The notes beneath the pieces are model-generated. The model had not been told where the DNA came from, did no database searches, and was given only the letters and a program-made list of their open reading frames with translations. Positions 1 to 42,026 of a stretch of DNA of 42,026 bases are shown piece after piece. The translations under genes were made by a program, and so were the position numbers. How positions within the stretch are numbered: position 1 is the first letter of the stretch; every line of letters begins with the position of its first letter. The stretch is from a virus (lineage: Duplodnaviria > Heunggongvirae > Uroviricota > Caudoviricetes), in IMG/VR virus record IMGVR_UViG_2734482779_000005, positions 1 to 42,026 of that record; one strand, written 5' to 3'.

Positions 1-708
1 ATGTGGGTCAATAAGTATATTGACGATTGCACTGATGAGGATTTAAACGATCGTGACTTTATTGCATCAGTTGTTGACCGGGCTATTTTTCATTTCGCGA
101 TTAATAGTATATGTAATCCTGGGGATAATAAAGATGCGACTCCCATTGAACAATGTACTTTTGATGTAGAAACTAAGAATGGCCTTCCCTCCACGGTTCA
201 GCTATTTTATGAGGAATCTAAGGATAATGAACCTTTAGCGAATATACATTTTCAAGCAATAGGTTCTGGTTTTTTAACGTTTGTTAATGCCTGCCAGGAA
301 CATGATGACAACAGCTTAAAATTATTTGCTTCGCTGTTAATTTCACTTTCATATTCTAGTGCCTACGCAGATTTATCAGAAACAGTGTATATTAATGAAA
401 ATAATGAGAGCTACCTGAAAGCTCAGTTTGAAAAATTATCTCAACGTGATATGAAGAAGTACCTGGGAGAGATGAAGCGTCTGGCTGATGGGGGAGAAAT
501 GAATTTTGATGGCTATCTGGATAAGATGTCACATCTGGTGAATGAAGGAACGCTCGATCCTGATATTTTAAGCAAAATGCGAGATGCTGCACCACAATTA
601 ATTAGCTTCGCGAAGTCGTTTGACCCAACCTCAAAGGAAGAGATTAAAATACTTACAGACACTTCTAAATTAATTTATGATTTGTTCGGGGTTAAATCGG
701 AGAAATAA
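1..708 (+). CDS. yjbM: Host-flank uncharacterized protein, YjbM-like (235 aa)
   Basis: Complete 235-aa ORF with ATG at position 1; length and position upstream of dusA match my recollection of E. coli yjbM; followed by a hairpin plus T-run. Identity is from memory, not a search. Confidence 0.45.
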   Translation: MWVNKYIDDCTDEDLNDRDFIASVVDRAIFHFAINSICNPGDNKDATPIEQCTFDVETKNGLPSTVQLFYEESKDNEPLANIHFQAIGSGFLTFVNACQEHDDNSLKLFASLLISLSYSSAYADLSETVYINENNESYLKAQFEKLSQRDMKKYLGEMKRLADGGEMNFDGYLDKMSHLVNEGTLDPDILSKMRDAAPQLISFAKSFDPTSKEEIKILTDTSKLIYDLFGVKSEK

Positions 709-749
709 TATGTGAAGTTCTTCGATAGTATGGAAGGCATTATATAAAA

Positions 750-778
750 GGACCCAATATTTATTGGGTTCTTTTTTC
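750..778 (+). terminator. Rho-independent terminator downstream of the yjbM-like gene
   Basis: Hairpin gacccaat/attgggtt (751-770) followed by tttttt (771-776). Confidence 0.5.
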
Positions 779-1070
779 TCTATCAATGCTATTAGCAGGG
801 AGATATATCACCAGAGTTTAATGTGTGATTTTTTATTTATCGTCGAACCTGGATTGTTTATCATTGGCCTTAACAAAGTTAACGGCTAATAAGATTATTT
901 CCATCACTTCGTGAGAGCTTCATGCCTTGAGAGGATCTCAATTTTCTTTTGCAATGAGACAGGCGCTTCCTGTTGTTATGGTATAGTACCCCGCTATTGA
1001 GCCTCCTGAACAGTGAAGCTGAATAACATAACCCCATGATATATTGATAAAATAATCTCTACATTTGAAA

Positions 1071-1193
1071 ATGCACGGTAATTCTGAAATGCAAAAAATC
1101 AACCAAACCAGCGCAATGCCTGAAAAAACTGACGTTCACTGGAGTGGTCGGTTTAGCGTTGCACCAATGCTCGATAGGATGTACCGTTGTTGA
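1071..1193 (+). pseudogene. dusA: Displaced 5' fragment of dusA (attL side); 40 codons then stop
   Basis: atgcacggtaattctgaaatgcaaaaaatcaaccaaaccagc...atgcctgaaaaaactg...cggtttagc...atgctcga aligns at roughly 80% identity with the start of the intact dusA at 40613; the frame terminates at tga 1191-1193. Confidence 0.75.
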
Positions 1194-1318
1194 AAAACAA
1201 GCAGTTATACACTCTGTGGGAGCCTATTGGGAACCCGGCGTTTTCATTTCAAGGTGTAATCCATACGCGGCTTAAGAATGAGATATAATGCGACTTTTAG
1301 TGTTCCGCTTGAGAGGCC

Positions 1319-1855
1319 ATGATGCTTACCCTGGACGAGATAGGTCAATCAGTACGTAACAATATCCAGTTGATTATTGATCATGTCGGCTTACCTCTTG
1401 CTGTTGGTCCGCTCAGTGATGATGATTACAAGATTCTGTGTGGTGGCTATGGTGAGCTTGAATGGGACTATGCGTTAAGTACCTATGGCAACTCCAGAGA
1501 AAAGTATGAGTTCTGCATAAAACTTGTTCAGCAAGGTCGGGTTCAGGGAATACCATCAGGAGCAGCAATTTGTGTTTATGGGGTTGAAGAAAACATCTTT
1601 CGTATCCATATGATCGAAAGGTTTTCTAGAGAAGATGAATCTCACCCATTGAAAGGGCGCATGGTTTTACTCACTCTTATGAGTGCTTTTATATTTTGTA
1701 AAGCTGTTGAATGTAAAGTTGTCCACATTGTAGAGCCAGTACCAGAACTGGTGCAGTATTACGAGTCTTTTGGTTTCCGCATGGAACAGTGCGGTTATGT
1801 GATGTCGGCAGTCATTGATGAGCTGCAGGATATCTTTCTTAAATTTGCTCAGTAG
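1319..1855 (+). CDS. Hypothetical protein (178 aa), cargo gene next to attL
   Basis: ORF track; first gene inside the left prophage end; no family recognised; appears more AT-rich than phage core genes. Confidence 0.45.
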   Translation: MMLTLDEIGQSVRNNIQLIIDHVGLPLAVGPLSDDDYKILCGGYGELEWDYALSTYGNSREKYEFCIKLVQQGRVQGIPSGAAICVYGVEENIFRIHMIERFSREDESHPLKGRMVLLTLMSAFIFCKAVECKVVHIVEPVPELVQYYESFGFRMEQCGYVMSAVIDELQDIFLKFAQ

Positions 1856-2051
1856 GTATAGACGAGAAGGGTCTACAAATTGTAGGATACCCGTCCAGAT
1901 TACCTTAAAGGTACATCTATGGCAGTCGTTTTGTGCTTAAACTACTAAGAAACGATGTCACCAATCGACATGATCGATTGGCATAAGTTAGCGAAACAAG
2001 CTAGCTTTAAAGAAAGGGTTAGAGACGCCTTTACTGTCTCGGGAGTTTTCT

Positions 2052-2225
2052 ATGAAAGATCAAAAAGCAACCAAGCCACAGGTTAAGTTCGACACAATGA
2101 AAGCATTCGCAGGTATGGGTGCTGCTGTTGAAGTTCTGATGAAGGCTGCTCCTAATGCGTTCACTCACGCTACTGTCTCTGGTAAAGAGCAGCAGGGTAA
2201 GCTTCGTCGTCGCAAAGCAGCATGA
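2052..2225 (+). CDS. Small hypothetical protein (57 aa; MKDQKATKPQVKFDTMKAFAGMGAAVEVLMKAAPNAFTHATVSGKEQQGKLRRRKAA)
   Basis: Hand-translated ORF below the track threshold; GGGAG Shine-Dalgarno at 2041-2045; immediately followed by a strong terminator. Confidence 0.3.
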   Translation: MKDQKATKPQVKFDTMKAFAGMGAAVEVLMKAAPNAFTHATVSGKEQQGKLRRRKAA

Positions 2226-2244
2226 TCATAGCTGGTGCTTTTTG

Positions 2245-2270
2245 AAAACCCGCCTTCAGGCGGGTTTTTT
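2245..2270. terminator. Bidirectional rho-independent terminator
   Basis: aaaacccgcc-ttca-ggcgggtttttt: GC-rich stem with A-run on one side and T-run on the other; sits between convergent genes. Confidence 0.7.
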
Positions 2271-2272
2271 CT

Positions 2273-2554
2273 TTAGTGATGTTCTTTGTCCTTCTGTTTG
2301 ACTGTTCTGACCTGTTCCCACTCGATACGTCCTTCTTCTCGCCTTTTGTCTATGTATTCCGCAAGATCTTGAATATTGATGCAACGTTTTGCTTTTTGTG
2401 ATGTGCCGATGCGATATGTTGGAACGGGCAACTTACAAGCGTTTGCTTTTGCTTCTGCCGTGGCTGGACTCATACCAAAGTACTTTTGGCTAACTGCTGA
2501 GAGTTCAATGTTTGGGGTATTGAATTCAGCCATCAGTAAAAACAAGGTGTTCAT
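2273..2554 (-). CDS. PrtN-like (pyocin-activator family) phage transcriptional regulator
   Basis: N-terminus MNTLFLLMAEF... resembles the PrtN family as I recall it; start chosen at the ATG preceded by GGAGA (track ORF extends to 2581 with a GTG). Confidence 0.45.
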   Translation of the reverse strand: MNTLFLLMAEFNTPNIELSAVSQKYFGMSPATAEAKANACKLPVPTYRIGTSQKAKRCINIQDLAEYIDKRREEGRIEWEQVRTVKQKDKEHH

Positions 2555-2590
2555 AATTTTCTCCATCAAAACCGGCTGCACCCGGGAAAA

Positions 2591-3166
2591 TCATAATTCT
2601 GTGCTGGTGGCAGGAATTAATTTCTGCCAGATAGCGGAAACATATTTTGCCTGATGACGGGCATCAGCCAGGGCGTTGTGCCGTTCGCCATCGAAAGGCA
2701 TGTCCATTTTGGGGTCGAATCCGATGGAACGCCCAAGCGTAACGATCGTGCGTACATCGTGGTCATTCCAGTACGCCCACGGGCAGATTTGTCCTGCTCG
2801 CTCGTAAGCTCCACGTAAAATTACGTTGTCGAAGGTGGCCCCGTTACCCCAGACTTTTAAATATTTTATATTGTCTGCATGCTGATTAATGAAATGACTC
2901 AATTCAGAGAGTGCATCGCTGATCGATAAAGTATCATCAATACAGATTGCAGCTCGTGCTTCAGGGCTCTGTTTCAACCACCACAGGATGGTATCGCCGT
3001 CAGGTGTAGCTCCTTGCTTCATAGCACTGTCCAGGCTGACAACCGCATAGAATTCTTGTCCGATGTCACCGGTTTCTGGGGTAAAGAACACCGCGCCAAT
3101 GGAAACGATCGGTGCATCCTTATTTTTCCCCATCGTCTCAAGGTCGATCATTAAGTTGTTCATCAC
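2591..3166 (-). CDS. DEDD-type 3'-5' exonuclease (DnaQ-like, phage)
   Basis: MIDLETMG (Exo I motif) and HNALADA (Exo III motif) in a 191-aa protein. Confidence 0.7.
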   Translation of the reverse strand: MMNNLMIDLETMGKNKDAPIVSIGAVFFTPETGDIGQEFYAVVSLDSAMKQGATPDGDTILWWLKQSPEARAAICIDDTLSISDALSELSHFINQHADNIKYLKVWGNGATFDNVILRGAYERAGQICPWAYWNDHDVRTIVTLGRSIGFDPKMDMPFDGERHNALADARHQAKYVSAIWQKLIPATSTEL

Positions 3167-4104
3167 TTCACCTCTTGTGATGGTTTTGCTGCAAAATACT
3201 CGATACCTTTATCCCAGATAGATTTTATGGTCGTCCACGTGACTGGTACTTTAATTTCAATTCGTCCGCTCCCGTCACAGGTATCGCAATCATCATCGCC
3301 AAAGCATTCCGGGCAGCTTATAAACGTAGTTTCTGAAAATTCACCGGATAGCACACCCTTAGCGCCGTTCTCAGCGGTTAGTTTCTTCGGCACTATAACC
3401 CAACCATCCGGAGTTACCGGAGAGTTGCCATTTATATCGAAGTTTGGCTCTGCGTCCTGAACCAGGAGGATGTAACCATTCTTGGCAGTATCAAGTTCTA
3501 ACGCCTCGGTGACGGTGCCGAAATAGCGATTACCTAAATCAGCATCACAAGTGCTTACATCAATGGAAACTTCCATGCCTTCGATTAATTCTGGCAAGTT
3601 GTAAGTTTGGCTTACAGGTTGGCTACCCTGAAGCATGGCAGCGTGGCAGGCTTCATCAACCATAGCTTCTACGTTTTCGAGAAGTACGTAACTGTACTGC
3701 TGCCCACTAACCCATTCTTTTCTGCGAGGTAATGCGCGTGGGTCCGCTACAATGGTTCGCAAACGTTCCAGAACAGCAGGCACTACCGGCTCTACTGCCA
3801 ACTGACTGGCATATTTGTTAATGGTAACGATAAGCTCTTGCTCGGCCTCATCCAGACAATCACCGATACCTCGCCTGTCACCGTCAAAATCATCGAAATC
3901 GGCACGAATCCTGGCAACCTCCCGGATTGCGGACAACACTTCACCAGGAATAAGCGGAGAGTTGCCCGATAGTGCATTTTGCTCCAGTGATGCCAGTGCA
4001 ATCCGTGCCAGCTCACGAATCTCACCGCCGTCTATATCGTCAATGTCATCACGGCCAGAAATGTTAGCCAGCCATTGCAGTCGCTCTTTGGTAATAGTGG
4101 TCAT
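3163..4104 (-). CDS. Hypothetical phage protein with C-terminal CxxC...CxxCxGxG zinc-ribbon
   Basis: 313-aa ORF; C-terminal CPECFGDDDCDTCDGSGRI resembles a DnaJ-type zinc finger; translationally coupled (atga overlap) to the exonuclease gene. Confidence 0.45.
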   Translation of the reverse strand: MTTITKERLQWLANISGRDDIDDIDGGEIRELARIALASLEQNALSGNSPLIPGEVLSAIREVARIRADFDDFDGDRRGIGDCLDEAEQELIVTINKYASQLAVEPVVPAVLERLRTIVADPRALPRRKEWVSGQQYSYVLLENVEAMVDEACHAAMLQGSQPVSQTYNLPELIEGMEVSIDVSTCDADLGNRYFGTVTEALELDTAKNGYILLVQDAEPNFDINGNSPVTPDGWVIVPKKLTAENGAKGVLSGEFSETTFISCPECFGDDDCDTCDGSGRIEIKVPVTWTTIKSIWDKGIEYFAAKPSQEVK

Positions 4105-4114
4105 GTGTTACTCC

Positions 4115-4378
4115 TTAACCCGCTGTGCTTTCAACTGACGAGGGGAACAAAATCTTTTCTTCAAATCCGGCATTCATATCATGGACAGCAACACACCAAT
4201 CCATTGACGAACGATTATCAAGAGCCTCCATGATTTCATCCATGCGGCATAGGTCATACAGGTAAATGTTTTTATCGCCAATGGTGTAAAAACCAATTTT
4301 TTTCGGTGACGGGCAGCGATCAAGAACGTTCTGTAATTCGCTCAACCATGCCTGTTCCTTTTTTGTCAAAGTTGCCAT
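4115..4378 (-). CDS. Hypothetical phage protein
   Basis: ORF track; start moved to the internal Met (MATLTKKEQ...) that abuts the upstream gene stop. Confidence 0.35.
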   Translation of the reverse strand: MATLTKKEQAWLSELQNVLDRCPSPKKIGFYTIGDKNIYLYDLCRMDEIMEALDNRSSMDWCVAVHDMNAGFEEKILFPSSVESTAG

Positions 4379-4379
4379 A

Positions 4380-4787
4380 TCACTCTCCTTTGATGCGAAT
4401 GCCAGTAGCGCGGATTGCATCGATGACTTCAGAAACTTTGTATGCCATTACCGTTTGGTAATCATCGTGAAAATCTGTTCGATGAAGCATGCTGCTACGT
4501 TCCGGGAGCAGTATTTCCCGCTCCTCCAGTTCTGCTATGCGCTTTTTTGCTGCTTCCAGTTCATCCAGTAATTCCAGCACGGTAGCCGGATTAGCCTTGG
4601 CAACAAAATCCCGGACTGGCTTACAATCAATCTCCGCAATGGGTTGATACGATGTGTAGCCATGCTGTCTTGTATAACTACCGTGACGAATAACGAAAAA
4701 ATCACCATTTATTTTTTTAGCCTGCCACTTATCTTCACCGGCTTTCTCTGCCGCCTCACGCAGTGCCTGATAGTCAATCTTGCTCAC
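4380..4787 (-). CDS. Ead/Ea22-like family protein
   Basis: N-terminus MSKIDYQALREAAEKA... is characteristic of enterobacterial prophage Ead/Ea22-like proteins (recollection); coiled-coil-like middle. Confidence 0.5.
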   Translation of the reverse strand: MSKIDYQALREAAEKAGEDKWQAKKINGDFFVIRHGSYTRQHGYTSYQPIAEIDCKPVRDFVAKANPATVLELLDELEAAKKRIAELEEREILLPERSSMLHRTDFHDDYQTVMAYKVSEVIDAIRATGIRIKGE

Positions 4788-5296
4788 TGGTCGCCTCCTT
4801 TGCGAAGCTGGGCGGCGAACTCGTTAAGTGATATGTAGCAATCTCCAAATGTTAACGAACCGCTCGACTGCATATGCTCCATAGCCATCTCCACGCCATG
4901 CGCCCGGACTTCAGTCAGGAAAGCATCGGTGGCAGGCATATTTCCTGTTGCCTTCATGGCCTCCAAAATAACCAGAACGCCATCTCTCCCAACCACCTCA
5001 GCGATAACCTCGGTGTTGTCGCCAACAACATCGCAGAATGCCTGAACTGCCTTACGAGCCAGCTCATTCTCCGCCGCAAGCGCCGAAAACTTCTCGTGTG
5101 TCAACTTTACAGCTGCATCAGCCTGCTTAATTGACTCAATCGCTCTCTGCTGGTCTTCGGACAGAGCCGAAATCTTGGCCTCCGCTTCAGCAAATTTACG
5201 CACCAGATATTCAGCATCCGTTTCATTCACTTTCAGATCTCGCGGTACACATTTCCCGCGAAGAAATCCTTCCATTTCGAAAACATTCATGCGCAT
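4784..5296 (-). CDS. Hypothetical phage protein (coiled-coil, early-left operon)
   Basis: 170-aa ORF overlapping its neighbours by 4 nt; no confident family. Confidence 0.4.
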   Translation of the reverse strand: MRMNVFEMEGFLRGKCVPRDLKVNETDAEYLVRKFAEAEAKISALSEDQQRAIESIKQADAAVKLTHEKFSALAAENELARKAVQAFCDVVGDNTEVIAEVVGRDGVLVILEAMKATGNMPATDAFLTEVRAHGVEMAMEHMQSSGSLTFGDCYISLNEFAAQLRKGGDQ

Positions 5297-5823
5297 TTGC
5301 GTAACTCCGATAATTCGTTAAAGCGTTCCATAAACATCCCGTAGGCATGGCCTGGAGCCAGTGGAATCACGTTGAACATCTCTGTTGCCGGGATACCTTC
5401 CAGTACAGGCCAGAAAGAGCCATCATCAAGCCCGAGATCGCGGCGTTCGGTTGCCAGCATGATGAGATCGGCATATTTCACAGGCGTGCTCATAACCTGG
5501 GGTAACCCGTATTTCTCACGGATTACGGCATCTATTTTTTCTTCCATCCGTTTATAGTCAGGAAGAAGGCGTTTCAGTGGAGCGGGGATGTCCTGGCAAT
5601 ATGCTTCTGTTGCATCATGCATTAACGCTTCAAAAGCAAATTCCTGCGGTACCAGCTGGCTGCAAAGCACCGCATGCTGGGCGACGCTGTAGAAGTGTGA
5701 AAGATGTCCTGCAAAGCGACAGATATTTGAAAGGGAAACTGCGATATCGTTAATCACGATGTCGTCTTTATTTATCTTGTCATAATAAAAATGCTTCCCG
5801 GAAAAAGTTTTAATAAATGACAT
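5287..5823 (-). CDS. yfdR: HD-domain 5'-deoxynucleotidase, YfdR-like
   Basis: HD-domain His/Asp motifs (HLSHFYSVAQHAV ... HDATEAY); 178 aa from MSFIKTF..., matching the CPS-53 prophage YfdR size and N-terminus as I recall. Confidence 0.65.
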   Translation of the reverse strand: MSFIKTFSGKHFYYDKINKDDIVINDIAVSLSNICRFAGHLSHFYSVAQHAVLCSQLVPQEFAFEALMHDATEAYCQDIPAPLKRLLPDYKRMEEKIDAVIREKYGLPQVMSTPVKYADLIMLATERRDLGLDDGSFWPVLEGIPATEMFNVIPLAPGHAYGMFMERFNELSELRKCA

Positions 5824-5951
5824 TTCGTTCTCCACTTTATATGCGCTGCACCGCGCTGAATTCTGCTAAAAGGAAGCTCTCACCATCCGGTGATTATTGA
5901 GTTAATTACGTTTCCATAAATGCCCCCGCAGGGGCATTTGCAGTAATGAAA

Positions 5952-6776
5952 TCAGGCGGTGAAAGTACCAATAAAGGTTTCTACTTTGCTGTCTTTGAAT
6001 TTCTCAACAAGCAGATCACGAAATTCGTTAGCCATTTCTTCCTGCATCGCTTCCAGCTGAATAATGCGCAGAACCAGTACAGGACGATCGCCAGTGATAA
6101 TGCTGAGGCGTAATTTAAACGGACGTTCTTTCAGACCTTCAAACGGAACGCATTTAAATTCAAATGCCACTGGCATAATGTCTTTGGTCTTCGCTTCGAC
6201 AGACTCCATCAGGGAGCGTTTGCCGCTGAAGTCATTATCTTCAAAATCAGCGGTCTGGTTTGCTTCAATCGTGATTTTACGGACAGCCGCAGCCGCTTTT
6301 GTTGCCTGAATAGCGTCACCATTAGCATCAAAGCCTACAAGGTAGTCGGCCCAGTCTTCAATCCATTCTGCCAGTGACTTCTGGGAGTTACGCTCGCCGT
6401 TAACAGACAACAGAGCAGAGAACGGTGCTGTCTTTTTCAGTTTGAGAGTGGCGGTGTTATCTGCGTGACCTGGTTCATCAATAGTACCCAGGTTAAGCAC
6501 ACTGACGGCACGCATATTATCAGCATCGATAAAGCAGCGGGTGCCTTCATCTGCAAGATCTTTAGAATAACGGGTAAAATCATCGATGCTGGCAGTGGAA
6601 AGCGCGCCACGGAAACGGAAGCGATTTAAATTAAATTTTTCCAGATCATGAATGCGGAAATTCTCAGGCAATGCCACAGCATCGGCACCAATCTTACTGA
6701 TAATTTCATTAACACCCTGAGCAGAAATAAGGGCATGGATTTGATTAATTGCGGTTGCGTCTAAGTTCTGAGACAT
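5952..6776 (-). CDS. yfdQ: YfdQ-like prophage protein (274 aa)
   Basis: Size and position next to yfdR-like and yfdP-like genes match the CPS-53 yfdPQR arrangement (recollection). Confidence 0.5.
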
Positions 6777-6841
6777 AATAAGTCCTCACTATATAAAGAT
6801 ATTCAGTGATGAGATAAATAATCAGTTTATTACGAACGATA

Positions 6842-7204
6842 TTAACGACCTGCTGCGCGGAGTTTTCCGTCAGGTTCACCGGCAAGAGTCAGTAATTGTC
6901 CCTGGTCTTCCTGCAGAATAGTCAGGCGACCACCGCGATTGACATACATCGGCGTTTCGGTGGTGTCTTCTTCGGAAATTTTCCCGCGGTTAGTTGGGCG
7001 AACATATGAGAGTTTGTGTTTGATTTTCACACTGTTCTCATCAAACGGTTCGATTTCCAGATTGAGTGAGACCTTCCCTTTGGTTTTCGTGTTCATCACA
7101 CCGGAAGCGACCTCACTGAGAACTGCGCCGATTTTGGTTTCAAATACGCCGCCGTCCAGCTCCCCGATAAATGCCTGCACATCAGTACTGCGTTCGCTAG
7201 CCAT
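6842..7204 (-). CDS. yfdP: YfdP-like prophage protein (about 120 aa)
   Basis: Track ORF runs to 7390, but the ATG at 7204 is preceded by GAGGAG and gives the expected ~120-aa product starting MASERSTDV. Confidence 0.45.
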   Translation of the reverse strand: MASERSTDVQAFIGELDGGVFETKIGAVLSEVASGVMNTKTKGKVSLNLEIEPFDENSVKIKHKLSYVRPTNRGKISEEDTTETPMYVNRGGRLTILQEDQGQLLTLAGEPDGKLRAAGR

Positions 7205-7252
7205 TTTGCTGCTCCTCATCATATCGACCCTGCAAGGTCGGTTGGTTTCTCC

Positions 7253-7341
7253 ACAAAACAGAGAAGAACACCTGCGGTGGCAGCCGCCCGGATGGATTGG
7301 GTTATGAGCCCGTCGTCCGGTGATGTTCTTCTCTGTTTTGT
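7253..7341. repeat. Long inverted repeat (18-bp perfect arms acaaaacagagaagaaca / tgttcttctctgttttgt, 46-nt loop) in a noncoding leader
   Basis: Read directly: arms at 7253-7270 and 7324-7341, extended by cc/gg with a 3-nt bulge. Confidence 0.6.
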
Positions 7342-7852
7342 AAAAAGAGCGGTACCAGCCGGAAGCAAGTGTACAAACTGGTACCGCCAAAGCAGTGGCT
7401 GTTGTGGTGACCGGTGCTGATCTCCGGCTTGCGGTTATTTCAGACTCTCACGGGCGTTTAATTGCCCCGCCGAACAGCTCTTTTCCGCAATAGCTGCAAT
7501 GTCTTTCGCGCATCAGCCTGCGCCTTCACCACAACGCTGAGAGCACTTAGCCAGTTACGGCACCACACTTTGTCGCGGCTCCATAAATGCCCTCATCGTT
7601 GCACCCTGGTCTCTTCCCAGGCGTCAAACCGGATCGCCACGCTGGTTAGGCGTCTTATCAGCATCATCATTGGCTTGCACATTCCGGCTACCTGGTTTGT
7701 TTGCCCGAGCAAGGAGTGGATTGTCCCCTTTAACGTCCCCAGACCGCTAACGACGCATGTGCCATACGCCGTGTTACAACCAAATTTTGTTTAATCTTGC
7801 CTGTGACATGTTTCTTTTAGATACATTATGTATCTCAAGGGTACATTGTCAA

Positions 7853-7878
7853 GTATAAAAAAACCTGCCGAAGCAGGT
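7853..7878 (-). terminator. Rho-independent terminator downstream of the repressor gene
   Basis: Minus-strand hairpin acctgc-ttcg-gcaggt followed by a U-run (plus-strand aaaaaaa at 7857-7863). Confidence 0.6.
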
Positions 7879-7890
7879 TATAAATATTGA

Positions 7891-8565
7891 TTAGGCCTTT
7901 ATTTTGTATCTTCTTGGTTTTCCTGAGAAAATTACTGTACCAATTATAGAGCAATTACCGTTGATCTTAATGTAAGGTTCAGGCCAGTTTGGGTTTAATG
8001 CTTTGAGGTAACGCTGTGTTCCATCTTCTATCAACCGCTTAAAGGTGGTTTCGCCTGTATCGTGCATCAATGCAATAACGTCGTCACCGTGGCAGGCAGG
8101 GACTTCAGGATCTACAAAAATCATGTCTCCCGGGCGGTACTCATCAATCATTGAATCACCAATCACCCGCAAGATATAAGTCATTTCGCCACAGGGTACA
8201 GGGCAGGGATAAGTTTCTGCTGTGCTCAAATCAACCTCAGAATAGCCAACTTCTTTCCATGCTCCGGCCTGTACCCATGATATGACAGGGACTAACGTTA
8301 TTTGTTTGTTAGTAATTGAAACATCAGGTTTTTTTGTGATGTTTGTTGTCTGGTGTTCTTGATCAAGCCATCCGACAGGCAGGTCGAAACATTTTTCGAT
8401 GTGCCGTGCCATGCTGTCACCGATATTTTTAGTAGCACCATCTCCCATAAACCTGCTGGTCTGGGTTGGCTCGCGATCAATCATGGTGGCAAAGGAAGAA
8501 TTCCCGCCAACACCATCTCTCAGTTTTCTGGCGTTAGACCGCCGGATGTCATGGACTGTTTTCAT
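7891..8565 (-). CDS. cI: CI-like prophage repressor (HTH N-domain plus S24/LexA-like autoproteolytic C-domain)
   Basis: 224 aa; C-terminal region (…LRVIGDSMIDEY…GDMIFVDPEVPACHGDDVIAL…) has the Ser/Lys peptidase S24 architecture; divergent from a Cro-like gene across an operator-bearing intergenic region. Confidence 0.8.
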   Translation of the reverse strand: MKTVHDIRRSNARKLRDGVGGNSSFATMIDREPTQTSRFMGDGATKNIGDSMARHIEKCFDLPVGWLDQEHQTTNITKKPDVSITNKQITLVPVISWVQAGAWKEVGYSEVDLSTAETYPCPVPCGEMTYILRVIGDSMIDEYRPGDMIFVDPEVPACHGDDVIALMHDTGETTFKRLIEDGTQRYLKALNPNWPEPYIKINGNCSIIGTVIFSGKPRRYKIKA

Positions 8566-8581
8566 AACGAAATTAAAACCT

Positions 8582-8600
8582 TTGTACCGATAGGGTACAA
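8582..8600. promoter_or_regulatory. Candidate OR operator: perfect 19-bp palindrome TTGTACCGATAGGGTACAA
   Basis: Read directly in the 90-bp cI/cro divergent intergenic region; further partial palindromes (tacatattgta) lie next to the cro-like start. Confidence 0.55.
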
Positions 8601-8655
8601 GTATCTTGAGGGTTCATCTTAATCATGTAATATGTATATCGGAGGTACATATTGT

Positions 8656-8856
8656 ATGAAAGCGTATTGGGACTCTTTAACCAAAGAACAGCAGGGCGAG
8701 TTGGCCGGAAAAGTTGGCTCAACACCAGGCTACTTACGGCTGGTTTTCAATGGTTATAAAAAAGCCAGTTTTGTGCTGGCTAAAAAACTTGAGCAATGCA
8801 CGTCAGGTGCAATTACGAAATCTGACTTAAGACCGGATATCTATCCGAAAGATTAA
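8656..8856 (+). CDS. Cro/YdaS-like small HTH regulator
   Basis: 66 aa from the ATG at 8656 with GGAGG 10 nt upstream; divergent from cI; …SLTKEQQGELAGKVGSTPGYL… is HTH-like. Confidence 0.6.
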   Translation: MKAYWDSLTKEQQGELAGKVGSTPGYLRLVFNGYKKASFVLAKKLEQCTSGAITKSDLRPDIYPKD

Positions 8857-8887
8857 CAGAACACCTTCAATTTTTAACCACAGAACG

Positions 8888-9451
8888 ATGAGGCTAACCG
8901 TGGGTAAGCATCACTGGAAAGTAGAAAAACAGCCTGAGTGGTACGTGAAAGCTGTCAGAAAAACTATCGCGGCGTTGCCGGGGGGTTACGCTGAAGCTGC
9001 TGAGTGGCTGGATGTAACAGAGAACGCTTTATTCAACCGCCTTCGTGCAGATGGCGATCAGATTTTCCCGCTGGGATGGGCAATGATTTTACAGCGCGCG
9101 GCTGGCACTCACTACATTGCGGATGCTGTCGCACAGTCTGCTGGTGGGGTGTTTGTATCGCTTCCTGAAATTGAGGAAGTAGAGAACGCCGATATAAACC
9201 AGCGCCTGCTGGAAGTCATCGAACAGATCGGGAGTTACTCAAAGCAGATTCGTTCGGCAATCGAAGATGGGGTAGTGGAGCCACACGAGCAGACAGCAAT
9301 TAATGATGAGTTGTATCTGTCAATTTCGAAGCTCCAGGAGCATGCAGCACTGGTCTACAAAATCTTTTGCGCTCCAGAAAAGAGTGACGCCCGCGAGTGT
9401 GCAGCTCCGGGCGTCGTGGCGTTTTGTGTCTGTGGAGAAACTAACGCATGA
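8888..9451 (+). CDS. Putative early regulatory protein (CII/YdaT-like position)
   Basis: 187-aa ORF immediately after the cro-like gene; family assignment not secure. Confidence 0.35.
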   Translation: MRLTVGKHHWKVEKQPEWYVKAVRKTIAALPGGYAEAAEWLDVTENALFNRLRADGDQIFPLGWAMILQRAAGTHYIADAVAQSAGGVFVSLPEIEEVENADINQRLLEVIEQIGSYSKQIRSAIEDGVVEPHEQTAINDELYLSISKLQEHAALVYKIFCAPEKSDARECAAPGVVAFCVCGETNA

Positions 9452-10284
9452 ACAGTTTAACGGCAAATAACCGTTTGTCGCAACAGCTGGTGGTCAGCGA
9501 CGCTGACCACCTGTTGTTACGGCATGAATGCAGATTACCAAATCACCTGGCTGTAAGTAACCACAGAGAACTTTACCTGACTGTGGGGGGCGAGTTGTGC
9601 AGGAACTTAACCGCTGGTTTCGTGACGGAAGAGGACTTTATGTTCATGTTATTCGTTGGGAGCCAGAAACACAGCGCGTTATCTATCTTCGCAAAGACTA
9701 CCCGCATGAGTGCTTTAGTCCTTTGTGGAAATTCAGGCGTGATTTTGTTGAGTGTGAAGGACCACCAGCACATTGATTCTGCCATTCCGGGACGTTACAC
9801 TGTTCAGGCACCTTATAAAGCGGGTGCCGGGATTGGCGTCCTGGAAATGTTATCGGCGATATATGACGCGCCAGCGTCTTTTTTATCGTCTGCGTCTGTG
9901 CACACCCAAATTATGGTGGGCTGGACGGGGGCACCGAAAGGTGCGCCGGTTTCCGATAACGCCGGTTACGCCAACCCCGTTCAGTTCACCACCAGCGAAA
10001 TTGGCGTTTCCGGTGGTGAAGGTAATTCACTGTTATCGGAGGCTGCCATCATGGCTACTGTCCCAGCCCTCACTCGTCTGAATGATGAAGACTTACATAA
10101 ACTCAGTTATGTAACAACTGCACTACGTGCTCTGCGCAAGGTAACTCTTTCGGATCCGCAGGCGCATCAGGTTTTGGTAGAAACCCTTCTTAACTTGCAG
10201 GCTGAACGTATTCGTCTGGCGGATAAGGCTAATTTTCATATTCACCGTCTCCTGAATATCAGCGGAGGGCATCGTCATGCTTAA
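9448..10284 (+). CDS. Hypothetical ORF (278 aa), coding status uncertain
   Basis: Longest ORF in the interval, but the N-terminal half is low-complexity and an alternative frame (GTG 9597 to tga 9776) gives a more protein-like 59-aa product; see findings. Confidence 0.25.
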   Translation: MNSLTANNRLSQQLVVSDADHLLLRHECRLPNHLAVSNHRELYLTVGGELCRNLTAGFVTEEDFMFMLFVGSQKHSALSIFAKTTRMSALVLCGNSGVILLSVKDHQHIDSAIPGRYTVQAPYKAGAGIGVLEMLSAIYDAPASFLSSASVHTQIMVGWTGAPKGAPVSDNAGYANPVQFTTSEIGVSGGEGNSLLSEAAIMATVPALTRLNDEDLHKLSYVTTALRALRKVTLSDPQAHQVLVETLLNLQAERIRLADKANFHIHRLLNISGGHRHA

Positions 10285-10513
10285 TCCGTTGATCCTCAAC
10301 ATTTACCGTTTATTTCAGCGTAAAAAAACATCAATTCCTACAGTTGGGCAGTGGTACACCACGCCTGCAGGGCATGTTCTACGTGTTAGCCTGGTTGACC
10401 GTGAATGTCAGAAGGTGATTTGTGAACCGCTGGGCCGTAATTACCGCGTCAGTATGCCGCTTATAGCCTTTCGCTCCGGAAAAAACATGAAGCATCTCGG
10501 AGGTGCAGCATGA
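10277..10513 (+). CDS. Small hypothetical protein (78 aa)
   Basis: ORF track; overlaps the neighbours by 4 to 8 nt in operon fashion. Confidence 0.35.
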   Translation: MLNPLILNIYRLFQRKKTSIPTVGQWYTTPAGHVLRVSLVDRECQKVICEPLGRNYRVSMPLIAFRSGKNMKHLGGAA

Positions 10514-11328
10514 GTATGGAGCTGATGGTTAAAGCGATGAAAATTCGAGTGGGTAATCCATTGCGAAAACTGGTTCTGATCAAGCTGGCTGATAATGCCA
10601 GCGATCAGGGTGAGTGCTGGCCCAGCTACCAGCATATTGCTGACCAGTGCGAGATTAGCAAACGTTCTGTGATGAATCATATTGCGGCCCTTTGTGAGTC
10701 CGGGCTGGTAAAAAAAGTCACCCGGAAAGGTGAAAAAGGTAACTCAAGTAATATCTATCTCCTTCATCTGGATGGTGCAGGAGATTCACCAGGGGGTAGT
10801 GCAAATAATTCACTATCTGGTGCAGCAAATTCACCAGGTAGTGCAGGAGTTGCACCAGGGGGTAGTGCAGGAGATTCACCCAGAACCAGTCACTCTTTTG
10901 AACCAGTCAAAGAACCAGTCAATGAACCAATAGCTGTTGGTGCATCTGCTGATGAGTCTGTGCGAGTTCGTTCAAACCGACCGGAATACTCTCCGGAGTT
11001 TGAGCAGGCATGGCTGGCATATCCCAAACGTGCTGGTGGCAATTCAAAATCTGCAGCCTTCAAAGCCTGGAAAGCCCGTTTGAATGAGGGGGTAAACCCC
11101 GAAACCATGCTGGAAGGTGTGAAACGCTATGCGGGCTGGGTATCTGCGATGGGTAACAGCGGCACACAATTTGTGAAACAGGCTGTCACGTTCTTTGGTC
11201 CGGATCGTCATTTCGAAGAATCCTGGGAAGTTCCTGCGGTATCTGCAGCCAGACGTGAGGACCCGTACTTCAAAGCCAGTTACGACAACGTGGACTACAG
11301 CCAGATCCCGGCAGGATTCAGGGGGTGA
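10510..11328 (+). CDS. Replication initiator (lambda O-like) with N-terminal HTH and internal iteron-encoded linker
   Basis: N-terminal …LRKLVLIKLADNASDQGECWPSYQHIADQCEISKRSVMNHIAALCESGLV… HTH; origin-like direct repeats lie within the gene, as in lambda O. Confidence 0.6.
   Translation: MSMELMVKAMKIRVGNPLRKLVLIKLADNASDQGECWPSYQHIADQCEISKRSVMNHIAALCESGLVKKVTRKGEKGNSSNIYLLHLDGAGDSPGGSANNSLSGAANSPGSAGVAPGGSAGDSPRTSHSFEPVKEPVNEPIAVGASADESVRVRSNRPEYSPEFEQAWLAYPKRAGGNSKSAAFKAWKARLNEGVNPETMLEGVKRYAGWVSAMGNSGTQFVKQAVTFFGPDRHFEESWEVPAVSAARREDPYFKASYDNVDYSQIPAGFRG
10775..10930. repeat. Candidate replication origin: five iterons (gtgcaggagattcacc family, spaced about 22 bp) followed by three copies of gaaccagtca
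   Basis: Direct repeats at 10775-10790, 10797-10812 (variant), 10820-10835, 10841-10856 and 10865-10880; gaaccagtca-type repeats at about 10884-10925. Confidence 0.6.
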
Positions 11329-11819
11329 TCATGAGTCTTTTGAATGAAGTTCAGAAATTCATTGAAGCCCATCCGGGGTGTACTTCCGGAGACATTGCGG
11401 ATGCTTTTGCAGGTTACTCACGGCAGCGCGTTCTGCAGTCAGCAAGCAAGTTACGTCAGAGTGGGCGTGTGGCTCACCGTTGTGAAGGAGATACACGCAG
11501 ACATTTCCCACGCCTGACTGAGAGAGCGCAGGAGCCGGAACCACAACCAGTTCGTGAAACCAAACCTGTGCGCAATTTCTATGTCGGCACTAACGATCCC
11601 CGGGTGATTTTGTGCCTGACCCGCCAGGCTGAAGAGCTGGAGTCCAGGGGGTTATACCGTCGTGCTGCAACGGTGTGGATGGCGGCATTCCGAGAAAGCC
11701 ACTCCCAGCCAGAACGAAACAATTTTCTGGCACGTCGTGAGCGGTGCTTACGGAAAAGCAGCAAGCGCGCTGCATCGGGTGAAGAGTGGTATCTGTCAGG
11801 GAATTACGTGGGGGCTTAA
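11325..11819 (+). CDS. Hypothetical regulator-like protein (possible winged-helix N-terminus; C-terminus reminiscent of the PerC family)
   Basis: 164 aa; …GLYRRAATVWMAAFRESHSQPERNNFLARRERCLRK… resembles the PerC-type motif as I recall; unverified. Confidence 0.3.
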   Translation: MIMSLLNEVQKFIEAHPGCTSGDIADAFAGYSRQRVLQSASKLRQSGRVAHRCEGDTRRHFPRLTERAQEPEPQPVRETKPVRNFYVGTNDPRVILCLTRQAEELESRGLYRRAATVWMAAFRESHSQPERNNFLARRERCLRKSSKRAASGEEWYLSGNYVGA

Positions 11820-12472
11820 TGAGTAATAAATATTGCCGGGCGCTGGTGGAACTGCGGAACAAACCAGCCCATGAACTGAAGGAAGTGGGCGATCAGTGGC
11901 GCACGCCGGATAACATTTTCTGGGGAATTAACACCCTGTTTGGCCCGTTTGTTCTGGATCTGTTTACTGACGGTGATAACGCCAAATGTGCAGCGTATTA
12001 CACGGCGGAAGATAACGCGCTGGCGCATGACTGGTCAGAACGTCTTGCGGAGCTTAAAGGTGCTGCCTTTGGTAATCCCCCATACAGCCGCGCCAGTCAG
12101 CATGAGGGGCAATACATCACCGGCATGCGTTACATCATGAAACATGCCAGTGCCATGCGTGATAAGGGCGGGCGCTATGTTTTCCTGATCAAAGCTGCCA
12201 CCAGCGAAGTGTGGTGGCCGGAAGATGCGGACCATATTGCTTTTATTCGCGGGCGTATTGGTTTTGAACTGCCTGCCTGGTTTATCCCGAAGGATGAGAA
12301 GCAGGTGCCGACAGGCGCTTTCTTCGCTGGTGCTATTGCTGTTTTCGACAAGACCTGGAAGGGACCGGCAATCAGCTACATCGGGCGCGATGAACTTGAG
12401 GCATGTGGTGAGGCGTTTCTGGCGCAGGTTCGCCAGCAGGCAGAAAAACTTGTCAGGGAGATGGCGGCATGA
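11819..12472 (+). CDS. Phage DNA N6-adenine methyltransferase (Dam-like)
   Basis: NPPY catalytic motif (…AAFGNPPYSRAS…); start placed at ATG 11819 overlapping the upstream stop (track ORF starts 11786). Confidence 0.75.
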   Translation: MSNKYCRALVELRNKPAHELKEVGDQWRTPDNIFWGINTLFGPFVLDLFTDGDNAKCAAYYTAEDNALAHDWSERLAELKGAAFGNPPYSRASQHEGQYITGMRYIMKHASAMRDKGGRYVFLIKAATSEVWWPEDADHIAFIRGRIGFELPAWFIPKDEKQVPTGAFFAGAIAVFDKTWKGPAISYIGRDELEACGEAFLAQVRQQAEKLVREMAA

Positions 12473-12795
12473 CGACGTTAACTCAATGCCAGCAGCAGGT
12501 GCTGGATATGCTGATTTCTTACCAGCAAGAGCGTGGCTTTCCGCCAACCAATCAGGAGGTGGCAACCATGCTGGGATACCGTTCAGTGAATGCAGCGGTG
12601 GAGCATCTTCGCGCACTGGAGAAAAAAGGCGTCATCACGATAAAGCGTGGCGTGGCCCGGGGGATAACGCTTCATACCACAGTGAAGGACGACGACAGCG
12701 AGGCAGCCGGGATTATCCGCGCACTGCTTGCCGGTGAGGAAAACGCCAGACTGCGTGCAGCCCACTGGTTACATGAGAGGGGCCTGAAAGTATGA
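12469..12795 (+). CDS. LexA N-terminal DNA-binding-domain-like protein (no peptidase domain)
   Basis: 108 aa; MTTLTQCQQQVLDMLISYQQERGFPPTNQEVATMLGYRSVNAAVEHLRALEKKGVI resembles the LexA winged-helix domain; the ORF ends before any S24 domain. Confidence 0.5.
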   Translation: MTTLTQCQQQVLDMLISYQQERGFPPTNQEVATMLGYRSVNAAVEHLRALEKKGVITIKRGVARGITLHTTVKDDDSEAAGIIRALLAGEENARLRAAHWLHERGLKV

Positions 12796-13181
12796 AGCTG
12801 ATCCTGCCTTTCCCGCCCAGCGTGAACACGTACTGGCGACACCCCAACAAAGGGGCGTTTGCTGGTAAGAGCCTGATAAGCGCGGCGGGGCGAAAATTCC
12901 AGAGCGCGGCGTGCGCAGCAATAGTTGAGCAGTTACGTCGTCTGCCGAAACCAACGTCGGCACCTGCTTCAGTGGAGATCGTGTTGTTTCCTCCGGATAA
13001 CCGGATCCGCGATCTGGACAACTATAACAAGGCGCTGTTTGACGCCCTGACCCACGCGGGTGTGTGGGAAGACGACAGTCAGGTGAAAAGAATGCTGGTG
13101 GAGTGGGGACCGGTTATCCCGGAAGGGAAGGTCGAGATCACTATCAGTAAGTACGAGAAAACGGCGGGTGCAGCCGCCTGA
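12792..13181 (+). CDS. rusA: Holliday-junction resolvase RusA
   Basis: 129 aa; LPFPPSVNTYWRH…DLDNYNKALFDALTHAGVWEDDSQV matches the RusA pattern. Confidence 0.8.
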   Translation: MKLILPFPPSVNTYWRHPNKGAFAGKSLISAAGRKFQSAACAAIVEQLRRLPKPTSAPASVEIVLFPPDNRIRDLDNYNKALFDALTHAGVWEDDSQVKRMLVEWGPVIPEGKVEITISKYEKTAGAAA

Positions 13182-13200
13182 TTAAGAGGAGAAACGAAGT

Positions 13201-14010
13201 ATGAATAATCTGATGGTCATTGATGGTATTGAAGTTCGTCGTGATGCTTATGGGCGTTACAGCCTGAACGATCTGCATCGCGCAGCAGTAGCATCTGGTG
13301 CAAATGCCAGAACCAAGGAGCCGGGAAAGTTTCTTTCCAGCCAACAAACTGTTGAGCTTGTTCATGAATTGACCAACACCCAGAATTTGGGTGTTGACCC
13401 GGTGAGTGTGATTCATGGGGGAAATGAACGGGGAACTTATGTCTGCAAGGAACTGGTGTATGCCTATGCAATGTGGATCAGCCCGTCATTCCATCTGAAG
13501 GTGATCCGTACTTTCGATATGGTAACCAGCGCACCGGAAAAATTATCCGGGCAGGCTGCTGACAAGATGCAGGCTGGAGTGATTCTGCTGGACTTTATGC
13601 GCAGGGAGTTAAACCTGTCTAACTCTTCAGTGCTTGGGGCCTGTCAGAAACTCCAGGAGGCTGTTGGCTTACCGAATCTGGCACCGCGCTATGCCATTGA
13701 TGCTCCTGCTGACGCGCCTGATGGCTCAAGCCGCCCCACGCTGTCACTGAGTGCATTGCTGAAGCAGTATGGTATCCGCCTGACAGCTAATCAGGCATAT
13801 CACCAGATGGTGAAGCTGGGGATCGTCGAGCAGCGCGAACGATACAGCCGTACCGCGATTAACAACATCAAAAAATTCTGGTCACTGACAGCGAAAGGCT
13901 GCATGTTCGGCAAGAACATCACCAGTCCCGCAAATCCGCGCGAGACGCAGCCGCATTTCTTCGAATCCCGATTCCCTGAGCTGTTAAAGCTGCTCGATAC
14001 CGTACATTGA
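13201..14010 (+). CDS. KilA-N domain protein (antirepressor-like)
   Basis: N-terminal …IDGIEVRRDAYGRYSLNDLHRAA… is KilA-N-like; 269 aa. Confidence 0.5.
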   Translation: MNNLMVIDGIEVRRDAYGRYSLNDLHRAAVASGANARTKEPGKFLSSQQTVELVHELTNTQNLGVDPVSVIHGGNERGTYVCKELVYAYAMWISPSFHLKVIRTFDMVTSAPEKLSGQAADKMQAGVILLDFMRRELNLSNSSVLGACQKLQEAVGLPNLAPRYAIDAPADAPDGSSRPTLSLSALLKQYGIRLTANQAYHQMVKLGIVEQRERYSRTAINNIKKFWSLTAKGCMFGKNITSPANPRETQPHFFESRFPELLKLLDTVH

Positions 14011-14011
14011 G

Positions 14012-15007
14012 GTGACCGTGAGAGCACTACTGACCCCTGAAATTGCCCCGCGTATGGGGATCGTATTGTTCAGACCAGGTTCAGAGCTGATGCCCCTGTT
14101 TATGCAGGGGCGTGTCCTGCTGGAGCCTGAGCCGGAACGTTATTCATCTTTCGCCAGTGGTGCCGTTCCGGCGGCATCACAACCGCTGGCGGATGATCCT
14201 ACCGTTCGGGCCGTGTTCCGCAATGAGGCAGTGATCCGTCGTGCTGGTGGCGTGGAATGTCTTGAAAGCTGGTTACTTCGTGAAAAAGGCTGCCAGTGGC
14301 CTCATTCCGACTGGCACAGCGAGAACATGACCACAATGCGACACGCTCCGGGTGCAATCCGTCTGTGCTGGCACTGCGATAACCAGCTGCGCGATCAGTT
14401 CACGGAACGGCTGGAATCAATGGCAACGGATAACTGTGCCCGCTGGGTGTTGTCTGTTGTGCGTCGGGATCTCGGTTTTGATGACAGTCACGTTGTGACA
14501 ATGCCGGAACTGTGCTGGTGGCTGATTCGTAATGACCTGGCGGATGCCTTACCGGAAAGTGCAGCCCGTAAGGCACTGAGATTACCGAAGCCTGTTGTGC
14601 CGTCTGTCACCCGGGAAAGTGACCTTGTGCCTTCGGTTCCTGCCACCAGCATCATCCAGGATAAGGCGAAAAAGGTGCTGGCGCTGAAAGTGGATCCGGA
14701 GTCGCCGGAGTCTTTTATGTTACGCCCAAAACGTCGCCGCTGGGTTAATGAAAAGTACACGCGCTGGGTTAAGACACAGCCGTGTGCATGTTGTGGAAAG
14801 CCCGCTGATGATCCCCACTACCTGATAGGTTACGGTCAGGGTGGAATGGGAACAAAAGCGCATGACCTTTTTGTGTTGCCTTTGTGCAGAAAGCATCACG
14901 ACGAGCTGCATGCGGATACCGTGGTATTTGAAGAAAAGTATGGCTCTCAGTTGGAGCTGATATTTCGTTTTATCGATCGTGCGCTGGCAATTGGCGTGCT
15001 GGCCTGA
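14012..15007 (+). CDS. DUF968-like prophage protein with C-terminal Cys/His (HNH-like) motif
   Basis: 331 aa; C-terminal …QPCACCGKPADDPHY…HDLFVLPLCRKHHDELH; typical nin-region position before Q. Confidence 0.45.
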   Translation: MTVRALLTPEIAPRMGIVLFRPGSELMPLFMQGRVLLEPEPERYSSFASGAVPAASQPLADDPTVRAVFRNEAVIRRAGGVECLESWLLREKGCQWPHSDWHSENMTTMRHAPGAIRLCWHCDNQLRDQFTERLESMATDNCARWVLSVVRRDLGFDDSHVVTMPELCWWLIRNDLADALPESAARKALRLPKPVVPSVTRESDLVPSVPATSIIQDKAKKVLALKVDPESPESFMLRPKRRRWVNEKYTRWVKTQPCACCGKPADDPHYLIGYGQGGMGTKAHDLFVLPLCRKHHDELHADTVVFEEKYGSQLELIFRFIDRALAIGVLA

Positions 15008-15024
15008 TTTTGTGGAGAAAGTTG

Positions 15025-15390
15025 ATGCGTGATATTCAAATGGTTCTGGATCGTTGGGGAGCATGGGCGGCGAGTGATAGTTCTGGAGTAGACTATTCGC
15101 CTATAGCTGCTGGGTTTAAGGGGCTTCTTCCCTACACAAGCAAAACACGTCAGGCTTGTTCAGATAGTGATGCATTAATTATTGAAGGTTGTCTTGCTCG
15201 TCTAAAGCAAAAAAAGCCAGATGAGCACTCGCTGCTTGTGGCACATTATTTATACAGAATATCCAAGCGTAAGATTGCAAAGGTGCGTGGAAAGGATGAA
15301 AAATTGGTACGCATAGAAATACAACTAGCCGAAGGATTTATTGATGGTTGCCTTTCAATGTTGGATGTTAACCTTGAAATGGACGCTTAG
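15025..15390 (+). CDS. Q: Late-gene antitermination protein Q
   Basis: MRDIQMVLDRWGAWAA…IAAGFKGLLP matches the phage antiterminator Q family; ATG 15025 with GGAGA 6 nt upstream. Confidence 0.75.
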   Translation: MRDIQMVLDRWGAWAASDSSGVDYSPIAAGFKGLLPYTSKTRQACSDSDALIIEGCLARLKQKKPDEHSLLVAHYLYRISKRKIAKVRGKDEKLVRIEIQLAEGFIDGCLSMLDVNLEMDA

Positions 15391-15396
15391 GGTTGC

Positions 15397-15426
15397 ACAG
15401 GTTGGCCCCATATGAGGCCAACCTGT
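15397..15426. other. Perfect 11-bp stem-loop (acaggttggcc / ggccaacctgt, 8-nt loop) with no U-tract, between convergent Q and the inverted cassette
   Basis: Read directly; neither strand has a following T-run. Confidence 0.5.
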
Positions 15427-15875
15427 CACAAGTGGGGGAAGATTTTTCGTAACACTAACCAACACCTTCCGAAGGTATATAGCGAAATTATAAGGGAGGA
15501 TAAGCCTAACAGTATGAACAGGAAATCAATAGGTTTGCCCGCAACAATAACATCATCAGGTAGAAACATCGCTATCAATGGAAATATACACGCGACGATG
15601 AGAGTTAACCCTGTTGAAAGTAATCTATTTACCAGAGTTGGTAACACGTTGTTTTGCTTAAGGGCATTAATTGCTCCTTCCTTATCGCTGTTTGCACTAC
15701 TAAATATAGATATTGCAGCCAGAACAAAACCAAACAGGATGCCTGATATAGTCGAGAGCACCCCCGCTGTTGTGAGTACGTCAGCATGCTTCATCGGTTT
15801 AAACAGTTTTGTCGCTGCATAGGTCAACAGAATCCAGAGGACGCATTTCCAGAGAAAAGTGGCTAATTCTCTCAT
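15426..15875 (-). CDS. Four-TM small membrane protein, candidate RexB-like partner
   Basis: 149 aa from the ATG preceded by GGAGGA; four hydrophobic segments (LATFLWKCVLWILLTYAATKLF, VLTTAGVLSTISGILFGFVLAAISIF, LLSTGLTLIVACIFPLIAMFL, IDFLFILLGLSSLIISLYTF); 9-nt gap to the upstream gene. Confidence 0.45.
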   Translation of the reverse strand: MRELATFLWKCVLWILLTYAATKLFKPMKHADVLTTAGVLSTISGILFGFVLAAISIFSSANSDKEGAINALKQNNVLPTLVNRLLSTGLTLIVACIFPLIAMFLPDDVIVAGKPIDFLFILLGLSSLIISLYTFGRCWLVLRKIFPHL

Positions 15876-15896
15876 TGTGTCCTCCATGCTTGGTTA

Positions 15897-16838
15897 TTAG
15901 TCTCTGCTAGCGAGCTCATACTGTGCAAGATAGTTCGCGTTATCAATTTTAGCAGATATCATCGCCGTTCTGATATCAGAATCGGATGGATAACCGCTTT
16001 TGACAATGATTGTCTTTGTACTGACCAATACTTGGTCAAGTAGACTTTTGGGCGTTCTATTGGATGGCTCTGTTACATCAATTTTTTTAATTTTTAGACC
16101 TCCAGAACCTTTTGGAAAAAGTTCAAGTAGTTCCTTAATAGCATCGGTGACAGAAGTTTTTAGATAGTTAAACCCTTGTTTTTTCGGGCGAATCCGACCT
16201 CGCATATTTAATCTTAGATGCGACCCGCCCATACCAACAACCATGTCAATAATTTCATTAGCTAAAGGGTTTTTAATCTTATAATTAGCTTTGTTAAAGT
16301 TTCTTGGAGCAGCAACTATAAGATCGAAACTACGTAGGATATTTCCGTCCTCAAGCAGTTCCTTCATGCTCTCTTGTTTCCAAATGGCTTCAAAAGTGAC
16401 GCTTTTTAAATCAGTTTTGTTATACAAAATGAATGCCAGATCATTTACTTTGGGCCCTATATGGTTGAGGGTCATAGCTAATAAGTCCGTTTCGTAGTAA
16501 TAGATAAAATATGTTCTTTCAACTACAGAATCTTTATCATTTAAAGGAATTGTTCTCTCACTACCTGTAGCATCCTCGATGAACGGTAGTAGGCATTCCC
16601 TTCTCCACGATACGTAACCAAAGTAACATTGCAGTGTGGTATCTTTTTGAAGAATAACTAACTTTAACCCTCGATTTGGGGTGTCTGTTGTGTAAGTTAT
16701 TGGAAAAGTTACAGTATCTGCTGTGGTCATTTGCTCAAAGGCTAGTTTTGCAGCAGATGTGCCATCTTTTTTGCTTCCATTACCAGTGAAAAAACCAACT
16801 CTCACTCGCCTGGTTTTATTCTTATTTTCTGTACTCAT
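15897..16838 (-). CDS. 313-aa soluble protein, candidate RexA-like exclusion protein
   Basis: AT-rich ORF antisense to the late operon; YYYETDLLAMTLNHIGPKVNDLAFIL and FDLIVAAPRNF resemble lambda RexA FVEGDTIGFARTVFGPTTSDLTDFL and FDSLDIVIKPKF as I recall them; needs verification. Confidence 0.4.
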   Translation of the reverse strand: MSTENKNKTRRVRVGFFTGNGSKKDGTSAAKLAFEQMTTADTVTFPITYTTDTPNRGLKLVILQKDTTLQCYFGYVSWRRECLLPFIEDATGSERTIPLNDKDSVVERTYFIYYYETDLLAMTLNHIGPKVNDLAFILYNKTDLKSVTFEAIWKQESMKELLEDGNILRSFDLIVAAPRNFNKANYKIKNPLANEIIDMVVGMGGSHLRLNMRGRIRPKKQGFNYLKTSVTDAIKELLELFPKGSGGLKIKKIDVTEPSNRTPKSLLDQVLVSTKTIIVKSGYPSDSDIRTAMISAKIDNANYLAQYELASRD

Positions 16839-16962
16839 TATCGATCCGAAATAATTTTAGCAACCGTGTGAAAAATACAACAAAAAAAAGAGGAAATCAT
16901 TAGCGCGGTCCGCAAAAAACATTGTAATCTGTTAAGAGTGGTTACTTCGCCACACAGCTTAA

Positions 16963-16987
16963 ACCCGCCGTCGAGCGGGTTTTGTCG
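16963..16987 (+). terminator. tR'-like rho-independent terminator upstream of the lysis cassette
   Basis: acccgc-cgtcga-gcgggt followed by tttgtcgttt; position matches the Q-antiterminated tR' of lambdoid late operons. Confidence 0.45.
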
Positions 16988-17134
16988 TTTCTGTGGCTGG
17001 GGATTCGTTGGTCCTGGCCTATTCCGCAGTTCTCCATCGGTTCGGCTTCTTTGATGTTTCCGCTTCTGATTTGCGGTACATGATGTTCCCTCAATTTGCA
17101 CCTGCTGTATCAGCAAGGTGAGAGATAACTATAA

Positions 17135-17461
17135 ATGCCTCATAACCAAAATACCTGGCTGGAGTTGCTCCAGAGCTGGTGGCGTGGAGACACCCCGCTG
17201 GGCGCAGTGATTATGTCGATCGTTATGGCTGGTTTGCGCATCGCCTATTTTGGCGGTGGTGGTGGCTGGAAGCGAAAAACGCTCGAGATTTTGCTATGTG
17301 GCGCTCTGACGCTGACCTTTGCATCCGCTCTTGAGTATGTCGGATGGCCTAAATCGCTTTCTGTTGCCATTGGGGGTGGCGTGGGGCTGATCGGTGTCGA
17401 TGCTATTCGTGGGGCTGCAATGCGAGTAATCGGTAACAAATTTGGTAGCTCGAAGGAGTAA
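17135..17461 (+). CDS. Holin (lambda S-like class I)
   Basis: 108 aa with three hydrophobic segments and a charged C-terminus; LRIAYFGGGGG and VGLIGVDAIRGAAMRVIGNKF parallel lambda S LRGRYNGG and [20 protein letters not shown]. Confidence 0.65.
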   Translation: MPHNQNTWLELLQSWWRGDTPLGAVIMSIVMAGLRIAYFGGGGGWKRKTLEILLCGALTLTFASALEYVGWPKSLSVAIGGGVGLIGVDAIRGAAMRVIGNKFGSSKE

Positions 17462-17464
17462 TTT

Positions 17465-17941
17465 ATGCAGGCACTAAATTCCCAGCGTAAAGCTTTCCTG
17501 GATATGGTGGCATGGTCAGAAGGAACGGATAACGGGCGACAGCCGACACGTAACCACGGTTATGATGTTATTGTTGGTGGCGAACTGTTCACTGATTACT
17601 CCGATCACCCTCGCAAACTTGTCACGCTAAACCCCAAACTCAAATCAACAGCTGCCGGACGTTACCAGCTTCTTTCACGCTGGTGGGATGCTTACCGTAA
17701 ACAGCTTGGCCTGAAAGATTTTTCTCCAGAAAGCCAGGACGCTGTAGCTCTGCAGCAGATTAAAGAGCGTGGTGCTTTACCGATGATTGACCGCGGCAGT
17801 ATTCGTCAGGCAATCGACCGTTGCAGCAATATCTGGGCGTCGTTACCTGGTGCAGGTTACGGTCAGTATGAACATAAAATCGGTGACCTGATTGCCCGAT
17901 TTAAAAAAGCTGGTGGGGTAGTAAATGAAGCTGAGATATAA
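17465..17941 (+). CDS. R: Endolysin, lambda R-type lytic transglycosylase
   Basis: …NSQRKAFLDMVAWSEGTDNGRQPTRNHGYDVIVGGELFTDYSDHPRKLVTLNPKLKSTAAGRYQLLSRWWDAYRKQLGLKDFSP… is nearly identical to lambda R as I remember it. Confidence 0.9.
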   Translation: MQALNSQRKAFLDMVAWSEGTDNGRQPTRNHGYDVIVGGELFTDYSDHPRKLVTLNPKLKSTAAGRYQLLSRWWDAYRKQLGLKDFSPESQDAVALQQIKERGALPMIDRGSIRQAIDRCSNIWASLPGAGYGQYEHKIGDLIARFKKAGGVVNEAEI

Positions 17942-18317
17942 GCTGGTTATTGTTGCCTTCGTTGTTAGCGTCATTGGTTCCTTCATCTGGTCTGCTGGGC
18001 ATTACTACAGCAAATATCAGCGCGAAAAGGAGCGTGCTGATGAGGCTGTACGAAATGCTGAATCAGCAACTGCCATTACCCGTAACGTTCTTCAATCACT
18101 GCAAATCATCAATACAGTTATAGAGGCTAACCAGCATGCAAAACAGCAGATCGCACTGGAGTCACAGAGAACCCGGGAAGATATCAAAGTGGCTGTTGCG
18201 GATGATGATTGTGCTTCACGTCATGTGCCTGCTGCCGCTGCTGACCGGTTGCGGAAGTACGCGAACAGTTTACGTACCGATTCCGGCGGTACCGTTGCCA
18301 GCAAGCCTGACTACTGA
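17925..18317 (+). CDS. Inner-membrane spanin Rz-like (i-spanin)
   Basis: N-terminal TM (LVIVAFVVSVIGSFIW) followed by a charged coiled-coil region; directly after the endolysin. Confidence 0.6.
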   Translation: MKLRYKLVIVAFVVSVIGSFIWSAGHYYSKYQREKERADEAVRNAESATAITRNVLQSLQIINTVIEANQHAKQQIALESQRTREDIKVAVADDDCASRHVPAAAADRLRKYANSLRTDSGGTVASKPDY

Positions 18318-18474
18318 AACTCCCCAGCCAGTCATTCCCGAGCCGCTGACCTATGGGGCCAGTCTGGATCTGAATGTGAGCCTGCTTTCGGCGTTGGGAC
18401 AATGCAATATTGACAAAGCGGGGATTCGAAGTATCGATATGCGCCGTAACGCTTTGCTGGCAGCAGGCAAATAG
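18202..18474 (+). CDS. Outer-membrane lipoprotein spanin Rz1-like (o-spanin), +1 frame overlapping Rz
   Basis: Signal peptide with lipobox MMIVLHVMCLLPLLTGC and a proline-rich mature region; starts inside Rz and extends past its stop. Confidence 0.55.
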   Translation: MMIVLHVMCLLPLLTGCGSTRTVYVPIPAVPLPASLTTETPQPVIPEPLTYGASLDLNVSLLSALGQCNIDKAGIRSIDMRRNALLAAGK

Positions 18475-18500
18475 TCCGGACAAAGAACAGGAATATATTT

Positions 18501-18851
18501 ATGCCCCCTCGAACTCCAAAATCCTGCCGCGTTCGCGGCTGCCGTAATACCACGACAGACCCGTCAGGCTACTGCGAAAGCCACAAAAGCGAAGGCTGGA
18601 AGCAATACAAGTCAGGACAATCCCGTCATCAGCGCGGTTATGGTTCTAAGTGGGACGCTATCCGCGCGCGTGTGCTGCAACGTGACAAAGGCCTGTGCCA
18701 GTTGTGCCTGCGTGCCGGTGTGGTGCGCGAGGCGAAAACCGTTGACCACATCATCCCTAAAGCGCGTGGCGGCACTGATGCCGACTGTAATCTGCAGAGT
18801 CTGTGCTGGCCGTGTCATAAGGCGAAGACGGCCCGTGAACGGCTTAAGTGA
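18501..18851 (+). CDS. HNH endonuclease (terminase-associated)
   Basis: …CQLCLRAGVVREAKTVDHIIPKARGGTDADCNLQSLCWPCHKAK… HNH motif; sits immediately upstream of the terminase small subunit. Confidence 0.8.
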   Translation: MPPRTPKSCRVRGCRNTTTDPSGYCESHKSEGWKQYKSGQSRHQRGYGSKWDAIRARVLQRDKGLCQLCLRAGVVREAKTVDHIIPKARGGTDADCNLQSLCWPCHKAKTARERLK

Positions 18852-18976
18852 TAATAATTCTCAACTGTCTGAGGGGAGGGGCGGGTCAAATCTCTGTGGC
18901 CTGACGTCTTCCGGACTGCCCGCCCCATCGTTTTTTTATACCCGCGAAAAATGAAATTTAACCAGGAGTGCCGCAT

Positions 18977-19471
18977 ATGGCTGGAACGGCGGGGCGTTCC
19001 GGGCGTCGCCCCAAGCCAACGGCGCGCAAGGCGCTGGCCGGAAACCCCGGCAAGCGAGCCCTGAACAAAGATGAACCTGTTTTTACGCCCATCAAAGGTG
19101 TTGAGCCACCGGAGTGGTTCGCTGAAGAAGATCTACCTCTCGCCACGATCATGTGGCAACTGACAACCAAAGAACTCTGCGGTCAGGGCCTGCTGTGCGT
19201 GACTGACCTCGCGGTGCTTGAGCGGTGGTGCGTGGCCTATGAGTTCTGGCGACGTGCCGTGAAAAATATTGCCATACAGGGCAACACCATCACCGGTGCA
19301 ATGGGCGGCAGGGTTAAAAATCCGGAGCTGACCGCCAAAAAAGAACAGGAGTCCGAGATGAGCAGCACGGGGGCAATGCTCGGACTCGACCCCAGCAGCC
19401 GCCAGCGTCTGATTGGCCTGGCGGGGCAGAAGAAAGCCACTAACCCGTTTCTGAAAATCATCGAGTCATGA
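18977..19471 (+). CDS. Terminase small subunit
   Basis: About 165 aa with basic N-terminus, translationally coupled to the large subunit; AGGAG 8 nt upstream of ATG 18977. Confidence 0.65.
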
Positions 19472-21201
19472 GCCGGAAATCTTACCCCAACGTAAATGCT
19501 GCCAATCAGTATGCCCGTGATGTCGTGCGCGGAAAGATTGTGGCCTGCCAGTTTGTGATTCAGGCCTGCCAGCGCCATCTTGATGACCTGATGGCGGAAA
19601 AAAGTAAGTCGTTTCGTTACCGCTTCGACAAGGACCTGGCTGAACGGGCCGCCAAATTTATTCAGCTGTTGCCGCACACCAAGGGTGAGTGGGCATTCAA
19701 GAGGATGCCTATCACGCTGGAGCCGTGGCAGCTCTTTGTGATCTGCTGCGCGTTTGGCTGGGTCAATAAAGGCTCCCGGCTGCGCCGCTTCCGTGAGGTG
19801 TATACCGAAATCCCCCGTAAGAACGGCAAATCGGCAATCTCTGCCGGTGTCGCCCTGTATTGTTTTGCCTGTGATAACGAGTTCGGCGCGGAAGTGTATT
19901 CCGGTGCCACGACGGAGAAACAGGCATGGGAAGTCTTTCGTCCGGCAAGACTGATGTGTAAACGCACACCCATGCTGACGGAAGCGTTCGGGATTGAGGT
20001 TAACGCTTCAAACATGAACCGTCCGGAGGATGGCGCGCGGTTTGAACCGCTGATCGGTAACCCCGGTGATGGTTCATCACCCCACTGTGCGGTGGTGGAT
20101 GAATATCACGAGCACGCCACCGATGCGCTTTACACCACGATGCTTACCGGGATGGGGGCGCGACGTCAGCCACTGATGTGGGCCATCACCACCGCCGGGT
20201 ACAACATTGAGGGGCCGTGCTACGACAAGCGGCGGGAAGTCATCGAGATGCTCAACGGCTCGGTGCCTAACGATGAACTGTTCGGGATCATCTATACCGT
20301 TGACGAAGGTGACGACTGGACCGACCCGCAGGTGCTGGAAAAAGCCAATCCAAATATTGGCGTGTCGGTTTATCGCGAATTTTTGTTAAGTCAGCAGCAG
20401 CGTGCGAAAAATAACGCCCGTCTGGCAAACGTCTTTAAAACAAAACACCTCAATATCTGGGTGTCGGCGCGTTCGGCTTATTTCAATCTGGTGAGCTGGC
20501 AGAGCTGCGAGGATAAATCACTGACCCTTGAGCAGTTCGAGGGGCAACCGTGCATTCTGGCCTTTGACCTGGCGCGTAAGCTGGATATGAACAGCATGGC
20601 GCGACTTTATACCCGCGAGATTGACGGTAAAACGCATTACTACAGTGTGGCCCCGCGCTTCTGGGTACCGTATGACACGGTGTACAGCGTCGAGAAAAAT
20701 GAAGATCGCCGGACAGCCGAACGCTTTCAGAAATGGGTGGAAATGGGCGTCCTGACCGTTACCGATGGTGCAGAGGTGGATTATCGCTACATCCTCGAAG
20801 AGGCCAAAGCGGCGAACAAAATCAGCCCGGTCAGTGAGTCACCCATCGACCCTTTCGGGGCGACCGGGCTGTCACATGACCTTGCTGATGAAGACCTGAA
20901 TCCCGTTACTATCGTCCAGAACTTCGCCAATATGTCCGACCCGATGAAAGAGCTGGAAGCAGCGATTGAATCGGGGCGCTTTCATCATGACGGCAATCCC
21001 ATCATGACCTGGTGTATCGGCAATGTGGTCGGCAAAAACATGCCTGGTAACGATGATTTAGTGAAGCCCGTCAAGGAGCAGGCGGAAAACAAAATCGATG
21101 GTGCGGTTGCACTGATTATGACGATCGGTCGGGCAATGCTCAAAGAACCTGACGATTTCCTCTCATCTCTTGATCCGGACGATGATCTCTTAATTCTATG
21201 A
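19468..21201 (+). CDS. Terminase large subunit (HK97-type)
   Basis: 577 aa; Walker-A-like region (…[14 protein letters not shown]…) and C-terminal nuclease-type acidic residues; operon position. Confidence 0.85.
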
Positions 21202-21359
21202 AATCACTAATTGCTGATGTTATCGGGCTGGCTGGTTTTGGCCTGCTTACGTGCGGGGTTTACCTGCAGTTTGGTATGGCTCCGGCTCTGATTTTGTCCG
21301 GTGCTTTACTGCTGGTGGGCGCACTGGCTATGGCCAGAAGGGGGACGCGTGCTGCTTGA
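21199..21359 (+). CDS. Small putative membrane protein (53 aa) between terminase and portal
   Basis: Hand-translated [53 protein letters not shown]; two hydrophobic segments; below track threshold. Confidence 0.3.
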
Positions 21360-22575
21360 TGCTCTGTTCAGAAGTAAATCACTGGAGAATCCTTCCACCC
21401 CGATAACCGGGGATGCCGTTGATACTGATGGGCTGTTCCGGGCAGACGTTTATGTCAGTCCTGAGACTGCGATGAAACTGGCTGCGGTGTATTCCTGTAT
21501 CTATGTCCTGTCTTCCAGCCTTGCCCAGATGCCGTTGCATGTTATGCGCAGGCACAAGGGGAAGGTTGAACCCGCACGCGATCATCCGGCGTTTTATCTG
21601 GTTCATGATGAGCCCAATACCTGGCAAACCAGCTACAAATGGCGCGAACTGAAGCAACGTCACATCCTTGGCTGGGGGAATGGGTATACCTGGGTGAAAC
21701 GTAATCGTCGCGGTGAAGTCATATCCCTGGATTGCTGTATGCCGTGGGAAACGACGCTGATGAATACTGGTGGCCGATATACCTACGGTTTGTACAACGA
21801 ATATGGGGCGTTTGCGATCAGTCCGGACGATATGATCCACATCCGTGCGCTGGGTAATAATCAGAAGATGGGGCTGAGTCCGATTATGCAACATGCCGAA
21901 ACAATAGGCATGGGGATGAGCGGTCAGAAGTACACAGAAAGCTTCTTCAGCGGTAATGCCCGTCCGGCGGGGATAGTATCCGTTAAAAGCGGACTCAATA
22001 AGGAAAGCTGGGGCTGGCTTAAAGATCAGTGGCAGAAGGCATCGCAGGCGTTACGCCGCCAGGAAAACAAAACCATGCTGCTGCCAGCCGATCTGGATTA
22101 CAAGGCACTGACTGTGTCGCCAGTTGACGCTCAGATCATTGACATGATGAAGCTGAACCGTTCAATGATCGCCGGTATTTTCAATATTCCTGCGCACATG
22201 ATTAATGACCTCGAAAAAGCCACCTTCTCCAATATTTCTGCGCAGGCGATTCAGTTTGTCCGCTACACGATGATGCCGTGGGTGACGAACTGGGAGCAGG
22301 AGCTTAACCGTCGCTTGTTTACCCGCGCTGAGTTAGCCGCCGGGTATTACGTCAGGTTCAATCTGACGGGGCTTTTACGCGGAACTCCGCAGGAGCGCGC
22401 GCAATTCTATCACTTCGCTATTACCGATGGATGGATGAGCCGTAATGAGGCCCGCGCATTCGAGGATATGAATCCGGTTGAAGGGCTGGACGAGATGCTG
22501 GTAAGCGTGAATGCTGCTAACCCGGCAGGAGATTTTAAGCCCCCAAAAAACGATGAGGGAAAAACCAATGAATGA
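21349..22575 (+). CDS. Portal protein (HK97 family)
   Basis: About 409 aa; start assigned to GTG 21349 preceded by AGGGGGA (track gives 21301); position and size fit a portal. Confidence 0.75.
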   Translation: MLLDALFRSKSLENPSTPITGDAVDTDGLFRADVYVSPETAMKLAAVYSCIYVLSSSLAQMPLHVMRRHKGKVEPARDHPAFYLVHDEPNTWQTSYKWRELKQRHILGWGNGYTWVKRNRRGEVISLDCCMPWETTLMNTGGRYTYGLYNEYGAFAISPDDMIHIRALGNNQKMGLSPIMQHAETIGMGMSGQKYTESFFSGNARPAGIVSVKSGLNKESWGWLKDQWQKASQALRRQENKTMLLPADLDYKALTVSPVDAQIIDMMKLNRSMIAGIFNIPAHMINDLEKATFSNISAQAIQFVRYTMMPWVTNWEQELNRRLFTRAELAAGYYVRFNLTGLLRGTPQERAQFYHFAITDGWMSRNEARAFEDMNPVEGLDEMLVSVNAANPAGDFKPPKNDEGKTNE

Positions 22576-23170
22576 CCGTGAAATCCGTTGTTACAGCGGT
22601 GAGGTGCGTGCTGAGAGGCATGACGATAACCCGGCGCACATTATCGGTTATGGATCGGTGTTTGACTGTCGTTCTGAGCTGATATTCGGTTCATTCCGCG
22701 AAATCATCCGGCCCGGCGCTTTTGACGATGTGCTTGGTGATGATGTCCGCGCACTGTTTAACCACGATCCTAATTTTATTCTTGGGCGTAGTGCAGCAGG
22801 CACGCTGAATCTTTCAGTTGATGAGCGCGGATTACGCTATGACATCCAGGCTCCGGAGACACAGACCATTCGTGATCTGGTGCTGGCCCCGATGCAACGT
22901 GGAGATATTAACCAGTCATCTTTTGCTTTCCGTGTCGCCCGTGACGGCGAGGAGTGGTATCAGGATGAGGACGGGGTTGTTATTCGCGAGATAACCCGCT
23001 TTTCCCGTCTGCTGGATGTCAGTCCTGTGACATATCCTGCCTATCAGGAGGCTGACTCGGCTGTTCGCTCCATGAAAGCATGGCAGGAGGCGCGCAACAG
23101 CGGCGCGCTACAGAAAGCCATTAATCAACGTATGGCGCGTGAACGCGTCCTGACCCTTCTTAACGCGTAA
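22568..23170 (+). CDS. Prohead maturation protease (HK97 family)
   Basis: About 200 aa from MNDREIRCYSGE…; sits between portal and major capsid; GAGGGA SD. Confidence 0.75.
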   Translation: MNDREIRCYSGEVRAERHDDNPAHIIGYGSVFDCRSELIFGSFREIIRPGAFDDVLGDDVRALFNHDPNFILGRSAAGTLNLSVDERGLRYDIQAPETQTIRDLVLAPMQRGDINQSSFAFRVARDGEEWYQDEDGVVIREITRFSRLLDVSPVTYPAYQEADSAVRSMKAWQEARNSGALQKAINQRMARERVLTLLNA

Positions 23171-23180
23171 AGGAAACATC

Positions 23181-24410
23181 ATGAAACTGCATGAACTGAA
23201 ACAGAAACGTAATACTATCGCAACTGACATGCGCGCCCTGAATGAAAAAATTGGTGATAACGCATGGACGGAAGAGCAGCGCACTGAGTGGAACAAAGCA
23301 AAATCCGAACTGGAAGCTCTTGATGAACGAATTGCACGCGAAGAAGAACTGCGTCGTCAGGATCAGGCGTACATTGAAAGCAATGAGGAAGAGCAGCGTC
23401 AGAATCTTGATCCGGAAAACAATTCGCAACAGGATGAGAAACGAGCTCAGGTTTTTGATAAGTGGATGCGTCACGGTGCCAGTGAGCTGACATCAGAAGA
23501 GCGAAAGGCGTTGTGTGAACTTCGTGCCCAGGGTGTAGCTCAGGATGAAAAGGGCGGATATACCGTACCAGAAACATTCCTGGCGAAAGTTGTTGAGAAG
23601 ATGAAATCCTACGGTGGCATCGCCAGTGTGGCGAAGATTCTGACCACTTCTGACGGTCGCACCATGGAGTGGGCAACAGCTGATGGTACTTCCGAAGTTG
23701 GTGTTCTGCTGGGCGAAAATGAAGAAGCCGGTGAAGAAGACACCGATTTCGGTATGGGAAGTCTTGGGGCGCTCAAAATGACATCGAAAATCATTCGTGT
23801 GTCTAATGAGTTGCTGCAGGACAGCGCGATCGATATGGAAGCTTATCTTGCCCGTCGCATTGCTGAACGTATTGGTCGTGGTGAAGCCCGTTATCTGATT
23901 CAGGGGACGGGGGCTGGTACGCCTAAACAACCCAAAGGGCTGGTCGCATCTGTGACCGGCACAACACAGACTGCCGCGGCAAATACGGTGAAGTGGCAGG
24001 AAATTCTGGCTCTGAAACACAGCATTGATCCTGCATATCGTCGCGGACCGAAATTCCGCCTGGCGTTTAACGATAATACGCTGAAACTGATCAGTGAGAT
24101 GGAAGACGGTCAGGGACGCCCTTTATGGTTGCCGGATATTGTTGGTGTGGCACCTGCTTCAGTGTTGAATGTACCGTATGTCATTGATCAGGAAATTGAT
24201 GATATCGGGGCGGGTAAAAAATTCATGTTCTGTGGTGACTTTGATCGCTTCATTATCCGTCGTGTGCGATACATGATTCTTAAACGTCTGGTTGAGCGTT
24301 ACGCGGAATATGATCAGACCGGTTTTCTGGCCTTCCATCGTTTTGACTGTATCCTGGAAGACACCTCTGCCATTAAAGCGCTGGTGGGGAAAGGTAGCGT
24401 TGGTGGTTGA
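23181..24410 (+). CDS. Major capsid protein (HK97 fold) with N-terminal coiled-coil delta/scaffold domain
   Basis: 409 aa; charged coiled-coil N-terminal ~100 aa followed by the capsid body; strong terminator directly downstream. Confidence 0.8.
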   Translation: MKLHELKQKRNTIATDMRALNEKIGDNAWTEEQRTEWNKAKSELEALDERIAREEELRRQDQAYIESNEEEQRQNLDPENNSQQDEKRAQVFDKWMRHGASELTSEERKALCELRAQGVAQDEKGGYTVPETFLAKVVEKMKSYGGIASVAKILTTSDGRTMEWATADGTSEVGVLLGENEEAGEEDTDFGMGSLGALKMTSKIIRVSNELLQDSAIDMEAYLARRIAERIGRGEARYLIQGTGAGTPKQPKGLVASVTGTTQTAAANTVKWQEILALKHSIDPAYRRGPKFRLAFNDNTLKLISEMEDGQGRPLWLPDIVGVAPASVLNVPYVIDQEIDDIGAGKKFMFCGDFDRFIIRRVRYMILKRLVERYAEYDQTGFLAFHRFDCILEDTSAIKALVGKGSVGG

Positions 24411-24436
24411 TTAGTCTTTTTACGTAATACAGCACG

Positions 24437-24456
24437 CCGCGTAATGCGGTTTTTTT
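24437..24456 (+). terminator. Rho-independent terminator after the major capsid gene
   Basis: ccgc-gtaat-gcgg followed by ttttttt. Confidence 0.55.
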
Positions 24457-24478
24457 GTGCCCGCGTTCTGGCGGGCAC
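24457..24478 (+). other. 8-bp GC-rich stem-loop (gtgcccgc / gcgggcac) abutting the SD of the next gene
   Basis: Read directly; the 3' arm ends where AGGAGG (24478-24483) of the connector gene begins. Confidence 0.45.
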
Positions 24479-24488
24479 AGGAGGTTTT

Positions 24489-24812
24489 ATGCTGTTAAAA
24501 ATGGAAGAGATTAAGCTTCAGCTCCGTCTGGATGATGATTTCTCTGATGAAGATGAGTTGCTTGAACTGCTTGGTAAGGCCGCTCAGAGTCGTACGGAAA
24601 ACTTCCTTAACCGTAAGTTGTATGCAACCGCAGATGACAGGCCTGCGGATGATCCTGATGGGCTTGTGATATCTGATGATGTGAAGCTGGCGCTTCTGCT
24701 ACTTGTCAGCCATTTCTACGAAAACCGCTCAACGGTTACAGACGTTGAGAAAATGGAGTTGCCAATGAGTTTTAACTGGTTGGTTGCTCCTTATCGCCTT
24801 ATACCACTATGA
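24489..24812 (+). CDS. Head-tail connector protein (gp6-like)
   Basis: About 107 aa from MLLKMEEIKL… with AGGAGG SD; first gene after the capsid terminator. Confidence 0.55.
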   Translation: MLLKMEEIKLQLRLDDDFSDEDELLELLGKAAQSRTENFLNRKLYATADDRPADDPDGLVISDDVKLALLLLVSHFYENRSTVTDVEKMELPMSFNWLVAPYRLIPL

Positions 24813-25219
24813 AAATTCGTCAGGCGCAGACCAGCGCAACCTACATACTGCCGGACCCCGGCGAACTGAATAAACGCGTCCTGATCCGCCAGCGGGTGGA
24901 TATGCCCGCGGATAACTTTGGCGTGGAGCCTCAATACCCGGTTGCGTTCCGGGCATGGGCGAAGGTTATCCAGACCAGTGCCACCACCTGGCAGGAAACC
25001 GCGCAGACCGGAGATGCCATCACCCATTACATCACCATTCGCTACCGCCGCGGGATCACTGCTGATTATGAGGTGGTCTGTGATGACAGTGTGTACCGGG
25101 TGAAACGTCAGCGCGATCTGAACGGGGCGCGGCGCTTTCTGCTGCTGGAGTGTACGGAACTGGGCGAATTTACGCAGAGTCACGGAGGCAGCAATGGCGA
25201 CTCCCTTTTTTCACGTTGA
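24809..25219 (+). CDS. Head closure / head-tail adaptor protein
   Basis: 136 aa; position and size in an HK97-type head-completion cluster. Confidence 0.5.
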   Translation: MKIRQAQTSATYILPDPGELNKRVLIRQRVDMPADNFGVEPQYPVAFRAWAKVIQTSATTWQETAQTGDAITHYITIRYRRGITADYEVVCDDSVYRVKRQRDLNGARRFLLLECTELGEFTQSHGGSNGDSLFSR

Positions 25220-25700
25220 TGTTCAGCAGCCCGCGGAGATGCGCTTTAACCGCGCCCGTGTCCGGCGGGCGTTTGTCACGATTGGGCAGCGTCATATGCG
25301 TGATGCCCGTCGGCTGGTGATGCGCCGTGCGCGGTCGGCACCGGGTGAAAACCCCGGTTATCAGACCGGACGCCTGGCTCGTTCGATTGGTTATATGGTG
25401 CCGAGAGCCAGTAAAAAGCGAGCCGGTTTTATGACACGCATTGCCCCTAACCAGCGCAACGGGAAGGGGAACCGGATGATCTCTGGTGACTTCTATCCGG
25501 CGTTTCTGTTTTTTGGTGTCCGGGGAGGAGCAAAACGTCGTCGTAGTCATCATCGTGGTGCATCCGGTGGCAGCGGCTGGCGACTGGCTCCACGTAATAA
25601 CTTCATGGTGGAAACTCTTGAAAAGAACCGCAGCTGGACACGCTATTTTCTGGCGCGGGAATTGCGTAAATCACTGAAGCCGGAGCGACGACACAGATGA
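25194..25700 (+). CDS. HK97 gp10-like tail-completion protein
   Basis: 168 aa, basic; positional. Confidence 0.45.
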   Translation: MATPFFHVDVQQPAEMRFNRARVRRAFVTIGQRHMRDARRLVMRRARSAPGENPGYQTGRLARSIGYMVPRASKKRAGFMTRIAPNQRNGKGNRMISGDFYPAFLFFGVRGGAKRRRSHHRGASGGSGWRLAPRNNFMVETLEKNRSWTRYFLARELRKSLKPERRHR

Positions 25701-26257
25701 AACTGACGCCTGTTATTGCTGCGCTGCGTGCCCGCTGCCCGTATTTTGAAAACCGGGTGGCAGGCGCGGCACAGTTCAAAAATCTGCCGGAGGTCGGAAA
25801 GCTGAGACTCCCGGCGGCGTATGTGGTACCGGGTGATGACTCTCCGGGAGAAAACAAAAGCCAGACCGACTACTGGCAGGAGCTGAAAGAGGGCTTCTCC
25901 GTGGTTGTCATACTGAGTAACGGGCGTGATGAGCGCGGTCAGTTTGCCTCGTATGATGTGGTGGACGATGTCCGGCAGATGCTCTTTAAGGCCCTGCTGG
26001 GCTGGAACCCGGAAGCGTGCGGTAACCCGATTACCTATGACGGCGGCACGCTGCTGGATCTGAATCGTCATGAGCTGATTTATCAGTTCGATTTTTCGGT
26101 CATCAGCGAGCTGACTGAAGACGATACCCGCCAGCAGGATGATCTGAACAGTCTGGATGAACTGCAAACGCTGGCGATTGATGTTGATTATCTCGAGCCC
26201 GGTAACGGGCCTGACGGCGATATCGAACATCACACCGAAATAACCCTTCCTTCCTGA
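25697..26257 (+). CDS. Tail terminator/neck protein (hypothetical, acidic)
   Basis: 186 aa; immediately upstream of the sheath gene. Confidence 0.4.
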   Translation: MKLTPVIAALRARCPYFENRVAGAAQFKNLPEVGKLRLPAAYVVPGDDSPGENKSQTDYWQELKEGFSVVVILSNGRDERGQFASYDVVDDVRQMLFKALLGWNPEACGNPITYDGGTLLDLNRHELIYQFDFSVISELTEDDTRQQDDLNSLDELQTLAIDVDYLEPGNGPDGDIEHHTEITLPS

Positions 26258-26265
26258 GGAGCCTC

Positions 26266-26436
26266 ATGTTTGTCAAACCTGTTAAAGGGCGGTCAGTTCC
26301 TGACCCTGCCCGCGGCGACCTTTTGCCCGCCGAAGGGCGAAATGTTGACGAGAACAACTACTGGCTGCGCCGTGAAGCAGCGGGTGATATCCGGCGCGTG
26401 AATAAAAAGGTGAATACCGATGACGATAAGCTTTAA
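26266..26436 (+). CDS. Small hypothetical protein (56 aa) preceding the sheath gene
   Basis: Hand-translated MFVKPVKGRSVPDPARGDLLPAEGRNVDENNYWLRREAAGDIRRVNKKVNTDDDKL with GAGGAG SD; overlaps the sheath start by 17 nt. Confidence 0.3.
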   Translation: MFVKPVKGRSVPDPARGDLLPAEGRNVDENNYWLRREAAGDIRRVNKKVNTDDDKL

Positions 26437-27916
26437 CACCATTCCGTCGAATACGCTGGTTCCGTTGTTTTATGCGGAAATGGATAACCAGGCGGCGAAT
26501 ACTGCACAGGACAGCGGAGCATCGCTGCTGATTGGTCATGCCAATAACGGTGCAGAGATTGTTGCCAACAGTCTGGTACTGATGCCGTCGGCAGACTATG
26601 CACGCCAGATTTGTGGTGCGGGAAGTCAGCTGGCGCGTATGGTCGAGGCTTATCGCCAGACTGACCCGTTTGGCGAGCTGTATGTGATTGCCGTTCCTGA
26701 ATCCACAGGCGCGGCGGCAACGGTTACGCTGACGGTGACCGGGGAAGCAACCGAAAGCGGCACGGTGAATGTCTATGTGGGACGTACCCGCGTGCAGGCT
26801 TCGGTGACCAACGGCGATAACGTCACGACGATTGCCAGCAGTATCAAAGATGCCATCAATGCCGTTCCGACTCTGCCGTTTACAGCTTCATCTTCGGCTG
26901 GTGTTGTCACGCTGACCGCGCGTCATAAGGGGCTTTGCGGGAATGAAATTCCTGTCAGCCTCAATTACTACGGCTTCGGTGGGGGCGAAGTGCTGCCAGC
27001 GGGCGTACAGATTGCCGTGGCGACGGGGACCGCCGGAACGGGCGCTCCGGTTCTCACCGGCGCGGTGGCTGCAATGGCGGATGAGCCGTTTGATTATATC
27101 GGTCTGCCGTTCAACGACACGGCCTCCGTTAACACGCTGGTGACCGAGATGAACGATACCAGCGGTCGCTGGAGCTATGCGCGTCAGCTGTATGGTCATG
27201 TGTATACGGCAAAGACCGGCACACTGTCAGAACTGGTGAACGCAGGTGACCAGTTTAACCAGCAGCACATCACCCTGGCGGGGTACGAAAAAGAGACCCA
27301 GACGCCTGCCGACGAGCTGGCGGCAAGCCGTACCGCCCGCGCAGCGGTGTTTATCCGCAACGATCCGGCACGTCCCACGCAGACCGGTGAGCTGGCGGGT
27401 ATGCTGCCTGCGCCGAAGGGGAAACGGTTCACGATGACCGAGCAGCAGACCCTGCTGTCTCATGGCGTGGCAACGGCGTATGTCGAAAGCGGGGTGCTGC
27501 GCATTCAGCGTGATGTCACCACGTACAGGAAAAATGCTTACGGGGTTGCGGATAACAGCTACCTCGACAGCGAGACGCTGCATACCAGTGCGTATGTACT
27601 GCGCAAACTGAAATCCGTCATTACCAGTAAGTACGGGCGTCACAAGCTTGCCAGCGACGGTACCCGCTTTGGTCCCGGTCAGGCGATTGTCACCCCGGCG
27701 GTAATCAAAGGGGAACTGCTGGCAACCTACCGTCAGCTTGAGCGTGCGGGGATCGTGGAAAACTACGAACTGTTTAAGCAGTACCTGGTTGTGGAGCGTG
27801 ATGCCAGCGATCCGAACCGCCTGAACACGCTGTTCCCGCCTGACTATGTTAACCAGTTGCGTGTTTTTGCCGTGGTTAACCAGTTCCGTCTTCAGTATTC
27901 AGAGGAGTCTGCATAA
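26420..27916 (+). CDS. Tail sheath protein (contractile tail, Mu gpL-like)
   Basis: 498 aa; followed by tube, chaperone with frameshift, and tape-measure genes in canonical myovirus order. Confidence 0.75.
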   Translation: MTISFNTIPSNTLVPLFYAEMDNQAANTAQDSGASLLIGHANNGAEIVANSLVLMPSADYARQICGAGSQLARMVEAYRQTDPFGELYVIAVPESTGAAATVTLTVTGEATESGTVNVYVGRTRVQASVTNGDNVTTIASSIKDAINAVPTLPFTASSSAGVVTLTARHKGLCGNEIPVSLNYYGFGGGEVLPAGVQIAVATGTAGTGAPVLTGAVAAMADEPFDYIGLPFNDTASVNTLVTEMNDTSGRWSYARQLYGHVYTAKTGTLSELVNAGDQFNQQHITLAGYEKETQTPADELAASRTARAAVFIRNDPARPTQTGELAGMLPAPKGKRFTMTEQQTLLSHGVATAYVESGVLRIQRDVTTYRKNAYGVADNSYLDSETLHTSAYVLRKLKSVITSKYGRHKLASDGTRFGPGQAIVTPAVIKGELLATYRQLERAGIVENYELFKQYLVVERDASDPNRLNTLFPPDYVNQLRVFAVVNQFRLQYSEESA

Positions 27917-28272
27917 TGGCCCGTATCGGGGGAACCTGTTATTTCAAAATTGACGGTCAGCAGCTATCGCTGACCGGCGGCATTGAGGTGCCCATGAACA
28001 GGACGGTCAATGATGACATCATCGGCCTGGACGGTTCAGTGGACCGCAAGGAAACTCACCGTGCGCCTTATGTCAAAGGGACTTTCAAGGTGCCGAAGAA
28101 TTTTCCGGTGAACAAAATCACCTCGTCTGATGAGATGACTATCACTGCCGAGCTGGCGAACGGTCAGGTCTATGTACTGTCGTCTGCCTGGCTGCACGGC
28201 GAAGCGAACCATAATGCCGAAGAAGGCACGGTTGATCTTGAGTTCCACGGTGAAGAAGGGGATTACCAGTAA
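27916..28272 (+). CDS. Tail tube protein (Mu gpM-like)
   Basis: 118 aa directly after the sheath gene. Confidence 0.7.
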   Translation: MARIGGTCYFKIDGQQLSLTGGIEVPMNRTVNDDIIGLDGSVDRKETHRAPYVKGTFKVPKNFPVNKITSSDEMTITAELANGQVYVLSSAWLHGEANHNAEEGTVDLEFHGEEGDYQ

Positions 28273-28541
28273 TGAAAGAGCTTGAGTTAAAGAAACCGAT
28301 TACTGCTCATGGCGAGACACTCTCCGTACTGGAGTTTGATGAGCCCACCGGGAAGGATGTCCGCGAGCTGGGGTATCCCTACCAGATGAATCAGGATGAG
28401 TCAGTCAGACTTCTGGCGCATGTGGTGTCGAAATACATTGTGCGGCTGGCGAAAGTGCCGCAAAGCTCTGTCGACCAGATGTCTCCGGCAGACCTGAATG
28501 CAGCGGCGTGGCTTGTGGCTGGTTTTTTCCTCCAGGCCTGA
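28272..28541 (+). CDS. Tail assembly chaperone (zero-frame product)
   Basis: 89 aa immediately upstream of the tape measure; contains slippery heptamer T TTT TTC at 28523-28529. Confidence 0.6.
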   Translation: MKELELKKPITAHGETLSVLEFDEPTGKDVRELGYPYQMNQDESVRLLAHVVSKYIVRLAKVPQSSVDQMSPADLNAAAWLVAGFFLQA

Positions 28542-28690
28542 CGGCTGAATACCTCACTGATCGCTTCTTTGACTGCGCCAGCTACTGGCGCATTAATCCT
28601 TTCGAATTGCTGAATATGCCGATCAGTGAAATTCCCTTACTGGTCAGTCAGGCAAACAGGATAGAGCAGGAGAAACGCACACATGGCTGA
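28508..28690 (+). CDS. Tail assembly chaperone -1 frameshift extension (G-T-like fusion C-terminus)
   Basis: -1 frame ORF beginning inside the slippery region and ending inside the tape-measure start; analogous to lambda G/GT. Confidence 0.55.
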   Translation: MACGWFFPPGLTAEYLTDRFFDCASYWRINPFELLNMPISEIPLLVSQANRIEQEKRTHG

Positions 28691-30515
28691 ATTTGAGCTT
28701 AAGGCGTTGATCACCGGTGTCGACAGGCTTTCTCCCGCGCTGTCGAAAATGCAAAAGAAAATCCGGGGATTTAAACGCCAGGCGGAAGAAGCGTCACAGG
28801 GTGGGCTGGCGCTTGGTGGCGGACTGGCAGCGGGTCTGACGCTTTCCCTGAAATCTTATGCCGATCAGGAAAACGCCGCCACCGGGCTGAAAGTCGCCAT
28901 GATGGATGCGAACGGCGAGGTTGGAAAGAGCTTTCAGGACATCAATAAACTGGCTATTGGCCTGGGTAACCAGCTACCCGGTACAACGGCTGATTTCCAG
29001 AACATGATGCAGATGCTGGTGCGTCAGGGGATCCCGGCAGAAAACATTCTGGGTGGTGTGGGTAAAGCGACAGCTTATCTTGCGGTACAACTGAAAAAAA
29101 CACCGGAAGCGGCTGCTGAGTTTGCTGCAAAGATGCAGGATGCTACCGGAACGGCGTCAGAAGACATGATGGGGCTGTTCGACACTATCCAGAAGGCGTT
29201 TTATCTGGGCGTTGACGATACCAACATGTTGTCCTTCTTCACTAAAACCAGTTCTGTTCTGAAGATGGTGAACAAGGATGGTCTTCAGGCTGCACAGAGC
29301 CTTGCCCCCATCAGCGTCATGATGGATCAGATGGGGATGAACGGGGAGTCGGCAGGTAATGCCCTGCGAAAAGTTATCCAGTCCGGATTAAGCGTTAAGA
29401 AAATCAGGGACGTTAATAAAGTTATGGCCCGCCAGAAACTCGGGGTACAGCTCGATTTTACTGACGGCAAAGGAAGTTTTGGCGGTCTTGATAACATGTT
29501 CAGGCAACTGGCAAAGCTGCGAAAACTGACCGACGTTAAGCGAACCGGTGTACTTAAGGCAATATTTGGTGATGATGCCGAAACCCTTCAGGTGGTCAAT
29601 GCACTAATCGATAAAGGAAAGGATGGCTACGATCAGATCCAGCAGAAGATGAATAAACAGGCCAGCCTGAATAAACGTGTTCAGGCACAGCTTGGTACGC
29701 TGTCCAACCTGTGGGAGGCAATGACAGGGACCGCAACTAACGGCCTTGCGGCTATTGGCGGCGCATTTTCTGGTGACGCTAAAAATATCACACAATGGCT
29801 GGGGGAGTTGGGGGAGAAATTCACGAAGTTTGCGGATGAAAATCCCCGGGTTATTCGCGGCGTCGTCGGGCTTGCTGCCGGTCTTGCGATTCTGAAACTG
29901 GGATTGATGGGCGTTGGCGGTGCCATCAGTATTGTCAGCAGGATTATGTCGATGACGCCGATTGGCATGATTGCGACGGCGATTGCTCTGGCTGCGGGAT
30001 TAATTATCACTAACTGGGATGTTGTCGGACCTTATTTCAAGAAGCTCTGGGAAACCATTGGTCCTTATTTTGAGGCAGGTTGGGAACTTCTGAAGAAGGT
30101 TTTTGCCTGGTCGCCGCTGGGGATGGTGATCAATAACTGGGGACCGGTTGTTAAGTGGTTTCAGGATATGTGGGACAAGCTGAAGCCAATTATTGAGTGG
30201 TTTACCGACAGTTCCGGTGACACGGTCGATGCCATTAACTCTGCGCAGTGGGGCGCGGGTGCTTATGATGCTTATGGGACGGGAATACCGGCGCGGGGAT
30301 ACACACCTTATCCGGCGGTGGATCCGGCTCAGTCAAACAACGCCTCCGATGCCACAGGCTCGAATCCCTTCATGATTAACAAAGCTTCTGTGCCAAAAGT
30401 TGATGGTGAGATCAAGGTCTCTTTTGTGAATTCGCCTCCGGGTATGCGGGTTATGGAAACGCGATCCAGCGGTTTTGATGTCAGCCATGATGTTGGCTAT
30501 ACGCGGTTCAGGTAG
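28683..30515 (+). CDS. Tail tape measure protein
   Basis: 610 aa, Ala/Gly/Met-rich helical protein with TM-like segments; sits after the frameshifted chaperone. Confidence 0.8.
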   Translation: MAEFELKALITGVDRLSPALSKMQKKIRGFKRQAEEASQGGLALGGGLAAGLTLSLKSYADQENAATGLKVAMMDANGEVGKSFQDINKLAIGLGNQLPGTTADFQNMMQMLVRQGIPAENILGGVGKATAYLAVQLKKTPEAAAEFAAKMQDATGTASEDMMGLFDTIQKAFYLGVDDTNMLSFFTKTSSVLKMVNKDGLQAAQSLAPISVMMDQMGMNGESAGNALRKVIQSGLSVKKIRDVNKVMARQKLGVQLDFTDGKGSFGGLDNMFRQLAKLRKLTDVKRTGVLKAIFGDDAETLQVVNALIDKGKDGYDQIQQKMNKQASLNKRVQAQLGTLSNLWEAMTGTATNGLAAIGGAFSGDAKNITQWLGELGEKFTKFADENPRVIRGVVGLAAGLAILKLGLMGVGGAISIVSRIMSMTPIGMIATAIALAAGLIITNWDVVGPYFKKLWETIGPYFEAGWELLKKVFAWSPLGMVINNWGPVVKWFQDMWDKLKPIIEWFTDSSGDTVDAINSAQWGAGAYDAYGTGIPARGYTPYPAVDPAQSNNASDATGSNPFMINKASVPKVDGEIKVSFVNSPPGMRVMETRSSGFDVSHDVGYTRFR

Positions 30516-30614
30516 TGTACAAAATGATTAATGTGTTTTTGTCTGGCATAATTTGGGTTTTCAGCTTTAAGTAGTTAATATAATCATTCCTTACAAATGA
30601 TTGAAGGGATGATT

Positions 30615-31109
30615 ATGCGTATCTTTGTTTTTTTTATATCTGCACTTTTATCTTTTAACTTGGCTGCGGAAGAGTGTAAGTTCAGCTTTAATGAGTCAGA
30701 ATTAATCTCTTCTATAGGTATTGCACCAGTTAAGCAAGAGATAATAAAGGATGAAGGAATAACTAAGCGGCAATATGAATTCAGAAGAGAATTATCTTCT
30801 GAAGAAATGCTTAGTGATGACGCTGATGAAAAATATGAGCCGCAGTTTTATATATCTGTTTATAATCCATCATGCCCACAAAAGGTTATTGTTTGGTTTT
30901 TCAAAGACAATAAAAACACAATGGATTTAAGTAATGAGGTCCTTGCTGGTAGAGCGTTCAAGTATTTAACTGGTGTTAATGAAAGTATTTTTGAAAATAA
31001 AATGAAAAAGTTTTTAAAGGTACAGTCATTTGAATCTTTTGATGAAAGGACAGATTCTAAATTTATAAAGAGTGGTAATATTTATTCCATTGATGTTCAA
31101 CTCAGATAG
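30615..31109 (+). CDS. AT-rich moron: secreted protein of unknown function (164 aa with signal peptide)
   Basis: Signal peptide MRIFVFFISALLSFNLAA|EE; AGGGA SD; perfect TATAAT at about 30577; appears markedly more AT-rich than the flanking tail genes. Confidence 0.55.
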   Translation: MRIFVFFISALLSFNLAAEECKFSFNESELISSIGIAPVKQEIIKDEGITKRQYEFRRELSSEEMLSDDADEKYEPQFYISVYNPSCPQKVIVWFFKDNKNTMDLSNEVLAGRAFKYLTGVNESIFENKMKKFLKVQSFESFDERTDSKFIKSGNIYSIDVQLR

Positions 31110-31199
31110 TAATTAAAAATATTAGGTTCCCGCCACATCTTCTGCGATGTAAATAACTGACAAAGCAGATTTGGCGGGTTTTTTGTATCCGGAGTTTAT

Positions 31200-32528
31200 A
31201 TGACGTGGAAAGACAGGCTTCAGGATGCGTCATTTCGCGGCGTACCGTTTAAGGTTGAAGAAGAAAGTGCGGGAACCGGTCGCCGTGTGGAAACACACGA
31301 ATATCCGAACCGCGACAAGCCCTATACCGAAGATCTGGGAAAAGTCACTTTCCGCCCGTCCATCACAGCTTATGTGGTGGGAGATGACTGCTTTGACCAG
31401 CGCGATCGCCTGATTGAAGCGCTGAATAAACCCGGTCCCGGCACGCTTGTCCACCCGACATATGGTGAGCTGAAAGTCTGTGTTGACGGGGAAGTTCGGG
31501 TCAGCACATCGAAAAGTGAAGGGCGTATTGTCCGCTTTGACCTGAAGTTTGTCGAAGCAGGAGAACTCTCTTACCCCACATCAGGTGCGGCGACGGCGCA
31601 GACGCTGATGTCATCCTGTTCTGCACTGGATGACTGCATCAGTGACAGCTTCAGCGGTTTCAGTATCGATGGTGTGGCGGATTTCGTGCAGAACGACGTT
31701 ATCGGTAATGCCAGCACAATGCTGGGGTATGTTTCTGATGCGATGAAAGTGGTGGATTCTGCCGTATCGGATGCCGCCAGGCTGTTACAGGGGGATATCT
31801 CGGTACTTCTGCCGCCGCCATCGTCAGGCAAAAATTTCGTTGAGCAGGTGCAGAAAATGTGGCGTACCGGGAAACGCCTTTATGGTAACGCCAGCGACCT
31901 GGTCACCATGATCAAAACGCTTTCCGGTGTCAGCCTCGGCAGCGATCTGCAACCGCGCGGCGTCTGGAAAACGGACAGTAAAACCACCGCCACGGCTACG
32001 CAGCAGCGTAACGTGGTTGCCAGCACCCTTCGTACGACCGCAATCAGCGAAGCGGCGTATGCCGTCACCCGATTGCCTGCGCCAACAACTTCCGCGGTGA
32101 TGCAGAATTCCGCAGTGGGGCAGGCAACAACACCCGCGCAGAGCACTGGCTGGCCTTCCGTCACGCATCCGGCACTGAACAATGCACCGGCGGTGAAAAA
32201 CACGGTTGACCTGCCGACGTGGGAAGAACTGACTGACATTCGCGACACACTGAATACGGCAATTGATAAGGAGTTGTCCCGTACAACCAGTGATGCGCTG
32301 TTTCTGGCGCTGCGCCGGGTGAAAGCAGATCTGAATGCGGATATCAACACGCGCCTTGAACAGTCTGCACGGATCATTCAGCGCACACCGGATGAGGTTT
32401 TACCCGCGCTGGTGCTGGCAGCGACCTGGTTTGATAACGCGGCGCGTGACGCGGACATTATCCGGCGTAATGCCATTACGCATCCCGGCTTTGTGCCGGT
32501 GATCCCTCTGAAGGTGCCAGTGCAATGA
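31200..32528 (+). CDS. DNA circularization protein (Mu gpN-like)
   Basis: 442 aa; N-terminal MTWKDRLQDASFRGVPFKVEEES… is typical of the Mu N family (recollection); position after the tape measure. Confidence 0.65.
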   Translation: MTWKDRLQDASFRGVPFKVEEESAGTGRRVETHEYPNRDKPYTEDLGKVTFRPSITAYVVGDDCFDQRDRLIEALNKPGPGTLVHPTYGELKVCVDGEVRVSTSKSEGRIVRFDLKFVEAGELSYPTSGAATAQTLMSSCSALDDCISDSFSGFSIDGVADFVQNDVIGNASTMLGYVSDAMKVVDSAVSDAARLLQGDISVLLPPPSSGKNFVEQVQKMWRTGKRLYGNASDLVTMIKTLSGVSLGSDLQPRGVWKTDSKTTATATQQRNVVASTLRTTAISEAAYAVTRLPAPTTSAVMQNSAVGQATTPAQSTGWPSVTHPALNNAPAVKNTVDLPTWEELTDIRDTLNTAIDKELSRTTSDALFLALRRVKADLNADINTRLEQSARIIQRTPDEVLPALVLAATWFDNAARDADIIRRNAITHPGFVPVIPLKVPVQ

Positions 32529-33604
32529 ACGACAATGTCACGCTACGGGTAAATGGCCGGGAGTGGAATGGCTGGACATCGGTGCGCATCGGTGCCGGTA
32601 TTGAACGGCTGGCGCGGGATTTCAGTGTGGAGATCACTCGCCAGTGGCCGGGTGATGAGGGTATCACCACGCTTCAGCCGCGCATTAAAAACGGTTCAAA
32701 AGTGGAGGTGCTGATTGGTGATGAGCTGGTGATCACCGGCTGGGTGGAGGCGACGCCCGTTCGTTACGATGCCCGTTCGGTCAGCACCGGTATTGCCGGA
32801 CGCAGTCTGACCGCTGACCTGATTGATTGTGCAGCCGAACCGACACAGTTTAACGGACGATCACTGGTACAGATTGCGCAGGCGCTTGCTGCGCCTTTCG
32901 GCATTGAGGTGGTGAACAACGGTGCGCCGTCGGGTGTTATTCCTGACGTCCAGCCTGATCACGGTGAAACGGTGATTGAGGTAATCAACAAAATACTCGG
33001 TCAGCAGCAGGCACTGGCTTACGACGATCCGCACGGCAGGCTGGTGATTGGCGGTATTGGCTCAACGCGGGCACATACCGCGCTGGTACTCGGGGAAAAC
33101 ATCCTTTCCTGTGATACGGAGAAGAGTATCCGGGAGCGGTTTTCAGTTTACCAGGTGGCGGGGCAGCGTGCCGGAAACGACGATGATTTCGGAGAGGCCA
33201 CCACCACCGCGCTGCGGGCCCGCACAGAGGACGCATTTATTGCCCGTTACCGTCCGATGTATATCAGGCAGACAGGGCAGGCCACGGGGGCAGGCTGTAT
33301 TGCCCGTGCTGACTTTGAAGCCCGACAACGGGCGGCGCGGACGGATGAAACCACCTATGTGGTGCAGGGCTGGCGACAGGGTAACGGTACGCTGTGGCAG
33401 CCCAACCAGCGGGTGATTGTCTTCGATCCTGTCTGTGGTTTCGACAATACCGAACTGCTTGTCTCGGAAGTCACGTTTACTCAGGACCAGAACGGCACCC
33501 TGACGGAAATCCGTGTCGGCCCACCTGATGCTTATCTGCCTGAACCCGAAGCCCCCGGCGCGCGGAAAAAGAAAAAAGCCAGAGTACAGGAGGACCCGTT
33601 CTGA
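32525..33604 (+). CDS. Baseplate hub / tail protein (Mu gpP-like)
   Basis: 359 aa; positional within the Mu-like baseplate cluster. Confidence 0.6.
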   Translation: MNDNVTLRVNGREWNGWTSVRIGAGIERLARDFSVEITRQWPGDEGITTLQPRIKNGSKVEVLIGDELVITGWVEATPVRYDARSVSTGIAGRSLTADLIDCAAEPTQFNGRSLVQIAQALAAPFGIEVVNNGAPSGVIPDVQPDHGETVIEVINKILGQQQALAYDDPHGRLVIGGIGSTRAHTALVLGENILSCDTEKSIRERFSVYQVAGQRAGNDDDFGEATTTALRARTEDAFIARYRPMYIRQTGQATGAGCIARADFEARQRAARTDETTYVVQGWRQGNGTLWQPNQRVIVFDPVCGFDNTELLVSEVTFTQDQNGTLTEIRVGPPDAYLPEPEAPGARKKKKARVQEDPF

Positions 33605-34152
33605 TGAGGACGATTGAAGCCATGCAGCGACAACTCCTCGGCCTGATTGGGCGGGCAGTGGTGAAAAGCATCAGTGCCGCCACGAAATGTCAGACCGTGG
33701 ATGTGTCCCTGATTGCCGGTGAACCCAAAGCCGGGGTTGAACATCTTGAACCCTACGGTTTTACCGCAAGGGCAAACAGCGGTGCGGAAGCGGTGGTGTT
33801 GTTTCCGGATGGCGACCGTTCTCATGCGGTGGTTGTTACGGTGTCGGACCGGCGCTACCGCCTGAAAGGGCTGCAGACGGGTGAGGTGGCTGTCTATGAC
33901 GATCAGGGGCAGTCCGTGACGCTGACCCGGGAGGGGATCGTGGTGGACGGTGCAGGTAAAACGATCACGTTTCGCAATGCACCTGAAGCACGTTTTGAAA
34001 TGGACCTGGAAGTGACAGGACAGGTGAAAGACCTGTGCGACTCCGGCGGCACTACCATGTCAGCGATGCGGCTTGCCTATAACGGGCATCGTCACAGAGA
34101 GAACGGTCAGGGCAGTAACACCGACAAACCTGATAAAGCGATGGAGGCATGA
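33604..34152 (+). CDS. Baseplate assembly protein V (spike)
   Basis: 182 aa; positional and size match to gpV/Mu gp45-type spikes. Confidence 0.6.
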   Translation: MRTIEAMQRQLLGLIGRAVVKSISAATKCQTVDVSLIAGEPKAGVEHLEPYGFTARANSGAEAVVLFPDGDRSHAVVVTVSDRRYRLKGLQTGEVAVYDDQGQSVTLTREGIVVDGAGKTITFRNAPEARFEMDLEVTGQVKDLCDSGGTTMSAMRLAYNGHRHRENGQGSNTDKPDKAMEA

Positions 34153-34577
34153 TGGAACTGTGGCTGACGGTGAACGGTAAACGCACCTGCGCCAGCGCAC
34201 CGCTGGATCCGCTGACCCGCGCTGTGGTGATTTCCCTGTTTACCTGGCGGCGGGCGGAGCCTGATGACAACGCCGACGTCCCGATGGGATGGTGGGGGGA
34301 TACCTGGCCTGCGGTACAGAATGACCGTTACGGCTCCCGACTGTGGCTGCTTCAGCGCAGCAAACTGACCAATCAGCTGGTGCAGACGGTAAGGGGGTAT
34401 ATCCGCGAATGCCTGCAATGGATGATTGATGACGGCGTGGTGTCCCGTATTGATCTGGATATCCGCCGTACCGGGATTAATGAACTGGGTAACAGTATCA
34501 CTCTCTGGCGTCGTGACGGACCGGTAATGATTTCTTTTGATGATCTGTGGAGTGCGATAACGCATGGCGGACAGTGA
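34149..34577 (+). CDS. Baseplate protein, GP46/gpW-like
   Basis: 142 aa; positional. Confidence 0.55.
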   Translation: MMELWLTVNGKRTCASAPLDPLTRAVVISLFTWRRAEPDDNADVPMGWWGDTWPAVQNDRYGSRLWLLQRSKLTNQLVQTVRGYIRECLQWMIDDGVVSRIDLDIRRTGINELGNSITLWRRDGPVMISFDDLWSAITHGGQ

Positions 34578-35622
34578 ATTTCAGCGCCCGACGCTGGCAG
34601 AAAATATCAGTATGCTCCGTAACGATTTATTCGCCAGGCTGGACGTCAGCGACACGCTCCGGCGCATGGATGAAGACGTGCGGGCAAAGGTGTATGCGGC
34701 GGCGCTGCATACGGTCTACGGTTACATCGATTATCTGGCAATGAACATGCTGCCTGACCTGTGCGATGAGTCCTGGCTGGCGCGACATGCTGCGATGAAA
34801 CGGTGTCCGCGCAAGGGGGCCACGGCTGCCAGCGGGTATATGCGCTGGGAAGGTGTCAGCGATGGCCTGAAGGTGACCGCCGGGAGTGTTATTCAGCGCG
34901 ATGACCTGGTGCAGTACACGGCAACTGCCGATGCAACCAGCTCCGGTGGTGTCCTGCGCGTGCCGATCGCCTGCTCAAGTGCAGGCGCGGTCGGTAACGC
35001 TGACGACGGTACGTCATTAATCCTGGTCACGCCGGTGAATGGTCTGCCGTCTTCCGGCGTGGCAGATACACTGACAGGTGGATTTGATACTGAAGAGCTG
35101 GAAACGTGGCGCGCCCGCGTCATTGAGCGGTATTACTGGACGCCTCAGGGCGGGGCTGACGGGGACTATGTCGTCTGGGCTAAAGAAGTTCCCGGCATTG
35201 CCCGCGCATGGACATACCGACACTGGATGGGAACGGGGACTGTCGGTGTGATGATTGCCAGCAGCGACCTGATTAATCCCATTCCGGAAGAATCAACGGA
35301 AACGGCGGCAAGGCTGCATATCGAGCCACTGGCCCCGGTGGCAGGCTCTGATTTGTATGTGTTCAGGCCGGTGGCACATACGGTGGATTTTCATATCCGT
35401 GTGACGCCGGACACACCGGAAATACGGGCTGCCATCACCGCGGAGTTGCGTTCGTTCCTGCTGCGTGATGGTTATCCGCAGGGAGAACTGAAGGTGTCAC
35501 GTATCAGTGAAGCGATTTCCGGTGCGAACGGGGAATACAGCCATCAGTTGCTTGCACCGGCGGACAATATCTCCATTGCGAAAAACGAACTGGCGGTACT
35601 GGGGACGATTTCATGGACGTGA
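34564..35622 (+). CDS. Baseplate J-like protein (Mu gp47-like)
   Basis: 352 aa; positional and size. Confidence 0.65.
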
Positions 35623-36197
35623 CAAACGATGATTACATCCGCCTGTTATCGGCACTGTTGCCGCCCGGTCCGGCGTGGTCAGCCAGCGATCCGGCGATTG
35701 CCGGTGCGGCACCGTCATTAACCCGTGTTCATCAGCGTGCGGATGCCCTGATGCGGGAGCTGGATCCGCGCACCACCACTGAACTGATAAACCGCTGGGA
35801 GCGTCTGTGCGGTCTGCCGGATGAATGTATTCCGGCAGGGACGCAGACCCTTAGACAGCGTCAGCAACGGCTGGATGCGAAGGTTAATCTGGCGGGCGGC
35901 ATCAATGAGGATTTTTACCTTGCACAGCTTGCTGCCCTGGGCAGACCAGACGCCACCATCACGCGATACGACAAAAGCACGTTCACCTGCTCATCTGCCT
36001 GTACTGACGCGGTGAATGCGCCGGAATGGCGGTATTACTGGCAGGTCAACATGCCAGCCGCCACCAACACCACCTGGATGACATGTGGCGATCCCTGTGA
36101 TTCCGCGCTGCGCTTCTGGGGGGACACCGTTGTCGAGTGTGTTCTTAACAAACTCTGCCCGTCGCATACCTATGTGATTTTTAAATATCCGGAGTAA
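35613..36197 (+). CDS. Tail protein, Mu gp48/YmfQ-like (DUF2313)
   Basis: 194 aa; matches the e14 YmfQ-type size and position immediately before the tail fibre gene. Confidence 0.6.
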
Positions 36198-36200
36198 TCC

Positions 36201-36848
36201 ATGCATCGTATAGACACGAAAACCGCGCAGAAGGATAAGTTCGGCGCGGGTAAGAACGGTTTTACCCGTGGTAACCCCCAGACCGGCACGCCTGCCACCG
36301 ATCTGGATGATGACTACTTTGACATGTTGCAGGAGGAGCTTTGCAGCGTTGTGGAGGCATCCGGTGCCAGCCTGGAGAAGGGGCGGCATGACCAGCTGCT
36401 TACCGCGCTTCGTGCGCTGCTGTTAAGCCGCAAGAATCCGTTTGGCGATATCAAATCGGATGGCACGGTGAAAACAGCTCTCGAAAACCTTGGTTTGGGA
36501 GAAGCGGCGAAAAGGGATGTGGGCACAGGAGATAATCAGATACCGGATATGGGAGCATTCGCTTCTGGTTCGGGATGGTTCAGGCTACCAGGTGGATATA
36601 TTGTTCAGTTTGGCACTTTTTCAGGAAACACGACCCGCTTTATCAGTGGACACTTCCCTATACCATTCCCTAATCAACCGCTTGTTTCAGTCAGTGTCAT
36701 GTCTGATGCCGTTCAGTCAGAACCGTCGAATCCTGCACCGCTGGTTTTATCTGTAAATTTTGAACATATCAGTAATTCAGCGTGGCGTGTGGCAATCAGT
36801 GATATCTCTCAACAATACAGATTCAGTTATATTTCGATAGGACGGTAG
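36201..36848 (+). CDS. Tail fibre protein with invertible C-terminal receptor-binding region (current orientation)
   Basis: 215 aa; the crossover site lies at codons ~97-101 (…NLGLGE…), so the C-terminal ~115 aa belong to the invertible segment. Confidence 0.65.
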
Positions 36849-36850
36849 AA

Positions 36851-37291
36851 ATGCAGAAATATATTTTCAGTGCTGATAAAAATGCGTTTTTCCCTGTGGA
36901 GCTTAAAATTGCTTATCAGGAAGCGGGGAAATGGCCTGATGATGGAATCGAAATTGACGACACTGTTGCCGCCGAATTTATGAAGGAAGCACCAGAAGGA
37001 AAATACAGAGGTGTCATCGACGGAATGCCAGCATGGATTGATATTCCACCGCCAACTCATGAGGAACAAATTGCCGCAGCCGAACTGGAAAAGCAGCAAT
37101 TGATTAATCAGGTCAACGAATACATAAACAGTAAGCAATGGCCTGGTAAAGCGGCGATTGGTCGCCTGAAAGGTGAGGAACTGGCGCAATATAATTTGTG
37201 GCTGGATTACCTGGACGCACTGGAACTGGTCGATACTTCCGGTGCGCCAGATATTGAATGGCCTACGCCTCCGGCAGTTCAGGCCAGATGA
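36851..37291 (+). CDS. Tail fibre assembly protein (Tfa, current orientation)
   Basis: 146 aa; MQKYIFSADKNAFFP… and C-terminal …WPTPP… are typical of Tfa chaperones. Confidence 0.7.
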   Translation: MQKYIFSADKNAFFPVELKIAYQEAGKWPDDGIEIDDTVAAEFMKEAPEGKYRGVIDGMPAWIDIPPPTHEEQIAAAELEKQQLINQVNEYINSKQWPGKAAIGRLKGEELAQYNLWLDYLDALELVDTSGAPDIEWPTPPAVQAR

Positions 37292-37865
37292 CATCCGGCG
37301 CGGTGCTGGTATCTGTTGCCGTCACCGCGTCAATGTAATCCAGCACAGCGTTAAGTCGGGTGGTTTCTGCCTGCGTCAGCTTCCGCCCGGCCTGCAATTT
37401 CAGTTGAATCAGACTGATGGAAGCCATTGCAGTATCAATCAGTGACTGACGCTGTGCTTCTGCCGCGTCTACTGCGGCGCAATGCTGTGCCTCAGTATCG
37501 GTCACCCATTTCTCACCATCCCATTTATCGAATGGCGTTAACGGGGCGATAGTGGTTGTATTTTCAGGGTAATCACCCGGAGCTGTGATTTCTTTTGATT
37601 CTCCTGTTTCAGTGCTATATACCGTTTCACCACGGTGGTCTGGCACATATACCCATGAGTTAAAATCTGCAGAACGGCAGATTACATAACCAGCTTTATA
37701 TGAGTCAGGAGCATCTAAACAGGAGCATGCCGGAATGCCGACACCCACAGCAAGATATTCAGTTGATGTGAAAATATATTCCCGTGTTTCACCATCATAG
37801 TTATATACGGTGATTTCTCCGTTGTTTATTGCGTAGCCGTCTTTCCCCAAAATAGCTTGTTCCAT
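37263..37865 (-). CDS. Alternative tail fibre assembly protein (Tfa', inverted orientation)
   Basis: 200 aa on the opposite strand within the invertible segment; C-terminus …VIWPELPEA is Tfa-like. Confidence 0.65.
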   Translation of the reverse strand: MEQAILGKDGYAINNGEITVYNYDGETREYIFTSTEYLAVGVGIPACSCLDAPDSYKAGYVICRSADFNSWVYVPDHRGETVYSTETGESKEITAPGDYPENTTTIAPLTPFDKWDGEKWVTDTEAQHCAAVDAAEAQRQSLIDTAMASISLIQLKLQAGRKLTQAETTRLNAVLDYIDAVTATDTSTAPDVIWPELPEA

Positions 37866-38333
37866 TTATGCAGTCCTCACAATGTAGTTAAATGCAATGT
37901 TGCGCGGGCGAGATTCATCACCACCGCTTGGCATCGATGTCAGCCCTGATGACGAACCAGTCCATCCATTGGCTGGACGGTTCATAAATCCTTCACCCGA
38001 TGTGTAATATTTCTTCGCGTAGATAGATGTTGTTCCTGGCACGCCACCAGCAGTTCCCCCGACTGCGCCAACGTCATCATGAACGTGCGACAAGTTTTGA
38101 CTGTTTTGATGTGAAAGCAGTGCGCGCCCACTATCGGCACCGCGCCCATCATCCCAGCCACGAATAAACTCACCACGTAAATCAGGCAATTTATTTGTCG
38201 GGTAAGCCTTTGCCAGTTCCGGGTATTCTTCAGGAGAAAAAGCCGCACCATTGCATTTCAGCCAGCCTGTTGGCGGAGTGGCTGAAGGCCACGGAACAGG
38301 CACACCAACGGGTAATGCCGAACCTTCTCCCAA
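37866..38333 (-). CDS. Alternative tail fibre C-terminal segment (promoterless, silent in this orientation)
   Basis: Reading frame continues open into the right crossover site; …PVGVPVPWPSATPPTGWLKCNGAAFSPEEYPELAKAY…LPDLRGEFIRGW… resembles the Mu/P1 fibre variable-domain pattern. Confidence 0.6.
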   Translation of the reverse strand: MGEGSALPVGVPVPWPSATPPTGWLKCNGAAFSPEEYPELAKAYPTNKLPDLRGEFIRGWDDGRGADSGRALLSHQNSQNLSHVHDDVGAVGGTAGGVPGTTSIYAKKYYTSGEGFMNRPANGWTGSSSGLTSMPSGGDESRPRNIAFNYIVRTA

Positions 38334-38409
38334 ACCAACCTTTCAAATATTTTTCTGAATCAGGTGATATTTCGCCTCTTCTCCTGTTTTTACAACAGGA
38401 GAAGCACTC

Positions 38410-38973
38410 ATGATTTACGGGTATGTTCGTGTATCAACAAATCATCAGGATACAGAGTTGCAACGTCTTGCACTTGAGTCAGCTGGCTGTGAGCGAATTT
38501 ATGAAGAATATGCCAGTGGCAGAACAGCTAATCGCCCTGTGTTAAAGGAATTAATTTCGGTGATGAAAAGTGGAGATGAGTTGATTGTCTGGAAGCTAGA
38601 TCGGATAGGGAGAAATGTGCTACATGCGCTATTGATGTTTCAAAATCTGCACGAAAAAGGCGTTAATTTTCGGAGTATTACAGATGGTGTAGACCTGAAA
38701 ACAGCAAGTGGTCGCTATAATTTCCGTAATATTCTTTCTGCTGCGCAGTATGAATCTGATTTGAATAGCGAGCGAACTTTAGCTGGTTTGGCTATTGCCA
38801 GATCCAAAGGCCGGATTGGTGGGCGTAGACCGAAGTTTAGCGACGAGCAGTGGCAACAGATGGGAGCGCTCATAGCGGCAGGGAAATCACGGCGTTATGT
38901 TGCACGTATCTATAACGTTGGGCTATCAACCCTATATAAACGATTTCCTGTTACTGGCATTCAAACGAAATAA
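38410..38973 (+). CDS. pin: Serine DNA invertase (Pin/Gin/Hin/Cin family)
   Basis: 187 aa; N-terminal MIYGYVRVSTNHQDTELQ with catalytic-serine context and C-terminal HTH; adjacent to the invertible segment. Confidence 0.85.
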   Translation: MIYGYVRVSTNHQDTELQRLALESAGCERIYEEYASGRTANRPVLKELISVMKSGDELIVWKLDRIGRNVLHALLMFQNLHEKGVNFRSITDGVDLKTASGRYNFRNILSAAQYESDLNSERTLAGLAIARSKGRIGGRRPKFSDEQWQQMGALIAAGKSRRYVARIYNVGLSTLYKRFPVTGIQTK

Positions 38974-38997
38974 TTTAAAAGCAATTTAAAGAGTTAT

Positions 38998-39040
38998 TTG
39001 TCTAATGTTGGAAGCCGCAGCCACGTCGTATGCAAGAACG
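38998..39040. other. Long stem-loop (agccgcagccacg … cgtgctgcggct) between convergent pin and dinI-like genes; no U-tract
   Basis: Read directly; coordinates approximate; ~12-bp stem with one bulge. Confidence 0.35.
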
Positions 39041-39116
39041 TGCTGCGGCTGGCTGGCGAACTTTCGATAGTGCGAGTATTGAATGATTTCCAGCCGTTAC
39101 CGATTTTACGTGTTAA

Positions 39117-39365
39117 TTAGTGAACAAACCACTCGTCAGCAGATTCCCAGGTATCTTTCAGAGTCTCCTGAACAAAAGTTTTTGCAGAATCCTTATCTGC
39201 GGTGCGTGTAACAGAAAGGCCATCGTTGCTGGTGGCTTTTACGATCACCTCTACATCGTCATAACGTTTACTGATGCGTCGGGTTAATTCTTCCTTTAAC
39301 GCATCCACAGCACCGGTTGGCATTTTAGTCATTTTTTCTTTGGCTATGCAGATTTCAATACGCAT
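39117..39365 (-). CDS. dinI: DinI-like DNA-damage-inducible protein
   Basis: 82 aa; MRIEICIAK…[11 protein letters not shown] parallels E. coli DinI (MRIEVTIAK…TWESADDWFV). Confidence 0.8.
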
Positions 39366-39380
39366 AAAAGTCCCTCTATA

Positions 39381-39424
39381 CTGTGTTTGTATACAGTATT
39401 ATTTTTAACTGTATGGATAAACAG
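39381..39424. promoter_or_regulatory. Two LexA (SOS) boxes upstream of the dinI-like gene
   Basis: CTGTgtttgtatACAG (39381-39396) and CTGTatggataaACAG (39409-39424), both matching CTGT-N8-ACAG. Confidence 0.65.
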
Positions 39425-39426
39425 TG

Positions 39427-40524
39427 TCAAGAGGTCTTATTTCTGCTCCTTTGGAGCTCTTCAAAACGATTATGTAAAGATTTCGGATACAGTTCGGTAT
39501 ATACCTGCCATAGCACGTTTAATGAACGATGCCCTGTGACCTGGGCGACTTCCTCAATACTAAAACCAGCCTCAAATAAGCGACTTGCCCCTTCTCTACG
39601 CAAATCATGGTATCGCAGATCCTTAATACCTAATTTGCTTCTTACCCTCTGAAATCCCGCAGTAACAGAAGTGCTGTTATATGGAAAAATGAATTCCGAT
39701 TTTTTGGGCTGTCGTTGGACGATATCCCAGGCTTCCCCAAGCAAGGCTACTTTCATGTGGTTGCCTTCCTTTTTGCGTGGATCTTTCCTGTCTCTTACGA
39801 GTATAGATTTTTGTTCCTGGTCGAGATCTTCCCATCGTAACCGGCATACTTCTCCGATCCGCATACAGGACCACACAGAAAATTTGAGGATATCAACGAA
39901 CGGAATTTTTGAGCATTTATGAGTAGATCGTTGTTGAAGGCCTTCAATGAGCATGTCCAGTTCATCAGATGCTGGTCTACGATTACGACGGTTTGATTTA
40001 CCAATCAAACCAAGTTTAAGTAGATATGGGCGAGCGCTTTTCGCCGGGTTTGATGTGTAATTAATTCCGTATACAGGTTTGGCCGCATCCAGAACACTGC
40101 CAAGATAACTAACATCGTGGCTGACTGTTGCTGGACCTGCACCAGCGTTGTTTCTTAGCCTGCAATGTTCAATTACGTCATTTTCTGTCAGTTCAGATAG
40201 TTTGATCGCGGAGATGTCACTATCCATAAGCAGTTCCAGCACATATCTTTTAGTACGGCCTGCTTTACCTCCGGCATTTGGGTCATTTAAATATTTGTGT
40301 AGTAAGTCACGGACTGTAAGTCCGTCAACTGCATTTGATGATGGAATGCCATATAGATCTAATTCCATCACTTTCTGTGTTCCCCATGTTTTGGCATGAG
40401 CATGTTTAGGGAATGTTTTGCTTTCCCTGTAAGTGATAACACCTTTTTCTTTGATAATCACATTACAGCGATAGCGTGGTGTGCCATCGGATTTTAGTCG
40501 TTTCTCTATGTTATAGTACGCCAT
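39427..40524 (-). CDS. int: Tyrosine integrase (dusA-specific class)
   Basis: 365 aa; C-terminal catalytic region …HDLRREGASRLFEAGFSIEEVAQVTGHRSLNVLWQVY… (R/H/R/Y signature); divergent from and adjacent to dusA. Confidence 0.85.
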   Translation of the reverse strand: MAYYNIEKRLKSDGTPRYRCNVIIKEKGVITYRESKTFPKHAHAKTWGTQKVMELDLYGIPSSNAVDGLTVRDLLHKYLNDPNAGGKAGRTKRYVLELLMDSDISAIKLSELTENDVIEHCRLRNNAGAGPATVSHDVSYLGSVLDAAKPVYGINYTSNPAKSARPYLLKLGLIGKSNRRNRRPASDELDMLIEGLQQRSTHKCSKIPFVDILKFSVWSCMRIGEVCRLRWEDLDQEQKSILVRDRKDPRKKEGNHMKVALLGEAWDIVQRQPKKSEFIFPYNSTSVTAGFQRVRSKLGIKDLRYHDLRREGASRLFEAGFSIEEVAQVTGHRSLNVLWQVYTELYPKSLHNRFEELQRSRNKTS

Positions 40525-40612
40525 TACACGACCTCGTTATTTCGGGTTCCCATAAAACGTGGGAACCTGTGCGGGAACCTAACGCGAGAAAAATAGCCTG
40601 AAATGTTCAAAA

Positions 40613-41650
40613 ATGCACGATAATCATGAAACACAAAAAATTAATCAAACCAGCGTGATGCCTGAAAAAACTGGTGTTTACTGGAATTCTCGGTTTAGCA
40701 TTGCTCCTATGCTCGACTGGACGGACAGACATTGCCGCTATTTCTTGCGTCTGCTTTCCCGCAGTACGTTGCTTTATACCGAAATGGTGACCACAGGGGC
40801 GATTATTCACGGTAAAGGTGATTATCTGGCGTACAGTGAAGAAGAACATCCGGTAGCGTTGCAACTAGGCGGTAGCGATCCGGCGGCGCTGGCGCAGTGT
40901 GCAAAGCTGGCAGAAGCGCGCGGATATGATGAGATCAACCTGAATGTCGGCTGCCCGTCTGACCGGGTGCAGAACGGCATGTTTGGTGCGTGTCTGATGG
41001 GTAATGCGCAGCTGGTTGCCGACTGCGTGAAAGCGATGCGCGATGTGGTGTCGATTCCGGTGACGGTGAAAACGCGTATTGGCATCGACGACCAGGACAG
41101 CTATGAATTTCTCTGCGATTTCATCAATACCGTTTCCGGCAAAGGCGAGTGTGAGATGTTCATCATCCACGCACGTAAAGCCTGGCTTTCGGGGTTAAGC
41201 CCGAAAGAAAACCGTGAAATCCCGCCGCTCGATTATCCGCGTGTGTATCAACTGAAGCGTGACTTTCCGCATCTGACAATGTCGATTAACGGTGGTATCA
41301 AGTCGCTGGAAGAGGCCAAAGCACACCTGCAACATATGGATGGCGTGATGGTCGGGCGCGAGGCGTATCAGAATCCGGGTATTCTGGCGGCGGTAGACCG
41401 GGAGATCTTTGGTTCCTCGGATACCGATGCCGATCCGGTGGCGGTAGTGCGCGCCATGTATCCGTACATTGAGCGTGAACTCAGCCAGGGGACGTATCTC
41501 GGCCATATTACCCGGCATATGCTGGGTTTGTTCCAGGGTATTCCTGGCGCGCGGCAGTGGCGGCGTTATTTAAGTGAAAATGCCCATAAAGCGGGTGCTG
41601 ACATTAACGTGCTGGAACACGCGCTCAAACTGGTGGCGGATAAGCGTTAA
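40613..41650 (+). CDS. dusA: tRNA-dihydrouridine synthase A (5' end supplied by the prophage)
   Basis: 345 aa; …NLNVGCPS… and TIM-barrel Dus family features; a second divergent copy of its first ~40 codons lies at 1071-1193. Confidence 0.9.
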
Positions 41651-41732
41651 CTTTTCACCAAAAAGTAGTCAAATTCACCACGCCCTGCGCACCGTCGCGG
41701 GGCGTTTTGCTGTTAAATCAATAGATTATTTT

Positions 41733-41750
41733 TGGCATGATTCTTGTAAT
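41733..41750 (+). promoter_or_regulatory. Candidate sigma-54 promoter of pspG (TGGCATGATTCTTGTAAT)
   Basis: GG and TTGT elements with spacing like the pspA promoter TGGCACGCAAATTGT as I recall; about 35 nt upstream of the pspG start. Confidence 0.4.
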
Positions 41751-41783
41751 GCCAGCAAGAGATTTCATATTTGGGAGAGCATC

Positions 41784-42026
41784 ATGCTGGAACTACTTTT
41801 TGTGATTGGCTTTTTTGTCATGCTGATGGTCACCGGCGTTTCGTTGCTGGGCATTATCGCCGCGCTGGTTGTGGCGACGGCCATTATGTTCCTCGGCGGT
41901 ATGCTGGCATTGATGATTAAGTTGCTGCCGTGGTTACTACTGGCGATTGCGGTGGTGTGGGTTATTAAGGCGATTAAAGCACCAAAAATGCCGAAATATC
42001 AGCGTTATGACCGCTGGCGTTACTAA
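41784..42026 (+). CDS. pspG: Phage shock protein G (80 aa, membrane)
   Basis: MLELLFVIGFFVMLMVTGVSLLGIIAALVVATAIMFLGG…; ATG 41784 (the track ORF starts further upstream in frame); location after dusA as in E. coli. Confidence 0.75.
   Translation: MLELLFVIGFFVMLMVTGVSLLGIIAALVVATAIMFLGGMLALMIKLLPWLLLAIAVVWVIKAIKAPKMPKYQRYDRWRY

Follow-up and report, generated by a model that had tools for sequence, protein, structure and literature searches.

The stretch of DNA analyzed here, a window of 42,026 nucleotides, holds the 5′ end of the tRNA-modification gene dusA twice with phage genes in between, which raises the question of how the phage DNA came to lie in this gene and what now serves as the beginning of dusA. 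The two copies form the largest direct repeat of the window (1068-1184 and 40610-40726), in which 95 of 117 nt match (81%); the chance expectation for a pair of such length and identity is ~5e-28. The initial annotation had put the identity of the copies at about 80% and had read the one at 1071-1193 as 40 codons and a stop, and both points agree with our alignment and with the translation, MHGNSEMQKINQTSAMPEKTDVHWSGRFSVAPMLDRMYRC followed by a stop codon. Host DNA lies on both sides: the 3′ part of yjbM (DUF2713 family; 1-708, plus strand) matches K-12 and other E. coli genomes at 99% identity and is located upstream of dusA there, and pspG occupies 41784-42026 (plus strand), as identified from the K-12 annotation and its translation. 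We consider it highly probable that a dusA-specific integrase put an apparently intact temperate phage of 39,542 bp into dusA of E. coli and that an imitation of dusA carried by the phage restored the 5′ end of the gene.

The borders of the phage DNA were defined by alignment with the empty dusA of K-12. The left copy is the K-12 sequence up to 1174 and diverges afterward. In a three-way alignment of attB, attL, and attR, the right copy is the K-12 sequence from 40709 onward, and phage-specific bases directly abut ATGCTCGA on either side. Since host sequence reaches ATGCTCGA on the left and continues from ATGCTCGA on the right, the crossover occurred within this 8-bp stretch, which encodes M33-L34-D35 of DusA and which the same alignment and the identical runs place at 1167-1174 (plus strand) in attL. 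The prophage between the repeats accordingly has base-exact boundaries at 1175-40716, and its overlap region is likely the 7-bp TGCTCGA (1168-1174 at attL). Three identical stretches had been proposed as candidate cores, to be checked by aligning the copies and comparing them with an empty locus. All three exist, and both comparisons place the junction at ATGCTCGA, the only one of them that fits the crossover; ATGCCTGAAAAAACTG and CGGTTTAGC were excluded, because host- or phage-specific differences separate them from the junction. The attL region (1071-1193, plus strand) consists of the displaced host 5′ end (1071-1174) with its 40-codon frame closed by phage sequence. The resident dusA begins with phage-supplied codons 1-35 (40613-40716, plus strand), in which 26 of the 35 amino acids are those of the host version and which end in ATGCTCGA at 40709-40716; the rest (40717-41650, plus strand) is host-derived, being identical in register to K-12 dusA and matching the DusA equivalog. 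As in other dusA elements, semi-conserved direct repeats cover the region coding for APM(L/M)DWTD, an element-derived 5′ end stands at the resident gene, and the original one is displaced to the far junction.

The DNA between the junctions is organized as a complete phage. A lambdoid early and regulatory region (2591-17116), assigned with Pfam and Rfam and matching mEp460 along 66% of its length at 98% identity, contains an exonuclease, replication genes, a methylase, and RusA (mEp460 annotation and Pfam), a CI-type S24 repressor (7891-8565), a cro-like gene (8632-8856), isrK/C4 RNAs (9808-9996; Rfam), Q (15010-15390), and a DUF6731-related cassette (15426-16838). It is followed by lysis, head, and Mu-like contractile-tail modules (17135-38973, plus strand), which are 98% identical to SKA5 and SfV and end in an invertible tail-fibre segment with inverted repeats at 36485-36504 and 38324-38343 and an invertase with Resolvase and HTH_7 domains (38410-38973, plus strand). 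A DinI-like protein (39117-39365, minus strand; Pfam PF06183) lies beyond them, and no tRNA genes were found in the window. The phage combines heads and contractile tails of the SfV/SKA5 type with an early region of the mEp460 type. SKA5 (OR670062) has the tail, int, and attP in common with the window at 98.5% identity and differs in the cargo beside attP; in mEp460 (JQ182728), attP and the early region correspond at 98%, and the side tail fibre region is lambda-like; SfV (NC_003444) corresponds in head and tail, likewise at 98%, and differs in its integration module.

That this is a fixed cryptic prophage, with an architecture that is a relic and junctions that no longer recombine, is in our view improbable, although decayed versions do occupy dusA in other E. 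coli (2014C-3011 and 23CRST027). No interruption was found in the window ORFs for int, rdfN, repressor, Q, lysis, terminase, portal, capsid, sheath, tape-measure, baseplate, and fibre; the ORFs are 96-98% identical to those of isolated, plaque-forming phages; and both att cores are intact. Intactness was judged from these uninterrupted ORFs together with the 96-98% identity to isolated phages.

Next to the intact dusA lies a dusA-specific tyrosine integrase of 365 aa (39427-40524, minus strand; Pfam PF00589, E 1e-20), in which motif inspection placed the RHRH tetrad and the nucleophilic Tyr at R222, H306, R309, H332, and Y342. The integrase gene and the dusA ATG are separated by 88 bp (40525-40612) and diverge, the geometry known from the DAI family; the coordinates and the PF00589 match confirm what the initial annotation had said of this gene pair. 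Compared with the integrase of phage 1720a-02, 363 of 364 residues are identical (99.7%), and the first 193 nt of the 1720a-02 record, its int-side end, equal window positions 40525-40717 with zero mismatches. The same int-dusA junction was found in 730 of 5426 complete E. coli genomes (~13%). Among integrase relatives of other species, 34 of 52 have dusA divergent and ~90 bp upstream of int. Free phages of Pseudomonas, Ralstonia, and Burkholderia whose integrases are 32-37% identical to this one have a dusA imitation (...APMMDWT...) beside int. By comparison with 1720a-02 and with these phages, the window integrase is related in sequence to other dusA-targeting integrases. Klebsiella phage Kp4886-1, whose integrase is 52% identical, served solely for comparing the repeat motifs at both ends of its record; no dusA imitation was found beside its int.

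The attP site rebuilt from 40525-40716 and 1175-1330 is colinear with a contiguous stretch in the free phages mEp460 and SKA5, and the SKA5 record labels the ORF of the dusA imitation “tRNA-dihydrouridine”. The P′ arm (1175-1318, plus strand), which carries TGGGAGCC at 1217-1224 and TGGGAACC at 1228-1235, is contiguous with the int-side arm in both phages. Entry of the phage by RecA-dependent homologous recombination between its dusA-like segment and the host dusA, in place of integrase action, would have had partners sharing 104 nt of ~82% identity with one identical run of 16 nt; we nevertheless regard this route as very improbable. The exchange took place at the 8-bp ATGCTCGA and not at the longest identical run, ATGCCTGAAAAAACTG, and the identical junction recurs in the 730 genomes and in lysogens of C. 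rodentium and E. coli K-12 that were obtained independently in the laboratory (PMC6328086, PMC8409611). In addition, TGCTCGA is framed in attP by TCCTA/TAGGA, an inverted repeat of the kind that tyrosine recombinases typically have around their cores. That the second copy arose by local duplication or through faulty assembly, with no connection to the phage, retains almost no probability, since apart from the presence of a repeat nothing speaks for it, the right-hand copy belongs to free phage genomes, empty dusA sites have a single copy, the differences at 19 of 105 positions show that the duplication would not be recent, and the empty-site alignment together with the contiguous attP of free phages refutes it. 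The insertion into the 5′ end of dusA, the restoration of this end by the phage, and the displacement of the host 5′ end, as originally described, are thus borne out by the empty-site alignment, the contiguous attP, the near-identity to the 1720a-02 integrase, and the literature on the family (PMC6328086, PMC4482086, PMC8409611).

In the reading that we favor, the tyrosine integrase inserted the phage by site-specific recombination at codons 33-35 of dusA. On its int side, attP carries 104 nt that imitate the beginning of dusA, including a start codon and signals upstream of it, and that end in ATGCTCGA. Exchange within ATGCTCGA joins this imitation at attR to the remainder of dusA without loss of the reading frame, so that a DusA of 345 aa is kept, and leaves the host promoter and the first 35 codons stranded at attL as a 40-codon stub facing the cargo genes. 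A gene for excision was also identified, which the initial annotation had not mentioned: an excisionase of the PrtN/RdfN family (2273-2581, minus strand; Pfam PF11112, E 4e-23; PHROG 1300 “excisionase”, E 8e-40) sits across attP from int, as is characteristic of DAI elements. RdfN, located likewise across attP from int, is the demonstrated RDF of dusA-specific elements (PMC8409611). Excision of this copy would need both Int and the PrtN/RdfN-type excisionase and would restore the native dusA, with predicted junctions ...GCTCCTATGCTCGATAGGATG... for attP and ...GCACCAATGCTCGACTGGAC... for attB.

Next, we considered what the exchange means for DusA. The reading frame at 40613-41650 encodes an intact DusA of 345 aa, consistent with the earlier statement that the copy at 40613 is in frame with the intact gene, and the chimeric protein reaches 559.8 bits with the NCBIfam DusA equivalog, for which the cut-off is 269. 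It carries nine N-terminal substitutions. Since the structure of T. thermophilus Dus can be aligned from residue 26 only, most of these fall within the N-terminal extension, and V30I alone lies in the conserved barrel part. Judged from its sequence, the chimeric DusA is presumably active.

The phage-derived spacer between int and dusA, the P arm (40525-40612), contains TGGGAACC at 40545-40552 (minus strand) and 40560-40567, and CGGGAACC at 40572-40579; the TGGGAACC motifs, which the initial annotation had not mentioned, are repeated in both attP arms. The repeat triplet of the spacer is element-specific: where the window has TGGGAACC, other elements have GGGGTGCT or GGTGTAC. The spacer also includes a conserved AAAAATA block, which in 25 elements precedes the dusA ATG by ~18 nt. 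A consensus scan revealed no sigma-70 consensus site on either strand of the 88-bp spacer, and manual inspection of -10/-35 spacings found no acceptable -35 around the AAAAATA block, so the replacement promoter was not placed. The geometry of the locus, along with a published test on another element, suggests that the prophage supplies the dusA promoter within 40525-40612: for IMEVchUSA3 in E. coli K-12, lacZ fusion demonstrated an element-supplied promoter and a replacement N-terminus of 35 residues (PMC8409611). The divergent int and dusA promoters presumably both lie within the spacer.

At the other end, a candidate host dusA promoter (TTGATA-17-GAAAAT; 1044-1072, plus strand), recognized by consensus scan only, is now cut off from dusA and points into the prophage. 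Co-oriented with it are a 178-aa GNAT-fold protein (1319-1855, plus strand; PHROG 4350, unknown function) and a 57-aa ORF (2052-2225, plus strand) that travels with the GNAT gene, the pair being also present in other prophages. The AF2 model of the 178-aa protein has a pLDDT of 92, and its Foldseek matches are GNAT proteins (E ~1e-6). A terminator-like hairpin (2244-2269) is located 3′ of the 57-aa ORF, and the terminator scan of the left junction region predicted none upstream of 2244. Pfam, NCBIfam, and PADLOC gave nothing within their E-value limits for 1319-1855, 15426-15887, 15897-16838, and 16838-17116; a MusI_fam match to 15426-15887 (E 0.003) was far below the cut-off, and PDB sequence searches with 1319-1855 and 15897-16838 gave nothing significant. 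The content of this cargo slot is variable: the window has the GNAT gene and the 57-aa ORF, strain 23CRST027 has a Panacea-domain pair, and SKA5 and 1720a-02 have other ORFs; in all four, the genes are co-oriented with the host dusA promoter. Separately, several tail genes of the 23CRST027 element at dusA are frameshifted. A promoter swap relevant to the phage is a tentative idea, and one that we think rather unlikely to be correct: the displaced host promoter, that of a housekeeping gene, might read with the 40-codon stub straight into the cargo and so express it specifically in lysogens, and the spacer repeats might be Int arm-type sites through which the binding of Int would also be linked to transcription of int and dusA.

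The arrangement was compared with known systems. Phage 1720a-02 (Phi-stx2dact, KF030445.1) similarly inserts ~100 bp into dusA with a TGCTCGA core and has a PrtN-family gene at its other end; experiments have shown that this phage integrates 100 bp into dusA, that its core has 7 bases, and that attP circles are regenerated (PMC6328086). It is a lambdoid Stx2-converting phage with other late genes and left-end cargo, whereas the window phage lacks stx and has a contractile tail of SfV/Mu-like type. The DAI family (Farrugia et al. 2015, PMC4482086) shows the same tyrosine recombinase divergent beside the 5′ end of dusA, the same semi-conserved direct repeats over the APM(L/M)DWTD codons flanking the element, and the same new 5′ end including beta-strand 1. 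There is no difference in kind, but the window element is an enterobacterial prophage with an imitation of ~104 nt, compared with the 21-bp att-defining consensus of the family. IMEVchUSA3 and the RdfN elements (PMC8409611) use the same E. coli attB, replace the first 35 residues, and have a PrtN-family RDF across attP from int and an element-supplied promoter, the latter being presumed here. However, the IMEVchUSA3-type elements are small mobilisable islands under IncC AcaCD, whereas the window holds a complete temperate phage of the SOS type, and the replacement N-terminus is 74% identical to the native one here and 61% in the former. The SXT ICE, which enters the 5′ end of prfC, differs from the window phage in integrase lineage, target gene, and element type. 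E. coli 2014C-3011, the best match to the left junction, contains a different, decayed element with a truncated integrase, IS66, and rearrangements; owing to this decay and rearrangement it was dropped as a reference for the whole prophage.

The locus is therefore a member of the dusA-specific integrase system, an arrangement that is already well described, experimentally characterised, and common, and it leaves the knowledge of the mechanism unchanged. Its main use is in annotation: a 105-nt “partial tRNA-dihydrouridine synthase” pseudogene called at attL by annotation pipelines, together with a slightly odd DusA N-terminus, marks an occupied dusA site and not gene decay. With the junction present in ~13% of complete genomes of E. 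coli, dusA ranks among the more frequent prophage sites of the species, and Stx phages use it as well.

A direct repeat of 117 nt (1068-1184 / 40610-40726; 95 matches, 81%) stood out alone in the window, with a chance expectation of approximately 5e-28 for such repeat pairs in a sequence of the same size and composition. Upon translation, the left copy started a 40-codon ORF (1071-1193) followed by a stop, and the right copy started an intact ORF of 345 aa (40613-41650), which the NCBIfam equivalog model of DusA scored at 559.8 bits (cut-off 269). The int gene (39427-40524, minus strand) encoded 365 aa with the Pfam Phage_integrase domain and was located 88 bp from the dusA ATG in divergent orientation. 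Therefore, the factual statements of the initial annotation, namely two dusA 5′ copies, a 40-codon stub, an intact dusA, and a divergent int at 88 bp, were all correct.

The empty dusA locus of E. coli K-12 was aligned with both dusA copies, a comparison that had been proposed at the outset. The left copy was host sequence through ATGCTCGA (1167-1174) and unrelated beyond, and the right copy showed 18 differences from K-12 before ATGCTCGA (40709-40716) and was K-12-like from ATGCTCGA onward. Since host sequence runs through 1174 at the left and K-12 sequence starts from 40709 at the right, the alignment confines the strand exchange to the 8-bp ATGCTCGA. Among the three crossover cores suggested earlier, ATGCTCGA fits the crossover, and the other two were excluded because host- and phage-specific differences separate each from the junction. 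The left flank matched thousands of E. coli genomes, and the match stopped at 1174 where the site was unoccupied. The prophage spans 1175-40716 (39,542 bp), and its major ORFs were all uninterrupted, which argues against a fixed, immobile prophage; immobility is judged improbable, although other strains carry decayed relatives at this locus. Entry by homologous recombination, not by the integrase, is unlikely, as exchange mapped to the 8-bp core and not to the 16-nt identical run, and the identical junction recurs in independent lysogens.

The rejoined phage arms read ...GC TCCTA TGCTCGA TAGGA TG..., with a 7-bp spacer and a perfect 5-bp inverted repeat on either side. A short spacer between inverted repeats is the usual core layout of tyrosine recombinases, and TCCTA TGCTCGA TAGGA in the rejoined site, attP, would be a core of this type as read from the sequence. 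The reconstructed attP (40525-40716 plus 1175-1330) was colinear with contiguous DNA in the isolated phages mEp460 (JQ182728) and SKA5 (OR670062); in the SKA5 record, the 40-codon ORF of the imitation, the phage-borne copy of the dusA 5′ end next to int, is annotated 'tRNA-dihydrouridine'. The contiguous attP of free phages shows the right-hand dusA 5′ copy to be phage DNA, and it refutes an origin of the second copy by duplication or assembly artefact.

Short repeats were also found in the att arms. The 8-mer TGGGAACC occurred three times without mismatch in the window, at 1228 (+), 40545 (−), and 40560 (+), and with one mismatch at 1217 and 40572; the five TGGGAACC-like copies were present in the att arms only (1217-1235 and 40545-40579). 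Other species retained one inverted and two direct copies of differing motifs (GGGGTGCT, GGTGTAC, and others), and Klebsiella phage Kp4886-1 carried its own element's motif at both record ends. The repeats are likely arm-type integrase sites, still putative, that would co-evolve with the integrase. They also overlapped the presumed divergent promoter region.

Because the 39.5 kb upstream of dusA is all prophage and the neighbouring gene lies on the opposite strand, transcription of dusA would have to begin in prophage DNA. Besides this geometry, support comes from lacZ data published for another element that occupies the same E. coli site, replaces the first 35 DusA residues, and keeps up dusA expression by an element-borne promoter (Durand et al., PMC8409611). 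In a consensus scan, neither strand of 40525-40612 yielded a sigma-70 site. Alignment of this int-dusA spacer from 25 elements showed a conserved AAAAATA block ~18 nt upstream of the conserved AAAATGCACGAAAAT start region; no −35/−10 elements of the spacer were assignable with confidence. Across 25 copies carried by elements in many genera, the first dusA ATG and its AAAATGCACG context were conserved, and the second in-frame ATG was not. Upstream of the host dusA, the sole consensus-like promoter was at 1044-1072, where the −10 GAAAAT ends on the annotated start codon (ATG 1071).

Within the first 35 codons, host and phage dusA differed at 19 of 105 nt, 18 of them within the 104 nt to the core end, leaving 26 of the 35 residues identical (nine substitutions). 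Alignment of the T. thermophilus Dus structure to DusA begins only at residue 26; therefore, eight of the changes lie in an N-terminal extension. V30I was the only change in the conserved RFSxAPMLD strand, where other differences were synonymous. This pattern fits a presumed coding constraint on the imitation.

The interval from the att core to the excisionase gene (1175-2270) served as a variable cargo slot. In the window and mEp460, it held a 178-aa protein with a confidently predicted GNAT fold (1319-1855, +; pLDDT 92; Foldseek GNAT matches, E ~1e-6) paired with a small 57-aa ORF (2052-2225, +) beside attL, the left junction. The Foldseek matches included AtaT/TacT/KacT toxins among many others, and the cassette had no match in Pfam, NCBIfam, or PADLOC. 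In other prophages, the pair was inserted at quite different positions (in the Photorhabdus tail module, after Q in Citrobacter, and also in Shewanella). The slot contained a Panacea-domain protein and a hypothetical protein in E. coli 23CRST027 (2992-4040 of locus L065), three other ORFs in SKA5 (19754-20955 of L005), and a 182-aa ORF in 1720a-02 (1591-2139 of L059). All four cargo sets ran in the same direction as the displaced promoter of the host dusA, and a scan of the left end predicted no terminator before 2244. Such a layout hints, weakly and indirectly, that a promoter swap may be functional, with the variable cargo driven in lysogens by the displaced promoter. At the same locus, E. 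coli 2014C-3011 had attL and the GNAT cargo as in the window, although within a decayed, rearranged composite region (truncated integrase, IS66 element, effector gene nleC, truncated pspG), which shows that the dusA site gathers prophage wreckage.

The right half of the prophage, which encodes an HK97-type head and a Mu-like contractile tail, was 98% identical to SKA5 and SfV, and the left half was 98% identical to mEp460 and related lambdoid early regions. Proteins of 313 aa and 153 aa were encoded as a pair (15426-16838, −) in low-GC surroundings (38-43% over 15001-17000), flanked by antiterminator Q and the holin as stx is in Stx phages. More distant relatives of the former carry DUF6731 (PF20505), the latter is rich in hydrophobic stretches, and the pair had no PADLOC match. 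Rfam matches above gathering score, isrK RNA (9808-9884, +; 63.7 bits) and C4 antisense RNA (9909-9996, +; 82.8 bits), lay inside an early ORF (9448-10284) that aligns with the mEp460 and 23CRST027 antirepressor genes (Rha/ash family); the arrangement is reminiscent of a P1/P7-type immI module for antirepressor control, here within a lambdoid early region. An invertible tail-fibre segment (36485-38343) had 20-nt inverted repeats (36485-36504 / 38324-38343, 90% complementary) enclosing oppositely oriented alternative fibre-tip and assembly genes, and adjoined a Gin/Pin-type serine invertase (38410-38973). A 170-aa ORF (30597-31109, +; 41% GC; PHROG 8976, unknown function), also present in SKA5, was inserted between the tape-measure and DNA-circulation genes of the tail module.

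Farrugia et al. defined the dusA integrase family from integrases beside the dusA 5′ end in >200 bacteria, whose elements have semi-conserved flanking repeats and supply the new 5′ end and beta-strand 1 (PMC4482086). For Escherichia phage 1720a-02, insertion ~100 bp into dusA and a seven-base core were reported, attL and attR (the right junction) were sequenced, and attP circles were regenerated in vivo (PMC6328086). Its Int was identical to the window Int at 363/364 positions, and the int-side end of its record matched 193 nt of the window (40525-40717, spacer plus imitation) without mismatch. An RdfN-type excisionase gene was found at 2273-2581 (−; PF11112, E 4e-23; PHROG 1300 'excisionase', E 8e-40); the initial annotation did not list it. 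In family and in position across attP from int, it matches the gene of RdfN, the PrtN-family excisionase of the Durand element (PMC8409611). Leaving aside an element-supplied promoter, which is putative here, all features of dusA-specific integrase elements that were looked for were present.

The window prophage is a further well-preserved instance of an already known system, described, experimentally studied, and common in E. coli; with a 1474-nt probe matched over 80% or more of its length, int was joined to dusA via a phage-type 5′ end in 730 of 5426 complete genomes of the species. When one genome was searched per species, int relatives turned up at 52 loci, 34 of them with dusA divergent ~90 bp upstream. 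The free phages Haddon (Pseudomonas), YL2 (Ralstonia), and CSP3 (Burkholderia) encoded Int relatives at 32-37% identity, with a ...RF(S/C)xAPMMDWT... imitation ~200 bp upstream of int. Int relatives at 58-64% identity in Xenorhabdus, Serratia, and Pseudomonas (loci L026-L035 and L048) were not next to dusA. At most of these loci (L026-L028, L030, L031, L034, and L048), a divergent gene other than dusA had its 5′ end 100-200 bp from int; judged by their N-terminal sequences, these genes appear to be pgl, upp, pyrD, and genes for a DEAD-box helicase and an NlpC-like lipoprotein. These non-dusA relatives suggest retargeting of the integrase with the same strategy of 5′-end replacement.

Follow-up and report, generated by a model that had tools for sequence, protein, structure and literature searches.

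GNAT-fold acetyltransferases are the toxins of several type II toxin-antitoxin systems of mobile elements, e.g. TacAT, AtaRT, KacAT and ItaRT. They acetylate aminoacyl-tRNA, which results in growth arrest, and the antitoxin neutralizes them by direct binding. In most toxin-antitoxin pairs, the antitoxin is the faster evolving partner.

Prophages and islands specific for dusA form a second group relevant here. Experiments showed that the PrtN-domain protein RdfN drives the excision of dusA-specific islands, while its requirement for excision was demonstrated for IMEVchUSA3 only (PMC8409611). Homologues of prtN occur in 64% of the dusA islands (PMC4482086).

The window analyzed here comprises the 42,026 nucleotides of the viral record IMGVR_UViG_2734482779_000005. 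Two genes for hypothetical proteins, orf178 and orf57, are located near its left end, followed by a convergent PrtN-domain gene. A preliminary description of this region had listed both open reading frames, a ribosome binding site, a terminator and the PrtN-domain gene, and all were found in place. Judged by sequence, orf178 and orf57 are one autonomous accessory cassette (moron). A description of the pair was not found in the literature searched.

The int-distal prophage end at dusA

The orf178/orf57 region is a true prophage end, namely the int-distal one of a mEp460-like prophage inserted in E. coli dusA. The two proteins share 100% identity with mEp460_023 and mEp460_024. In the equivalent RefSeq stretch, the displaced native 5' fragment of the host dusA (about 1065-1193, + strand) is annotated as a partial tRNA-dihydrouridine synthase pseudogene. 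Upstream, a promoter-like site is present in the dusA promoter region (about 1044-1072, + strand). The fragment terminates at a TGA, a stop codon made by the prophage insertion, and the orf178/orf57 region starts immediately after it. At the opposite prophage end, the integrase gene (39427-40524, - strand) adjoins an intact dusA (40613-41650, + strand), the 5' end of which is supplied by the phage. The alignment places the att crossover at ~1179-1186 (ATGCTCGA); divergence from the phage-supplied 5' end (40613-40715) begins past ATGCTCGA. The location had been termed attL-proximal. It is a prophage end, but not attL in the lambda sense, as the junction is the far side from int.

The PrtN-domain gene (2273-2581, - strand) is convergent with orf57 and closes the leftward early operon, in agreement with the preliminary description. 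Residues 12-83 of the 102 encoded match PF11112 (E = 4.2e-23). RefSeq places the start at 2554 (93 aa), which is the likely one. The protein also matches PHROG 1300, annotated as 'excisionase' (E = 8e-40). The earlier assignment as a PrtN-like activator is retained for the domain, but not for the function. On the basis of the PHROG 1300 match and the demonstrated role of RdfN in dusA-island excision, the gene most probably encodes an RdfN-type excisionase (recombination directionality factor) of the dusA-specific integrase rather than an activator. It is missing beside the cassette in all non-dusA contexts. It does not belong to the cassette and would act together with the dusA-specific integrase, which is encoded at the opposite prophage end. 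The routine label 'pyocin activator PrtN' would accordingly change to probable excisionase, which matters for the prediction of prophage inducibility.

Two genes and a structured spacer

The orf178 reading frame (1319-1855, + strand; PHROG 4350) encodes 178 aa from the first ATG. The second ATG at 1322 is the likelier start, because RefSeq agrees (WP_000956557.1) and homologues open with ML[TS]L; this yields 177 aa (1322-1855). The ribosome binding site GAGAGG (1308-1313, + strand) is located 5' of the gene. The downstream gene orf57 (2052-2225, + strand; WP_000654815.1; PHROG 2741) encodes 57 aa. Its Shine-Dalgarno sequence GGGAG (2041-2045, + strand), 6 nt before the ATG, is a strong one and confirms the good ribosome binding site described earlier. 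Strong purifying selection acts on orf178 (dN/dS about 0.04-0.06) and on orf57 (dN/dS 0.05-0.14), and from their sequences both are real genes, neither a chance reading frame.

Profile searches with both proteins (Pfam, NCBIfam, PADLOC, PDB phmmer, hmmsearch) yielded nothing useful. None of the curated GNAT profiles (Pfam Acetyltransf_1 and related; NCBIfam) matched the orf178 sequence. Just one of 71 family members touched PF00583 (E = 0.006), and the top PDB profile match, a nourseothricin acetyltransferase, was weak (E = 0.015). Armadillo-repeat matches to the N-terminal helix were set aside as spurious. The preliminary description had seen no recognizable family for this gene. This holds for the sequence, but not for the structure: the prediction shows a clear alpha/beta GNAT acyltransferase fold, characteristic of the superfamily, and the model looks like a very divergent GNAT-fold acyltransferase-like protein. 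Structural neighbours include the tRNA-acetylating toxins TacT3, TacT2 and AtaT, and among the best ones are the peptide N-terminal acetyltransferases NatD, Naa20, Ard1 and RimI. E100 and Y148, the latter in a YYxxFGF motif, are invariant among homologues down to 32% identity. The tyrosine of the C-terminal YxxxGF motif presumably lies where GNAT toxins have their catalytic tyrosine (Y144 in AtaT), which is in part based on structural comparison. The acetyl-CoA loop Q/RxxGxG/A is degenerate; H109-P-L-K-G113-R (HPLKGR) is kept within the family and lines up with RGHGVGR of 5c82.

The orf57 protein by itself is predicted to be mostly disordered. Its AlphaFold2 model, calculated for the protein alone, has a pLDDT of 62, with helices in residues 15-40 and disordered tails. 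The C-terminus consists of a basic tail followed by Ala-Ala, and this dipeptide is kept in all complete homologues, including those from Photorhabdus, Xenorhabdus, Brenneria, Edwardsiella, Shewanella and phage Eeyore. Neither a Pfam match nor a membrane-spanning or known toxic motif was found in orf57. With a codon adaptation index of 0.56 (only 53 scorable codons), orf57 is apparently highly expressed; among 72 ORFs of the window, the highest value is 0.45 and the median 0.28. The index of orf178 is 0.29, a poor adaptation.

Conservation is much stronger in the small protein than in the enzyme, with a dN of 0.02-0.05 versus 0.2-0.26. Synonymous divergence follows the same order. In Salmonella-type loci, dS is more than 10-fold lower for orf57 (0.05-0.11) than for orf178 (1.3-1.9), and it reaches just 0.3-0.7 where the dS of orf178 is saturated. 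The very low synonymous divergence prompted the idea of a region that acts as non-coding RNA only. This was rejected, as changes are overwhelmingly synonymous at the dN/dS given above and no Rfam family matches. Conservation of protein and synonymous sites, together with codon optimization, fits an abundant protein acting on a conserved target. One explanation regards orf57 as an effector on a conserved host machine (e.g. ribosome, RNA polymerase or protease), with the GNAT protein acetylating orf57 at the N-terminus or on a lysine, or modulating it in some other way. The peptide acetyltransferases among the best structural neighbours suit such an enzyme-substrate or enzyme-regulator pair, which is rather doubtful but deserves weight; the distribution of orf57 discussed below bears on it.

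Between the genes, a structured intercistronic spacer of 196 nt forms the leader of orf57 (1856-2051, + strand). It contains the + strand hairpins H2 (1901-1904/1910-1913), H3 (1961-1968/1974-1981), H4 (1987-1992/2000-2005) and H5 (2022-2026/2036-2040), the last one just 5' of the Shine-Dalgarno sequence. In the covariation analysis, 88.6-92% of the cells are paired, versus 19-49% with the partners slid. Compensatory double changes occur in 5-9 pairs, and many one-sided changes yield G-U pairs, on the + strand only. The spacer folds with a minimum free energy of -58.6 kcal/mol (z = -3.7). The hairpins are conserved within an Enterobacteriaceae subset only. A leader covariance model (R1) did not detect the spacers of Hafnia, Photorhabdus, Xenorhabdus, Brenneria and Eeyore, so the RNA structure is not universal to the cassette. 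Rfam 15 covariance models gave no match in 1856-2051 at E <= 1, and just weak terminator-like matches in 2174-2277. Two further candidates, a hairpin H1 at the orf178 stop codon and a long-range AGAC:GUCU pairing, are invariant or register-shifting, lack covariation support and are regarded as speculation. The published sRNA-17 of mEp460-like prophages was considered for the cassette region and rejected, as it maps to 7343-7535 of the window.

Linkage, mobility and an alternative allele

A putative promoter is marked by TATAAT (1284-1289, + strand), a -10 element some 30 nt before the start of orf178. TATAAT, TACAAT or TAAAAT occurs at a constant distance from the start in the homologous loci, despite unrelated upstream DNA (att site, tR'-like terminators, EamA gene). 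A good -35 element was not seen upstream of orf178. The -10 conservation suggests that the cassette has its own promoter. On the other side, an intrinsic terminator (2244-2269) separates the convergent orf57 and PrtN-domain gene. Both strands fold, with energies of -19.6 kcal/mol (+ strand) and -18.1 kcal/mol (- strand); the 11-bp G+C-rich stem is followed by a T6 run on the + strand and by only U4 on the - strand. The element had been called a strong bidirectional terminator. Stem-loop and T-run are evident on the + strand, and bidirectional action is plausible but asymmetric. A terminator-like hairpin follows each of the orf57 homologues examined.

All 171 loci that carry an orf178 homologue, some with as little as about 40% identity, have an orf57-like reading frame 100-300 nt downstream. 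A profile scan of genome contigs with a narrower alignment found 11 loci. The linkage extends to Shewanella, an Edwardsiella P2-like prophage, Photorhabdus, Xenorhabdus, Brenneria and phage Eeyore, where the small reading frame is unannotated. orf178 and orf57 are an obligate pair, accompanied by a conserved -10 element, a terminator and, in Enterobacteriaceae, the structured spacer. The preliminary description was correct in regarding them as cargo, but not as loosely adjacent reading frames. Two unrelated neighbouring morons, linked by shared descent only, might still be proposed from the about 190 nt between the genes and from the occurrence of orf57 without orf178. This is highly improbable and was already disfavoured, since the linkage outlasts both divergence to about 40% identity and relocation to six or more unrelated slots in several genera, Shewanella among them.

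These slots include the dusA prophage end, the Q-holin interval (in Hafnia beside a PADLOC PDC-S33 RelA_SpoT gene), a site that follows a cI-like repressor, the P2 gpA-portal region, a position between tail genes, and an isolated location on the bare chromosome. The same pair in such different phage slots and on the chromosome supports the earlier view of accessory cargo, not core phage genes. As expected for a moron, -10 element and terminator travel with the pair through varied contexts, the -10 element presumably acting as promoter, and PanAT replaces orf178 in the same slot. About 6.6% of the complete E. coli genomes, including O157:H7, and many Salmonella genomes carry the cassette.

Outside E. 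coli and Salmonella, the commonest context is directly after the antiterminator Q and ahead of the lysis genes, where Q-modified polymerase would transcribe the cassette heavily. GNAT enzymes are also common in phages. Both observations suit a factor of benefit to the phage, i.e. a host-takeover or anti-defence acetyltransferase active mainly late in the lytic cycle with orf57 as cofactor, without any toxin-antitoxin logic. Such a role is quite unlikely. The cassette retains its own -10 element and terminator, and in the Q-slot loci a terminator precedes it. Its orientation in the present prophage is antisense to the early operon, with the host dusA promoter adjacent; elsewhere it follows a cI-like repressor or resides on the bare chromosome. 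The dusA, cI and chromosomal placements favour expression in the lysogen.

Among complete E. coli genomes, orf178 was detected in 361 records, always with orf57, and orf57 in 566 records. About 205 records thus hold orf57 without orf178, while orf178 never occurs alone. An asymmetric loss of this kind would be expected with the small protein in the protective role. In the ~205 records, a gene for a Panacea-domain antitoxin (PF13274) and a 128-aa gene replace orf178 and the leader, which indicates that the slot exchanges toxin-antitoxin-type cargo. The orphan orf57 copies are still about 98% identical at the nucleotide level.

The replacement would also be compatible with a reverse polarity, in which the small basic orf57 protein is toxic and the upstream gene neutralizes it, by the GNAT protein here and by the Panacea-domain protein in the alternative allele. 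The Panacea domain, with which the replacement opens, is a known promiscuous neutralizer; toxins are usually the more conserved partner, as orf57 is here, and a neutralizer-first order would be canonical. A poorly adapted enzyme would, however, have to out-titrate a toxin with the top codon adaptation of the window and a strong ribosome binding site. The Panacea gene already has a partner in the 128-aa gene, located between it and orf57, and orf57 is mostly disordered by prediction, without membrane-spanning or known toxic motif. A toxic orf57 is accordingly improbable. The enzyme-substrate pair gains from the same records, as orf57 may act alone where orf178 is lost. If modification were needed, however, the orphan copies should decay, and they do not; if it were not needed, the 171 of 171 linkage in the other direction would be unexplained.

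Possible function and comparison with known systems

The leading explanation, a tentative one of somewhat less than even probability, is a toxin-antitoxin-like or abortive-infection/defence-type moron serving the lysogen. The preliminary suggestion of a toxin and antitoxin was a reasonable one. The GNAT-fold protein would be a potentially harmful acyltransferase produced at a low level, and the tiny orf57 protein, in large excess, would bind and restrain it. The latter is probably short-lived, since a basic tail with -AA at its end is reminiscent of ClpX degradation tags. The structured spacer, one hairpin of which immediately precedes the Shine-Dalgarno sequence, may set the high ratio of small protein to enzyme by mRNA processing or stability, or by translational coupling. 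In this prophage, the displaced host dusA promoter could also transcribe the cassette. Any anti-phage effect would likewise be presumptive, as would the enzyme substrate.

Several observations support the toxin-antitoxin-like module: its occupation of moron and defence slots (Q-holin, P2 gpA-portal, cI-like repressor, chromosome), the GNAT fold with toxins among the structural neighbours, and the codon adaptation, low dS, strong ribosome binding site, disorder and basic -AA end of orf57. The obligate pairing, the asymmetric loss, the exchange for Panacea-type cargo, the invariant E100 and Y148, and the -10 element and terminator that travel with the pair speak for it too; selection on both genes, mobility and RNA hairpins are likewise observed. 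Against it stands the conservation of the small protein, far above that of the enzyme, which suggests that orf57 also contacts a conserved host target. The enzyme-first order, the 100-250-nt spacer and the lack of a DNA-binding domain are unlike known GNAT toxin systems, and the acetyl-CoA loop HPLKGR is degenerate. PADLOC-DB v2.0.0 contained no match (E <= 1) for orf178, orf57 or the PrtN-like protein. A more specific proposal, possible but less probable, is that the pair founds an undescribed two-gene toxin-antitoxin or anti-phage family, with a sequence-orphan GNAT-fold effector, a ~57-aa, very abundant, protease-labile neutralizer conserved for a second reason, and a covarying RNA that sets the ratio, possibly through long-range coupling of the orf178 stop region (invariant UAGAC) with the orf57 ribosome binding region (invariant GUCUC).

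Two 'hypothetical proteins' are one conserved functional unit with a recognizable enzyme fold and an unusual architecture. Hundreds of genomes of pathogenic E. coli (O157:H7, O111, ST131-type and K1-type hosts of mEp460-like prophages) carry it, as do Salmonella and other Enterobacterales. Should it prove to be a toxin-antitoxin or defence module, the GNAT-based systems would gain one in which the partner is non-canonical and an RNA element exerts control, and the int-distal end of dusA prophages would become an exchange site for such cargo, with PanAT as the other allele.

Compared with RdfN (PMC8409611) and the elements with dusA-specific integrases (PMC4482086), the gene at 2273-2581 is likewise small and carries PF11112. 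The element is also inserted in the 5' end of dusA, supplies a substitute 5' end and has its integrase beside dusA. The RdfN islands are IncC-mobilizable, whereas the present element is a lambdoid, mEp460-like prophage. Its PrtN-domain gene is the last one of a pL-type operon and presumably under phage-specific control, and the role of this gene in excision is predicted. PanA/PanT pairs fill exactly the orf178 slot between dusA remnant and orf57 and represent an allelic alternative; they have no homology to orf178 and are not present in this window.

The cassette shares with the GNAT/RHH type II systems a GNAT-fold protein of ~175 aa and a small partner on mobile elements. Their antitoxin gene lies immediately upstream and encodes an RHH/DUF1778 domain, whereas orf57 lacks such a domain and is located 196 nt downstream. 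No RHH/DUF1778 reading frame was found upstream of orf178, where just the att site and the dusA remnant are present. Furthermore, orf178 has no GNAT Pfam match, and its partner, beyond a structured spacer of ~190 nt, is more conserved than the enzyme. By the sequence features compared, the pair is not a member of the GNAT/RHH family. Parallels in organization are the lambdoid morons and defence hotspots, e.g. rexAB and bor of lambda, stx in the Q-S slot, and tin/old of P2. These are likewise self-contained units with a promoter (putative here) and a terminator between core modules. The cassette shares the Q-lysis slot and the cI-adjacent and P2 gpA-portal positions with them, while its gene content is new.

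Two paired genes in variable slots

The ORF at 1319-1855 (+; orf178) and the 57-aa ORF at 2052-2225 (+; orf57) are both real genes. Against Salmonella and more distant copies, dN/dS is about 0.04-0.06 for orf178 and 0.05-0.14 for orf57. Both lie where the preliminary description placed them, the small one preceded by a good ribosome-binding site (GGGAG) and followed by the expected terminator, a G+C-rich hairpin at 2244-2269. Translation of orf178 probably begins at its second ATG (1322), 6 nt past GAGAGG. This start agrees with RefSeq WP_000956557.1, and homologues open with ML[TS]L. The annotation of both genes is 'hypothetical' everywhere, and no mention of either by accession or PHROG id was found in the searchable literature.

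An orf57-like ORF is located 100-300 nt 3′ of the orf178 relative in 171/171 recovered loci, and chance adjacency is effectively excluded. The pair occurs in Hafnia (64% identity for the large and 72% for the small protein), Photorhabdus (59 and 56%), Xenorhabdus (55 and 46%), Brenneria (46%), Shewanella (43%), two Edwardsiella prophages, and phage Eeyore (42%), where the 53-aa small partner is unannotated. The small proteins have in common FDT...G.A...L(M/L)KAAP...QGK and finish in a basic tail with -AA at the C-terminus. The Eeyore homologue of orf57 (PP925821.1, 4798-4959 of locus L004) shows 38% identity and ends in RVREAA; the GenBank record has four other short ORFs annotated at this site.

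The surroundings of the cassette, i.e. orf178, spacer and orf57, are unrelated between loci. In E. coli and Salmonella, it occupies the end of dusA prophages by a PrtN-domain gene. In many IMG/VR phages and in Hafnia, Enterobacter, Franconibacter, Edwardsiella and Eeyore, it is flanked by antiterminator Q on one side and the holin or lysis genes on the other. It lies immediately 3′ of a cI-like S24 repressor gene in Brenneria, between tail genes in Photorhabdus, and in the interval from replication gene A to the portal gene of a P2-like prophage in Edwardsiella. In Pseudescherichia and Escherichia sp., the site is apparently bare chromosome, with an EamA transporter gene on one side and thioredoxin-like or ferredoxin-domain genes on the other. 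Across contexts, the pair is accompanied by a hexamer (TATAAT, TACAAT or TAAAAT) about 30 nt 5′ of where orf178 starts and, 3′ of the small gene, by a terminator. Because both move with the pair, the cassette fits the definition of a moron, and the earlier suggestion of accessory cargo holds. In Hafnia prophages (L010 3150-4109, L011 3051-4109), the cassette occupies the Q-holin slot and has a RelA_SpoT-domain gene directly upstream; this gene hits PDC-S33, a candidate defence family of PADLOC (E = 1e-112).

The dusA prophage end

The window is a stretch of E. coli chromosome and opens with a DUF2713 gene (1-708), followed by the native dusA promoter region and first ~35 codons (about 1065-1193). 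The equivalent fragment in other strains is labelled in RefSeq as a truncated tRNA-dihydrouridine synthase pseudogene. Beyond it, the prophage is near-identical to lambdoid phage mEp460 in the region examined. At the opposite end, the integrase gene (39427-40524, -) abuts an intact dusA (40613-41650, +), whose first ~100 nt were supplied by the phage and are a diverged version of the displaced fragment. Both dusA 5′ copies agree up to and diverge after ATGCTCGA, at 1179-1186 and 40708-40715. The same architecture has been reported for dusA-specific integrases (PMC4482086). The position described as attL-proximal is a genuine prophage end, but the int-distal one. The substitute promoter region and first ~35 dusA codons (40525-40715) come from the phage, and the encoded start shows 74% amino acid identity over 35 residues to the displaced native copy (1065-1186). 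The DusA of the lysogen therefore starts with a slightly altered N-terminus, and its expression signals are those of the phage. A terminator search found none in 1193-1319, so the cassette may be read through from the stranded dusA promoter in the present prophage.

The convergent gene at 2273-2581 (-) encodes a PF11112 (PrtN-domain) protein, as anticipated, and also matches PHROG 1300 'excisionase'. Homologues of prtN occur in 64% of dusA-specific islands (PMC4482086), and the recombination directionality factor of such islands has been demonstrated to be the PrtN-domain protein RdfN (PMC8409611). Because of both matches, the RdfN precedent and an integrase at the opposite end with no other xis candidate beside it, the gene most likely encodes an excisionase rather than a pyocin-type activator; the former activator label is probably wrong. 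The gene is missing from all loci of the cassette outside dusA prophages and is thus not a part of the cassette.

Further features were located in the prophage. The ArcA-modulated sRNA-17 of E. coli K1 RS218 (PMC7719688) maps to 7343-7535 (+) in the early/immunity region. Exact matches to its primers and Northern probe lie at 7349-7387 and 7425-7474, and it overlaps ORFs on both strands (6842-7390, -; 7462-7794, +). A 187-aa ORF at 38410-38973 (+), starting MIYGYVRVST, resembles a Hin/Gin-type serine DNA invertase. It adjoins oppositely oriented short ORFs (36827-38333) in the tail-fibre region, and the arrangement suggests an invertible host-range segment. The small gene between this ORF and int (~39130-39370, -) corresponds to the DinI-like protein gene of mEp460 (mEp460_021); in mEp460, a promoter is annotated between it and int.

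A structured leader RNA

The spacer (1856-2051) measures 156-197 nt in Enterobacteriaceae and keeps several hairpins: H2 (1901-1913, TACC/GGUA), H3 (1961-1968 with 1974-1981), H4 (1987-1992 with 2000-2005) and H5 (2022-2040, GAGAC/GUCUC), which ends one base 5′ of the Shine-Dalgarno sequence. With 20 distinct sequences aligned by MAFFT, the share of paired cells is 88.6% versus 19.5-40.6% with slid 3′ partners as control, and five pairs show double compensatory changes. Both-side changes amount to 24 cells versus 10.7 in shuffles, a count reached in 0/500 shuffles. A model-based alignment, itself fitted to the structure, yields 92% paired and nine pairs with such changes. Among the one-sided changes, many are C-to-U or A-to-G and preserve G-U pairs on the + strand only, which favours an RNA structure and argues against a palindromic protein-binding site. 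The minimum fold of the window spacer has -58.6 kcal/mol (z = -3.7). The spacer has no Rfam match, and the element is not detectable in more distant loci.

UAGAC(G) at or just past the orf178 stop (1871-1876) is complementary to GUCUC before the orf57 Shine-Dalgarno sequence (2036-2040); both are invariant in 14/14 aligned Enterobacteriaceae spacers. The minimum-energy fold pairs the orf178 stop-codon region with the orf57 start region. Given these motifs and this fold, a long-range translational coupling of the two genes is conceivable; covariation lends it no support. Local pairing of GUCUC with GAGAC (H5) can form as well, so alternative pairings and a coupling switch are possible, likewise with no support from covariation.

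Proposed function of the pair

A GNAT fold is established for the modelled orf178 protein; fold comparison picks out no single subfamily. E100 (end of beta4) and, within the YYxxFGF motif, Y148 and F153 do not vary down to 32% identity, G152 is almost invariant, and the loop H109-P-L-x-G113-R is kept among closer relatives. Profile alignment matches this loop weakly to the acetyl-CoA loop RGHGVGR of nourseothricin acetyltransferase. Catalytic competence is plausible from these residues.

The small protein shows 88-98% amino acid identity where orf178 has just 66-89%. In Salmonella-type loci, dS is 0.05-0.11 for orf57 versus 1.3-1.9 for orf178, and 0.3-0.7 where orf178 is saturated. The substitutions that occur are synonymous, so orf57 is a coding gene and a role as RNA only is ruled out. 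Its codon adaptation index is 0.56 (72 window ORFs: median 0.28, maximum 0.45; major capsid gene: 0.40), with Sharp-Li weights and indicative only, as the gene is short. Together with the strong ribosome-binding site, the index points to very high expression. The AlphaFold2 model is of low confidence (pLDDT 62), with short helices within residues 15-40 and disordered ends, as might be expected of a protein folding on a partner. The conserved basic tail with its final -AA is similar to C-terminal motifs that ClpX reportedly recognizes, such as -LAA of ssrA and RRKKAI of MuA.

The favoured reading, tentatively held, is a toxin-antitoxin-like or defence-type moron. The GNAT effector would be made at a low level, orf57 would be an abundant, probably labile neutraliser, and the RNA leader would fix their ratio. 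The main counter-argument is that orf57 is far more conserved than the enzyme; most toxin-antitoxin pairs have the opposite pattern. Less favoured rivals are an enzyme-substrate pair in which orf57 would be the effector, a reversed polarity of the toxin and antitoxin roles, and a host-takeover function in the lytic phase.

A set of 5,426 complete E. coli genomes has orf178 in 361 records (358 genomes, ~6.6%), always with at least 99% identity and with orf57, which occurs in 566 records. In the ~205 records lacking orf178, some O157:H7 strains among them, orf178 and leader give way, in exactly the same slot, to an antitoxin gene with a Panacea domain (PF13274) plus a 128-aa gene (e.g. O157:H7 NE 1092-2, L104 1483-2684; strain 13E0725, L105 1480-2681). 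The break point is the orf57 Shine-Dalgarno sequence, and orf57 and terminator are retained with ~98% identity. The upstream position thus swaps toxin-antitoxin-type cargo. While orf57 survives without orf178, orf178 was never found without orf57, a pattern expected if the small protein shields the cell from the enzyme. The 128-aa gene is an orphan, and L105 carries a CoiA-like gene between orf57 and the PrtN-domain gene. Split matches occur in E. coli O111:H8 strains (H7/H8 and H56; e.g. NZ_CP077519.1, NZ_CP077540.1). In some of these genomes the region match falls into two parts, and an IS1203 element (IS3 family) is annotated inside; in another, the orf178 match is split and begins at nt 137 of the gene. 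Insertion of IS1203 in orf178 may account for the split matches.

The cassette is solidly characterised as an entity, and the function proposed for it is an interpretation. It differs from GNAT/RHH systems in having no RHH domain, a reversed gene order and a long spacer. As a prophage moron or GNAT-fold candidate for a toxin-antitoxin or defence pair, it is of a known kind; its family, small partner and RNA leader are not previously known.

Follow-up and report, generated by a model that had tools for sequence, protein, structure and literature searches.

Conserved structured RNA modules in the early-left leader of an N-less lambdoid phage and their kinship with phage tRNA operons

A described system with which the leader considered here can be compared is put of phage HK022, an RNA of about 70 nt with two stems that lies directly after PL and is present in a second copy after PR (PMC9378689). 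The put sites are homologous to one another; the RNA contacts the zinc-binding domain of the beta′ subunit of RNA polymerase and needs no protein factor to suppress termination. For early-left expression in N-less lambdoid phages the literature offers only put-like guesses, including the one made by the authors of the related N-less phage LLS (PMC12315714). The present analysis concerns the interval at 7205–7890 of the window (the whole 42,026-nt stretch of phage DNA that was analysed), which separates a cI-like repressor gene (7891–8565) from yfdP, the first early-left gene (6842–7204, minus strand; 120 aa, phrog_204, function unknown). By sequence and comparative analysis, this PL leader is untranslated, transcribed from the minus strand and modular, with the order PL and operators, a conserved RNA termed M1, a P1-like spacer, an intrinsic terminator, a second conserved RNA termed M2, a small hairpin and the yfdP ribosome-binding site. 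The original prediction had described a noncoding, highly structured early-left leader at this place, which agrees with the disruption of its open reading frames in homologues, the covariation and the folds; all of its coordinates proved correct on re-check, and the composition of the leader as a mosaic of separate modules is a point that it did not contain. Downstream of PL, conserved and folded RNA modules follow one another along a gene-free stretch, which is hence a real leader, presumably with a regulatory or processing role.

Like HK022, the phage is an N-less lambdoid phage with structured RNA in its PL leader, and M1 begins about 30 nt past the probable transcription start, a few tens of nucleotides after the promoter, as putL does (PMC9378689). 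However, the kinship with put that had been proposed for this leader was not borne out. Comparison of the leader with the immunity region of HK022, where putL and putR are located, returned only chance matches of 9–10 nt (E ≥ 1.4), and the covariance models of M1 and M2 (R1 and R2, respectively) found nothing on HK022. Whereas put has one copy per early operon, the window contains a single M1 and a single M2, and the PL leader is the site of both; no second M2 was found in the PR or late operon, the only other R2 match being a 16-bit hairpin at 9473–9527. The position of put upstream of the terminators that it suppresses is matched by M1 only, since M2 lies immediately downstream of the leader terminator and cannot act on it. 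The architectures differ as well: in place of the two stems and roughly 70 nt of put, M1 spans 180–250 nt and M2 forms a three-way junction, and M1 also occurs inside tRNA operons of non-lambdoid phages. An Rfam search, which had been suggested as a check, gave no family for the interval at the gathering threshold or at E values up to 10 within 7100–8000; the only Rfam 15 matches in the window are isrK and C4 at 9808–9996, and the same search on 20 related loci recovered tRNAs only. The literature on yfdP leader RNAs, tRNA-mimic decoys and tRNA-like lambdoid leaders yielded no prior description.

Promoter, operators and coding capacity of the leader

The 17-bp palindrome AGATACATTATGTATCT noted in the original prediction falls exactly at 7819–7835 and is the junction of two adjacent 19-bp operators, OL2 (7808–7826) and OL1 (7828–7846), which together cover 7808–7846 and were recovered as repeat family D1 and inverted pair I2. 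These operators and the three OR sites (8581–8650) form one repeat family with the consensus ATGTAYC-N5-GGTACAT. The palindrome overlaps the −10 element of a minus-strand sigma-70 promoter that scored 11/12 in a promoter scan; this PL promoter (7825–7852) consists of a −35 TTGACA at 7852–7847, a 16-nt spacer and a −10 CATAAT at 7830–7825, so placed that transcription probably starts near 7818. A promoter is annotated at the homologous place in the Ayreon record. The OL part is immunity-specific: the leader of mEp460 is 99.3% identical but is accompanied by a different repressor, and the match ends at about 7791. On the promoter-proximal side, an AACCTGC-TTCG-GCAGGTT hairpin followed by a T7 run (7855–7879, minus strand; terminator scan and sequence) is a predicted intrinsic terminator that ends the repressor transcript.

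GGTACA/TGTACC half-sites resembling the OR operator had also been reported across the interval. This resemblance stands for the palindrome, which belongs to the OL operators, but not for the GGTACC/TGTACA motifs at 7349–7387. The latter, considered as extra operators, were rejected because the sequence is kept in mEp460 despite its different immunity region and because relatives substitute covarying stems; the motifs are the two arms of the leader terminator hairpin. At the promoter-distal end, a hairpin termed P4 (CGACC-UUGCAG-GGUCG, 7240–7225), a Shine–Dalgarno sequence (GAGGAG, 7217–7212) and the yfdP start codon (7204–7202) follow one another within 7202–7240 on the minus strand (sequence and fold), and relatives carry a GC hairpin with a (U)GCAG loop at the position of P4.

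The interval contains no convincing open reading frame, as had been claimed. All six candidates, including that at 7462–7794 on the plus strand, are hit by frameshifting indels or stops in homologues of 70–90% identity. The 110-, 39- and 36-aa frames have no PHROG match, and the 49-aa frame at 7219–7368 on the minus strand, which overlies M2, matches a single family of unknown function (phrog_33599). PGAP calls no gene across the interval in a 99.4% identical E. coli prophage. The lack of an N-like gene was likewise confirmed for the interval and extends, as far as such a gene is recognisable, to the first 17 kb: a scan of that region for arginine-rich motifs returned only frames overlapping larger genes, no lambda-type N with an N-terminal arginine-rich motif is present in the early region, and PHROG and Pfam searches found no antiterminator other than Q (PF06530, 15010–15390). 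A small N-like protein gene hidden within the interval could be argued from the short frames annotated here in the Ayreon, mEp460 and cdtI records and from the one PHROG match over M2. Against this, every frame is broken in homologues, none bears the arginine-rich motif at its N-terminus, the automated annotation calls none of them, and the substitutions in the stems are compensatory. Such a gene is therefore extremely improbable, and the present comparative data argue strongly against it.

Conserved RNA structures on the transcribed strand

M1 is a conserved structured RNA of about 250 nt (approximately 7786–7529), adjacent to the promoter and larger than M2, that the original prediction had missed. 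Its core (7597–7786, minus strand; alignment A4) combines covarying helices with the invariant blocks UGGCACAUG, AGCGGUC, GGUAGCCGGAAUGUGCAAG, an ACCA loop, GGCGAU and a GGAAGAG loop. It ends in a long hairpin, cassette A (7529–7601, minus strand; fold), that reads CAACGAUGAGGGCA ... UGCUCUCAGCGUUG and is followed by GGUGAAG; the stem is compensated in phiV10-like phages, L213 and L180 among the related loci, and the consensus of stem and flank recurs in P1-like cassettes. In formal pair counts, which cover M1 and M2, 95.7% of the M1 pairs are formed as against 27–36% for slid partners, and both partners have changed in nine pairs. Model R1 reaches 180 bits at this single place in the window, with matches confined to the minus strand. 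The minimum free energy of M1 is unremarkable (z = −1.0), and the case for it is built on conservation and covariation; helix H1, a pseudoknot and H8 are placed on invariant columns, and the purine-rich GGAAGAG loop of H7 is an invariant sequence carried on a covarying stem.

The 18-bp perfect inverted repeat on which the original prediction centred is present, with arms at 7253–7270 and 7324–7341, and extends further as proposed, to 25 nt at 88% complementarity (7253–7277 with 7317–7341). When the interval was shuffled 300 times with its dinucleotides preserved, no perfect inverted repeat exceeded 11 bp, and the promoter-distal 191 nt fold at −87.1 kcal/mol (z = −7.8), as well as which none of 200 shuffles folds. 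The repeat forms M2, a three-way-junction hairpin on the minus strand (7248–7346; alignment A3, comprising 39 sequences below 92% identity), made up of a P1 stem (7341–7322 with 7272–7253), a P2 arm (7320–7288) with the apical GGG-CUCAUAA-CCC and its loop at 7308–7302, a P3 hairpin (7287–7274) and a GGAGA 3′ flank (7252–7248). Among the 39 sequences, 93.6% of the pairs are formed compared with 38–52% for slid partners, 13 pairs are changed on both sides, and the pairing is equalled by none of 500 shuffles on all five measures. G–U pairs occur at two stem positions (in 16 and 30 of the 39 sequences), where the opposite strand would have C–A, and model R2 scores 112 bits in the sense direction versus 46 in antisense. 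The inverted repeat is thus a conserved RNA structure of the transcribed strand. Checked across relatives, as had been suggested, the helices of both modules are kept by compensatory changes; covariation, G–U strand asymmetry and covariance-model scores together show, at the level of comparative sequence, both M1 and M2 to be RNA structures under selection on the strand transcribed from PL.

Between the spacer and M2 lies a predicted intrinsic (Rho-independent) terminator at 7342–7388 on the minus strand, in which a 12–13-bp stem (GGCGGUACCAG / CUGGUACCGC) closes a 19-nt loop and is followed by UCUUUUU. The hairpin folds at −22.5 kcal/mol directly before the U run, and it is G+C-rich and conserved: in 18 loci anchored on YfdP the T run is invariant and the terminator stems covary, and of 140 distinct instances, 120 have a hairpin of −8 kcal/mol or lower, abutting a T run, immediately 5′ of M2. 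M2 precedes yfdP, rdgC-like, yfdR and other first genes, so that terminator and M2 are shown to be a conserved unit before whichever gene comes first in the operon. Short-stem variants of M2 are found between a terminator and a holin gene in two loci, and one follows a Q-like gene. Many M2 leaders have no M1, and the two modules need not work together for this reason; M1 was rejected as an obligatory partner of M2.

The stem of M2 comprises 20 paired columns, with a possible extension through the U run, and contains a conserved mismatch (column 16/112) that is unpaired in 33 of the 39 sequences. Its apex holds a near-invariant 16-nt sequence, GGCUCAUAACCCAAUC, the complement of which occurs in the window only within the element itself. 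The P2 arm contains CGGGCUCAUAACCC, which in the window and in most members shares a 14-nt identity with the anticodon arm of the initiator tRNA of E. coli, with the reservation that 11 of the 39 loops have a pyrimidine after CAU, at the equivalent of position 37 (CUCAUUC, CUCAUUA), where an anticodon loop has a purine, and that one member (L032) lacks CAU. In P1-like copies the 7-nt loop is UUCAUAU, in which the U33-like U and the CAU are kept. Three G–C pairs beneath a CAU loop are a hallmark of the initiator tRNA anticodon arm.

Such an arm could suggest a translational operator, in which the initiator-like arm, P4 and the GGAGA box control binding of the 30S subunit at the first gene, either by occupying the P site against the start codon or by recruiting a standby subunit. 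M2 is always followed by a start codon at a distance of 45–130 nt, regardless of which gene it belongs to, and a conserved Shine–Dalgarno-like GGAG follows its stem, both of which fit such control, as do the three G–C pairs and CAU loop shared with the initiator tRNA. The idea is pure analogy, however: P1-like copies sit in arrays far from any start codon, and, CAU:AUG apart, no complementarity to the start region is conserved. Translational control of this kind is very unlikely.

Relation to phage tRNA operons

The spacer between M1 and the terminator (7392–7528, minus strand) starts with GGUGAAG and a small hairpin, GCGCAGGCUGAUGCGC (7523–7508), and continues with sequence like that of the P1-like phage RCS47 (BLAST, alignment A2 and the RCS47 array). 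It is 95% identical to the RCS47 sequence downstream of tRNA-Thr (BLAST, query 196–344) and is antisense to the 3′ end of an annotated plp gene; Ayreon and cdtI carry different sequence at this position, and one related leader (L022) has a real tRNA gene there, between a cassette-A-like stem and the terminator with M2. The association with tRNA genes extends to M1, which occurs in 131 loci: 5′ of M2 in about 65, directly 5′ of tRNA-Arg(UCU) in 26 and directly 3′ of tRNA(CAU) in 27. It adjoins tRNA genes in P1-like and phiV10-like phages, and each of its occurrences either opens an untranslated, tRNA-containing stretch or falls within one. In the tRNA/ban operon of P7 and RCS47, M2 homologues are found with different, compensated stems and a GGGUUCAUAUCCCAAUC loop; RCS47 has four long-stem cassettes of this type, and in P7 M1 is located directly upstream of ban, the start of which is only about 100 nt away; no terminator is noted between them. 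The modules are thus shown to recur beside tRNAs in other phage operons, a sharing with P1-like and phiV10-like tRNA operons that the original prediction did not see. Segments of the leader are common piecemeal to P1-like, phiV10-like, SPN1S-like and Klebsiella phages (BLAST), and parts of it match in 2836 of 5426 complete E. coli genomes (BLAST). The leader is also present in an Stx2c phage.

A mosaic of this kind might be a decaying remnant of a phage tRNA array, either functionless or active as DNA, be it a recombination hotspot, a mobile inverted repeat or a protein-binding site. The visibly piecemeal make-up of the leader, the spacer with its fragment antisense to the end of plp, and cargo that resembles pieces of tRNA are all consistent with decay. 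Selection on the RNA is harder to square with it: compensatory changes keep the helices across genera, G–U asymmetry and model scores pick one strand, and the loops are invariant where the flanking protein has diverged by 60–75%. No empty-site or target-duplication pattern was found either, CPS-53-type yfdP loci diverging 19 nt upstream of the start codon. We consider this reading quite unlikely.

The resemblance to tRNA parts admits another interpretation, namely that the leader is the precursor of trans-acting small RNAs, with processing releasing M1 and the M2 apex as decoys or sponges for tRNA-binding host factors such as the anticodon nucleases of defence and toxin systems, tRNA-modifying enzymes or synthetases. 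In addition to the anticodon-like P2 arm, the CAU of which persists in P1-like copies, T-arm-like hairpins (GGGUUCGAAUCCC and CUGGUUCAAUUCCAG) are found in the cargo of other cassettes; M1 is directly flanked by tRNAs, the maturation of which would liberate it; and the occurrence of the modules in three unrelated phage types fits a portable accessory function. Yet tRNA detection fails to recognise the mimic: ARAGORN, tried because the BLAST homologues adjoin tRNAs, reports no tRNA gene in the window, and the Rfam tRNA model has no match in 7100–8000 even at E values up to 10. The pyrimidines in the M2 loops, the member without CAU and the fixed position of M2 immediately before the ribosome-binding site, which argues for a role in cis, also count against a decoy, and we regard it as unlikely.

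Related architectures are known from YrlA and other Y RNAs, the RNase P-cut C4 precursor of P1 and P7, and the RtT units of tyrT. As in M2, a long stem formed by the ends carries an apical domain that imitates tRNA, and the units are co-transcribed with tRNA genes, being arranged in tandem downstream of a tRNA in RCS47. In contrast to this group, the part mimicked here is the anticodon arm (CAU) rather than the T/D elbow or the acceptor end, the interval has no Rfam match to any of the three, and no gene for an Rsr-like or other partner protein is linked.

Possible roles of the leader

A stem of at least 20 bp with one mismatch is a known shape of E. coli RNase III sites. M2 is of this shape, having a near-perfect helix of at least 20 bp with a conserved internal mismatch, and its 39 sequences conform to the double-strand requirement of the enzyme (about two turns, at least 20 bp, on the transcribed strand), which makes it a candidate substrate. 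It is comparable to the hairpins of the lambda N leader, the R1.1-type hairpins of T7 and the 16S leader–trailer helix, lying as it does in an untranslated leader just 5′ of the first cistron, and its type of helix encloses cargo RNA in the manner of the rRNA stalks; its 3′ arm (UGCUCUU..GUGUGG) is reminiscent of boxA/boxC. The likeness is one of shape only; unlike these hairpins, M2 is capped by a three-way junction that is conserved and bears a tRNA-like loop of invariant sequence, instead of an arbitrary loop or a large rRNA, and it follows an intrinsic terminator.

Our best guess, by analogy, is that the leader is built like that of a stable-RNA (tRNA or rRNA) operon and not like a plain mRNA leader. 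On this reading, to which we assign a probability of roughly 0.4 and in which the cutting is deduced from shape, the long stems would serve as sites for RNase III or RNase P, and processing there would release the early mRNA from its leader. After induction, many PL transcripts would stop at the leader terminator and yield a noncoding RNA of about 470 nt carrying M1. In transcripts that read through, RNase III would cleave the long stem of M2, or RNase P its tRNA-like junction, on the model of the N leader of lambda, the early RNAs of T7 and the rRNA leader–trailer helix. Cleavage would detach the structured leader, and the early mRNA would keep only a short 5′ end, protected by a hairpin, immediately ahead of its ribosome-binding site. 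Several points speak against a processing leader. A plain processing stem needs no near-invariant GGCUCAUAACCCAAUC, which suggests that something else binds or pairs at this sequence, the folding energy of M1 is unremarkable, with its H1, pseudoknot and H8 lying on invariant columns, and M1 is missing from many M2 leaders. A terminator followed immediately by a processing site could equally be a device for regulated read-through.

Read-through is also the concern of Nus-dependent or RNA-based processive antitermination, in which M1, the boxA/boxC-like 3′ arms of the cassettes, or both would modify the polymerase in place of N, so that it resists Rho in the long leader and passes the leader terminator and later ones, as in the put and rrn-leader idea. 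Antitermination by M1 as an RNA is possible. No N-like gene is present, yet a conserved terminator precedes the first gene and a second terminator-like hairpin follows yfdQ; M1 has the promoter-proximal position of putL and is tied to untranslated, tRNA-containing stretches; and the H7 loop on its covarying stem is boxB-like in style. The leader shares with lambda nut its place after PL and, in this one M1 hairpin, an invariant purine-rich loop on a covarying stem, but it differs in having neither an N-like protein nor a boxA–spacer–boxB arrangement. The sequence of the cassette 3′ arms, UGCUCUU..GUUGUGG, may be set beside that of the rrn leader, UGCUCUUUAACAA...UGUGUGGG; in leaders of the rrn type, boxA is single-stranded and is the binding site of NusB/NusE. 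Moreover, the name of mEp460, whose leader is nearly identical, begins like those of the mEp phages, a collection for which Nus dependence at isolation is reported as a whole, although mEp460 itself is absent from that paper (PMC11893012).

Several observations weaken the case for antitermination. Apart from the missing similarity to put and the absence of a second M1 or M2 copy from the PR operon of the window, M2 is past the terminator, many leaders combine terminator and M2 without M1, and the M1 of P7 stands directly 5′ of ban with no terminator noted before the gene. The boxA-like UGCUCUU occurs in only part of the M2 family, where it is base-paired inside the stem and covaries at three of its seven positions; the copy in the window departs from it (UGUUCUU), and the heptamer agrees with only 7 of 13 boxA positions, these being the first seven nucleotides of UGCUCUUUAACAA, a stretch that is variable in the M2 family. 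Processive antitermination in place of N is accordingly somewhat unlikely.

The question of how N-less phages express their early-left genes now has concrete objects, namely M1, a conserved terminator and a post-terminator M2, with coordinates, alignments and covariance models, and a link has emerged between prophage leaders and the tRNA operons of P1-like and phiV10-like phages, in that they have RNA modules in common, among them one that imitates the anticodon arm of initiator tRNA. It is conceivable, if doubtful, that M1 and the M2-type cassettes constitute two undescribed families of phage noncoding RNA with a new activity, either N-independent resistance to terminators and Rho or processed mimics of the anticodon arm; judged from sequence, these putative families would span lambdoid, P1-like and phiV10-like phages of Enterobacteriaceae. 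Once released, such mimics would neutralise host defences directed against tRNAs or sequester a factor that binds tRNA. Should either module prove active in its own right, it would be a new phage RNA that is widespread and easy to test. Even as processing signals only, the modules would account for an unannotated gap that is very common in E. coli prophages, and would flag several spurious gene calls, including the open reading frames annotated over the leader in phage records.

Setting of the leader and absence of a gene

The window was found to be a lambdoid prophage of the SfV, cdtI, and mEp460 type, with a LexA-family (S24) repressor gene (7891-8565, minus strand), a cro-like gene (8656-8856), a CII-like gene (8888-9451), a Q antiterminator gene (15010-15390; PF06530), and, on the minus strand, the early-left genes yfdP (6842-7204), yfdQ, and yfdR. 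The stretch studied here is the 686 nt separating yfdP from the repressor gene (7205-7890). Its right-hand 100 nt comprise the terminator of the repressor transcript, which lies upstream of the leftward promoter, together with PL and OL. The predicted 17-bp palindrome is present (7819-7835) and covers the -10 element of the leftward promoter (11/12). It is the junction of two abutting 19-bp operators (7808-7826 and 7828-7846) from the repeat family common to the three OR sites. This right-hand part is immunity-specific; mEp460 has a different repressor, yet is 99.3% identical over 7205-7791. In Hafnia phage yong2, the block made up of the repressor terminator and PL/OL (7855-7890; query 606-675) recurs at 94% identity, indicating that this immunity-linked block travels apart from the leader modules.

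The interval had been predicted to lack an N-like gene, and a conserved small N-like ORF was sought there and not found. All six ORFs of the interval carry frameshifting indels or in-frame stops in homologues of 70–90% identity, PGAP annotation of a 99.4% identical E. coli prophage calls no gene there, and, when the first 17 kb were scanned, ORFs with arginine-rich N-termini were found only where they overlap larger genes; thus, no N-like gene is present. A PHROG search of the 110-, 39-, and 36-aa ORFs gave no match, and a hidden ORF in the interval is scarcely credible.

In the PR operon, adjacent matches to Rfam isrK (9808-9884, plus strand, 63.7 bits) and C4 antisense RNA (9909-9996, plus strand, 82.8 bits) lie within an ORF (9448-10284), part of which is called an ‘ash family protein’ (PGAP) or transcriptional regulator (PHROGs). 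The pair appears to be an antisense immunity module in the style of P1 and Gifsy-1 that overlaps the called gene or is embedded in it.

Module M2 and the leader terminator

Selected RNA structures on the strand transcribed from PL make up the leader; they are modular and shared with tRNA operons, and among them is a terminator before the first gene. The inverted repeat of the original prediction is present and perfect over 18 bp (no perfect repeat exceeded 11 bp in 300 dinucleotide shuffles), extending to 25 nt at 88%. It forms stem P1 (distinct from phage P1) of a three-way junction, module M2 (7346-7248, transcribed minus strand), in which the P2 arm bears the cap GGG-CUCAUAA-CCC and the P3 hairpin varies in length. 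Across 39 sequences of less than 92% identity, 93.6% of cells are paired, versus 38–52% with slid partners, and thirteen pairs are altered on both sides; on each of five measures, all 500 shuffles fell short of the observed value. The proposed covariation check across relatives thus showed a stem kept by compensatory changes. G-U pairs at two stem positions (in 16 and 30 of the 39 sequences) become C-A mismatches if read on the other strand, and the M2 covariance model (R2) scores 112 bits in sense and 46 bits in antisense. A central position is unpaired in 33 of the 39.

The apical sequence GGCUCAUAACCCAAUC is nearly invariant, and CGGGCUCAUAACCC equals 14 consecutive nt of the E. coli initiator tRNA anticodon arm, the tRNA sequence having been checked against all 5426 genomes. 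This mimicry is imperfect: a pyrimidine follows CAU in 11 of 39 loops and CAU is absent from one member. Tests for membership in the nut/N class (by an N-like protein) and the tRNA class (by a cloverleaf) were negative, and tRNA finders saw no tRNA in the leader. A trans-acting tRNA mimic or decoy, the reading on which both the likeness and its imperfections bear, is rated as rather unlikely.

M2 is followed by GGAGA, which is conserved, then by a small GC hairpin whose loop reads (U)GCAG, and by a ribosome-binding site, an arrangement that could suit a translational operator, though this reading is very unlikely. At most loci the next gene is yfdP, but an rdgC-like gene, yfdR, or another gene can take its place, so M2 is part of the operon leader and is tied to no particular gene. 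Just after the CII-like gene, a hairpin at 9473-9527 (plus strand) matches the M2 model weakly (16 bits, E about 0.01) and may be a generic stem only.

The leader terminator is a 12–13-bp hairpin (7388-7349, transcribed minus strand) followed by UCUUUUU. In 18 leaders picked by YfdP protein alone, an unbiased sample from many genera of Enterobacteriaceae, its T run is invariant and its stems covary. A hairpin (-8 kcal/mol or better) abutting a T run occurs directly 5' of M2 in 120 of 140 distinct instances. Between yfdQ and yfdR, after the yfdQ stop codon, lies a further hairpin, AAAUGCCCC-UGCG-GGGGCAUUU (about 5925-5947, minus strand), whose homologous site is marked as a terminator in the annotation of phage Ayreon; given this second terminator-like site within the early-left operon, some read-through mechanism would be needed.

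Module M1 and kinship with tRNA operons

Module M1 (about 7786-7529, minus strand) was sampled through 93 distinct IMG/VR copies sharing an invariant 17-mer, with divergent copies found by BLAST. In its core (7775-7597), long invariant blocks are joined by covarying helices: 95.7% of cells are paired, versus 27–36% with slid partners, nine pairs are altered on both sides (n = 17 sequences), and the covariation score was never matched by shuffles. Support is good for helices H2, H5, and H7 and weak for H1; a possible pseudoknot and a putative helix H8 involve invariant columns only. The minus strand is indicated by G-U pairs and by the M1 covariance model (R1; 180 bits, no plus-strand match). 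M1 alone has an ordinary minimum free energy (z = -1.0). Functionless remnants or a DNA-level site, a reading that the covariation of both modules speaks against, are quite improbable. At its end M1 carries cassette A (7601-7531), a long hairpin, after which come GGUGAAG and a small hairpin.

By BLAST against phages and plasmids, the interval is composed of pieces with separate histories: many lambdoid phages (SfII, SfV, ST64B) carry 7205-7389, P1-like phage-plasmids such as RCS47 match 7400-7548 at 95% identity, phiV10-like podoviruses match 7529-7772 at 82%, and P1 and P7 match 7608-7785 at 79%. Each P1-like or phiV10-like copy adjoins tRNA genes on the same strand (alignment A2). The P7 copy begins straight after the CCA end of a CAU-anticodon tRNA and reaches ban, the phiV10-like copy ends at the start of tRNA-Arg, and the RCS47 copy lies downstream of tRNA-Thr. 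Of 131 loci, about 65 have M1 upstream of M2, 26 have it directly 5' of tRNA-Arg(UCU), 27 directly 3' of a tRNA(CAU), and 12 elsewhere. In a Phytobacter prophage (L022, 2222-2300), a real tRNA (Rfam tRNA, 52.8 bits; Ile with the unusual anticodon AAT by ARAGORN) occupies the PL leader, with a cassette-A-like stem directly upstream and the terminator and M2 downstream, a slot that in the window holds P1-like spacer only. Of 5426 complete E. coli genomes, 2836 match some part of the interval. Plasmid-borne matches (486 of the E. coli matches; 617 PLSDB records) are mostly on 90–100-kb non-mobilizable replicons and cover only pieces of M1 or of the spacer, as expected of P1-like phage-plasmids and not of conjugative plasmids.

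Searching with R2 also recovered true M2 homologues inside the tRNA/ban operon of P1-like phages, with different but compensated stems and the loop GGGUUCAUAUCCCAAUC. In RCS47 (L006, NC_042128.1; about 2435-3218, minus strand), tRNA-Thr is followed by four long-stem cassettes, one with a T-arm-like hairpin as cargo, one with a short insert, and two with a CAU-loop (M2) domain; (A/G)UGAA(U/G) follows all four, with a small G+C hairpin just beyond in three, and cassette A shares their stem and flank consensus. The annotated upl and plp CDSs run antisense to these cassettes, and either the cassettes or that ORF annotation needs to be re-examined; in the window, the 3' end of the plp reading frame is present as plus-strand ORF 7395-7493. 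Short-stem variants (6-bp P1, GGCUCAUAACCCAAUC kept) occur directly after an intrinsic terminator and before a holin gene in two phages (L073, 1917-1971; L146, 12006-12060), so terminator and M2 are paired in early-left leaders and, at two loci, ahead of lysis genes. The L146 variant comes after a Q-like zinc-finger gene and so lies in a late-operon leader, and its 3' strand is followed by GCCACC, resembling a tRNA 3' end.

In the long-stem cassettes, the 3' arms have the sequence UGCUCUU(N)...GUUGUGG(U/A)G (UGUUCUU in the window's own M2; arms at 7272-7253 in M2 and 7545-7531 in cassette A), recalling rrn boxA (UGCUCUUUAACAA) and boxC (UGUGUGGG), a string that was verified. This likeness favors antitermination, as do a phage without N, the position of M1 next to the promoter, one M1 hairpin of boxB-like style, and mEp460, tied by its name prefix to the mEp collection, which was isolated as Nus-dependent (PMC11893012). 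However, the boxA-like heptamer is base-paired and variable, many M2 leaders lack M1, and neither similarity to put, the HK022 antiterminator RNA, nor a copy in the PR operon was found. Antitermination is the strongest rival, albeit an unlikely one, and the test for put membership was negative; of the structured noncoding leader first proposed, the conserved RNA on the transcribed strand stood and the put kinship was not supported.

A proposed stable-RNA-like leader

By analogy, we propose that the leader functions as stable-RNA operon leaders do, with the M2 stem as a processing site (probability roughly 0.4). Many PL transcripts would stop at 7342, yielding an RNA of ~470 nt that carries M1; read-through transcripts would be cut by RNase III in the long M2 stem, or by RNase P at the tRNA-like junction. 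The cut would separate the early mRNA from the leader and leave P4, the small hairpin before the yfdP ribosome-binding site, near the new 5' end. Comparable processing is known from the leader of lambda N, from the early RNase III sites of T7, and from the rRNA leader-trailer helix, and M2 has the shape of an RNase III site, here a predicted one. The invariant apical loops point to a putative partner.

The Rfam search suggested at the outset placed the interval in no family, and full-text literature searches yielded no earlier description of M1/M2-type elements. A new activity for one of the two families is a real, though less likely, prospect. Overall, the leader appears to be a structured processing or regulatory leader assembled from two RNA families, both apparently undescribed.

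Follow-up and report, generated by a model that had tools for sequence, protein, structure and literature searches.

A shared open frame between ymfL and the replication genes of an SfV-like prophage holds a DUF4222 gene, an IsrK–C4 RNA module and a small cargo ORF

The DNA analysed here (the window, 42,026 nucleotides) is an SfV/2H10/e14-like lambdoid prophage in which a 278-codon open frame connects the cII-like gene ymfL with the replication genes. Rather than being a single conventional protein gene, this 278-aa ORF is a shared open frame in which four separate units lie. With high probability they are a ymfM-like segment, a DUF4222 gene read in another frame, an IsrK/C4 RNA module and a 77-aa ORF, the apparent 'Ash' domain being translated RNA. 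Comparative statistics across homologues further show that the long frame is kept free of stops over the DUF4222 gene and the RNA module while its amino acids drift.

Results

Four units in one open frame

The 278-codon frame overlaps its neighbours at both ends: its start shares ATGA 9448-9451 with the stop codon of ymfL, and its end overlaps the beginning of the next ORF (ATG 10277, TAA 10282-10284). The elements of the locus are as follows.

9448-10284, plus strand: 278-codon open frame (278 aa), ATG start; a composite, not one protein family
9448-9596, plus strand: 5′ segment in the same frame, probable diverged homologue of the YmfM-family N-terminal domain (from an alignment of 40 +1-frame ORFs)
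9476-9524, plus strand: long imperfect hairpin formed by the 'low-complexity' QQLVVSDADHLLL stretch, dG -33.2 kcal/mol, z -5.7
9597-9776, plus strand, other frame: DUF4222 gene, 59 aa, GTG start, stop TGA 9774-9776
9573-9785, minus strand: 70-aa ORF, the in-register antisense frame of DUF4222
9773-9801, plus strand: putative promoter of the RNA module, -35 TTGATT 9773-9778, 17-nt spacer, -10 TACACT 9796-9801
9808-9884, plus strand: IsrK-like sRNA, counterpart of P4 seqA, Rfam RF01394, 63.7 bits against a gathering threshold of 50
9833-9839 (b1) and 9849-9856 (a1), plus strand: target boxes in IsrK, complements of the C4 boxes
9865-9878 (stem) and 9879-9884 (U-run, U6), plus strand: IsrK intrinsic terminator, from a terminator search
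9909-9996, plus strand: C4/CI-type antisense RNA, Rfam RF01695, 82.8 bits against a gathering threshold of 45
9953-9960 (a′, CCGAUAAC) and 9968-9974 (b′, ACGCCAA), plus strand: single-stranded boxes of C4
10001-10042, plus strand: downstream C4 targets, b2 TTGGCGT 10001-10007 and a2 GTTATCGG 10032-10039
10051-10284, plus strand: 77-aa 'cargo' ORF (MATVPALTRL...), in frame with the long ORF
10277-10513, plus strand: 78-aa ORF (phrog_1153), its stop overlapping the replication gene ATG 10510

An earlier note on this DNA had drawn attention to three ORFs (the 278-codon frame, a compact 59-aa ORF within it and a minus-strand ORF); all were recovered at its coordinates, including the 59-aa peptide that it quoted. 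Its suspicion that the real genes are smaller than the ORF track suggests is borne out, as the 278 codons split into the DUF4222 gene, two RNA genes and the 77-aa gene. Relatives are mosaic across the frame, with breakpoints at 9598, 9772 and ~10065. The note had named conserved full-length homologues, with none for the 59-aa peptide, as the outcome that would speak for the long ORF. What was found is that homologues of the 278-aa product at a coverage of at least 80% occur in 17 phage records, all from near-identical phages, and that the 59-aa peptide has a Pfam family. The long ORF was thus rightly doubted as a single protein gene, but it is no mere accident either, its frame being kept stop-free. 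It is open in all close relatives; in relatives without the upstream DUF4222 gene the long ORF begins at an ATG with no obvious Shine-Dalgarno sequence. A 102-aa ORF in frame 2 (9773-10081) is also open over the RNA module of the window; it was rejected as a gene, having no family match and being closed in SfV.

The nested ORF is a DUF4222 gene under amino-acid selection

The compact 59-aa ORF is a real gene, and its frame is under amino-acid selection. It matches Pfam DUF4222 (PF13973; E 9.5e-14, 51.1 bits against a cut-off of 27), with residues 3-52 aligned to profile positions 4-51 of 53, as well as phrog_1343 (E 1e-36), and its database clusters are all named DUF4222 (33/33). Substitutions concentrate at third codon positions (29/43 and 28/42), and across 21 genes the variation by codon position is 0.213/0.194/0.491. 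Both the start position (ATG, GTG or TTG) and a Shine-Dalgarno sequence are conserved in 49 distinct homologues; the latter role is served in the window by the G-run GGGGGG (9585-9590), 6 nt before the GTG at 9597. With the Pfam match, third-position bias and conserved start, the ORF that the earlier note had singled out as well composed stands as a conserved gene. Its product is predicted to adopt a small SH3/Tudor-like beta-barrel fold. The minus-strand ORF does exist and overlaps as described, but we judge it spurious: it has no family match, and the antisense frame is open in 42/49 DUF4222 homologues because TTA, CTA and TCA codons are rare, so that its openness is not evidence for a gene.

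Codon usage and GC3, which had been proposed as a check, proved indecisive within 9597-9776, where the long frame scored 0.073 and the DUF4222 frame 0.044. Since codon usage of a single sequence could not decide there, comparative data were needed. Over the RNA stretch the score of the long frame is gene-like (0.333) and alone would favour a protein; codon usage, unable to tell the two frames apart over DUF4222 and leaning to the long one here, was dropped as a criterion.

The 5′ segment and the YmfM family

Upstream of the DUF4222 gene, the frame begins with a probable relative of the N-terminal domain (~56 aa) of YmfM proteins, for which no Pfam family was found. In the YmfM family proper this domain has a coding pattern of variation (0.159/0.133/0.268 by codon position) and carries the motif ..RLPQLRMIPVPG.PLFRYERR..NRWV.CNHSRA.. 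or the e14 or mEp390 types. The window segment lines up in register (MNSLT.NNRL.Q...L.R.E.R..N....NH...VG) with the key YmfM motifs degraded, and the 112-position YmfM profile phrog_1170 matches the window ORF only at aa 48-98. Compared with the Citrobacter braakii relative L096, the segment differs at 7/13/8 sites by codon position, which is no coding pattern. The frameshift or pseudogenisation suspected by the earlier note is not seen: alignments to relatives are ungapped, and what precedes the DUF4222 gene is ymfM-like sequence that has diverged without leaving the frame. At the position that matches the window hairpin, L096 has a hairpin of other sequence (z -3.0). The core of the window hairpin (9489-9511) was flagged as terminator-like by the scanner; with no U-run 3′ of the hairpin, it was rejected as a terminator.

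In 39/46 YmfM-family loci the +1 frame ends exactly 9 nt before the ATG of the next gene, at DUF4222 codon 52-54. The window and L096 lack this YmfM-type stop, and the frame runs on. The locus has a counterpart in prophage e14, where ymfM (E. coli K-12 b1148, 'cell division inhibitor YmfM' / SfiC) follows ymfL in the frame that corresponds to the 278-aa ORF, and the C-terminal half of ymfM is an alternative-frame reading of a DUF4222 gene. e14 ymfM has a well-conserved N-domain and a stop 9 nt before a replication-gene remnant, whereas in the window the N-segment is diverged, the stop is gone and the RNA module follows. The e14 DUF4222 ORF, unannotated and likewise of 59 aa, runs from a TTG at NC_000913.3 1204001 to 1204180 and lies almost wholly inside ymfM, its last 20 nt extending past the ymfM stop.

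These relations could be read as two real overlapping genes, a YmfM-like one and DUF4222, the former having lost its stop in the window and become fused to what follows. The coding-like evolution of the YmfM N-domain, the openness and conserved end of the +1 frame and the filamentation caused by expression of e14 ymfM (bioRxiv 10.1101/2020.11.19.390815) speak for such a pair. However, in the part of the YmfM frame that overlies DUF4222 the second codon position is the most variable (0.491), so the amino-acid sequence of this tail is unconstrained; the window N-segment has no coding pattern against L096, and the published ymfM constructs also contain the DUF4222 ORF. We regard a functional gene pair of this kind as rather doubtful and favour the composite, in which the DUF4222 frame is the one under amino-acid selection in the overlap.

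An IsrK–C4 RNA module and its cargo

The putative promoter block is invariant in the aligned relatives, its -35 hexamer overlapping the DUF4222 stop codon, and the hexamers are equidistant from the IsrK 5′ end in VT2-Sakai, F004, Tyrion and the P4 PLE promoter. TTGATT/TACACT agrees with 8/12 consensus positions; a sigma-70 scanner with a minimum of 9/12 returned no promoter for the RNA module, and the call rests on positional conservation, not on the scanner. The IsrK transcript would start at 9808, TACACT ending 6 nt before. The IsrK-like sRNA has two 5′ hairpins ahead of its terminator, and 92.3% of the cells in an alignment of 13 sequences are paired, with 7 pairs changed on both sides. The C4 match is full-length (model 1-87). 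Its long closing stem encloses two hairpins; the 27 pairs are formed in 351/351 cells and 13 of them have changed on both sides, a result matched by 0/500 shuffles, while slid controls gave 34-49% paired.

The two loop boxes of C4 have exact complements on either side: those of a′ (8 nt) at 9849-9856 and 10032-10039, those of b′ (7 nt) at 9833-9839 and 10001-10007. The sets a′/a1/a2 and b′/b1/b2 covary three ways, first in 12 types and then in 22, with at least 10 a-box and at least 5 b-box specificities matching at all three sites. Cognate a-box duplexes reach -14.3 (a1) and -15.9 (a2) kcal/mol against -4.8 and -6.6 for non-cognate ones, a gap of ~9 kcal/mol. The Rfam c4-a1b1 model stays below threshold here (21.4 against 46.7 bits). 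Covariation among relatives shows the IsrK–C4 structures and box pairings to be real. The oddity of the ORF's low-complexity half that the earlier note reported is likewise real, and the middle part of the ORF is explained by these two RNA genes, which the note had missed.

The a2 box overlaps the Shine-Dalgarno sequence GGAGG (10038-10042) of the 77-aa ORF, which, by analogy with known C4 systems, is probably a gene placed under C4 control. Its Shine-Dalgarno sequence and ATG are present in all relatives, and past ~codon 8 the sequence diverges into other cargos, for example Ant-like proteins. The 77-aa ORF itself matches phrog_4908 and phrog_3960 and occurs in only 17 phage records; searches gave no Pfam or NCBIfam match and no distant phage homologues. 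An orf45-like AUG at 9913 lies in the same frame, 46 codons upstream. The 78-aa ORF that follows the cargo resembles the DUF4222 profile weakly (hhalign E 0.008, probability 4.9%) and may be a distant paralogue of DUF4222.

The long frame is kept free of stops

Over DUF4222, the +1 frame has zero stops in its first 52 codons in 49/49 distinct genes, and synonymous resampling leaves it open in only 2-8.5%. Of the Val, Leu and Ile codons from which a +1 stop could arise, 211/214 have a pyrimidine as the last base, as compared with a purine at 81/252 codons for the same residues elsewhere, and T/C toggling is seen at these stop-generating synonymous sites. Not one stop occurs in the cargo frame of 62 distinct RNA modules; of the two remaining frames, one is open in 0/62 modules and the other in 14/62. 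The modules come in just three lengths, 276, 279 and 282 nt. The 75 variants of the variable boxes create stops in the other frames 9 and 21 times and in the cargo frame never, counts that overstate the number of independent events because the variants share ancestry.

The same composite could nevertheless have an accidental long frame, open by descent and by the GC-richness of the RNA, never translated as a unit and unselected. Consistent with this are the 14/62 modules, the window included, in which frame 2 is open as well, the relatedness of the variants, and the modules in other contexts (VT2-Sakai, F004 and Tyrion), which carry 2-3 stops in the cargo frame, so that an open frame is not inherent in the RNA module. 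In addition, each downstream ORF has a good Shine-Dalgarno sequence of its own, so translational coupling is not strictly required. Against an accident stand the box variants (0/75 stops in the cargo frame against 9/75 and 21/75), module lengths that differ by 3 nt, the avoidance of stop-generating codons (211/214) and the stop conserved 9 nt before the next ATG. An unselected frame is therefore unlikely in our view, and we retain a frame that is kept open.

The 'Ash family protein' is a conceptual translation of two RNA genes

Pfam Ash (PF10554) matches the long ORF with 64.8 bits against a cut-off of 26 at aa 117-210, that is nt 9796-10077. This stretch does not evolve as a protein domain: pairwise differences are flat across codon positions (0.264/0.264/0.259), and the synonymous fraction is equal in all three frames, leaving no synonymous excess. 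What Pfam and PGAP call an 'Ash family protein' is IsrK plus C4 RNA in conceptual translation and not a folded domain. In P4, PF10554 matches the old 'cI' ORF, which overlies a C4-family match, and epsilon matches PF25738, unlike in a survey of P4-like satellites that took PF10554 as the P4 epsilon marker. The Ash/RNA stretch is carried at a coverage of at least 80% by 441 E. coli records; in other records the same element is annotated as ncRNAs followed by a CDS, or is left intergenic.

The annotation of SfV orf37 ('immunity region', transcriptional regulator, antirepressor) would make the 278-aa ORF one regulatory protein with an N-terminal Ash domain. A frame open in close relatives, the Ash match together with several PHROG 'transcriptional regulator' matches and the gene-like codon usage of the middle part agree with this annotation. 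It is, however, already largely refuted, and we give it very little credence. The Ash stretch lacks codon-position bias and synonymous excess and contains, besides a putative promoter and an intrinsic terminator, two Rfam RNAs whose pairings covary strongly; selection sits on the overlapped DUF4222 frame, and the parts recombine independently. Moreover, in P4 the Ash-family ORF lies over the C4-family match, at what the literature describes as the CI immunity RNA locus. Pseudogenisation or a frameshift, including a programmed one that would fuse the upstream frame to DUF4222, is the reading we believe least: the G6 run just upstream of the GTG and the relaxed evolution of the 5′ segment in the window lineage would fit, but there are no indels against relatives, DUF4222 starts at a conserved codon of its own, and no slippery heptamer was seen to be conserved. 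A programmed frameshift at the G-run was rejected since other lineages lack the run, having AAGGAG, CGGAGGG or AGG in its place.

Discussion

Citron and Schuster (1990, cited in PMC2864571) reportedly described the P1/P7 immI operon as c4 antisense RNA, icd and ant. The P1 C4 boxes a′ and b′ complement one target set upstream and a second over the ribosome-binding site of the next small ORF, and box sequences differ from phage to phage (heteroimmunity). The window module shares with immI a C4 RNA and two target sets, a comparison that rests on the Rfam family and the literature. Unlike in P1, the window cargo is not icd/ant; relatives with the same module carry Ant-like cargos.

The immunity region of P4 (PLE-seqA-CI RNA-seqB/seqC-nested kil/eta) has the same order and the same Rfam families, with an isrK-like element (8692-8615) followed by a C4-family RNA (8507-8420) downstream of a promoter. 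In both P4 and the window the module is upstream of replication genes and an ORF over the RNA matches Pfam Ash. The two RNAs are 24 nt apart in the window and 107 nt in P4, and the Ash-matching ORF of P4, in contrast to that of the window, does not reach the isrK-like part. The window differs also in its lambdoid host phage, in the location of the module inside the early-right operon and in its 77-aa orphan cargo. According to PMC4825925, IsrK and P4 seqA are structural homologues, and premature termination is brought about by CI RNA.

A precedent for reading through such a module comes from Gifsy-1 isrK-orf45-anrP (Hershko-Shalev et al. 2016, PMC4825925), in which IsrK is made from a promoter of its own and ends at a leaky terminator, a layout proposed for the window too. 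In Gifsy-1 the downstream antirepressor depends on orf45 being translated across the corresponding stretch; orf45 is conserved in nucleotides but not in amino acids, and a processed stable RNA is found downstream of IsrK (PMC4825925). Gifsy-1 IsrK pairs with the stretch corresponding to the b′/a′ boxes of the window; Hfq binding and trans-activation of the read-through mRNA are reported for Gifsy-1 only (PMC4825925). The ORF of the Gifsy-1 read-through RNA begins at the 5′ end of the C4-like stretch, equivalent to AUG 9913 in the window. It stops at the start of anrP (AUGA), whereas the window frame continues into the cargo and, unlike orf45, extends upstream through IsrK and the promoter. The Gifsy-1 authors consider IsrK an activator and do not place the downstream RNA among C4 homologues (PMC4825925).

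By analogy with P1, P4 and Gifsy-1, transcripts from the putative promoter would yield the IsrK-like sRNA ending at its terminator and, upon read-through, a longer RNA from which C4 would be processed, as by RNase P in the C4 family. The C4 loop boxes may pair with the target set in IsrK and with the set covering the Shine-Dalgarno sequence of the 77-aa ORF; C4 would thereby block initiation at this ORF and promote premature termination before the replication genes, and IsrK, bearing decoy copies of the targets, would counteract C4. On transcripts initiated at PR, ribosomes derived from ymfL could translate through the DUF4222 gene and the RNA module, melting the IsrK terminator and bypassing the C4 lock, and coupling at ATGA 9448, ATG..TAA 10277-10284 and ATGA 10510 could deliver translation to the replication gene. 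A read-through translational relay to the replication genes is a tentative proposal, to which we assign somewhat less than an even chance. That selection maintains one frame from the ymfL stop to the pre-replication-initiator genes as a relay overriding the lysogen-silencing terminator and the C4 lock is a slightly more hesitant suggestion still.

Each element by itself belongs to a known kind; for the maintained overlap, and for what it means for e14 YmfM, there appears to be no description in the literature searched. The labels 'Ash family protein', 'transcriptional regulator' and 'antirepressor N-terminal domain' denote translated IsrK/C4 genes, a mislabelling that affects hundreds of E. 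coli, Shigella and Stx-phage records and is inherited by several PHROG families. The DUF4222/ymfM overlap and the stop-free frame through the RNA genes would represent selection on being translated, not on the product. As the DUF4222 ORF is present in every ymfM construct so far, it is doubtful which product underlies YmfM filamentation, and the SOS-inducible division inhibitor of e14 (YmfM/SfiC) may wholly or partly be the 59-aa DUF4222 protein. Finally, SfV-like and Stx phages carry this antisense-RNA module, with its many interchangeable specificities, directly before their replication genes, where it could serve as a second level of immunity and bear on Stx-phage induction.

Annotation of the overlapping ORFs

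The window is an SfV/2H10/e14-like lambdoid prophage. Its 9300-10600 stretch shares 98.8% identity with Escherichia phage 2H10 and 96.8% with SfV, and is present in 441 complete E. coli records at coverage of at least 80%. An earlier note had described three overlapping ORFs here; all are present with the frames and GTG start it gave, as is the G-run near the small ORF (G6 at 9585-9590). The 278-aa ORF region behind ymfL is followed by a 78-aa ORF and a DnaD/O-like replication gene.

Features of the region
7891-8565, - strand: cI-like gene, first in order, then a cro-like gene
8888-9451, after the cro-like gene: cII-like ymfL (Pfam Phage_CP76)
9448..10284, + strand: 278-aa ORF (long frame), from the ORF listing
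9597..9776, + strand: 59-aa ORF with GTG start in another frame, from the ORF listing
9573..9785, - strand: 70-aa ORF, from the ORF listing
9808-9884, + strand: isrK (Rfam, 63.7 bits; gathering threshold 50)
9909-9996, + strand: C4 antisense RNA (Rfam, 82.8 bits; gathering threshold 45)
Stop/start overlaps: ATGA at 9448; ATG 10277 with TAA 10284; ATGA at 10510

Annotators are at odds over the region. The entire 278-aa ORF is orf37 in SfV and appears as a 181-aa version in 2H10; PGAP annotates a DUF4222 protein at 9597-9776 and a 192-aa 'ash family protein', which overlap by 71 nt.

The 78-aa ORF (10277-10513, phrog_1153), just 5' of the replication gene, occupies the position of DUF4222 in most other loci. 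It aligns weakly to DUF4222 through a W..G..V......VI....PL..F pattern (PHROG cross-hit E 0.008, hhalign E 0.008) and may be another DUF4222-like gene that has diverged very far. Within the replication gene, 10775-10923 holds direct repeats, four copies of a ~21-24 nt unit (GTGCAGGAG(A/T)T(T/G)CACCAGG..) and three of GAACCAGTCA, which encode a low-complexity GDSPGGSA.. stretch and look like origin iterons inside an O-like gene, as in lambda.

The long ORF contains a DUF4222 gene and an RNA locus

The suspicion that the small ORF is a real gene was borne out by its Pfam match, third-position substitutions, conserved start and Shine-Dalgarno (SD) sequence, and the breakpoints bracketing it. It matches DUF4222 (E 9.5e-14) and phrog_1343. 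Against two Stx phages of ~77% DNA identity, 29/43 and 28/42 substitutions in 9597-9776 fall at its third codon position, which is the second position of the long frame; among 21 ungapped homologues, pairwise differences by DUF4222 codon position are 0.213/0.194/0.491. The peptide sequence is unchanged (100% identity) in cdtI and an Stx2c phage though the DNA differs, and 83% identical in Stx1/Stx2_14744, where the surrounding long-frame translation (aa 48-214) is only ~60% identical. Its start stays at a constant position as GTG, ATG or TTG, each with an SD-like motif upstream, and 9598 and 9772 mark the starts of homology blocks in other phages. By this pattern of evolution the 59-aa ORF is a real gene.

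Judging from Rfam matches and structural covariation, an RNA locus occupies the middle of the long ORF; isrK and C4 were the only matches when the entire window was searched against Rfam. An intrinsic terminator (stem 9865-9878, U6) forms the 3' end of IsrK. A conserved block upstream forms a candidate promoter of TTGATT (9773-9778, overlapping the DUF4222 stop codon), 17 nt and TACACT (9796-9801, ending 6 nt before 9808); the hexamers are equally distant from IsrK in divergent relatives and in the P4 PLE promoter. Over a set of 13 sequences, P4 among them, all 351 cells of the C4 structure are paired (100%), and changes on both sides occur at 13 of its pairs and at seven pairs in IsrK. The element is annotated as isrK and C4 ncRNAs followed by a CDS in the Stx2 phage F004 record, and left intergenic in VT2-Sakai and Tyrion. 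A 102-aa third-frame ORF (9773-10081), without a match in a family search, runs open across the RNA module in both 2H10 and the window and is closed in SfV; it shows that chance, too, can leave a frame stop-free in this GC-rich RNA stretch.

A genuine small ORF of 77 aa makes up the 3' end of the long ORF. Its ATG at 10051 and SD are kept in all relatives, and a few codons further on the sequences give way to unrelated cargos, 41 to 397 aa long, those of cdtI and Stx1_14744 being annotated as antirepressors. The window's own cargo occurs in 17 phage records only, and a family search gave it no assignment. The 5' end of C4 holds an in-frame AUG (9913) that is the counterpart of the Gifsy-1 orf45 start; in Gifsy-1 the downstream antirepressor requires orf45 translation (PMC4825925).

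'Ash' as a translated RNA

The Pfam Phage_ASH (PF10554) match of the long ORF, aa 117-210 or nt 9796-10077, covers exactly IsrK, C4 and the downstream targets of C4. Substitutions there are flat by codon position (0.264/0.264/0.259), and we treat the synonymous fraction of 30% as equal to the 25% and 25% of the other frames. Phage P4 was fetched as a control. PF10554 matches its old 'cI gene product (AA 1-137)' ORF, Rfam places C4 (74.9 bits) within that ORF and isrK (60.8 bits) just upstream, and the epsilon protein matches a different family, PF25738. In P4 it is the CI RNA that acts as immunity factor, and IsrK resembles seqA (PMC4825925). The family is built on ORFs like that of P4 cI, and the evidence points to 'Ash' being translated RNA. 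In RefSeq P4 (NC_001609.1) the CI RNA is to this day covered by a CDS at 8168-8584 (-), 'transcriptional repressor / cI gene product (AA 1-137)', a survey of P4-like satellites took PF10554 as an epsilon marker (PMC8628076), and several PHROG 'transcriptional regulator' families contain the same pseudo-domain.

C4 boxes covary with their targets

C4 loop box a' (CCGAUAAC, 9953-9960) has its complement GUUAUCGG at 9849-9856, inside IsrK, and at 10032-10039, overlapping the GGAGG SD of ATG 10051; box b' (ACGCCAA, 9968-9974) has its complement UUGGCGU at 9833-9839 and 10001-10007. The boxes are hypervariable among relatives, yet the three copies vary in concert, in 12 and later 22 combinations, with computed mean duplex energies of -14.3 and -15.9 kcal/mol for cognate versus -4.8 and -6.6 for non-cognate pairs. 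The window boxes follow the same logic as P1/P7 c4 and P4 CI (P1 through the Rfam family and literature). Such box specificity explains why SfV and the window, otherwise near-identical, differ here in clustered patches.

Some viral contigs carry two or three tandem IsrK-C4-cargo modules, several at 656-nt spacing. In L157, a/b specificity differs in every module and the cargo is ~120 aa. These resemble arrays of heteroimmune antisense locks.

Compared loci with tandem modules
L157, 9881-11229 (-); also L144, L151, L177, L179, L190, L198
Further loci: L071/L072, L077, L080-L086

ymfM overlaps DUF4222

In the E. coli K-12 e14 locus, ymfL is followed by ymfM (112 aa, 'cell division inhibitor'), which shares its frame with the 278-aa ORF. 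Inside it, in the other frame, lies a 59-aa DUF4222 ORF (L014 3502-3681; NC_000913.3 1204001-1204180), unannotated in K-12, with a TTG start, an AAGGAG SD 8 nt upstream and an 11-nt overlap with the ymfN/oweE start. YmfM-type ORFs (+1 relative to DUF4222) span 108-114 aa. Their N-terminal domain is conserved and evolves like coding sequence (0.159/0.133/0.268 by codon position), and their tail is most variable at the second position. In 39/46 loci their stop lies exactly 9 nt before the replication-gene ATG and merges into its SD. Around position 1660-1680 of each of loci L097-L136, three features overlap within ~25 nt: the YmfM-frame stop (TA[GA]) merges into the replication-gene SD, the ATG follows 9 nt on, and DUF4222 stops 10-50 nt beyond it, so that one piece of DNA encodes both the C-terminus of DUF4222 (..DHEH) and the N-terminus of the replication protein (MSTKL..).

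The first 50 codons of the window's long frame can be aligned to the YmfM N-domain but are degraded, and comparison with the closest relative gave no coding pattern. The usual YmfM stop is absent, and the long frame therefore continues into the RNA module. Between ymfL and DUF4222 lies a strong, imperfect hairpin (9476-9524; dG -33.2 kcal/mol, z -5.7) with no U-run after the stem; SfV has it with one mismatch, and Citrobacter braakii (L096) has its own hairpin, with another sequence, at the corresponding place. It may serve in RNA processing or as a palindrome bound by a protein.

Published YmfM studies used clones of either the ymfM ORF itself or a longer fragment, and their searched text mentions no frame-specific controls (bioRxiv 10.1101/2020.11.19.390815). 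All these constructs also include the DUF4222 ORF with its own SD; an exact-ORF clone would replace only its last six codons. The active product could therefore be either one.

The long frame is kept free of stops

We gathered 47 DUF4222 loci across enterobacterial species. In all 49 distinct DUF4222 genes the +1 frame is stop-free over the first 52 codons and the +2 frame contains between 1 and 10 stops; under synonymous resampling, the +1 frame would be expected to stay open in just 2-8.5% of cases. Val/Leu/Ile codons before an A- or G-starting codon, where a final purine would introduce a +1 stop, carry a final pyrimidine in 211/214 cases, alternating between T and C, and the three exceptions give TGG, not a stop. 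In harmless contexts, 81/252 such codons end in a purine.

An annotation-independent pattern scan added 116 modules (62 distinct, 22 specificity types), their lengths limited to 276, 279 or 282 nt. The cargo frame is stop-free for at least 315 nt upstream of the ATG in 62/62, and the other frames in 0/62 and 14/62. Among 75 distinct variants of six hypervariable boxes, stops number 0 in the cargo frame and 9 and 21 in the others. Modules elsewhere (nin region, P22-like immI) have 2-3 cargo-frame stops. Statistically, these counts argue that the long frame is selected to remain open without selection on its amino-acid sequence.

IsrK, C4, DUF4222 and ymfM are already known and near-identical DNA is public. 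A literature search did not find PF10554 stated to be a translated RNA locus, the conserved ymfM/DUF4222 overlap, or stop-codon avoidance through the RNA module.

A possible ribosome relay into the replication genes

The gene and RNA anatomy, structures, box complementarity and covariation, frame statistics and stop/start junctions are direct observations, on which a mechanism can be proposed. If the module works like those of P1, P4 and Gifsy-1, its own promoter would give IsrK and then, by read-through and processing, C4, which would cover the SD of the 77-aa ORF; transcripts from this promoter would thus go untranslated and end before the replication genes. Through its decoy targets, IsrK may either titrate C4 or restructure the read-through RNA. 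After induction, we infer, ribosomes coupled from ymfL would translate the long frame on PR transcripts and break up the IsrK terminator hairpin. Reaching 10051 by elongation, not initiation, they would be immune to C4, and would pass translation to the 78-aa ORF and replication gene. We put forward this read-through relay tentatively, at somewhat less than even odds; it would also explain why, in loci lacking the module, the YmfM tail is unconstrained yet stop-free and ends 9 nt before the replication gene.

Follow-up and report, generated by a model that had tools for sequence, protein, structure and literature searches.

The window analysed here, the whole 42,026-nucleotide stretch of phage DNA, carries in the cro-cII-O position of its early right operon a 272-residue initiator gene, whose linker-coding part holds an array of five direct repeats followed by a short element that we refer to as the junction. 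The features on which the argument draws are the following:

10510..11328, plus strand: initiator gene, 272 aa (open reading frame; Pfam HTH_36; PHROG 270; AlphaFold2 model)
10510..10773, plus strand: region coding for the winged-helix DNA-binding domain, residues 1-88 (pLDDT about 80-90)
10775..10789, no strand assigned: iteron 1, GTGCAGGAGATTCAC, at register -107 from the junction
10799..10813, no strand assigned: iteron 2, GTGCAAATAATTCAC, at register -83, the most diverged of the five
10820..10834, no strand assigned: iteron 3, GTGCAGCAAATTCAC, at register -62, one of three positions common to nearly all relatives
10841..10855, no strand assigned: iteron 4, GTGCAGGAGTTGCAC, at register -41, a perfect 5+5 palindrome (GTGCA / TGCAC)
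10865..10879, no strand assigned: iteron 5, GTGCAGGAGATTCAC, at register -17, abutting the junction element
10880..10916, no strand assigned: junction element, CCAGAACCAGTCACTCTTTTGAACCAGTCAAAGAACC, 37 bp, proposed origin core and, in alignments, mosaic breakpoint
10883..10921, plus strand: three exact GAACCAGTCA 10-mers, starting at 10883, 10900 and 10912, with a partial fourth (GAACC) at 10924
10984..11325, plus strand: C-terminal domain, residues about 159-272, with helices at 162-229 at moderate pLDDT
11325..11819, plus strand: PerC-like gene (Pfam PerC, E=7.7e-9), in the helicase/loader slot of relatives and outside the proposed origin

Upstream of the initiator gene lie a cI-like repressor ORF (7891-8565, minus strand), a cro-position ORF, a cII-like gene and an Ash-family gene, with the cI-like and small cro-position ORFs assigned by position and sequence reading alone. 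The initiator itself matches Pfam HTH_36 (PF13730) at residues 17-67 (E=1.8e-11; 44.1 bits against a cut-off of 25) and PHROG 270, annotated as 'replication initiation protein' (E=3.9e-89), and the window holds no other initiator candidate. AlphaFold2 lays the protein out as an N-terminal winged helix, a disordered linker and a helical C-terminal domain. In the model, the N-domain comprises helices at residues 3-11, 17-28, 40-47 and 51-63 and strands at 67-73 and 79-85, with 51-63 as the recognition helix and 67-85 as the wing; for residues 93-157, a span that takes in the repeats and the junction, the model shows disorder (pLDDT below 50).

Foldseek searches with this model recovered generic winged helices at E about 0.01-0.07, including DnaD-N and a RepA_N Rep-DNA complex, and no partner for the C-terminal domain, which likewise falls into no Pfam or NCBIfam family. 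NCBIfam offered no family for either domain, its matches being weak regulator hits, and a PDB sequence search with the initiator protein returned nothing meaningful. The Pfam scan also gave a weak DnaD_N match and did not return Phage_rep_O, the lambda O protein family (Pfam PF04492). Homology to lambda O was accordingly rejected: the best BLASTP match (E 0.021) is a spurious 22-residue stretch, and the Pfam family is HTH_36 rather than Phage_rep_O. The earlier note had called the initiator 'O-like', a description that holds for position and function and fails for sequence (HTH_36 membership; negative BLASTP against lambda O); because there is no sequence similarity to lambda O, the term is used here in its positional and functional sense only.

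Sequence reading, a repeat search and TRF each re-detected the array, and all three agree with the earlier note, which was right about the five direct repeats, their coordinates and their 21-24 bp spacing. TRF delimits one tract at 10775-10880 (period 21-24, 4.8 copies) and a second at 10900-10929 (period 12, 2.5 copies). The five 15-bp units follow the consensus GTGCA-N5-TKCAC and start at 10775, 10799, 10820, 10841 and 10865, giving start-to-start spacings of 24, 21, 21 and 24 bp, or roughly two turns of the helix; iteron 2, being diverged, may bind weakly. Exactly five plus-strand matches to the pattern GTGCANNNNNTKCAC occur in the 42,026 bases, all of them in the array, and unit 4, being a perfect palindrome, gives a further mismatch-free match on the minus strand, against 0.34 matches expected per window over both strands in dinucleotide shuffles; because the pattern was derived from these same units the count is partly circular, but the clustering is not. 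With one mismatch allowed, 19 motif matches were observed against 7.7 +/- 3.6 expected, and 10 of the 19 belong to the array; the extra sites (9597, 10016, 11482 and others) were rejected as iterons, as they stand at chance level, and the pattern scan found no second cluster of the motif in the 42-kb window.

The array lies in frame within ORF 10510-11328, at nucleotides 266-370 of the initiator gene, and its units encode GAGDSPGGSANNSLSGAANSPGSAGVAPGGSAGDSP and then RTSHSFEPVKEPVNEP (unit peptides GAGDSP/GGSANNSLS/GAANSP/GSAGVAP/GGSAGDSP). Both the ORF translation and the AlphaFold2 disorder over residues 93-157 bear out the earlier placement of the repeats in a linker-coding segment with a repetitive Gly/Ser/Ala/Pro peptide. 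The three 10-mer copies that had been noted after the array are indeed present and exact at 10883, 10900 and 10912, and no exact GAACCAGTCA copy occurs elsewhere in the 42-kb window. The first copy is translated as R-T-S-H and the other two as E-P-V.

Several other kinds of element were sought at the locus. An RNA element was rejected, since Rfam gave nothing beyond a chance miRNA hit (E=0.07) and single-strand folding gives a z of -1.0 against shuffles. A promoter or terminator within the array was also set aside, with none found on the sense strand and no sigma-70-like site in or near the array. The search for DnaA boxes found none within 5 kb of the array.

For comparison across relatives, an initial 80 loci fetched with the whole protein proved near-identical and uninformative on divergence, and were replaced by two wider scans. 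Scan 1 covered viral contigs with a junction DNA pattern in which all nine wobble positions were left free and yielded 80 loci, which were thus ascertained through the DNA pattern, a bias removed only in the N-terminal-peptide set. Scan 2 took one genome per species and N-terminal peptide patterns only, and gave 80 loci from Pseudomonas, Shewanella, Aeromonas, Marinomonas, Xenorhabdus, Providencia, Erwinia, Aliivibrio and other genera. Unit statistics refer to 104 related loci from gamma-proteobacteria and their phages. The 80 loci of scan 1 are diverse: they have 52 different linkers in 24 downstream contexts, and no fewer than 12 repeat classes and 8 C-domains are represented. A comparison of six divergent phage genes (from Vibrio, Klebsiella and Salmonella phages and Stx phage 24B) gives the same picture in miniature: the N-terminal domain and an identical stretch encoded by CCAGAACCAGTCACTCTTTTGAACCAGTCA..GAACC are common to all six, the short linker repeat varies among all of them, and the C-terminal domains are unrelated.

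The geometry of the array is retained throughout the family. At least three units are present in 103 of the 104 related loci, 318 of the 349 intervals measure 21, 22, 23 or 24 bp, and the units sit at registers of about -86/-83, -62, -41 and -17 from the junction irrespective of their sequence. Dyad symmetry at this register averages 4.44 of 7 complementary pairs, versus 1.2-2.2 at offsets of 1-8 bases either way; at least five of seven pairs are complementary in 57% of units, and perfect palindromes among them include GTGTAAAAATTACAC, GTGCAGGAGCTGCAC, GGGCAGGAGCTGCCC, GTGACAAAATGTCAC and TGCCATCTGATGGCA. In 48 of the 104 loci one unit stands in a different codon phase (spacings 23+22), where the same DNA encodes VVQEIHQG and not GAGDSP; one such locus (L093) has a phase-shifted unit of the window's own iteron type. 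Within the window itself, the invariant bases are kept while the residues differ (GGT/AGT, GAT/AAT/GTT, TCA/GCA).

The sequence of the units follows that of the recognition helix. Helices of the form S[KR]RSV[MI]xH pair with GTG[CA]A-N5-T[GT]CAC units, SKSAVRxH with TGCC-N7-GCA, DRSTVR[RK]H with TAGGC..AGCA and SRSTVKxH with GGGCAG-N3-CTGCCC. Iteron distance correlates with protein distance more strongly over residues 47-72 (Spearman 0.56) than over residues 1-46 (0.20), a covariation that could partly stem from the physical linkage of adjoining DNA.

The number of units ranges from 2 to 9 among near-identical genes. The earlier note had named, as a refuting finding, a lack of the repeats in close homologues, and this check does not refute the reading: among the 120 closest homologues listed, two or more units are retained in nearly all, the exceptions being P0040 (a single unit, on a 1.2-kb contig) and P0039 (which lacks the junction). 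Because palindromes, codon-phase changes and helix covariation are predicted by no peptide-level explanation, the units are, on the aligned DNA, DNA elements and not peptide repeats, and a peptide-only reading is rejected on the codon-phase, dyad and synonymous-site tests. That the repeats are a slippage-born, low-complexity Gly/Ser/Ala/Pro linker selected for flexibility only, with no cis function, is scarcely credible: the segment is predicted to be disordered and unit number expands and contracts among close relatives as in slippage-prone linkers, but such a linker accounts neither for palindromic units at a fixed register, nor for DNA kept despite different codon phases in 48 loci, nor for bases that stay fixed while residues vary, nor for units that co-vary with the recognition helix.

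The GAACCAGTCA copies next to the array are not specific to this phage; they form part of a DNA element that is nearly invariant over all iteron classes and hosts. An alignment of 35 non-redundant loci shows 86-100% identity at columns -2 to +27 and +30 to +34; the two bases that separate GTCA from GAACC are free to vary (the residue being K, N, I or T) while the bases that flank them are fixed. In Shewanella variants with a shorter spacer, the first GAACCAGTCA copy is also translated as E-P-V. The junction 26-mer is identical in 71 of the 80 scan-1 phage loci, even though all nine wobble positions were free in the pattern, and among the 80 loci found via the N-terminal peptide only, 69 have at most four mismatches in 28.

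Divergence was measured on 68 loci found only via the N-terminal peptide, with host GC from 37 to 62%. The junction diverges from its consensus by 6.3% versus 20.3% for the N-terminal block, and the disparity widens at third codon positions, to 3.1% versus 41.3%. Junction substitutions are distributed over codon positions 1/2/3 as 30/25/15, and 63 of the 70 alter the amino acid (RTSHSF to RISHSS, RISNSL or HSPEP); in the N-terminal block, 1,296 of 1,912 changes fall at third positions. Because its wobble positions are the most conserved and most of its changes alter the amino acid, the junction is, on this pattern of substitution, a DNA element, conserved as DNA and not as peptide.

The junction is also the GC minimum of the aligned profile (-400 to +380, 35 loci), at 0.36-0.42, directly after the GC-rich last iteron. 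A strongly AT-rich tract of the kind found in lambda is absent from this profile, which dips only to 36-42% GC; by sequence comparison the candidate unwinding element is 58-64% AT and the lambda tract far AT-richer. Two loci, L288 and L289, have other N-domains and iterons and are unrelated to the window upstream of the junction, and are 98-100% identical to it from junction position 0 onward, an alignment that demonstrates a mosaic breakpoint at the junction. No fewer than 12 classes of iteron meet no fewer than 8 unrelated C-domains at this point.

Downstream of the junction, the C-terminal domain is, by comparison of the gene sequences, interchangeable between relatives, and its type changes with the partner gene. 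Directly downstream, relatives encode IstB/DnaC-like ATPases, DnaB-like helicases, lambda P (PF06992, E=1.8e-58) or Toprim-helicase fusions; those that share the window's own C-domain have a DnaC-like gene next door, and two other C-domain classes give sub-threshold DnaT-like Pfam matches. The C-terminal domain is proposed as the helicase recruiter. In the 42-kb window, tblastn with DnaC-like, DnaB-like, P-like and primase-helicase queries found no homologue. Because the window encodes neither a helicase nor a loader, helicase recruitment in this phage is something we purely infer.

These neighborhoods bear on the view that the protein is a transcription factor and the repeats its operators, with the 'replication protein' labels being merely propagated annotation. 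The sole curated domain is indeed the generic HTH_36, the NCBIfam matches are weak regulators, and a literature search found no experimental paper on the family; however, helicase- or loader-type genes immediately follow in relatives, with the C-domain changing along with the partner, the gene occupies the cro-cII-O position of the early right operon, and the window has no other initiator candidate. We regard a purely transcriptional role as very unlikely.

Because they are conserved as DNA rather than as protein, the repeats are most likely initiator-binding origin sites, and we consider it probable that 10775-10928 constitutes the cis-acting replication origin of this temperate phage, placed in the linker-coding part of its own initiator gene. 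The earlier note had put forward a candidate lambda-type origin within the initiator with a different iteron sequence, a proposal that draws support from the dyads, the register in 103 of 104 loci, the helix covariation, the phase shifts and the O slot.

From the observed DNA-level constraint, geometry, covariation and synteny, we infer a course of binding, opening and recruitment. The winged-helix N-domain (residues 1-88), as a dimer, would occupy the five iterons through helix 51-63 and form a nucleoprotein complex resembling the lambda O-some, and the resulting stress would open the duplex in the adjoining, relatively AT-rich GAACCAGTCA repeat element (10880-10928). The C-terminal domain would then recruit the replicative helicase, in relatives through a phage DnaC-like, lambda-P-like, DnaB-like or primase-helicase partner from the adjacent gene; the window phage, having no loader or helicase gene of its own, would use host DnaB-DnaC. 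Early transcription from the promoter on the cro side would traverse the site, as at ori-lambda. The invariant element is also the place at which N-domain and iterons recombine onto different C-domain and partner modules.

Binding of the winged helix to the units could also serve autoregulation, handcuffing copy-number control or a transcriptional roadblock, with the origin lying elsewhere. Iteron-binding initiators such as plasmid Rep proteins often autoregulate as well. Autoregulation has been described for RepM. The lack of a strongly AT-rich tract or DnaA box beside the array would also fit such a role. However, no sigma-70-like promoter lies in or near the array, which sits inside the gene and not at the gene's promoter; there is no other cluster of the motif in the window, and the invariant pairing with the conserved element and the lambda-like position suit an origin. 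We therefore judge a solely regulatory array to be unlikely.

Within the origin reading, the junction probably serves as the origin core. More speculatively, and with somewhat less than even confidence on our part, CCAGAACCAGTCACTCTTTTGAACCAGTCA-NN-GAACC might be a universal origin core independent of specificity class and at the same time the homologous-recombination joint for module shuffling. As a universal core, it would be where the duplex unwinds, where single strands are bound or where the helicase enters, and what recognises it would be either residues 1-46 of the initiator, which are invariant, or some host factor that gamma-proteobacteria have in common; it would also be the place where winged helix and iterons are shuffled against C-domain and partner gene among phages of Escherichia, Salmonella, Klebsiella, Vibrio, Shewanella, Aeromonas and Pseudomonas. 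If this is true, one short DNA element explains both origin firing and the mosaic evolution of replication modules.

A further competitor concerns the junction alone, whose 37 bp may be kept invariant purely as a homologous-recombination joint, with unwinding taking place elsewhere. In its favour stand the identity of L288 and L289 to the window from junction position 0 onward and the many combinations found at this point (12 or more iteron classes, 8 or more C-domains); 37 bp is also about the minimum for efficient homologous recombination. Left unexplained, however, are the purifying selection on every base in hosts of 37 to 62% GC, the fixed 2-bp distance to the last iteron, and the internal 10-mer repeats, kept even when the spacer changes. 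A joint with no part in initiation thus appears rather improbable, and service as a recombination joint and a role in initiation are in any case compatible, not exclusive.

The family is widespread. At E<1e-5, 5418 proteins match the initiator, and near-full-length copies of the gene occur in 897 of 5426 complete E. coli genomes; nearly identical genes are found in SfV (orf39), ST64B (sb42), cdtI, mEp460 and many Stx2 phages. That an initiator gene can contain the origin is textbook knowledge, and lambdoid-phage workers routinely point out repeats within such genes. For the HTH_36 family, the searchable literature, which did not extend to the SfV and ST64B genome papers or the review by Weigel and Seitz, yielded no account of the origin, of its fixed register, of units shifted in phase or of the invariant junction; nor did it yield experimental binding, unwinding or origin activity for these initiators, and motif-string searches returned unrelated primers only. 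The junction element is the part that could prove the more interesting.

Eru6-type Stx phages (representative Stx2a_WGPS2, AP012537) carry the same gene at 99% DNA identity. An HTH_36 protein near cI has been reported in non-lambdoid Stx phages (PMC8951638), and a term search of that paper found no iterons, repeats or origin in the HTH_36 gene; the Eru papers note such a protein there and speak of neither repeats nor an origin. The replication origin of these non-lambdoid 'Eru' Stx phages is so far undescribed. Once known, the origin and its specificity determinants would open the way to replication-based typing and phage-derived replicons, and knowledge of the origin would help predict incompatibility or cross-activation between co-resident prophages. 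The family also provides a natural series of matched recognition-helix/iteron pairs in a fixed geometry, suited to studies of how winged-helix specificity evolves, and its junction is a testable case in which one sequence may link a cis-acting function with the modular recombination seen in phage mosaicism.

Among known systems, several place the origin or its repeats inside the initiator gene. In the SPP1 oriL in gene 38 and in rep of the lactococcal phages TP901-1 and Tuc2009, the initiator binds repeats within its own coding sequence. The in-gene repeats are alike, whereas the protein families and hosts are unrelated to those described here, and we know of no common conserved junction element in these Gram-positive in-gene origins. 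The plasmids pHW126 and pIGMS31, with a conserved region and four iterons, were considered and dismissed as an analogy from a different family.

Iteron theta plasmids (pPS10 RepA, F RepE, R6K pi, RK2 TrfA) have origins served by winged-helix Rep proteins, with an adjacent unwinding element that contains short direct repeats and can be bound by Rep as single strands. The present locus resembles them in having direct repeats about 22 bp apart, putatively bound by a winged-helix initiator, in variable iteron number, and in the short direct repeats of its adjoining putative unwinding element. It differs in that plasmid Rep has two winged helices and binds asymmetric iterons as a monomer, whereas the window initiator has a single winged helix and dyad-symmetric sites, which, because of this symmetry, imply dimer binding. 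Plasmid origins moreover lie outside rep and usually have DnaA boxes, in contrast to the in-gene array without a DnaA box within 5 kb. A Rep_3 or RepA-type plasmid origin was rejected for these reasons (single winged helix, dyad-symmetric in-gene units, no DnaA box).

The closest parallel is ori-lambda, in gene O, together with its counterparts in P22 gene 18, phage L and Stx phages 933W and P27. In lambda, four iterons with internal dyads lie at O nucleotides 349-433, spaced 20, 24 and 23, and are followed by the unwinding tract. The two systems differ in iteron core (18-19 bp in lambda versus 15 bp here), in what follows the iterons (a tract of about 80% AT in lambda versus a near-invariant GAACCAGTCA element, 58-64% AT and common to all classes, here), in initiator family (Phage_rep_O, without detectable similarity to the HTH_36 protein here) and in partner (P in lambda, whereas the window phage has no P-like partner). 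They nevertheless share a single plan, in which the origin (a candidate one here) falls within the initiator ORF, in the linker that separates an N-terminal domain for origin binding from a C-terminal domain for partner binding, both of them putative functions in the window protein; four to six dyad-symmetric iterons recur at 20-24 bp spacing with the lowest-GC stretch on their 3' side; the gene comes after cro and cII and ahead of the slot for the helicase loader; and the iteron sequence varies with initiator specificity.

Comparison with related loci places a point of exchange at the junction, the near-invariant element directly 3' of the last iteron. Two metagenomic contigs (L288 429-1238 and L289 78-860, compared with the window from 10882 onward) carry N-domains and iterons that differ from those of the window, yet match it at 98-100% identity beginning with the junction's first base and extending across the PerC, Dam, LexA-like and RusA genes. 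The recombination breakpoint thus lies no more than ~20 bp from the junction.

Array length is polymorphic among the close homologues of the initiator gene (P0001-P0043, homologues of 10510-11328), ranging from 2 units in the 250-aa variants to 8-9 units in the 294- and 302-aa variants. Some variants carry GSAGVAP x5, and the 12-bp GAACCAGTCAAA unit occurs in 2 to 4 copies across the same set. One homologue, P0039, is without the junction and another, P0040, has a single unit; both may reflect a defective gene or a collapsed assembly. Frameshifted initiator genes, cut to 133 and 118 aa, were recovered from Pseudomonas bharatica (L218) and Erwinia tracheiphila (L249), and probably belong to decaying prophages. 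Both have an alternative-frame C-terminus (...HPEPVTLLNQ) and retain the iterons and junction DNA.

Variant junctions were found in Shewanella and Parashewanella (L248, L254, L266, L267 and L269) and in Aliivibrio (L283 and L287). The spacer from 10-mer to 10-mer is 4 nt shorter in the Shewanella type, and in the Aliivibrio type the first 10-mer appears to be duplicated, judging from the encoded peptide RTSHRTSQLEPV. These Shewanella and Aliivibrio variants could reveal essential features of the junction element.

Three further features of the window and its relatives:

10730-10933, +2 frame: overlapping reading frame of 67 aa, in which the iterons read as VQEIH repeats
11325-11819: PerC-like gene, occupying the slot 3' of the initiator gene
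NC_000913 2472387-2473500: yfdO/yfdN of the E. coli K-12 CPS-53 element (L290)

The overlapping frame in the window is a by-product of the repeats; in many relatives, the real protein reads one 'VVQEIHQG' unit in exactly the frame of the 67-aa product.

Two other matches lie outside the array. A near-palindromic site (GTGAAGGTAATTCAC, 10016-10030; one mismatch on either strand) falls in an Ash-family gene ~750 bp upstream of the array and is within chance expectation. By blastn, the repeat zone (query positions 71-230) also matches Thermus phage Riverbug at 70%, within a hypothetical gene (PQ109080.1 23004-23155); this similarity may stem from low-complexity sequence coding for Gly/Ala, or mark a distant analogue.

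Since the post-initiator slot holds the PerC-like gene, nothing resembling DnaC, DnaB, P or a primase-helicase was found in the whole 42-kb window, and four relatives sharing its initiator C-domain (L135, L232, L242 and L252) carry a DnaC-like gene in that slot, the phage looks like it has an 'initiator-only' replication module, reliant on host loading factors.

In E. coli K-12, yfdO is a C-terminal remnant of lambda-O type joined to the final ~20 codons of the window's initiator gene family, and to it is also joined the same PerC-like module (yfdN) as in the window. Partial matches therefore account for many of the 2,718 found in E. coli genomes. Unlike the array of the window, the dyad-symmetric repeats 5' of yfdO are CGTCAAAATCTGACG-like (~5 copies), and this region looks like a decayed lambda-type origin.

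Follow-up and report, generated by a model that had tools for sequence, protein, structure and literature searches.

In phage lambda the rexAB genes are located downstream of cI and are transcribed from PRM. RexA (PF15969) and RexB (PF15968; PDB 8TWQ for the system) are known for phage exclusion, but RexA also shifts the balance of the CI-Cro switch without need of RexB, and the authors of that study questioned whether exclusion, perhaps incidental, is the primary role (PMC11077077). Remote RexAB-like systems are already on record. RexABpp of P. putida (PP_5643/PP_5644) lies near a CI-like repressor (PMC12894663). The Sucellos genes sclA and sclB occupy cassette 68 of the V. cholerae superintegron, have their own promoter and are both required, and SclB is a predicted pore former (bioRxiv 10.1101/2024.07.02.601686). 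The Sucellos proteins show predicted structural likeness to RexAB and are missed by the Pfam Rex domains; their homologues were found mostly in prophages, 'often in Salmonella' (bioRxiv 10.1101/2024.07.02.601686). Among actinobacteriophages, Sbash gp30/31, CarolAnn gp44/43 and Butters gp30/31 are prophage gene pairs whose soluble and membrane products bring about the exclusion of other phages. Their RexA homologues form dimers and show non-specific DNA binding. These pairs belong to Gram-positive hosts and to immunity-linked loci, and in Butters the roles of the two proteins are reversed.

The window analysed here, a stretch of 42,026 nt of DNA from an E. coli prophage, carries two adjacent genes that, judging by homology, are likely to form a RexAB-type module with two components, acting in phage exclusion by abortive infection. 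The encoded proteins are ~12-14 % identical to lambda RexA and RexB, and the curated models for the lambda proteins fail on them. Unlike lambda rexAB, the cassette is located between the antiterminator gene Q and the late promoter PR', runs counter to the late genes and has an upstream region of its own. The same location sets it apart from RexABpp, to which it is likened by description, from Sucellos with its integron cassette, and from the immunity-linked pairs of the actinobacteriophages. No canonical rexAB is present in the window. A cI-like gene (7891-8565) is followed by unrelated genes; the cassette is thus not found in the immunity region downstream of cI.

The cargo segment (15391-16900) is a low-GC insert of ~1.5 kb reaching from the Q stop codon to a conserved block on the PR' side. 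Its AT-richness, already pointed out in a preliminary description of this DNA, is evident from a GC content of 39.1 %, the flanks having 52-54 % and the window as a whole 50.2 %. The two minus-strand open reading frames reported there are indeed present. The large gene (15897-16838, minus strand; PHROG 7651) encodes a soluble, RexA-like protein of 313 amino acids, and the small gene (15426-15875 including the stop codon, minus strand; PHROG 8552) encodes a RexB-like membrane partner of 149 amino acids. In its longest form the small reading frame extends over 15426-15887 (153 amino acids), with an internal ATG at 15875 giving the 149-residue product. Since homologues measure 145-149 amino acids, the start was placed at 15875 and not at 15887. 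The intergenic spacer then amounts to 21 nt (15876-15896) instead of the 9 nt given earlier, a value that fits only the upstream in-frame ATG at 15887, which itself overlaps the ribosome-binding site. This GGAGGA site was read from the sequence at 15880-15885 (minus strand) inside the spacer, 4 nt upstream of the start codon. Both flanking genes were confirmed: Q, of the short PF06530 type (15010-15390, plus strand; Pfam E 2.7e-51), ends at 15390 and is convergent with the cassette, and the holin gene begins at 17135.

Between Q and the small gene, an 11-bp GC-rich hairpin without a U tract (15397-15426) had been noticed. On the cassette strand it folds with -27.3 kcal/mol (z -5.4), and none of 200 shuffled sequences folded equally well. 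Of 18 divergent cassette variants, 17 also have a hairpin at the matching position, in some of them with T tracts; the stem sequences differ. It is a candidate two-way terminator or transcript stabiliser. Upstream of the large gene, a candidate cassette promoter is located at 16854-16883 (minus strand), with a -35 box TTGTTG (16883-16878), an 18-nt spacer and a TG-extended -10 box TAAAAT (16859-16854). This assignment comes from a relaxed consensus scan and positional conservation only; a standard sigma-70 scan of 15300-17200 returned no promoter, and Rfam returned no RNA family for the same region. A T-rich TTG(A/T)T box kept in position across homologous loci supports the candidate. To the right of the cassette, the conserved block at 16901-16992 (plus strand) is inferred to hold PR'/qut plus the terminator tR'. 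The tR'-like terminator of the preliminary description was recovered by a terminator scan as a hairpin at 16961-16982 followed by a T tract. Positions 16930-16983 are invariant and the GCGGTCCGCAAA box is conserved in five phages, and also in E. coli, Pectobacterium and Yersinia. A relaxed scan gave no convincing assignment of the -35 and -10 hexamers of PR'. The position of PR' relative to the cassette is nevertheless settled: PR' lies on the right-hand side and points away from the cassette.

The pair is thus cargo that was inserted in inverted orientation between Q and the PR'/tR' block, preceded by an upstream region of its own and followed by a hairpin at its 3' end. In related phages this slot is occupied by stx and other morons. 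Shigella phage SfII carries in it the inverted two-gene cassette PDC-M53, a PADLOC candidate defence system, SfIV carries an unrelated gene pair, and in PhiR49_2 the slot is empty, the conserved box beginning 7-8 nt past the Q stop codon. PDC-M53 and the present cassette share the slot and the inverted two-gene layout. A relationship between the two cargoes was considered and rejected: no similarity to the PDC-M53A/B models or to SfII_50/49 was found.

Direct scans of both proteins against Pfam, NCBIfam and PADLOC gave nothing useful, and PHROGs returned only families of unknown function. The large protein matched neither the Pfam RexA model (E <= 1) nor the PADLOC RexA model, and none of its 122 relatives matched the RexA model. 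These models are sensitive within their own family: the PADLOC model finds lambda RexA with E 9e-110 and the Pfam model finds homologues of 23-30 % identity. Through its relatives the large protein can, however, be placed in Pfam family DUF6731 (PF20505), as a divergent member that falls below the Pfam threshold; like its membrane partner, this family carries no functional assignment. The Pfam model gave no match to the window protein at E <= 1 while matching 20 of 29 close relatives and 108 of the 122 wider relatives from an exhaustive search, and a profile built from the DUF6731-matching relatives recovered the window reading frame with E 2.5e-65. In a full-text literature search no paper mentioning DUF6731 and no experiment on any of its members was identified.

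DUF6731 is a remote sister family of RexA. Before the profiles were deepened, BLASTP and shallow profiles gave non-significant values against RexA (E 0.49, 0.13 and 0.058), and plain HMMER comparisons of RexA and DUF6731 profiles were weak both ways. Profile-profile alignment (hhalign) of DUF6731 with the RexA family yielded 61 % probability (E 8.1e-5, 253 columns), rising to 88.6 % (E 2.6e-6, 260 columns; nulls at most 18.9) with broader profiles. The real scores were 38.5-49.8, compared to 14.9-16.6 for reversed profiles, at most 21.2 for column shuffles and at most 27.8 for block shuffles; all 152 null alignments remained at or below 27.8. In RexA, a globular domain of seven strands is split by an inserted dimerisation domain of four strands; the large protein has this fold as well, with 164 of the 279 RexA residues superposing. 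Next in its match list rank CHL4, IML3, CENP-N and RdgC, the published fold relatives of RexA. Foldseek returned no match against the PDB, and phmmer and hmmsearch returned no relevant match against PDB sequences. Two motifs had earlier been noted as RexA-like. The first (E-x-D...GP...DL...FL) is real: all comparisons gave it as the top local match, and its register agrees with that of the full-length alignment. The second (FD-L-IV...P-x-F) does not keep the register of the profile alignment and is probably spurious.

Like RexB, to which it is remotely homologous, the 149-residue protein has four TM segments. Hydropathy analysis bore out the four membrane segments proposed for it (~4-22, 39-57, 85-103 and 116-136), the first of which stays below a strict threshold. 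A four-TM protein of ~145 amino acids is thus encoded directly downstream of the sensor gene, and it closely resembles RexB in length (149 and 144 amino acids) and in TM spacing. The Pfam and PADLOC RexB models did not match the small protein; distant partners reached 12.6-13.9 bits with the Pfam model (cutoff 27), these weak matches being in register. A shallow partner profile aligned with four RexB sequences at E 0.085, out of register. The deeper partner family aligned with the RexB family in register over 89-93 columns, with hhalign probabilities of 91.4 % and 93.4 % (E 9.1e-7 and 2.6e-7). For both proteins the best profile-profile probabilities (88-93 %) stay below 95 %. Because 20-column block shuffles of RexB score up to 39, the RexB signal resides largely in one TM2-plus-loop motif. 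Furthermore, a plain RexB-family HMM matched 13 distant partner reading frames and no other reading frame in those loci. The distant partners are in turn homologous to the small protein of the window (99.1 %, E 1.6e-18), and the partner HMM finds the small reading frame of the window with E 2.9e-57.

The preliminary description regarded the cassette as a divergent module of the RexA/RexB kind in a non-canonical location, and independent tests support this view for both halves. The relationship is one of superfamily-level homology and not of family membership, because the Rex models of Pfam and PADLOC give no match.

The two genes are an obligate pair, tightly spaced or overlapping, across Proteobacteria. 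The partner gene adjoins the large gene in 79 of 80 close, viral loci and in 37 of 40 distant proteobacterial loci, and the pairing is not due to chance. A short-type Q directly follows the small gene in 74 of the 80 related loci. The pair is also found without any Q nearby (L092-L095), and is conserved beside differing lysis modules. It is carried by ~1.3 % of complete E. coli genomes (73/5,426), corresponds to orf53/orf54 of the cdt-converting phage cdtI, and is present in prophages of Salmonella, Yersinia, Serratia, Citrobacter and Pectobacterium. DUF6731 pairs also occur in Vibrio, Shewanella and Salmonella prophages. At a clustering level of 50 % identity the exhaustive search yielded ~185 clusters; Gamma-, Beta- and Zetaproteobacteria and Magnetococcales all contribute related loci.

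The pair probably protects the lysogen from other phages, since its proteins are very distant relatives of lambda RexA and RexB. In the lysogen it would be expressed from a promoter of its own, the candidate being 16854-16883. Upon infection by another phage, a dimer of the soluble protein may sense a phage-made protein or a protein-DNA intermediate and, once triggered, activate the membrane partner. The latter would form a channel or pore, and the resulting collapse of the membrane potential or growth stop would abort the infection. This proposed scheme of a sensor and a membrane effector is that described for lambda RexAB, RexABpp of P. putida and Sucellos of V. cholerae.

Alternatively, the pair might mainly serve the development of the prophage. 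The soluble protein would then be a DNA-binding protein that tunes the transition from lysogeny to the lytic cycle, here perhaps through late-gene timing beside Q and PR', with its partner as antagonist and exclusion as a by-product. The RexB-independent effect of lambda RexA on the CI-Cro switch and the doubt about the primacy of exclusion (PMC11077077) speak for such a role, as does the direct abutment of the cassette on Q and PR', seen in 74 of the 80 related loci. However, the pair is also maintained in loci without Q and in distant Proteobacteria, and the slot carries unrelated candidate defence cargo in other phages. The cassette moreover has the features of a moron, being of low GC content and on the strand opposite to the late operon. 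A primarily developmental role is hence considered unlikely.

Rather less probable still is a reversal of the logic, in which the soluble protein is toxic and is sequestered by the membrane protein until infection occurs. Mycobacteriophage Butters provides the precedent, its gp30/31 having been described as Rex-like with reversed roles (PMC12894663), and the sequences by themselves would allow either partner to be the effector. The membrane protein nonetheless acts as effector in Sucellos and in all but one of the five Rex-like systems described. In the present family the conservation of the membrane partner is as strict as that of the sensor, and the partner has the TM2-loop motif in common with RexB. 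Least probable is a non-defence moron or lysis-related membrane function sharing only an ancient fold with RexA: the cassette adjoins the lysis genes, no curated defence model matches the pair, and RdgC and kinetochore proteins use the RexA fold for other purposes (PMC11077077), but both proteins are related to the matching Rex partner in the same gene order and at the same sizes, and the pair lies on the strand opposite to the lysis genes and is kept beside differing lysis modules.

By description the cassette resembles Sucellos as a pair of genes with structural likeness to RexAB that escapes the Pfam Rex domains and is enriched in prophages, features that do not by themselves prove identity. 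In BLASTP, Vibrio-type DUF6731 proteins can be linked with those of the Salmonella and E. coli type, the identities being 25-28 %. Sucellos and the DUF6731 pair may be one family. The opposite proposal, which we put forward only tentatively and regard as rather doubtful, is that DUF6731 and its four-TM partner constitute a large unrecognised branch of RexAB, distinct from Sucellos and RexABpp, that has settled in the Q/PR' slot of enterobacterial lambdoid phages and is perhaps self-immune. Its convergence with Q may provide such self-immunity. Upon induction, early-right transcription reading through past Q and the U-tract-less hairpin would enter the cassette in antisense direction and silence it, sparing the prophage from aborting its own lytic cycle.

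A testable function can thus be proposed for two genes annotated as "hypothetical". The pair is missed by the PADLOC, Pfam and NCBIfam models used here, and the comparison connects DUF6731 and its unnamed four-TM partner with the earliest phage-exclusion system known. In phages with a short-type Q, the Q/PR' junction emerges as a site where inverted two-gene cassettes are exchanged, and as a place to seek further defence systems.

Between the end of Q at 15390 (PF06530, E 2.7e-51) and the start of the lambda-type holin gene at 17135, two ORFs were found on the minus strand, at the positions where the preliminary description had placed them. The large ORF (15897-16838) encodes a protein of 313 aa. 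The small ORF (15426-15887) encodes 153 aa, or 149 aa when read from an internal ATG at 15875. Almost all homologues of the small protein are 145-149 aa long and a GGAGGA ribosome-binding site is located at 15880-15885; the start was therefore assigned to 15875, which results in an intergenic spacer of 21 nt. The 9-nt gap reported earlier results if translation is started at the upstream ATG at 15887, but this ATG and the ribosome-binding site overlap. Hydropathy analysis of the small protein revealed four hydrophobic segments, in agreement with the four-TM assignment, and their spacing is like that in lambda RexB. The suggested AT-richness of the cassette was also found (39.1% GC; window 50.2%, flanks 52-54%).

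The surroundings of the gene pair are largely as first described. For the hairpin without U tract between Q and the cassette (15397-15426), the folding energy on the cassette strand is -27.3 kcal/mol (z -5.4). A stem-loop with a T tract behind it, resembling tR', is present at 16961-16982. Of 18 divergent variants, 17 have a hairpin between Q and the small gene; the stems differ, and T tracts are present in some cases. In 74 of 80 related loci the small gene faces a short PF06530-type Q in convergent orientation, an arrangement also seen in contigs of E. coli, Pectobacterium, Yersinia and Salmonella. On the right-hand side of the cassette, all phages compared share a conserved block that corresponds to window positions 16901-16983. 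In Escherichia phage PhiR49_2 this block starts 7-8 nt past the Q stop, with no cargo in between. This is presumably the position of PR', qut and tR'. The empty site and the conserved block thus identify 15391-16900 as inserted cargo that separates Q from its promoter. The location of PR' relative to the cassette had been left open; the putative promoter, recognized from the conserved block, is located on the right-hand side of the cassette, in divergent orientation to it. A 70-nt stretch at 16916-16983, covering part of the putative PR' transcript and the tR' hairpin, shows ~93% identity to lambda-like phages, e.g. 434 and Lambda_4C10, in unannotated DNA ~2 kb from the right end of these records. 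Canonical rexAB is absent from the window, and the genes following the cI-like gene (7891-8565) are unrelated.

Searches of Pfam, NCBIfam and PADLOC gave no match for either protein, and PHROGs assigned them to two families without known function, 7651 and 8552. The cassette DNA is present in 73 of 5,426 complete E. coli genomes, annotated as hypothetical in every case, and no source examined provided a functional name. One full-length copy of the region from Q through the cassette to holin (99.6% identity) was also observed on plasmid record NZ_CP104632.1 of E. coli AHM21C2872I (100,861 bp; 78525-80425), which may be a phage-plasmid.

When 1.84 billion representatives were searched exhaustively with HMMER, 185 relatives of the large protein were obtained, mostly 280-300 aa in length. 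Among 122 full-length relatives, 108 matched DUF6731 (PF20505) and none matched Pfam RexA. No mention of DUF6731 was found in the literature searched. Direct comparisons with RexA, by BLASTP or with shallow profiles, gave no significant result (E 0.49, 0.13 and 0.058); all three selected one common segment, residues 110-153 of the window protein and 92-138 of RexA (YYETD...GPK.NDL versus FVEGD...GPT.SDL). A deep DUF6731 profile aligned with the RexA family collinearly over the full length (253 columns, E 8.1e-5), and addition of divergent RexA homologues resulted in 88.6% probability (E 2.6e-6, 260 columns). Real scores were 38.5-49.8, clearly above all nulls (reversed 14.9-16.6; 90 column shuffles up to 21.2; 60 block shuffles up to 27.8). 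Two stretches resembling RexA had been noted in the preliminary description. In view of the full-length alignment and the low nulls, the first (E-x-D...GP...DL...FL) is real and in register; the residues of the second (FD-L-IV...P-x-F) are placed differently by the profile comparison. By these profile alignments the large protein is RexA-like. A RexA homologue of 313 aa (Pfam RexA, E 5.8e-62) was observed in another locus, L134 (1501-2442), where no downstream four-TM partner passed the filter used; this protein may represent an orphan RexA or an extended one.

For the small protein, a first comparison of the partner profile, made against four RexB sequences, was not significant (E 0.085). Partner genes of distant DUF6731 loci and RexB genes of RexA-linked loci were then used to deepen the profiles. 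Homology between the distant partners and the small protein of the window was found (99.1% probability, E 1.6e-18). The pooled partner profile aligned in register with the RexB profile from the end of TM1 through TM3 (91.4%, E 9.1e-7), and the profile of distant partners alone gave 93.4% (E 2.6e-7). Nulls were 16.1 (reversed) and up to 18.9 (column shuffles); shuffles of 20-column blocks reached 39, which indicates that the signal is concentrated in a TM2-plus-loop motif. Among all ORFs of the 40 distant loci, a plain RexB-family HMM matched 13, every one of them a distant partner (E 4e-5 to 9e-3). The Pfam RexB model hit the partners in register at 12.6-13.9 bits, below its cutoff of 27. The small protein is thus classified as RexB-like. 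PADLOC Rex models recognize lambda RexA/RexB, not the DUF6731 family and its partner.

The two genes form one unit. Of 80 IMG/VR loci, 79 carry the partner behind the large gene, and in the remaining one the large gene is truncated. Of 40 distant loci, 37 contain the partner and the other three run off the contig end. These distant loci, in which the genes are tightly spaced or overlapping, originate from Aeromonas, Halomonas, Amphritea, Mariprofundaceae and Magnetococcales MAGs, Brachymonas and others. In four IMG/VR loci (L092-L095; 43% identity to the window protein) the pair is kept with no Q or DUF968 gene adjoining; the cassette therefore also occurs outside the Q/PR' slot. A single 90%-identity DUF6731 cluster (P0195) includes Shewanella xiamenensis, two Pseudoalteromonas strains and Vibrio natriegens (1.94-Mb contig), which implies recent horizontal transfer, as an integron cassette would predict.

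The slot also carries other cargo. The cdt-converting phage cdtI (AB285204.1, 3002-4390) has a cassette variant of 45-50% identity directly after Q, annotated as hypothetical orf54 (313 aa) and orf53 (147 aa). Shigella phage SfII (KC736978.1, 834-2448) harbours a different inverted pair between Q and holin, SfII_50 (340 aa) and SfII_49 (194 aa), matching PADLOC candidate system PDC-M53A/B (E 2.1e-32 and 2.8e-54). A third inverted pair, SfIV_49 (356 aa) and SfIV_48 (108 aa), adjoins an IS1 transposase in Shigella phage SfIV (KC814930.1, 4165-6084); it showed no PADLOC match and no similarity to the other two cargos. In a Salmonella Poona contig (L165, 3011-6249; 75% identity) a HicA/HicB toxin-antitoxin pair is located immediately upstream of the cassette and a Bro-N gene between cassette and Q; the Q-lysis region here holds a stack of several accessory modules. 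Two Pectobacterium loci (L003, 3843-4691; L004, 2852-3712) carry a gene for a non-specific nuclease (Endonuclease_NS) between cassette and holin on the late-operon strand. Elsewhere in the window, a 170-aa ORF without Pfam match (30597-31109), in a sharp low-GC island (32% GC) amid the tail genes, may be another moron. The region 36851-38973 looks like a Gin/Cin-type invertible host-range switch, with a resolvase/invertase gene (Resolvase and HTH_7; 38410-38973) beside oppositely oriented tail-fibre assembly genes, among which one matching Caudo_TAP (37263-37865).

Remote RexAB-like pairs have already been established through structure: Sbash, CarolAnn, Butters, RexABpp of P. putida and Sucellos of V. 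cholerae. The Sucellos pair is described as RexAB-like, unmatched by Pfam Rex domains, mostly present in prophages and "often in Salmonella" (10.1101/2024.07.02.601686). Pairs of the DUF6731 type were found in Vibrio natriegens, Shewanella and Pseudoalteromonas and also in Salmonella prophages, and BLASTP links the Vibrio-type members to the Salmonella/E. coli prophage type (25-28% identity). Because of this occurrence and this link, Sucellos may be the DUF6731 family, a likeness drawn from description and host range. Fold, homology, gene pairing and cassette position were obtained computationally; we infer expression in the lysogen, the trigger and effector activity. Judging from homology and from the analogy to lambda RexAB and its experimentally studied remote relatives (PMC12894663; 10.1101/2024.07.02.601686), the pair most likely is a sensor with a membrane effector: a soluble dimeric sensor would activate the membrane protein upon infection, which would depolarise or permeabilise the membrane and thereby abort the infection.
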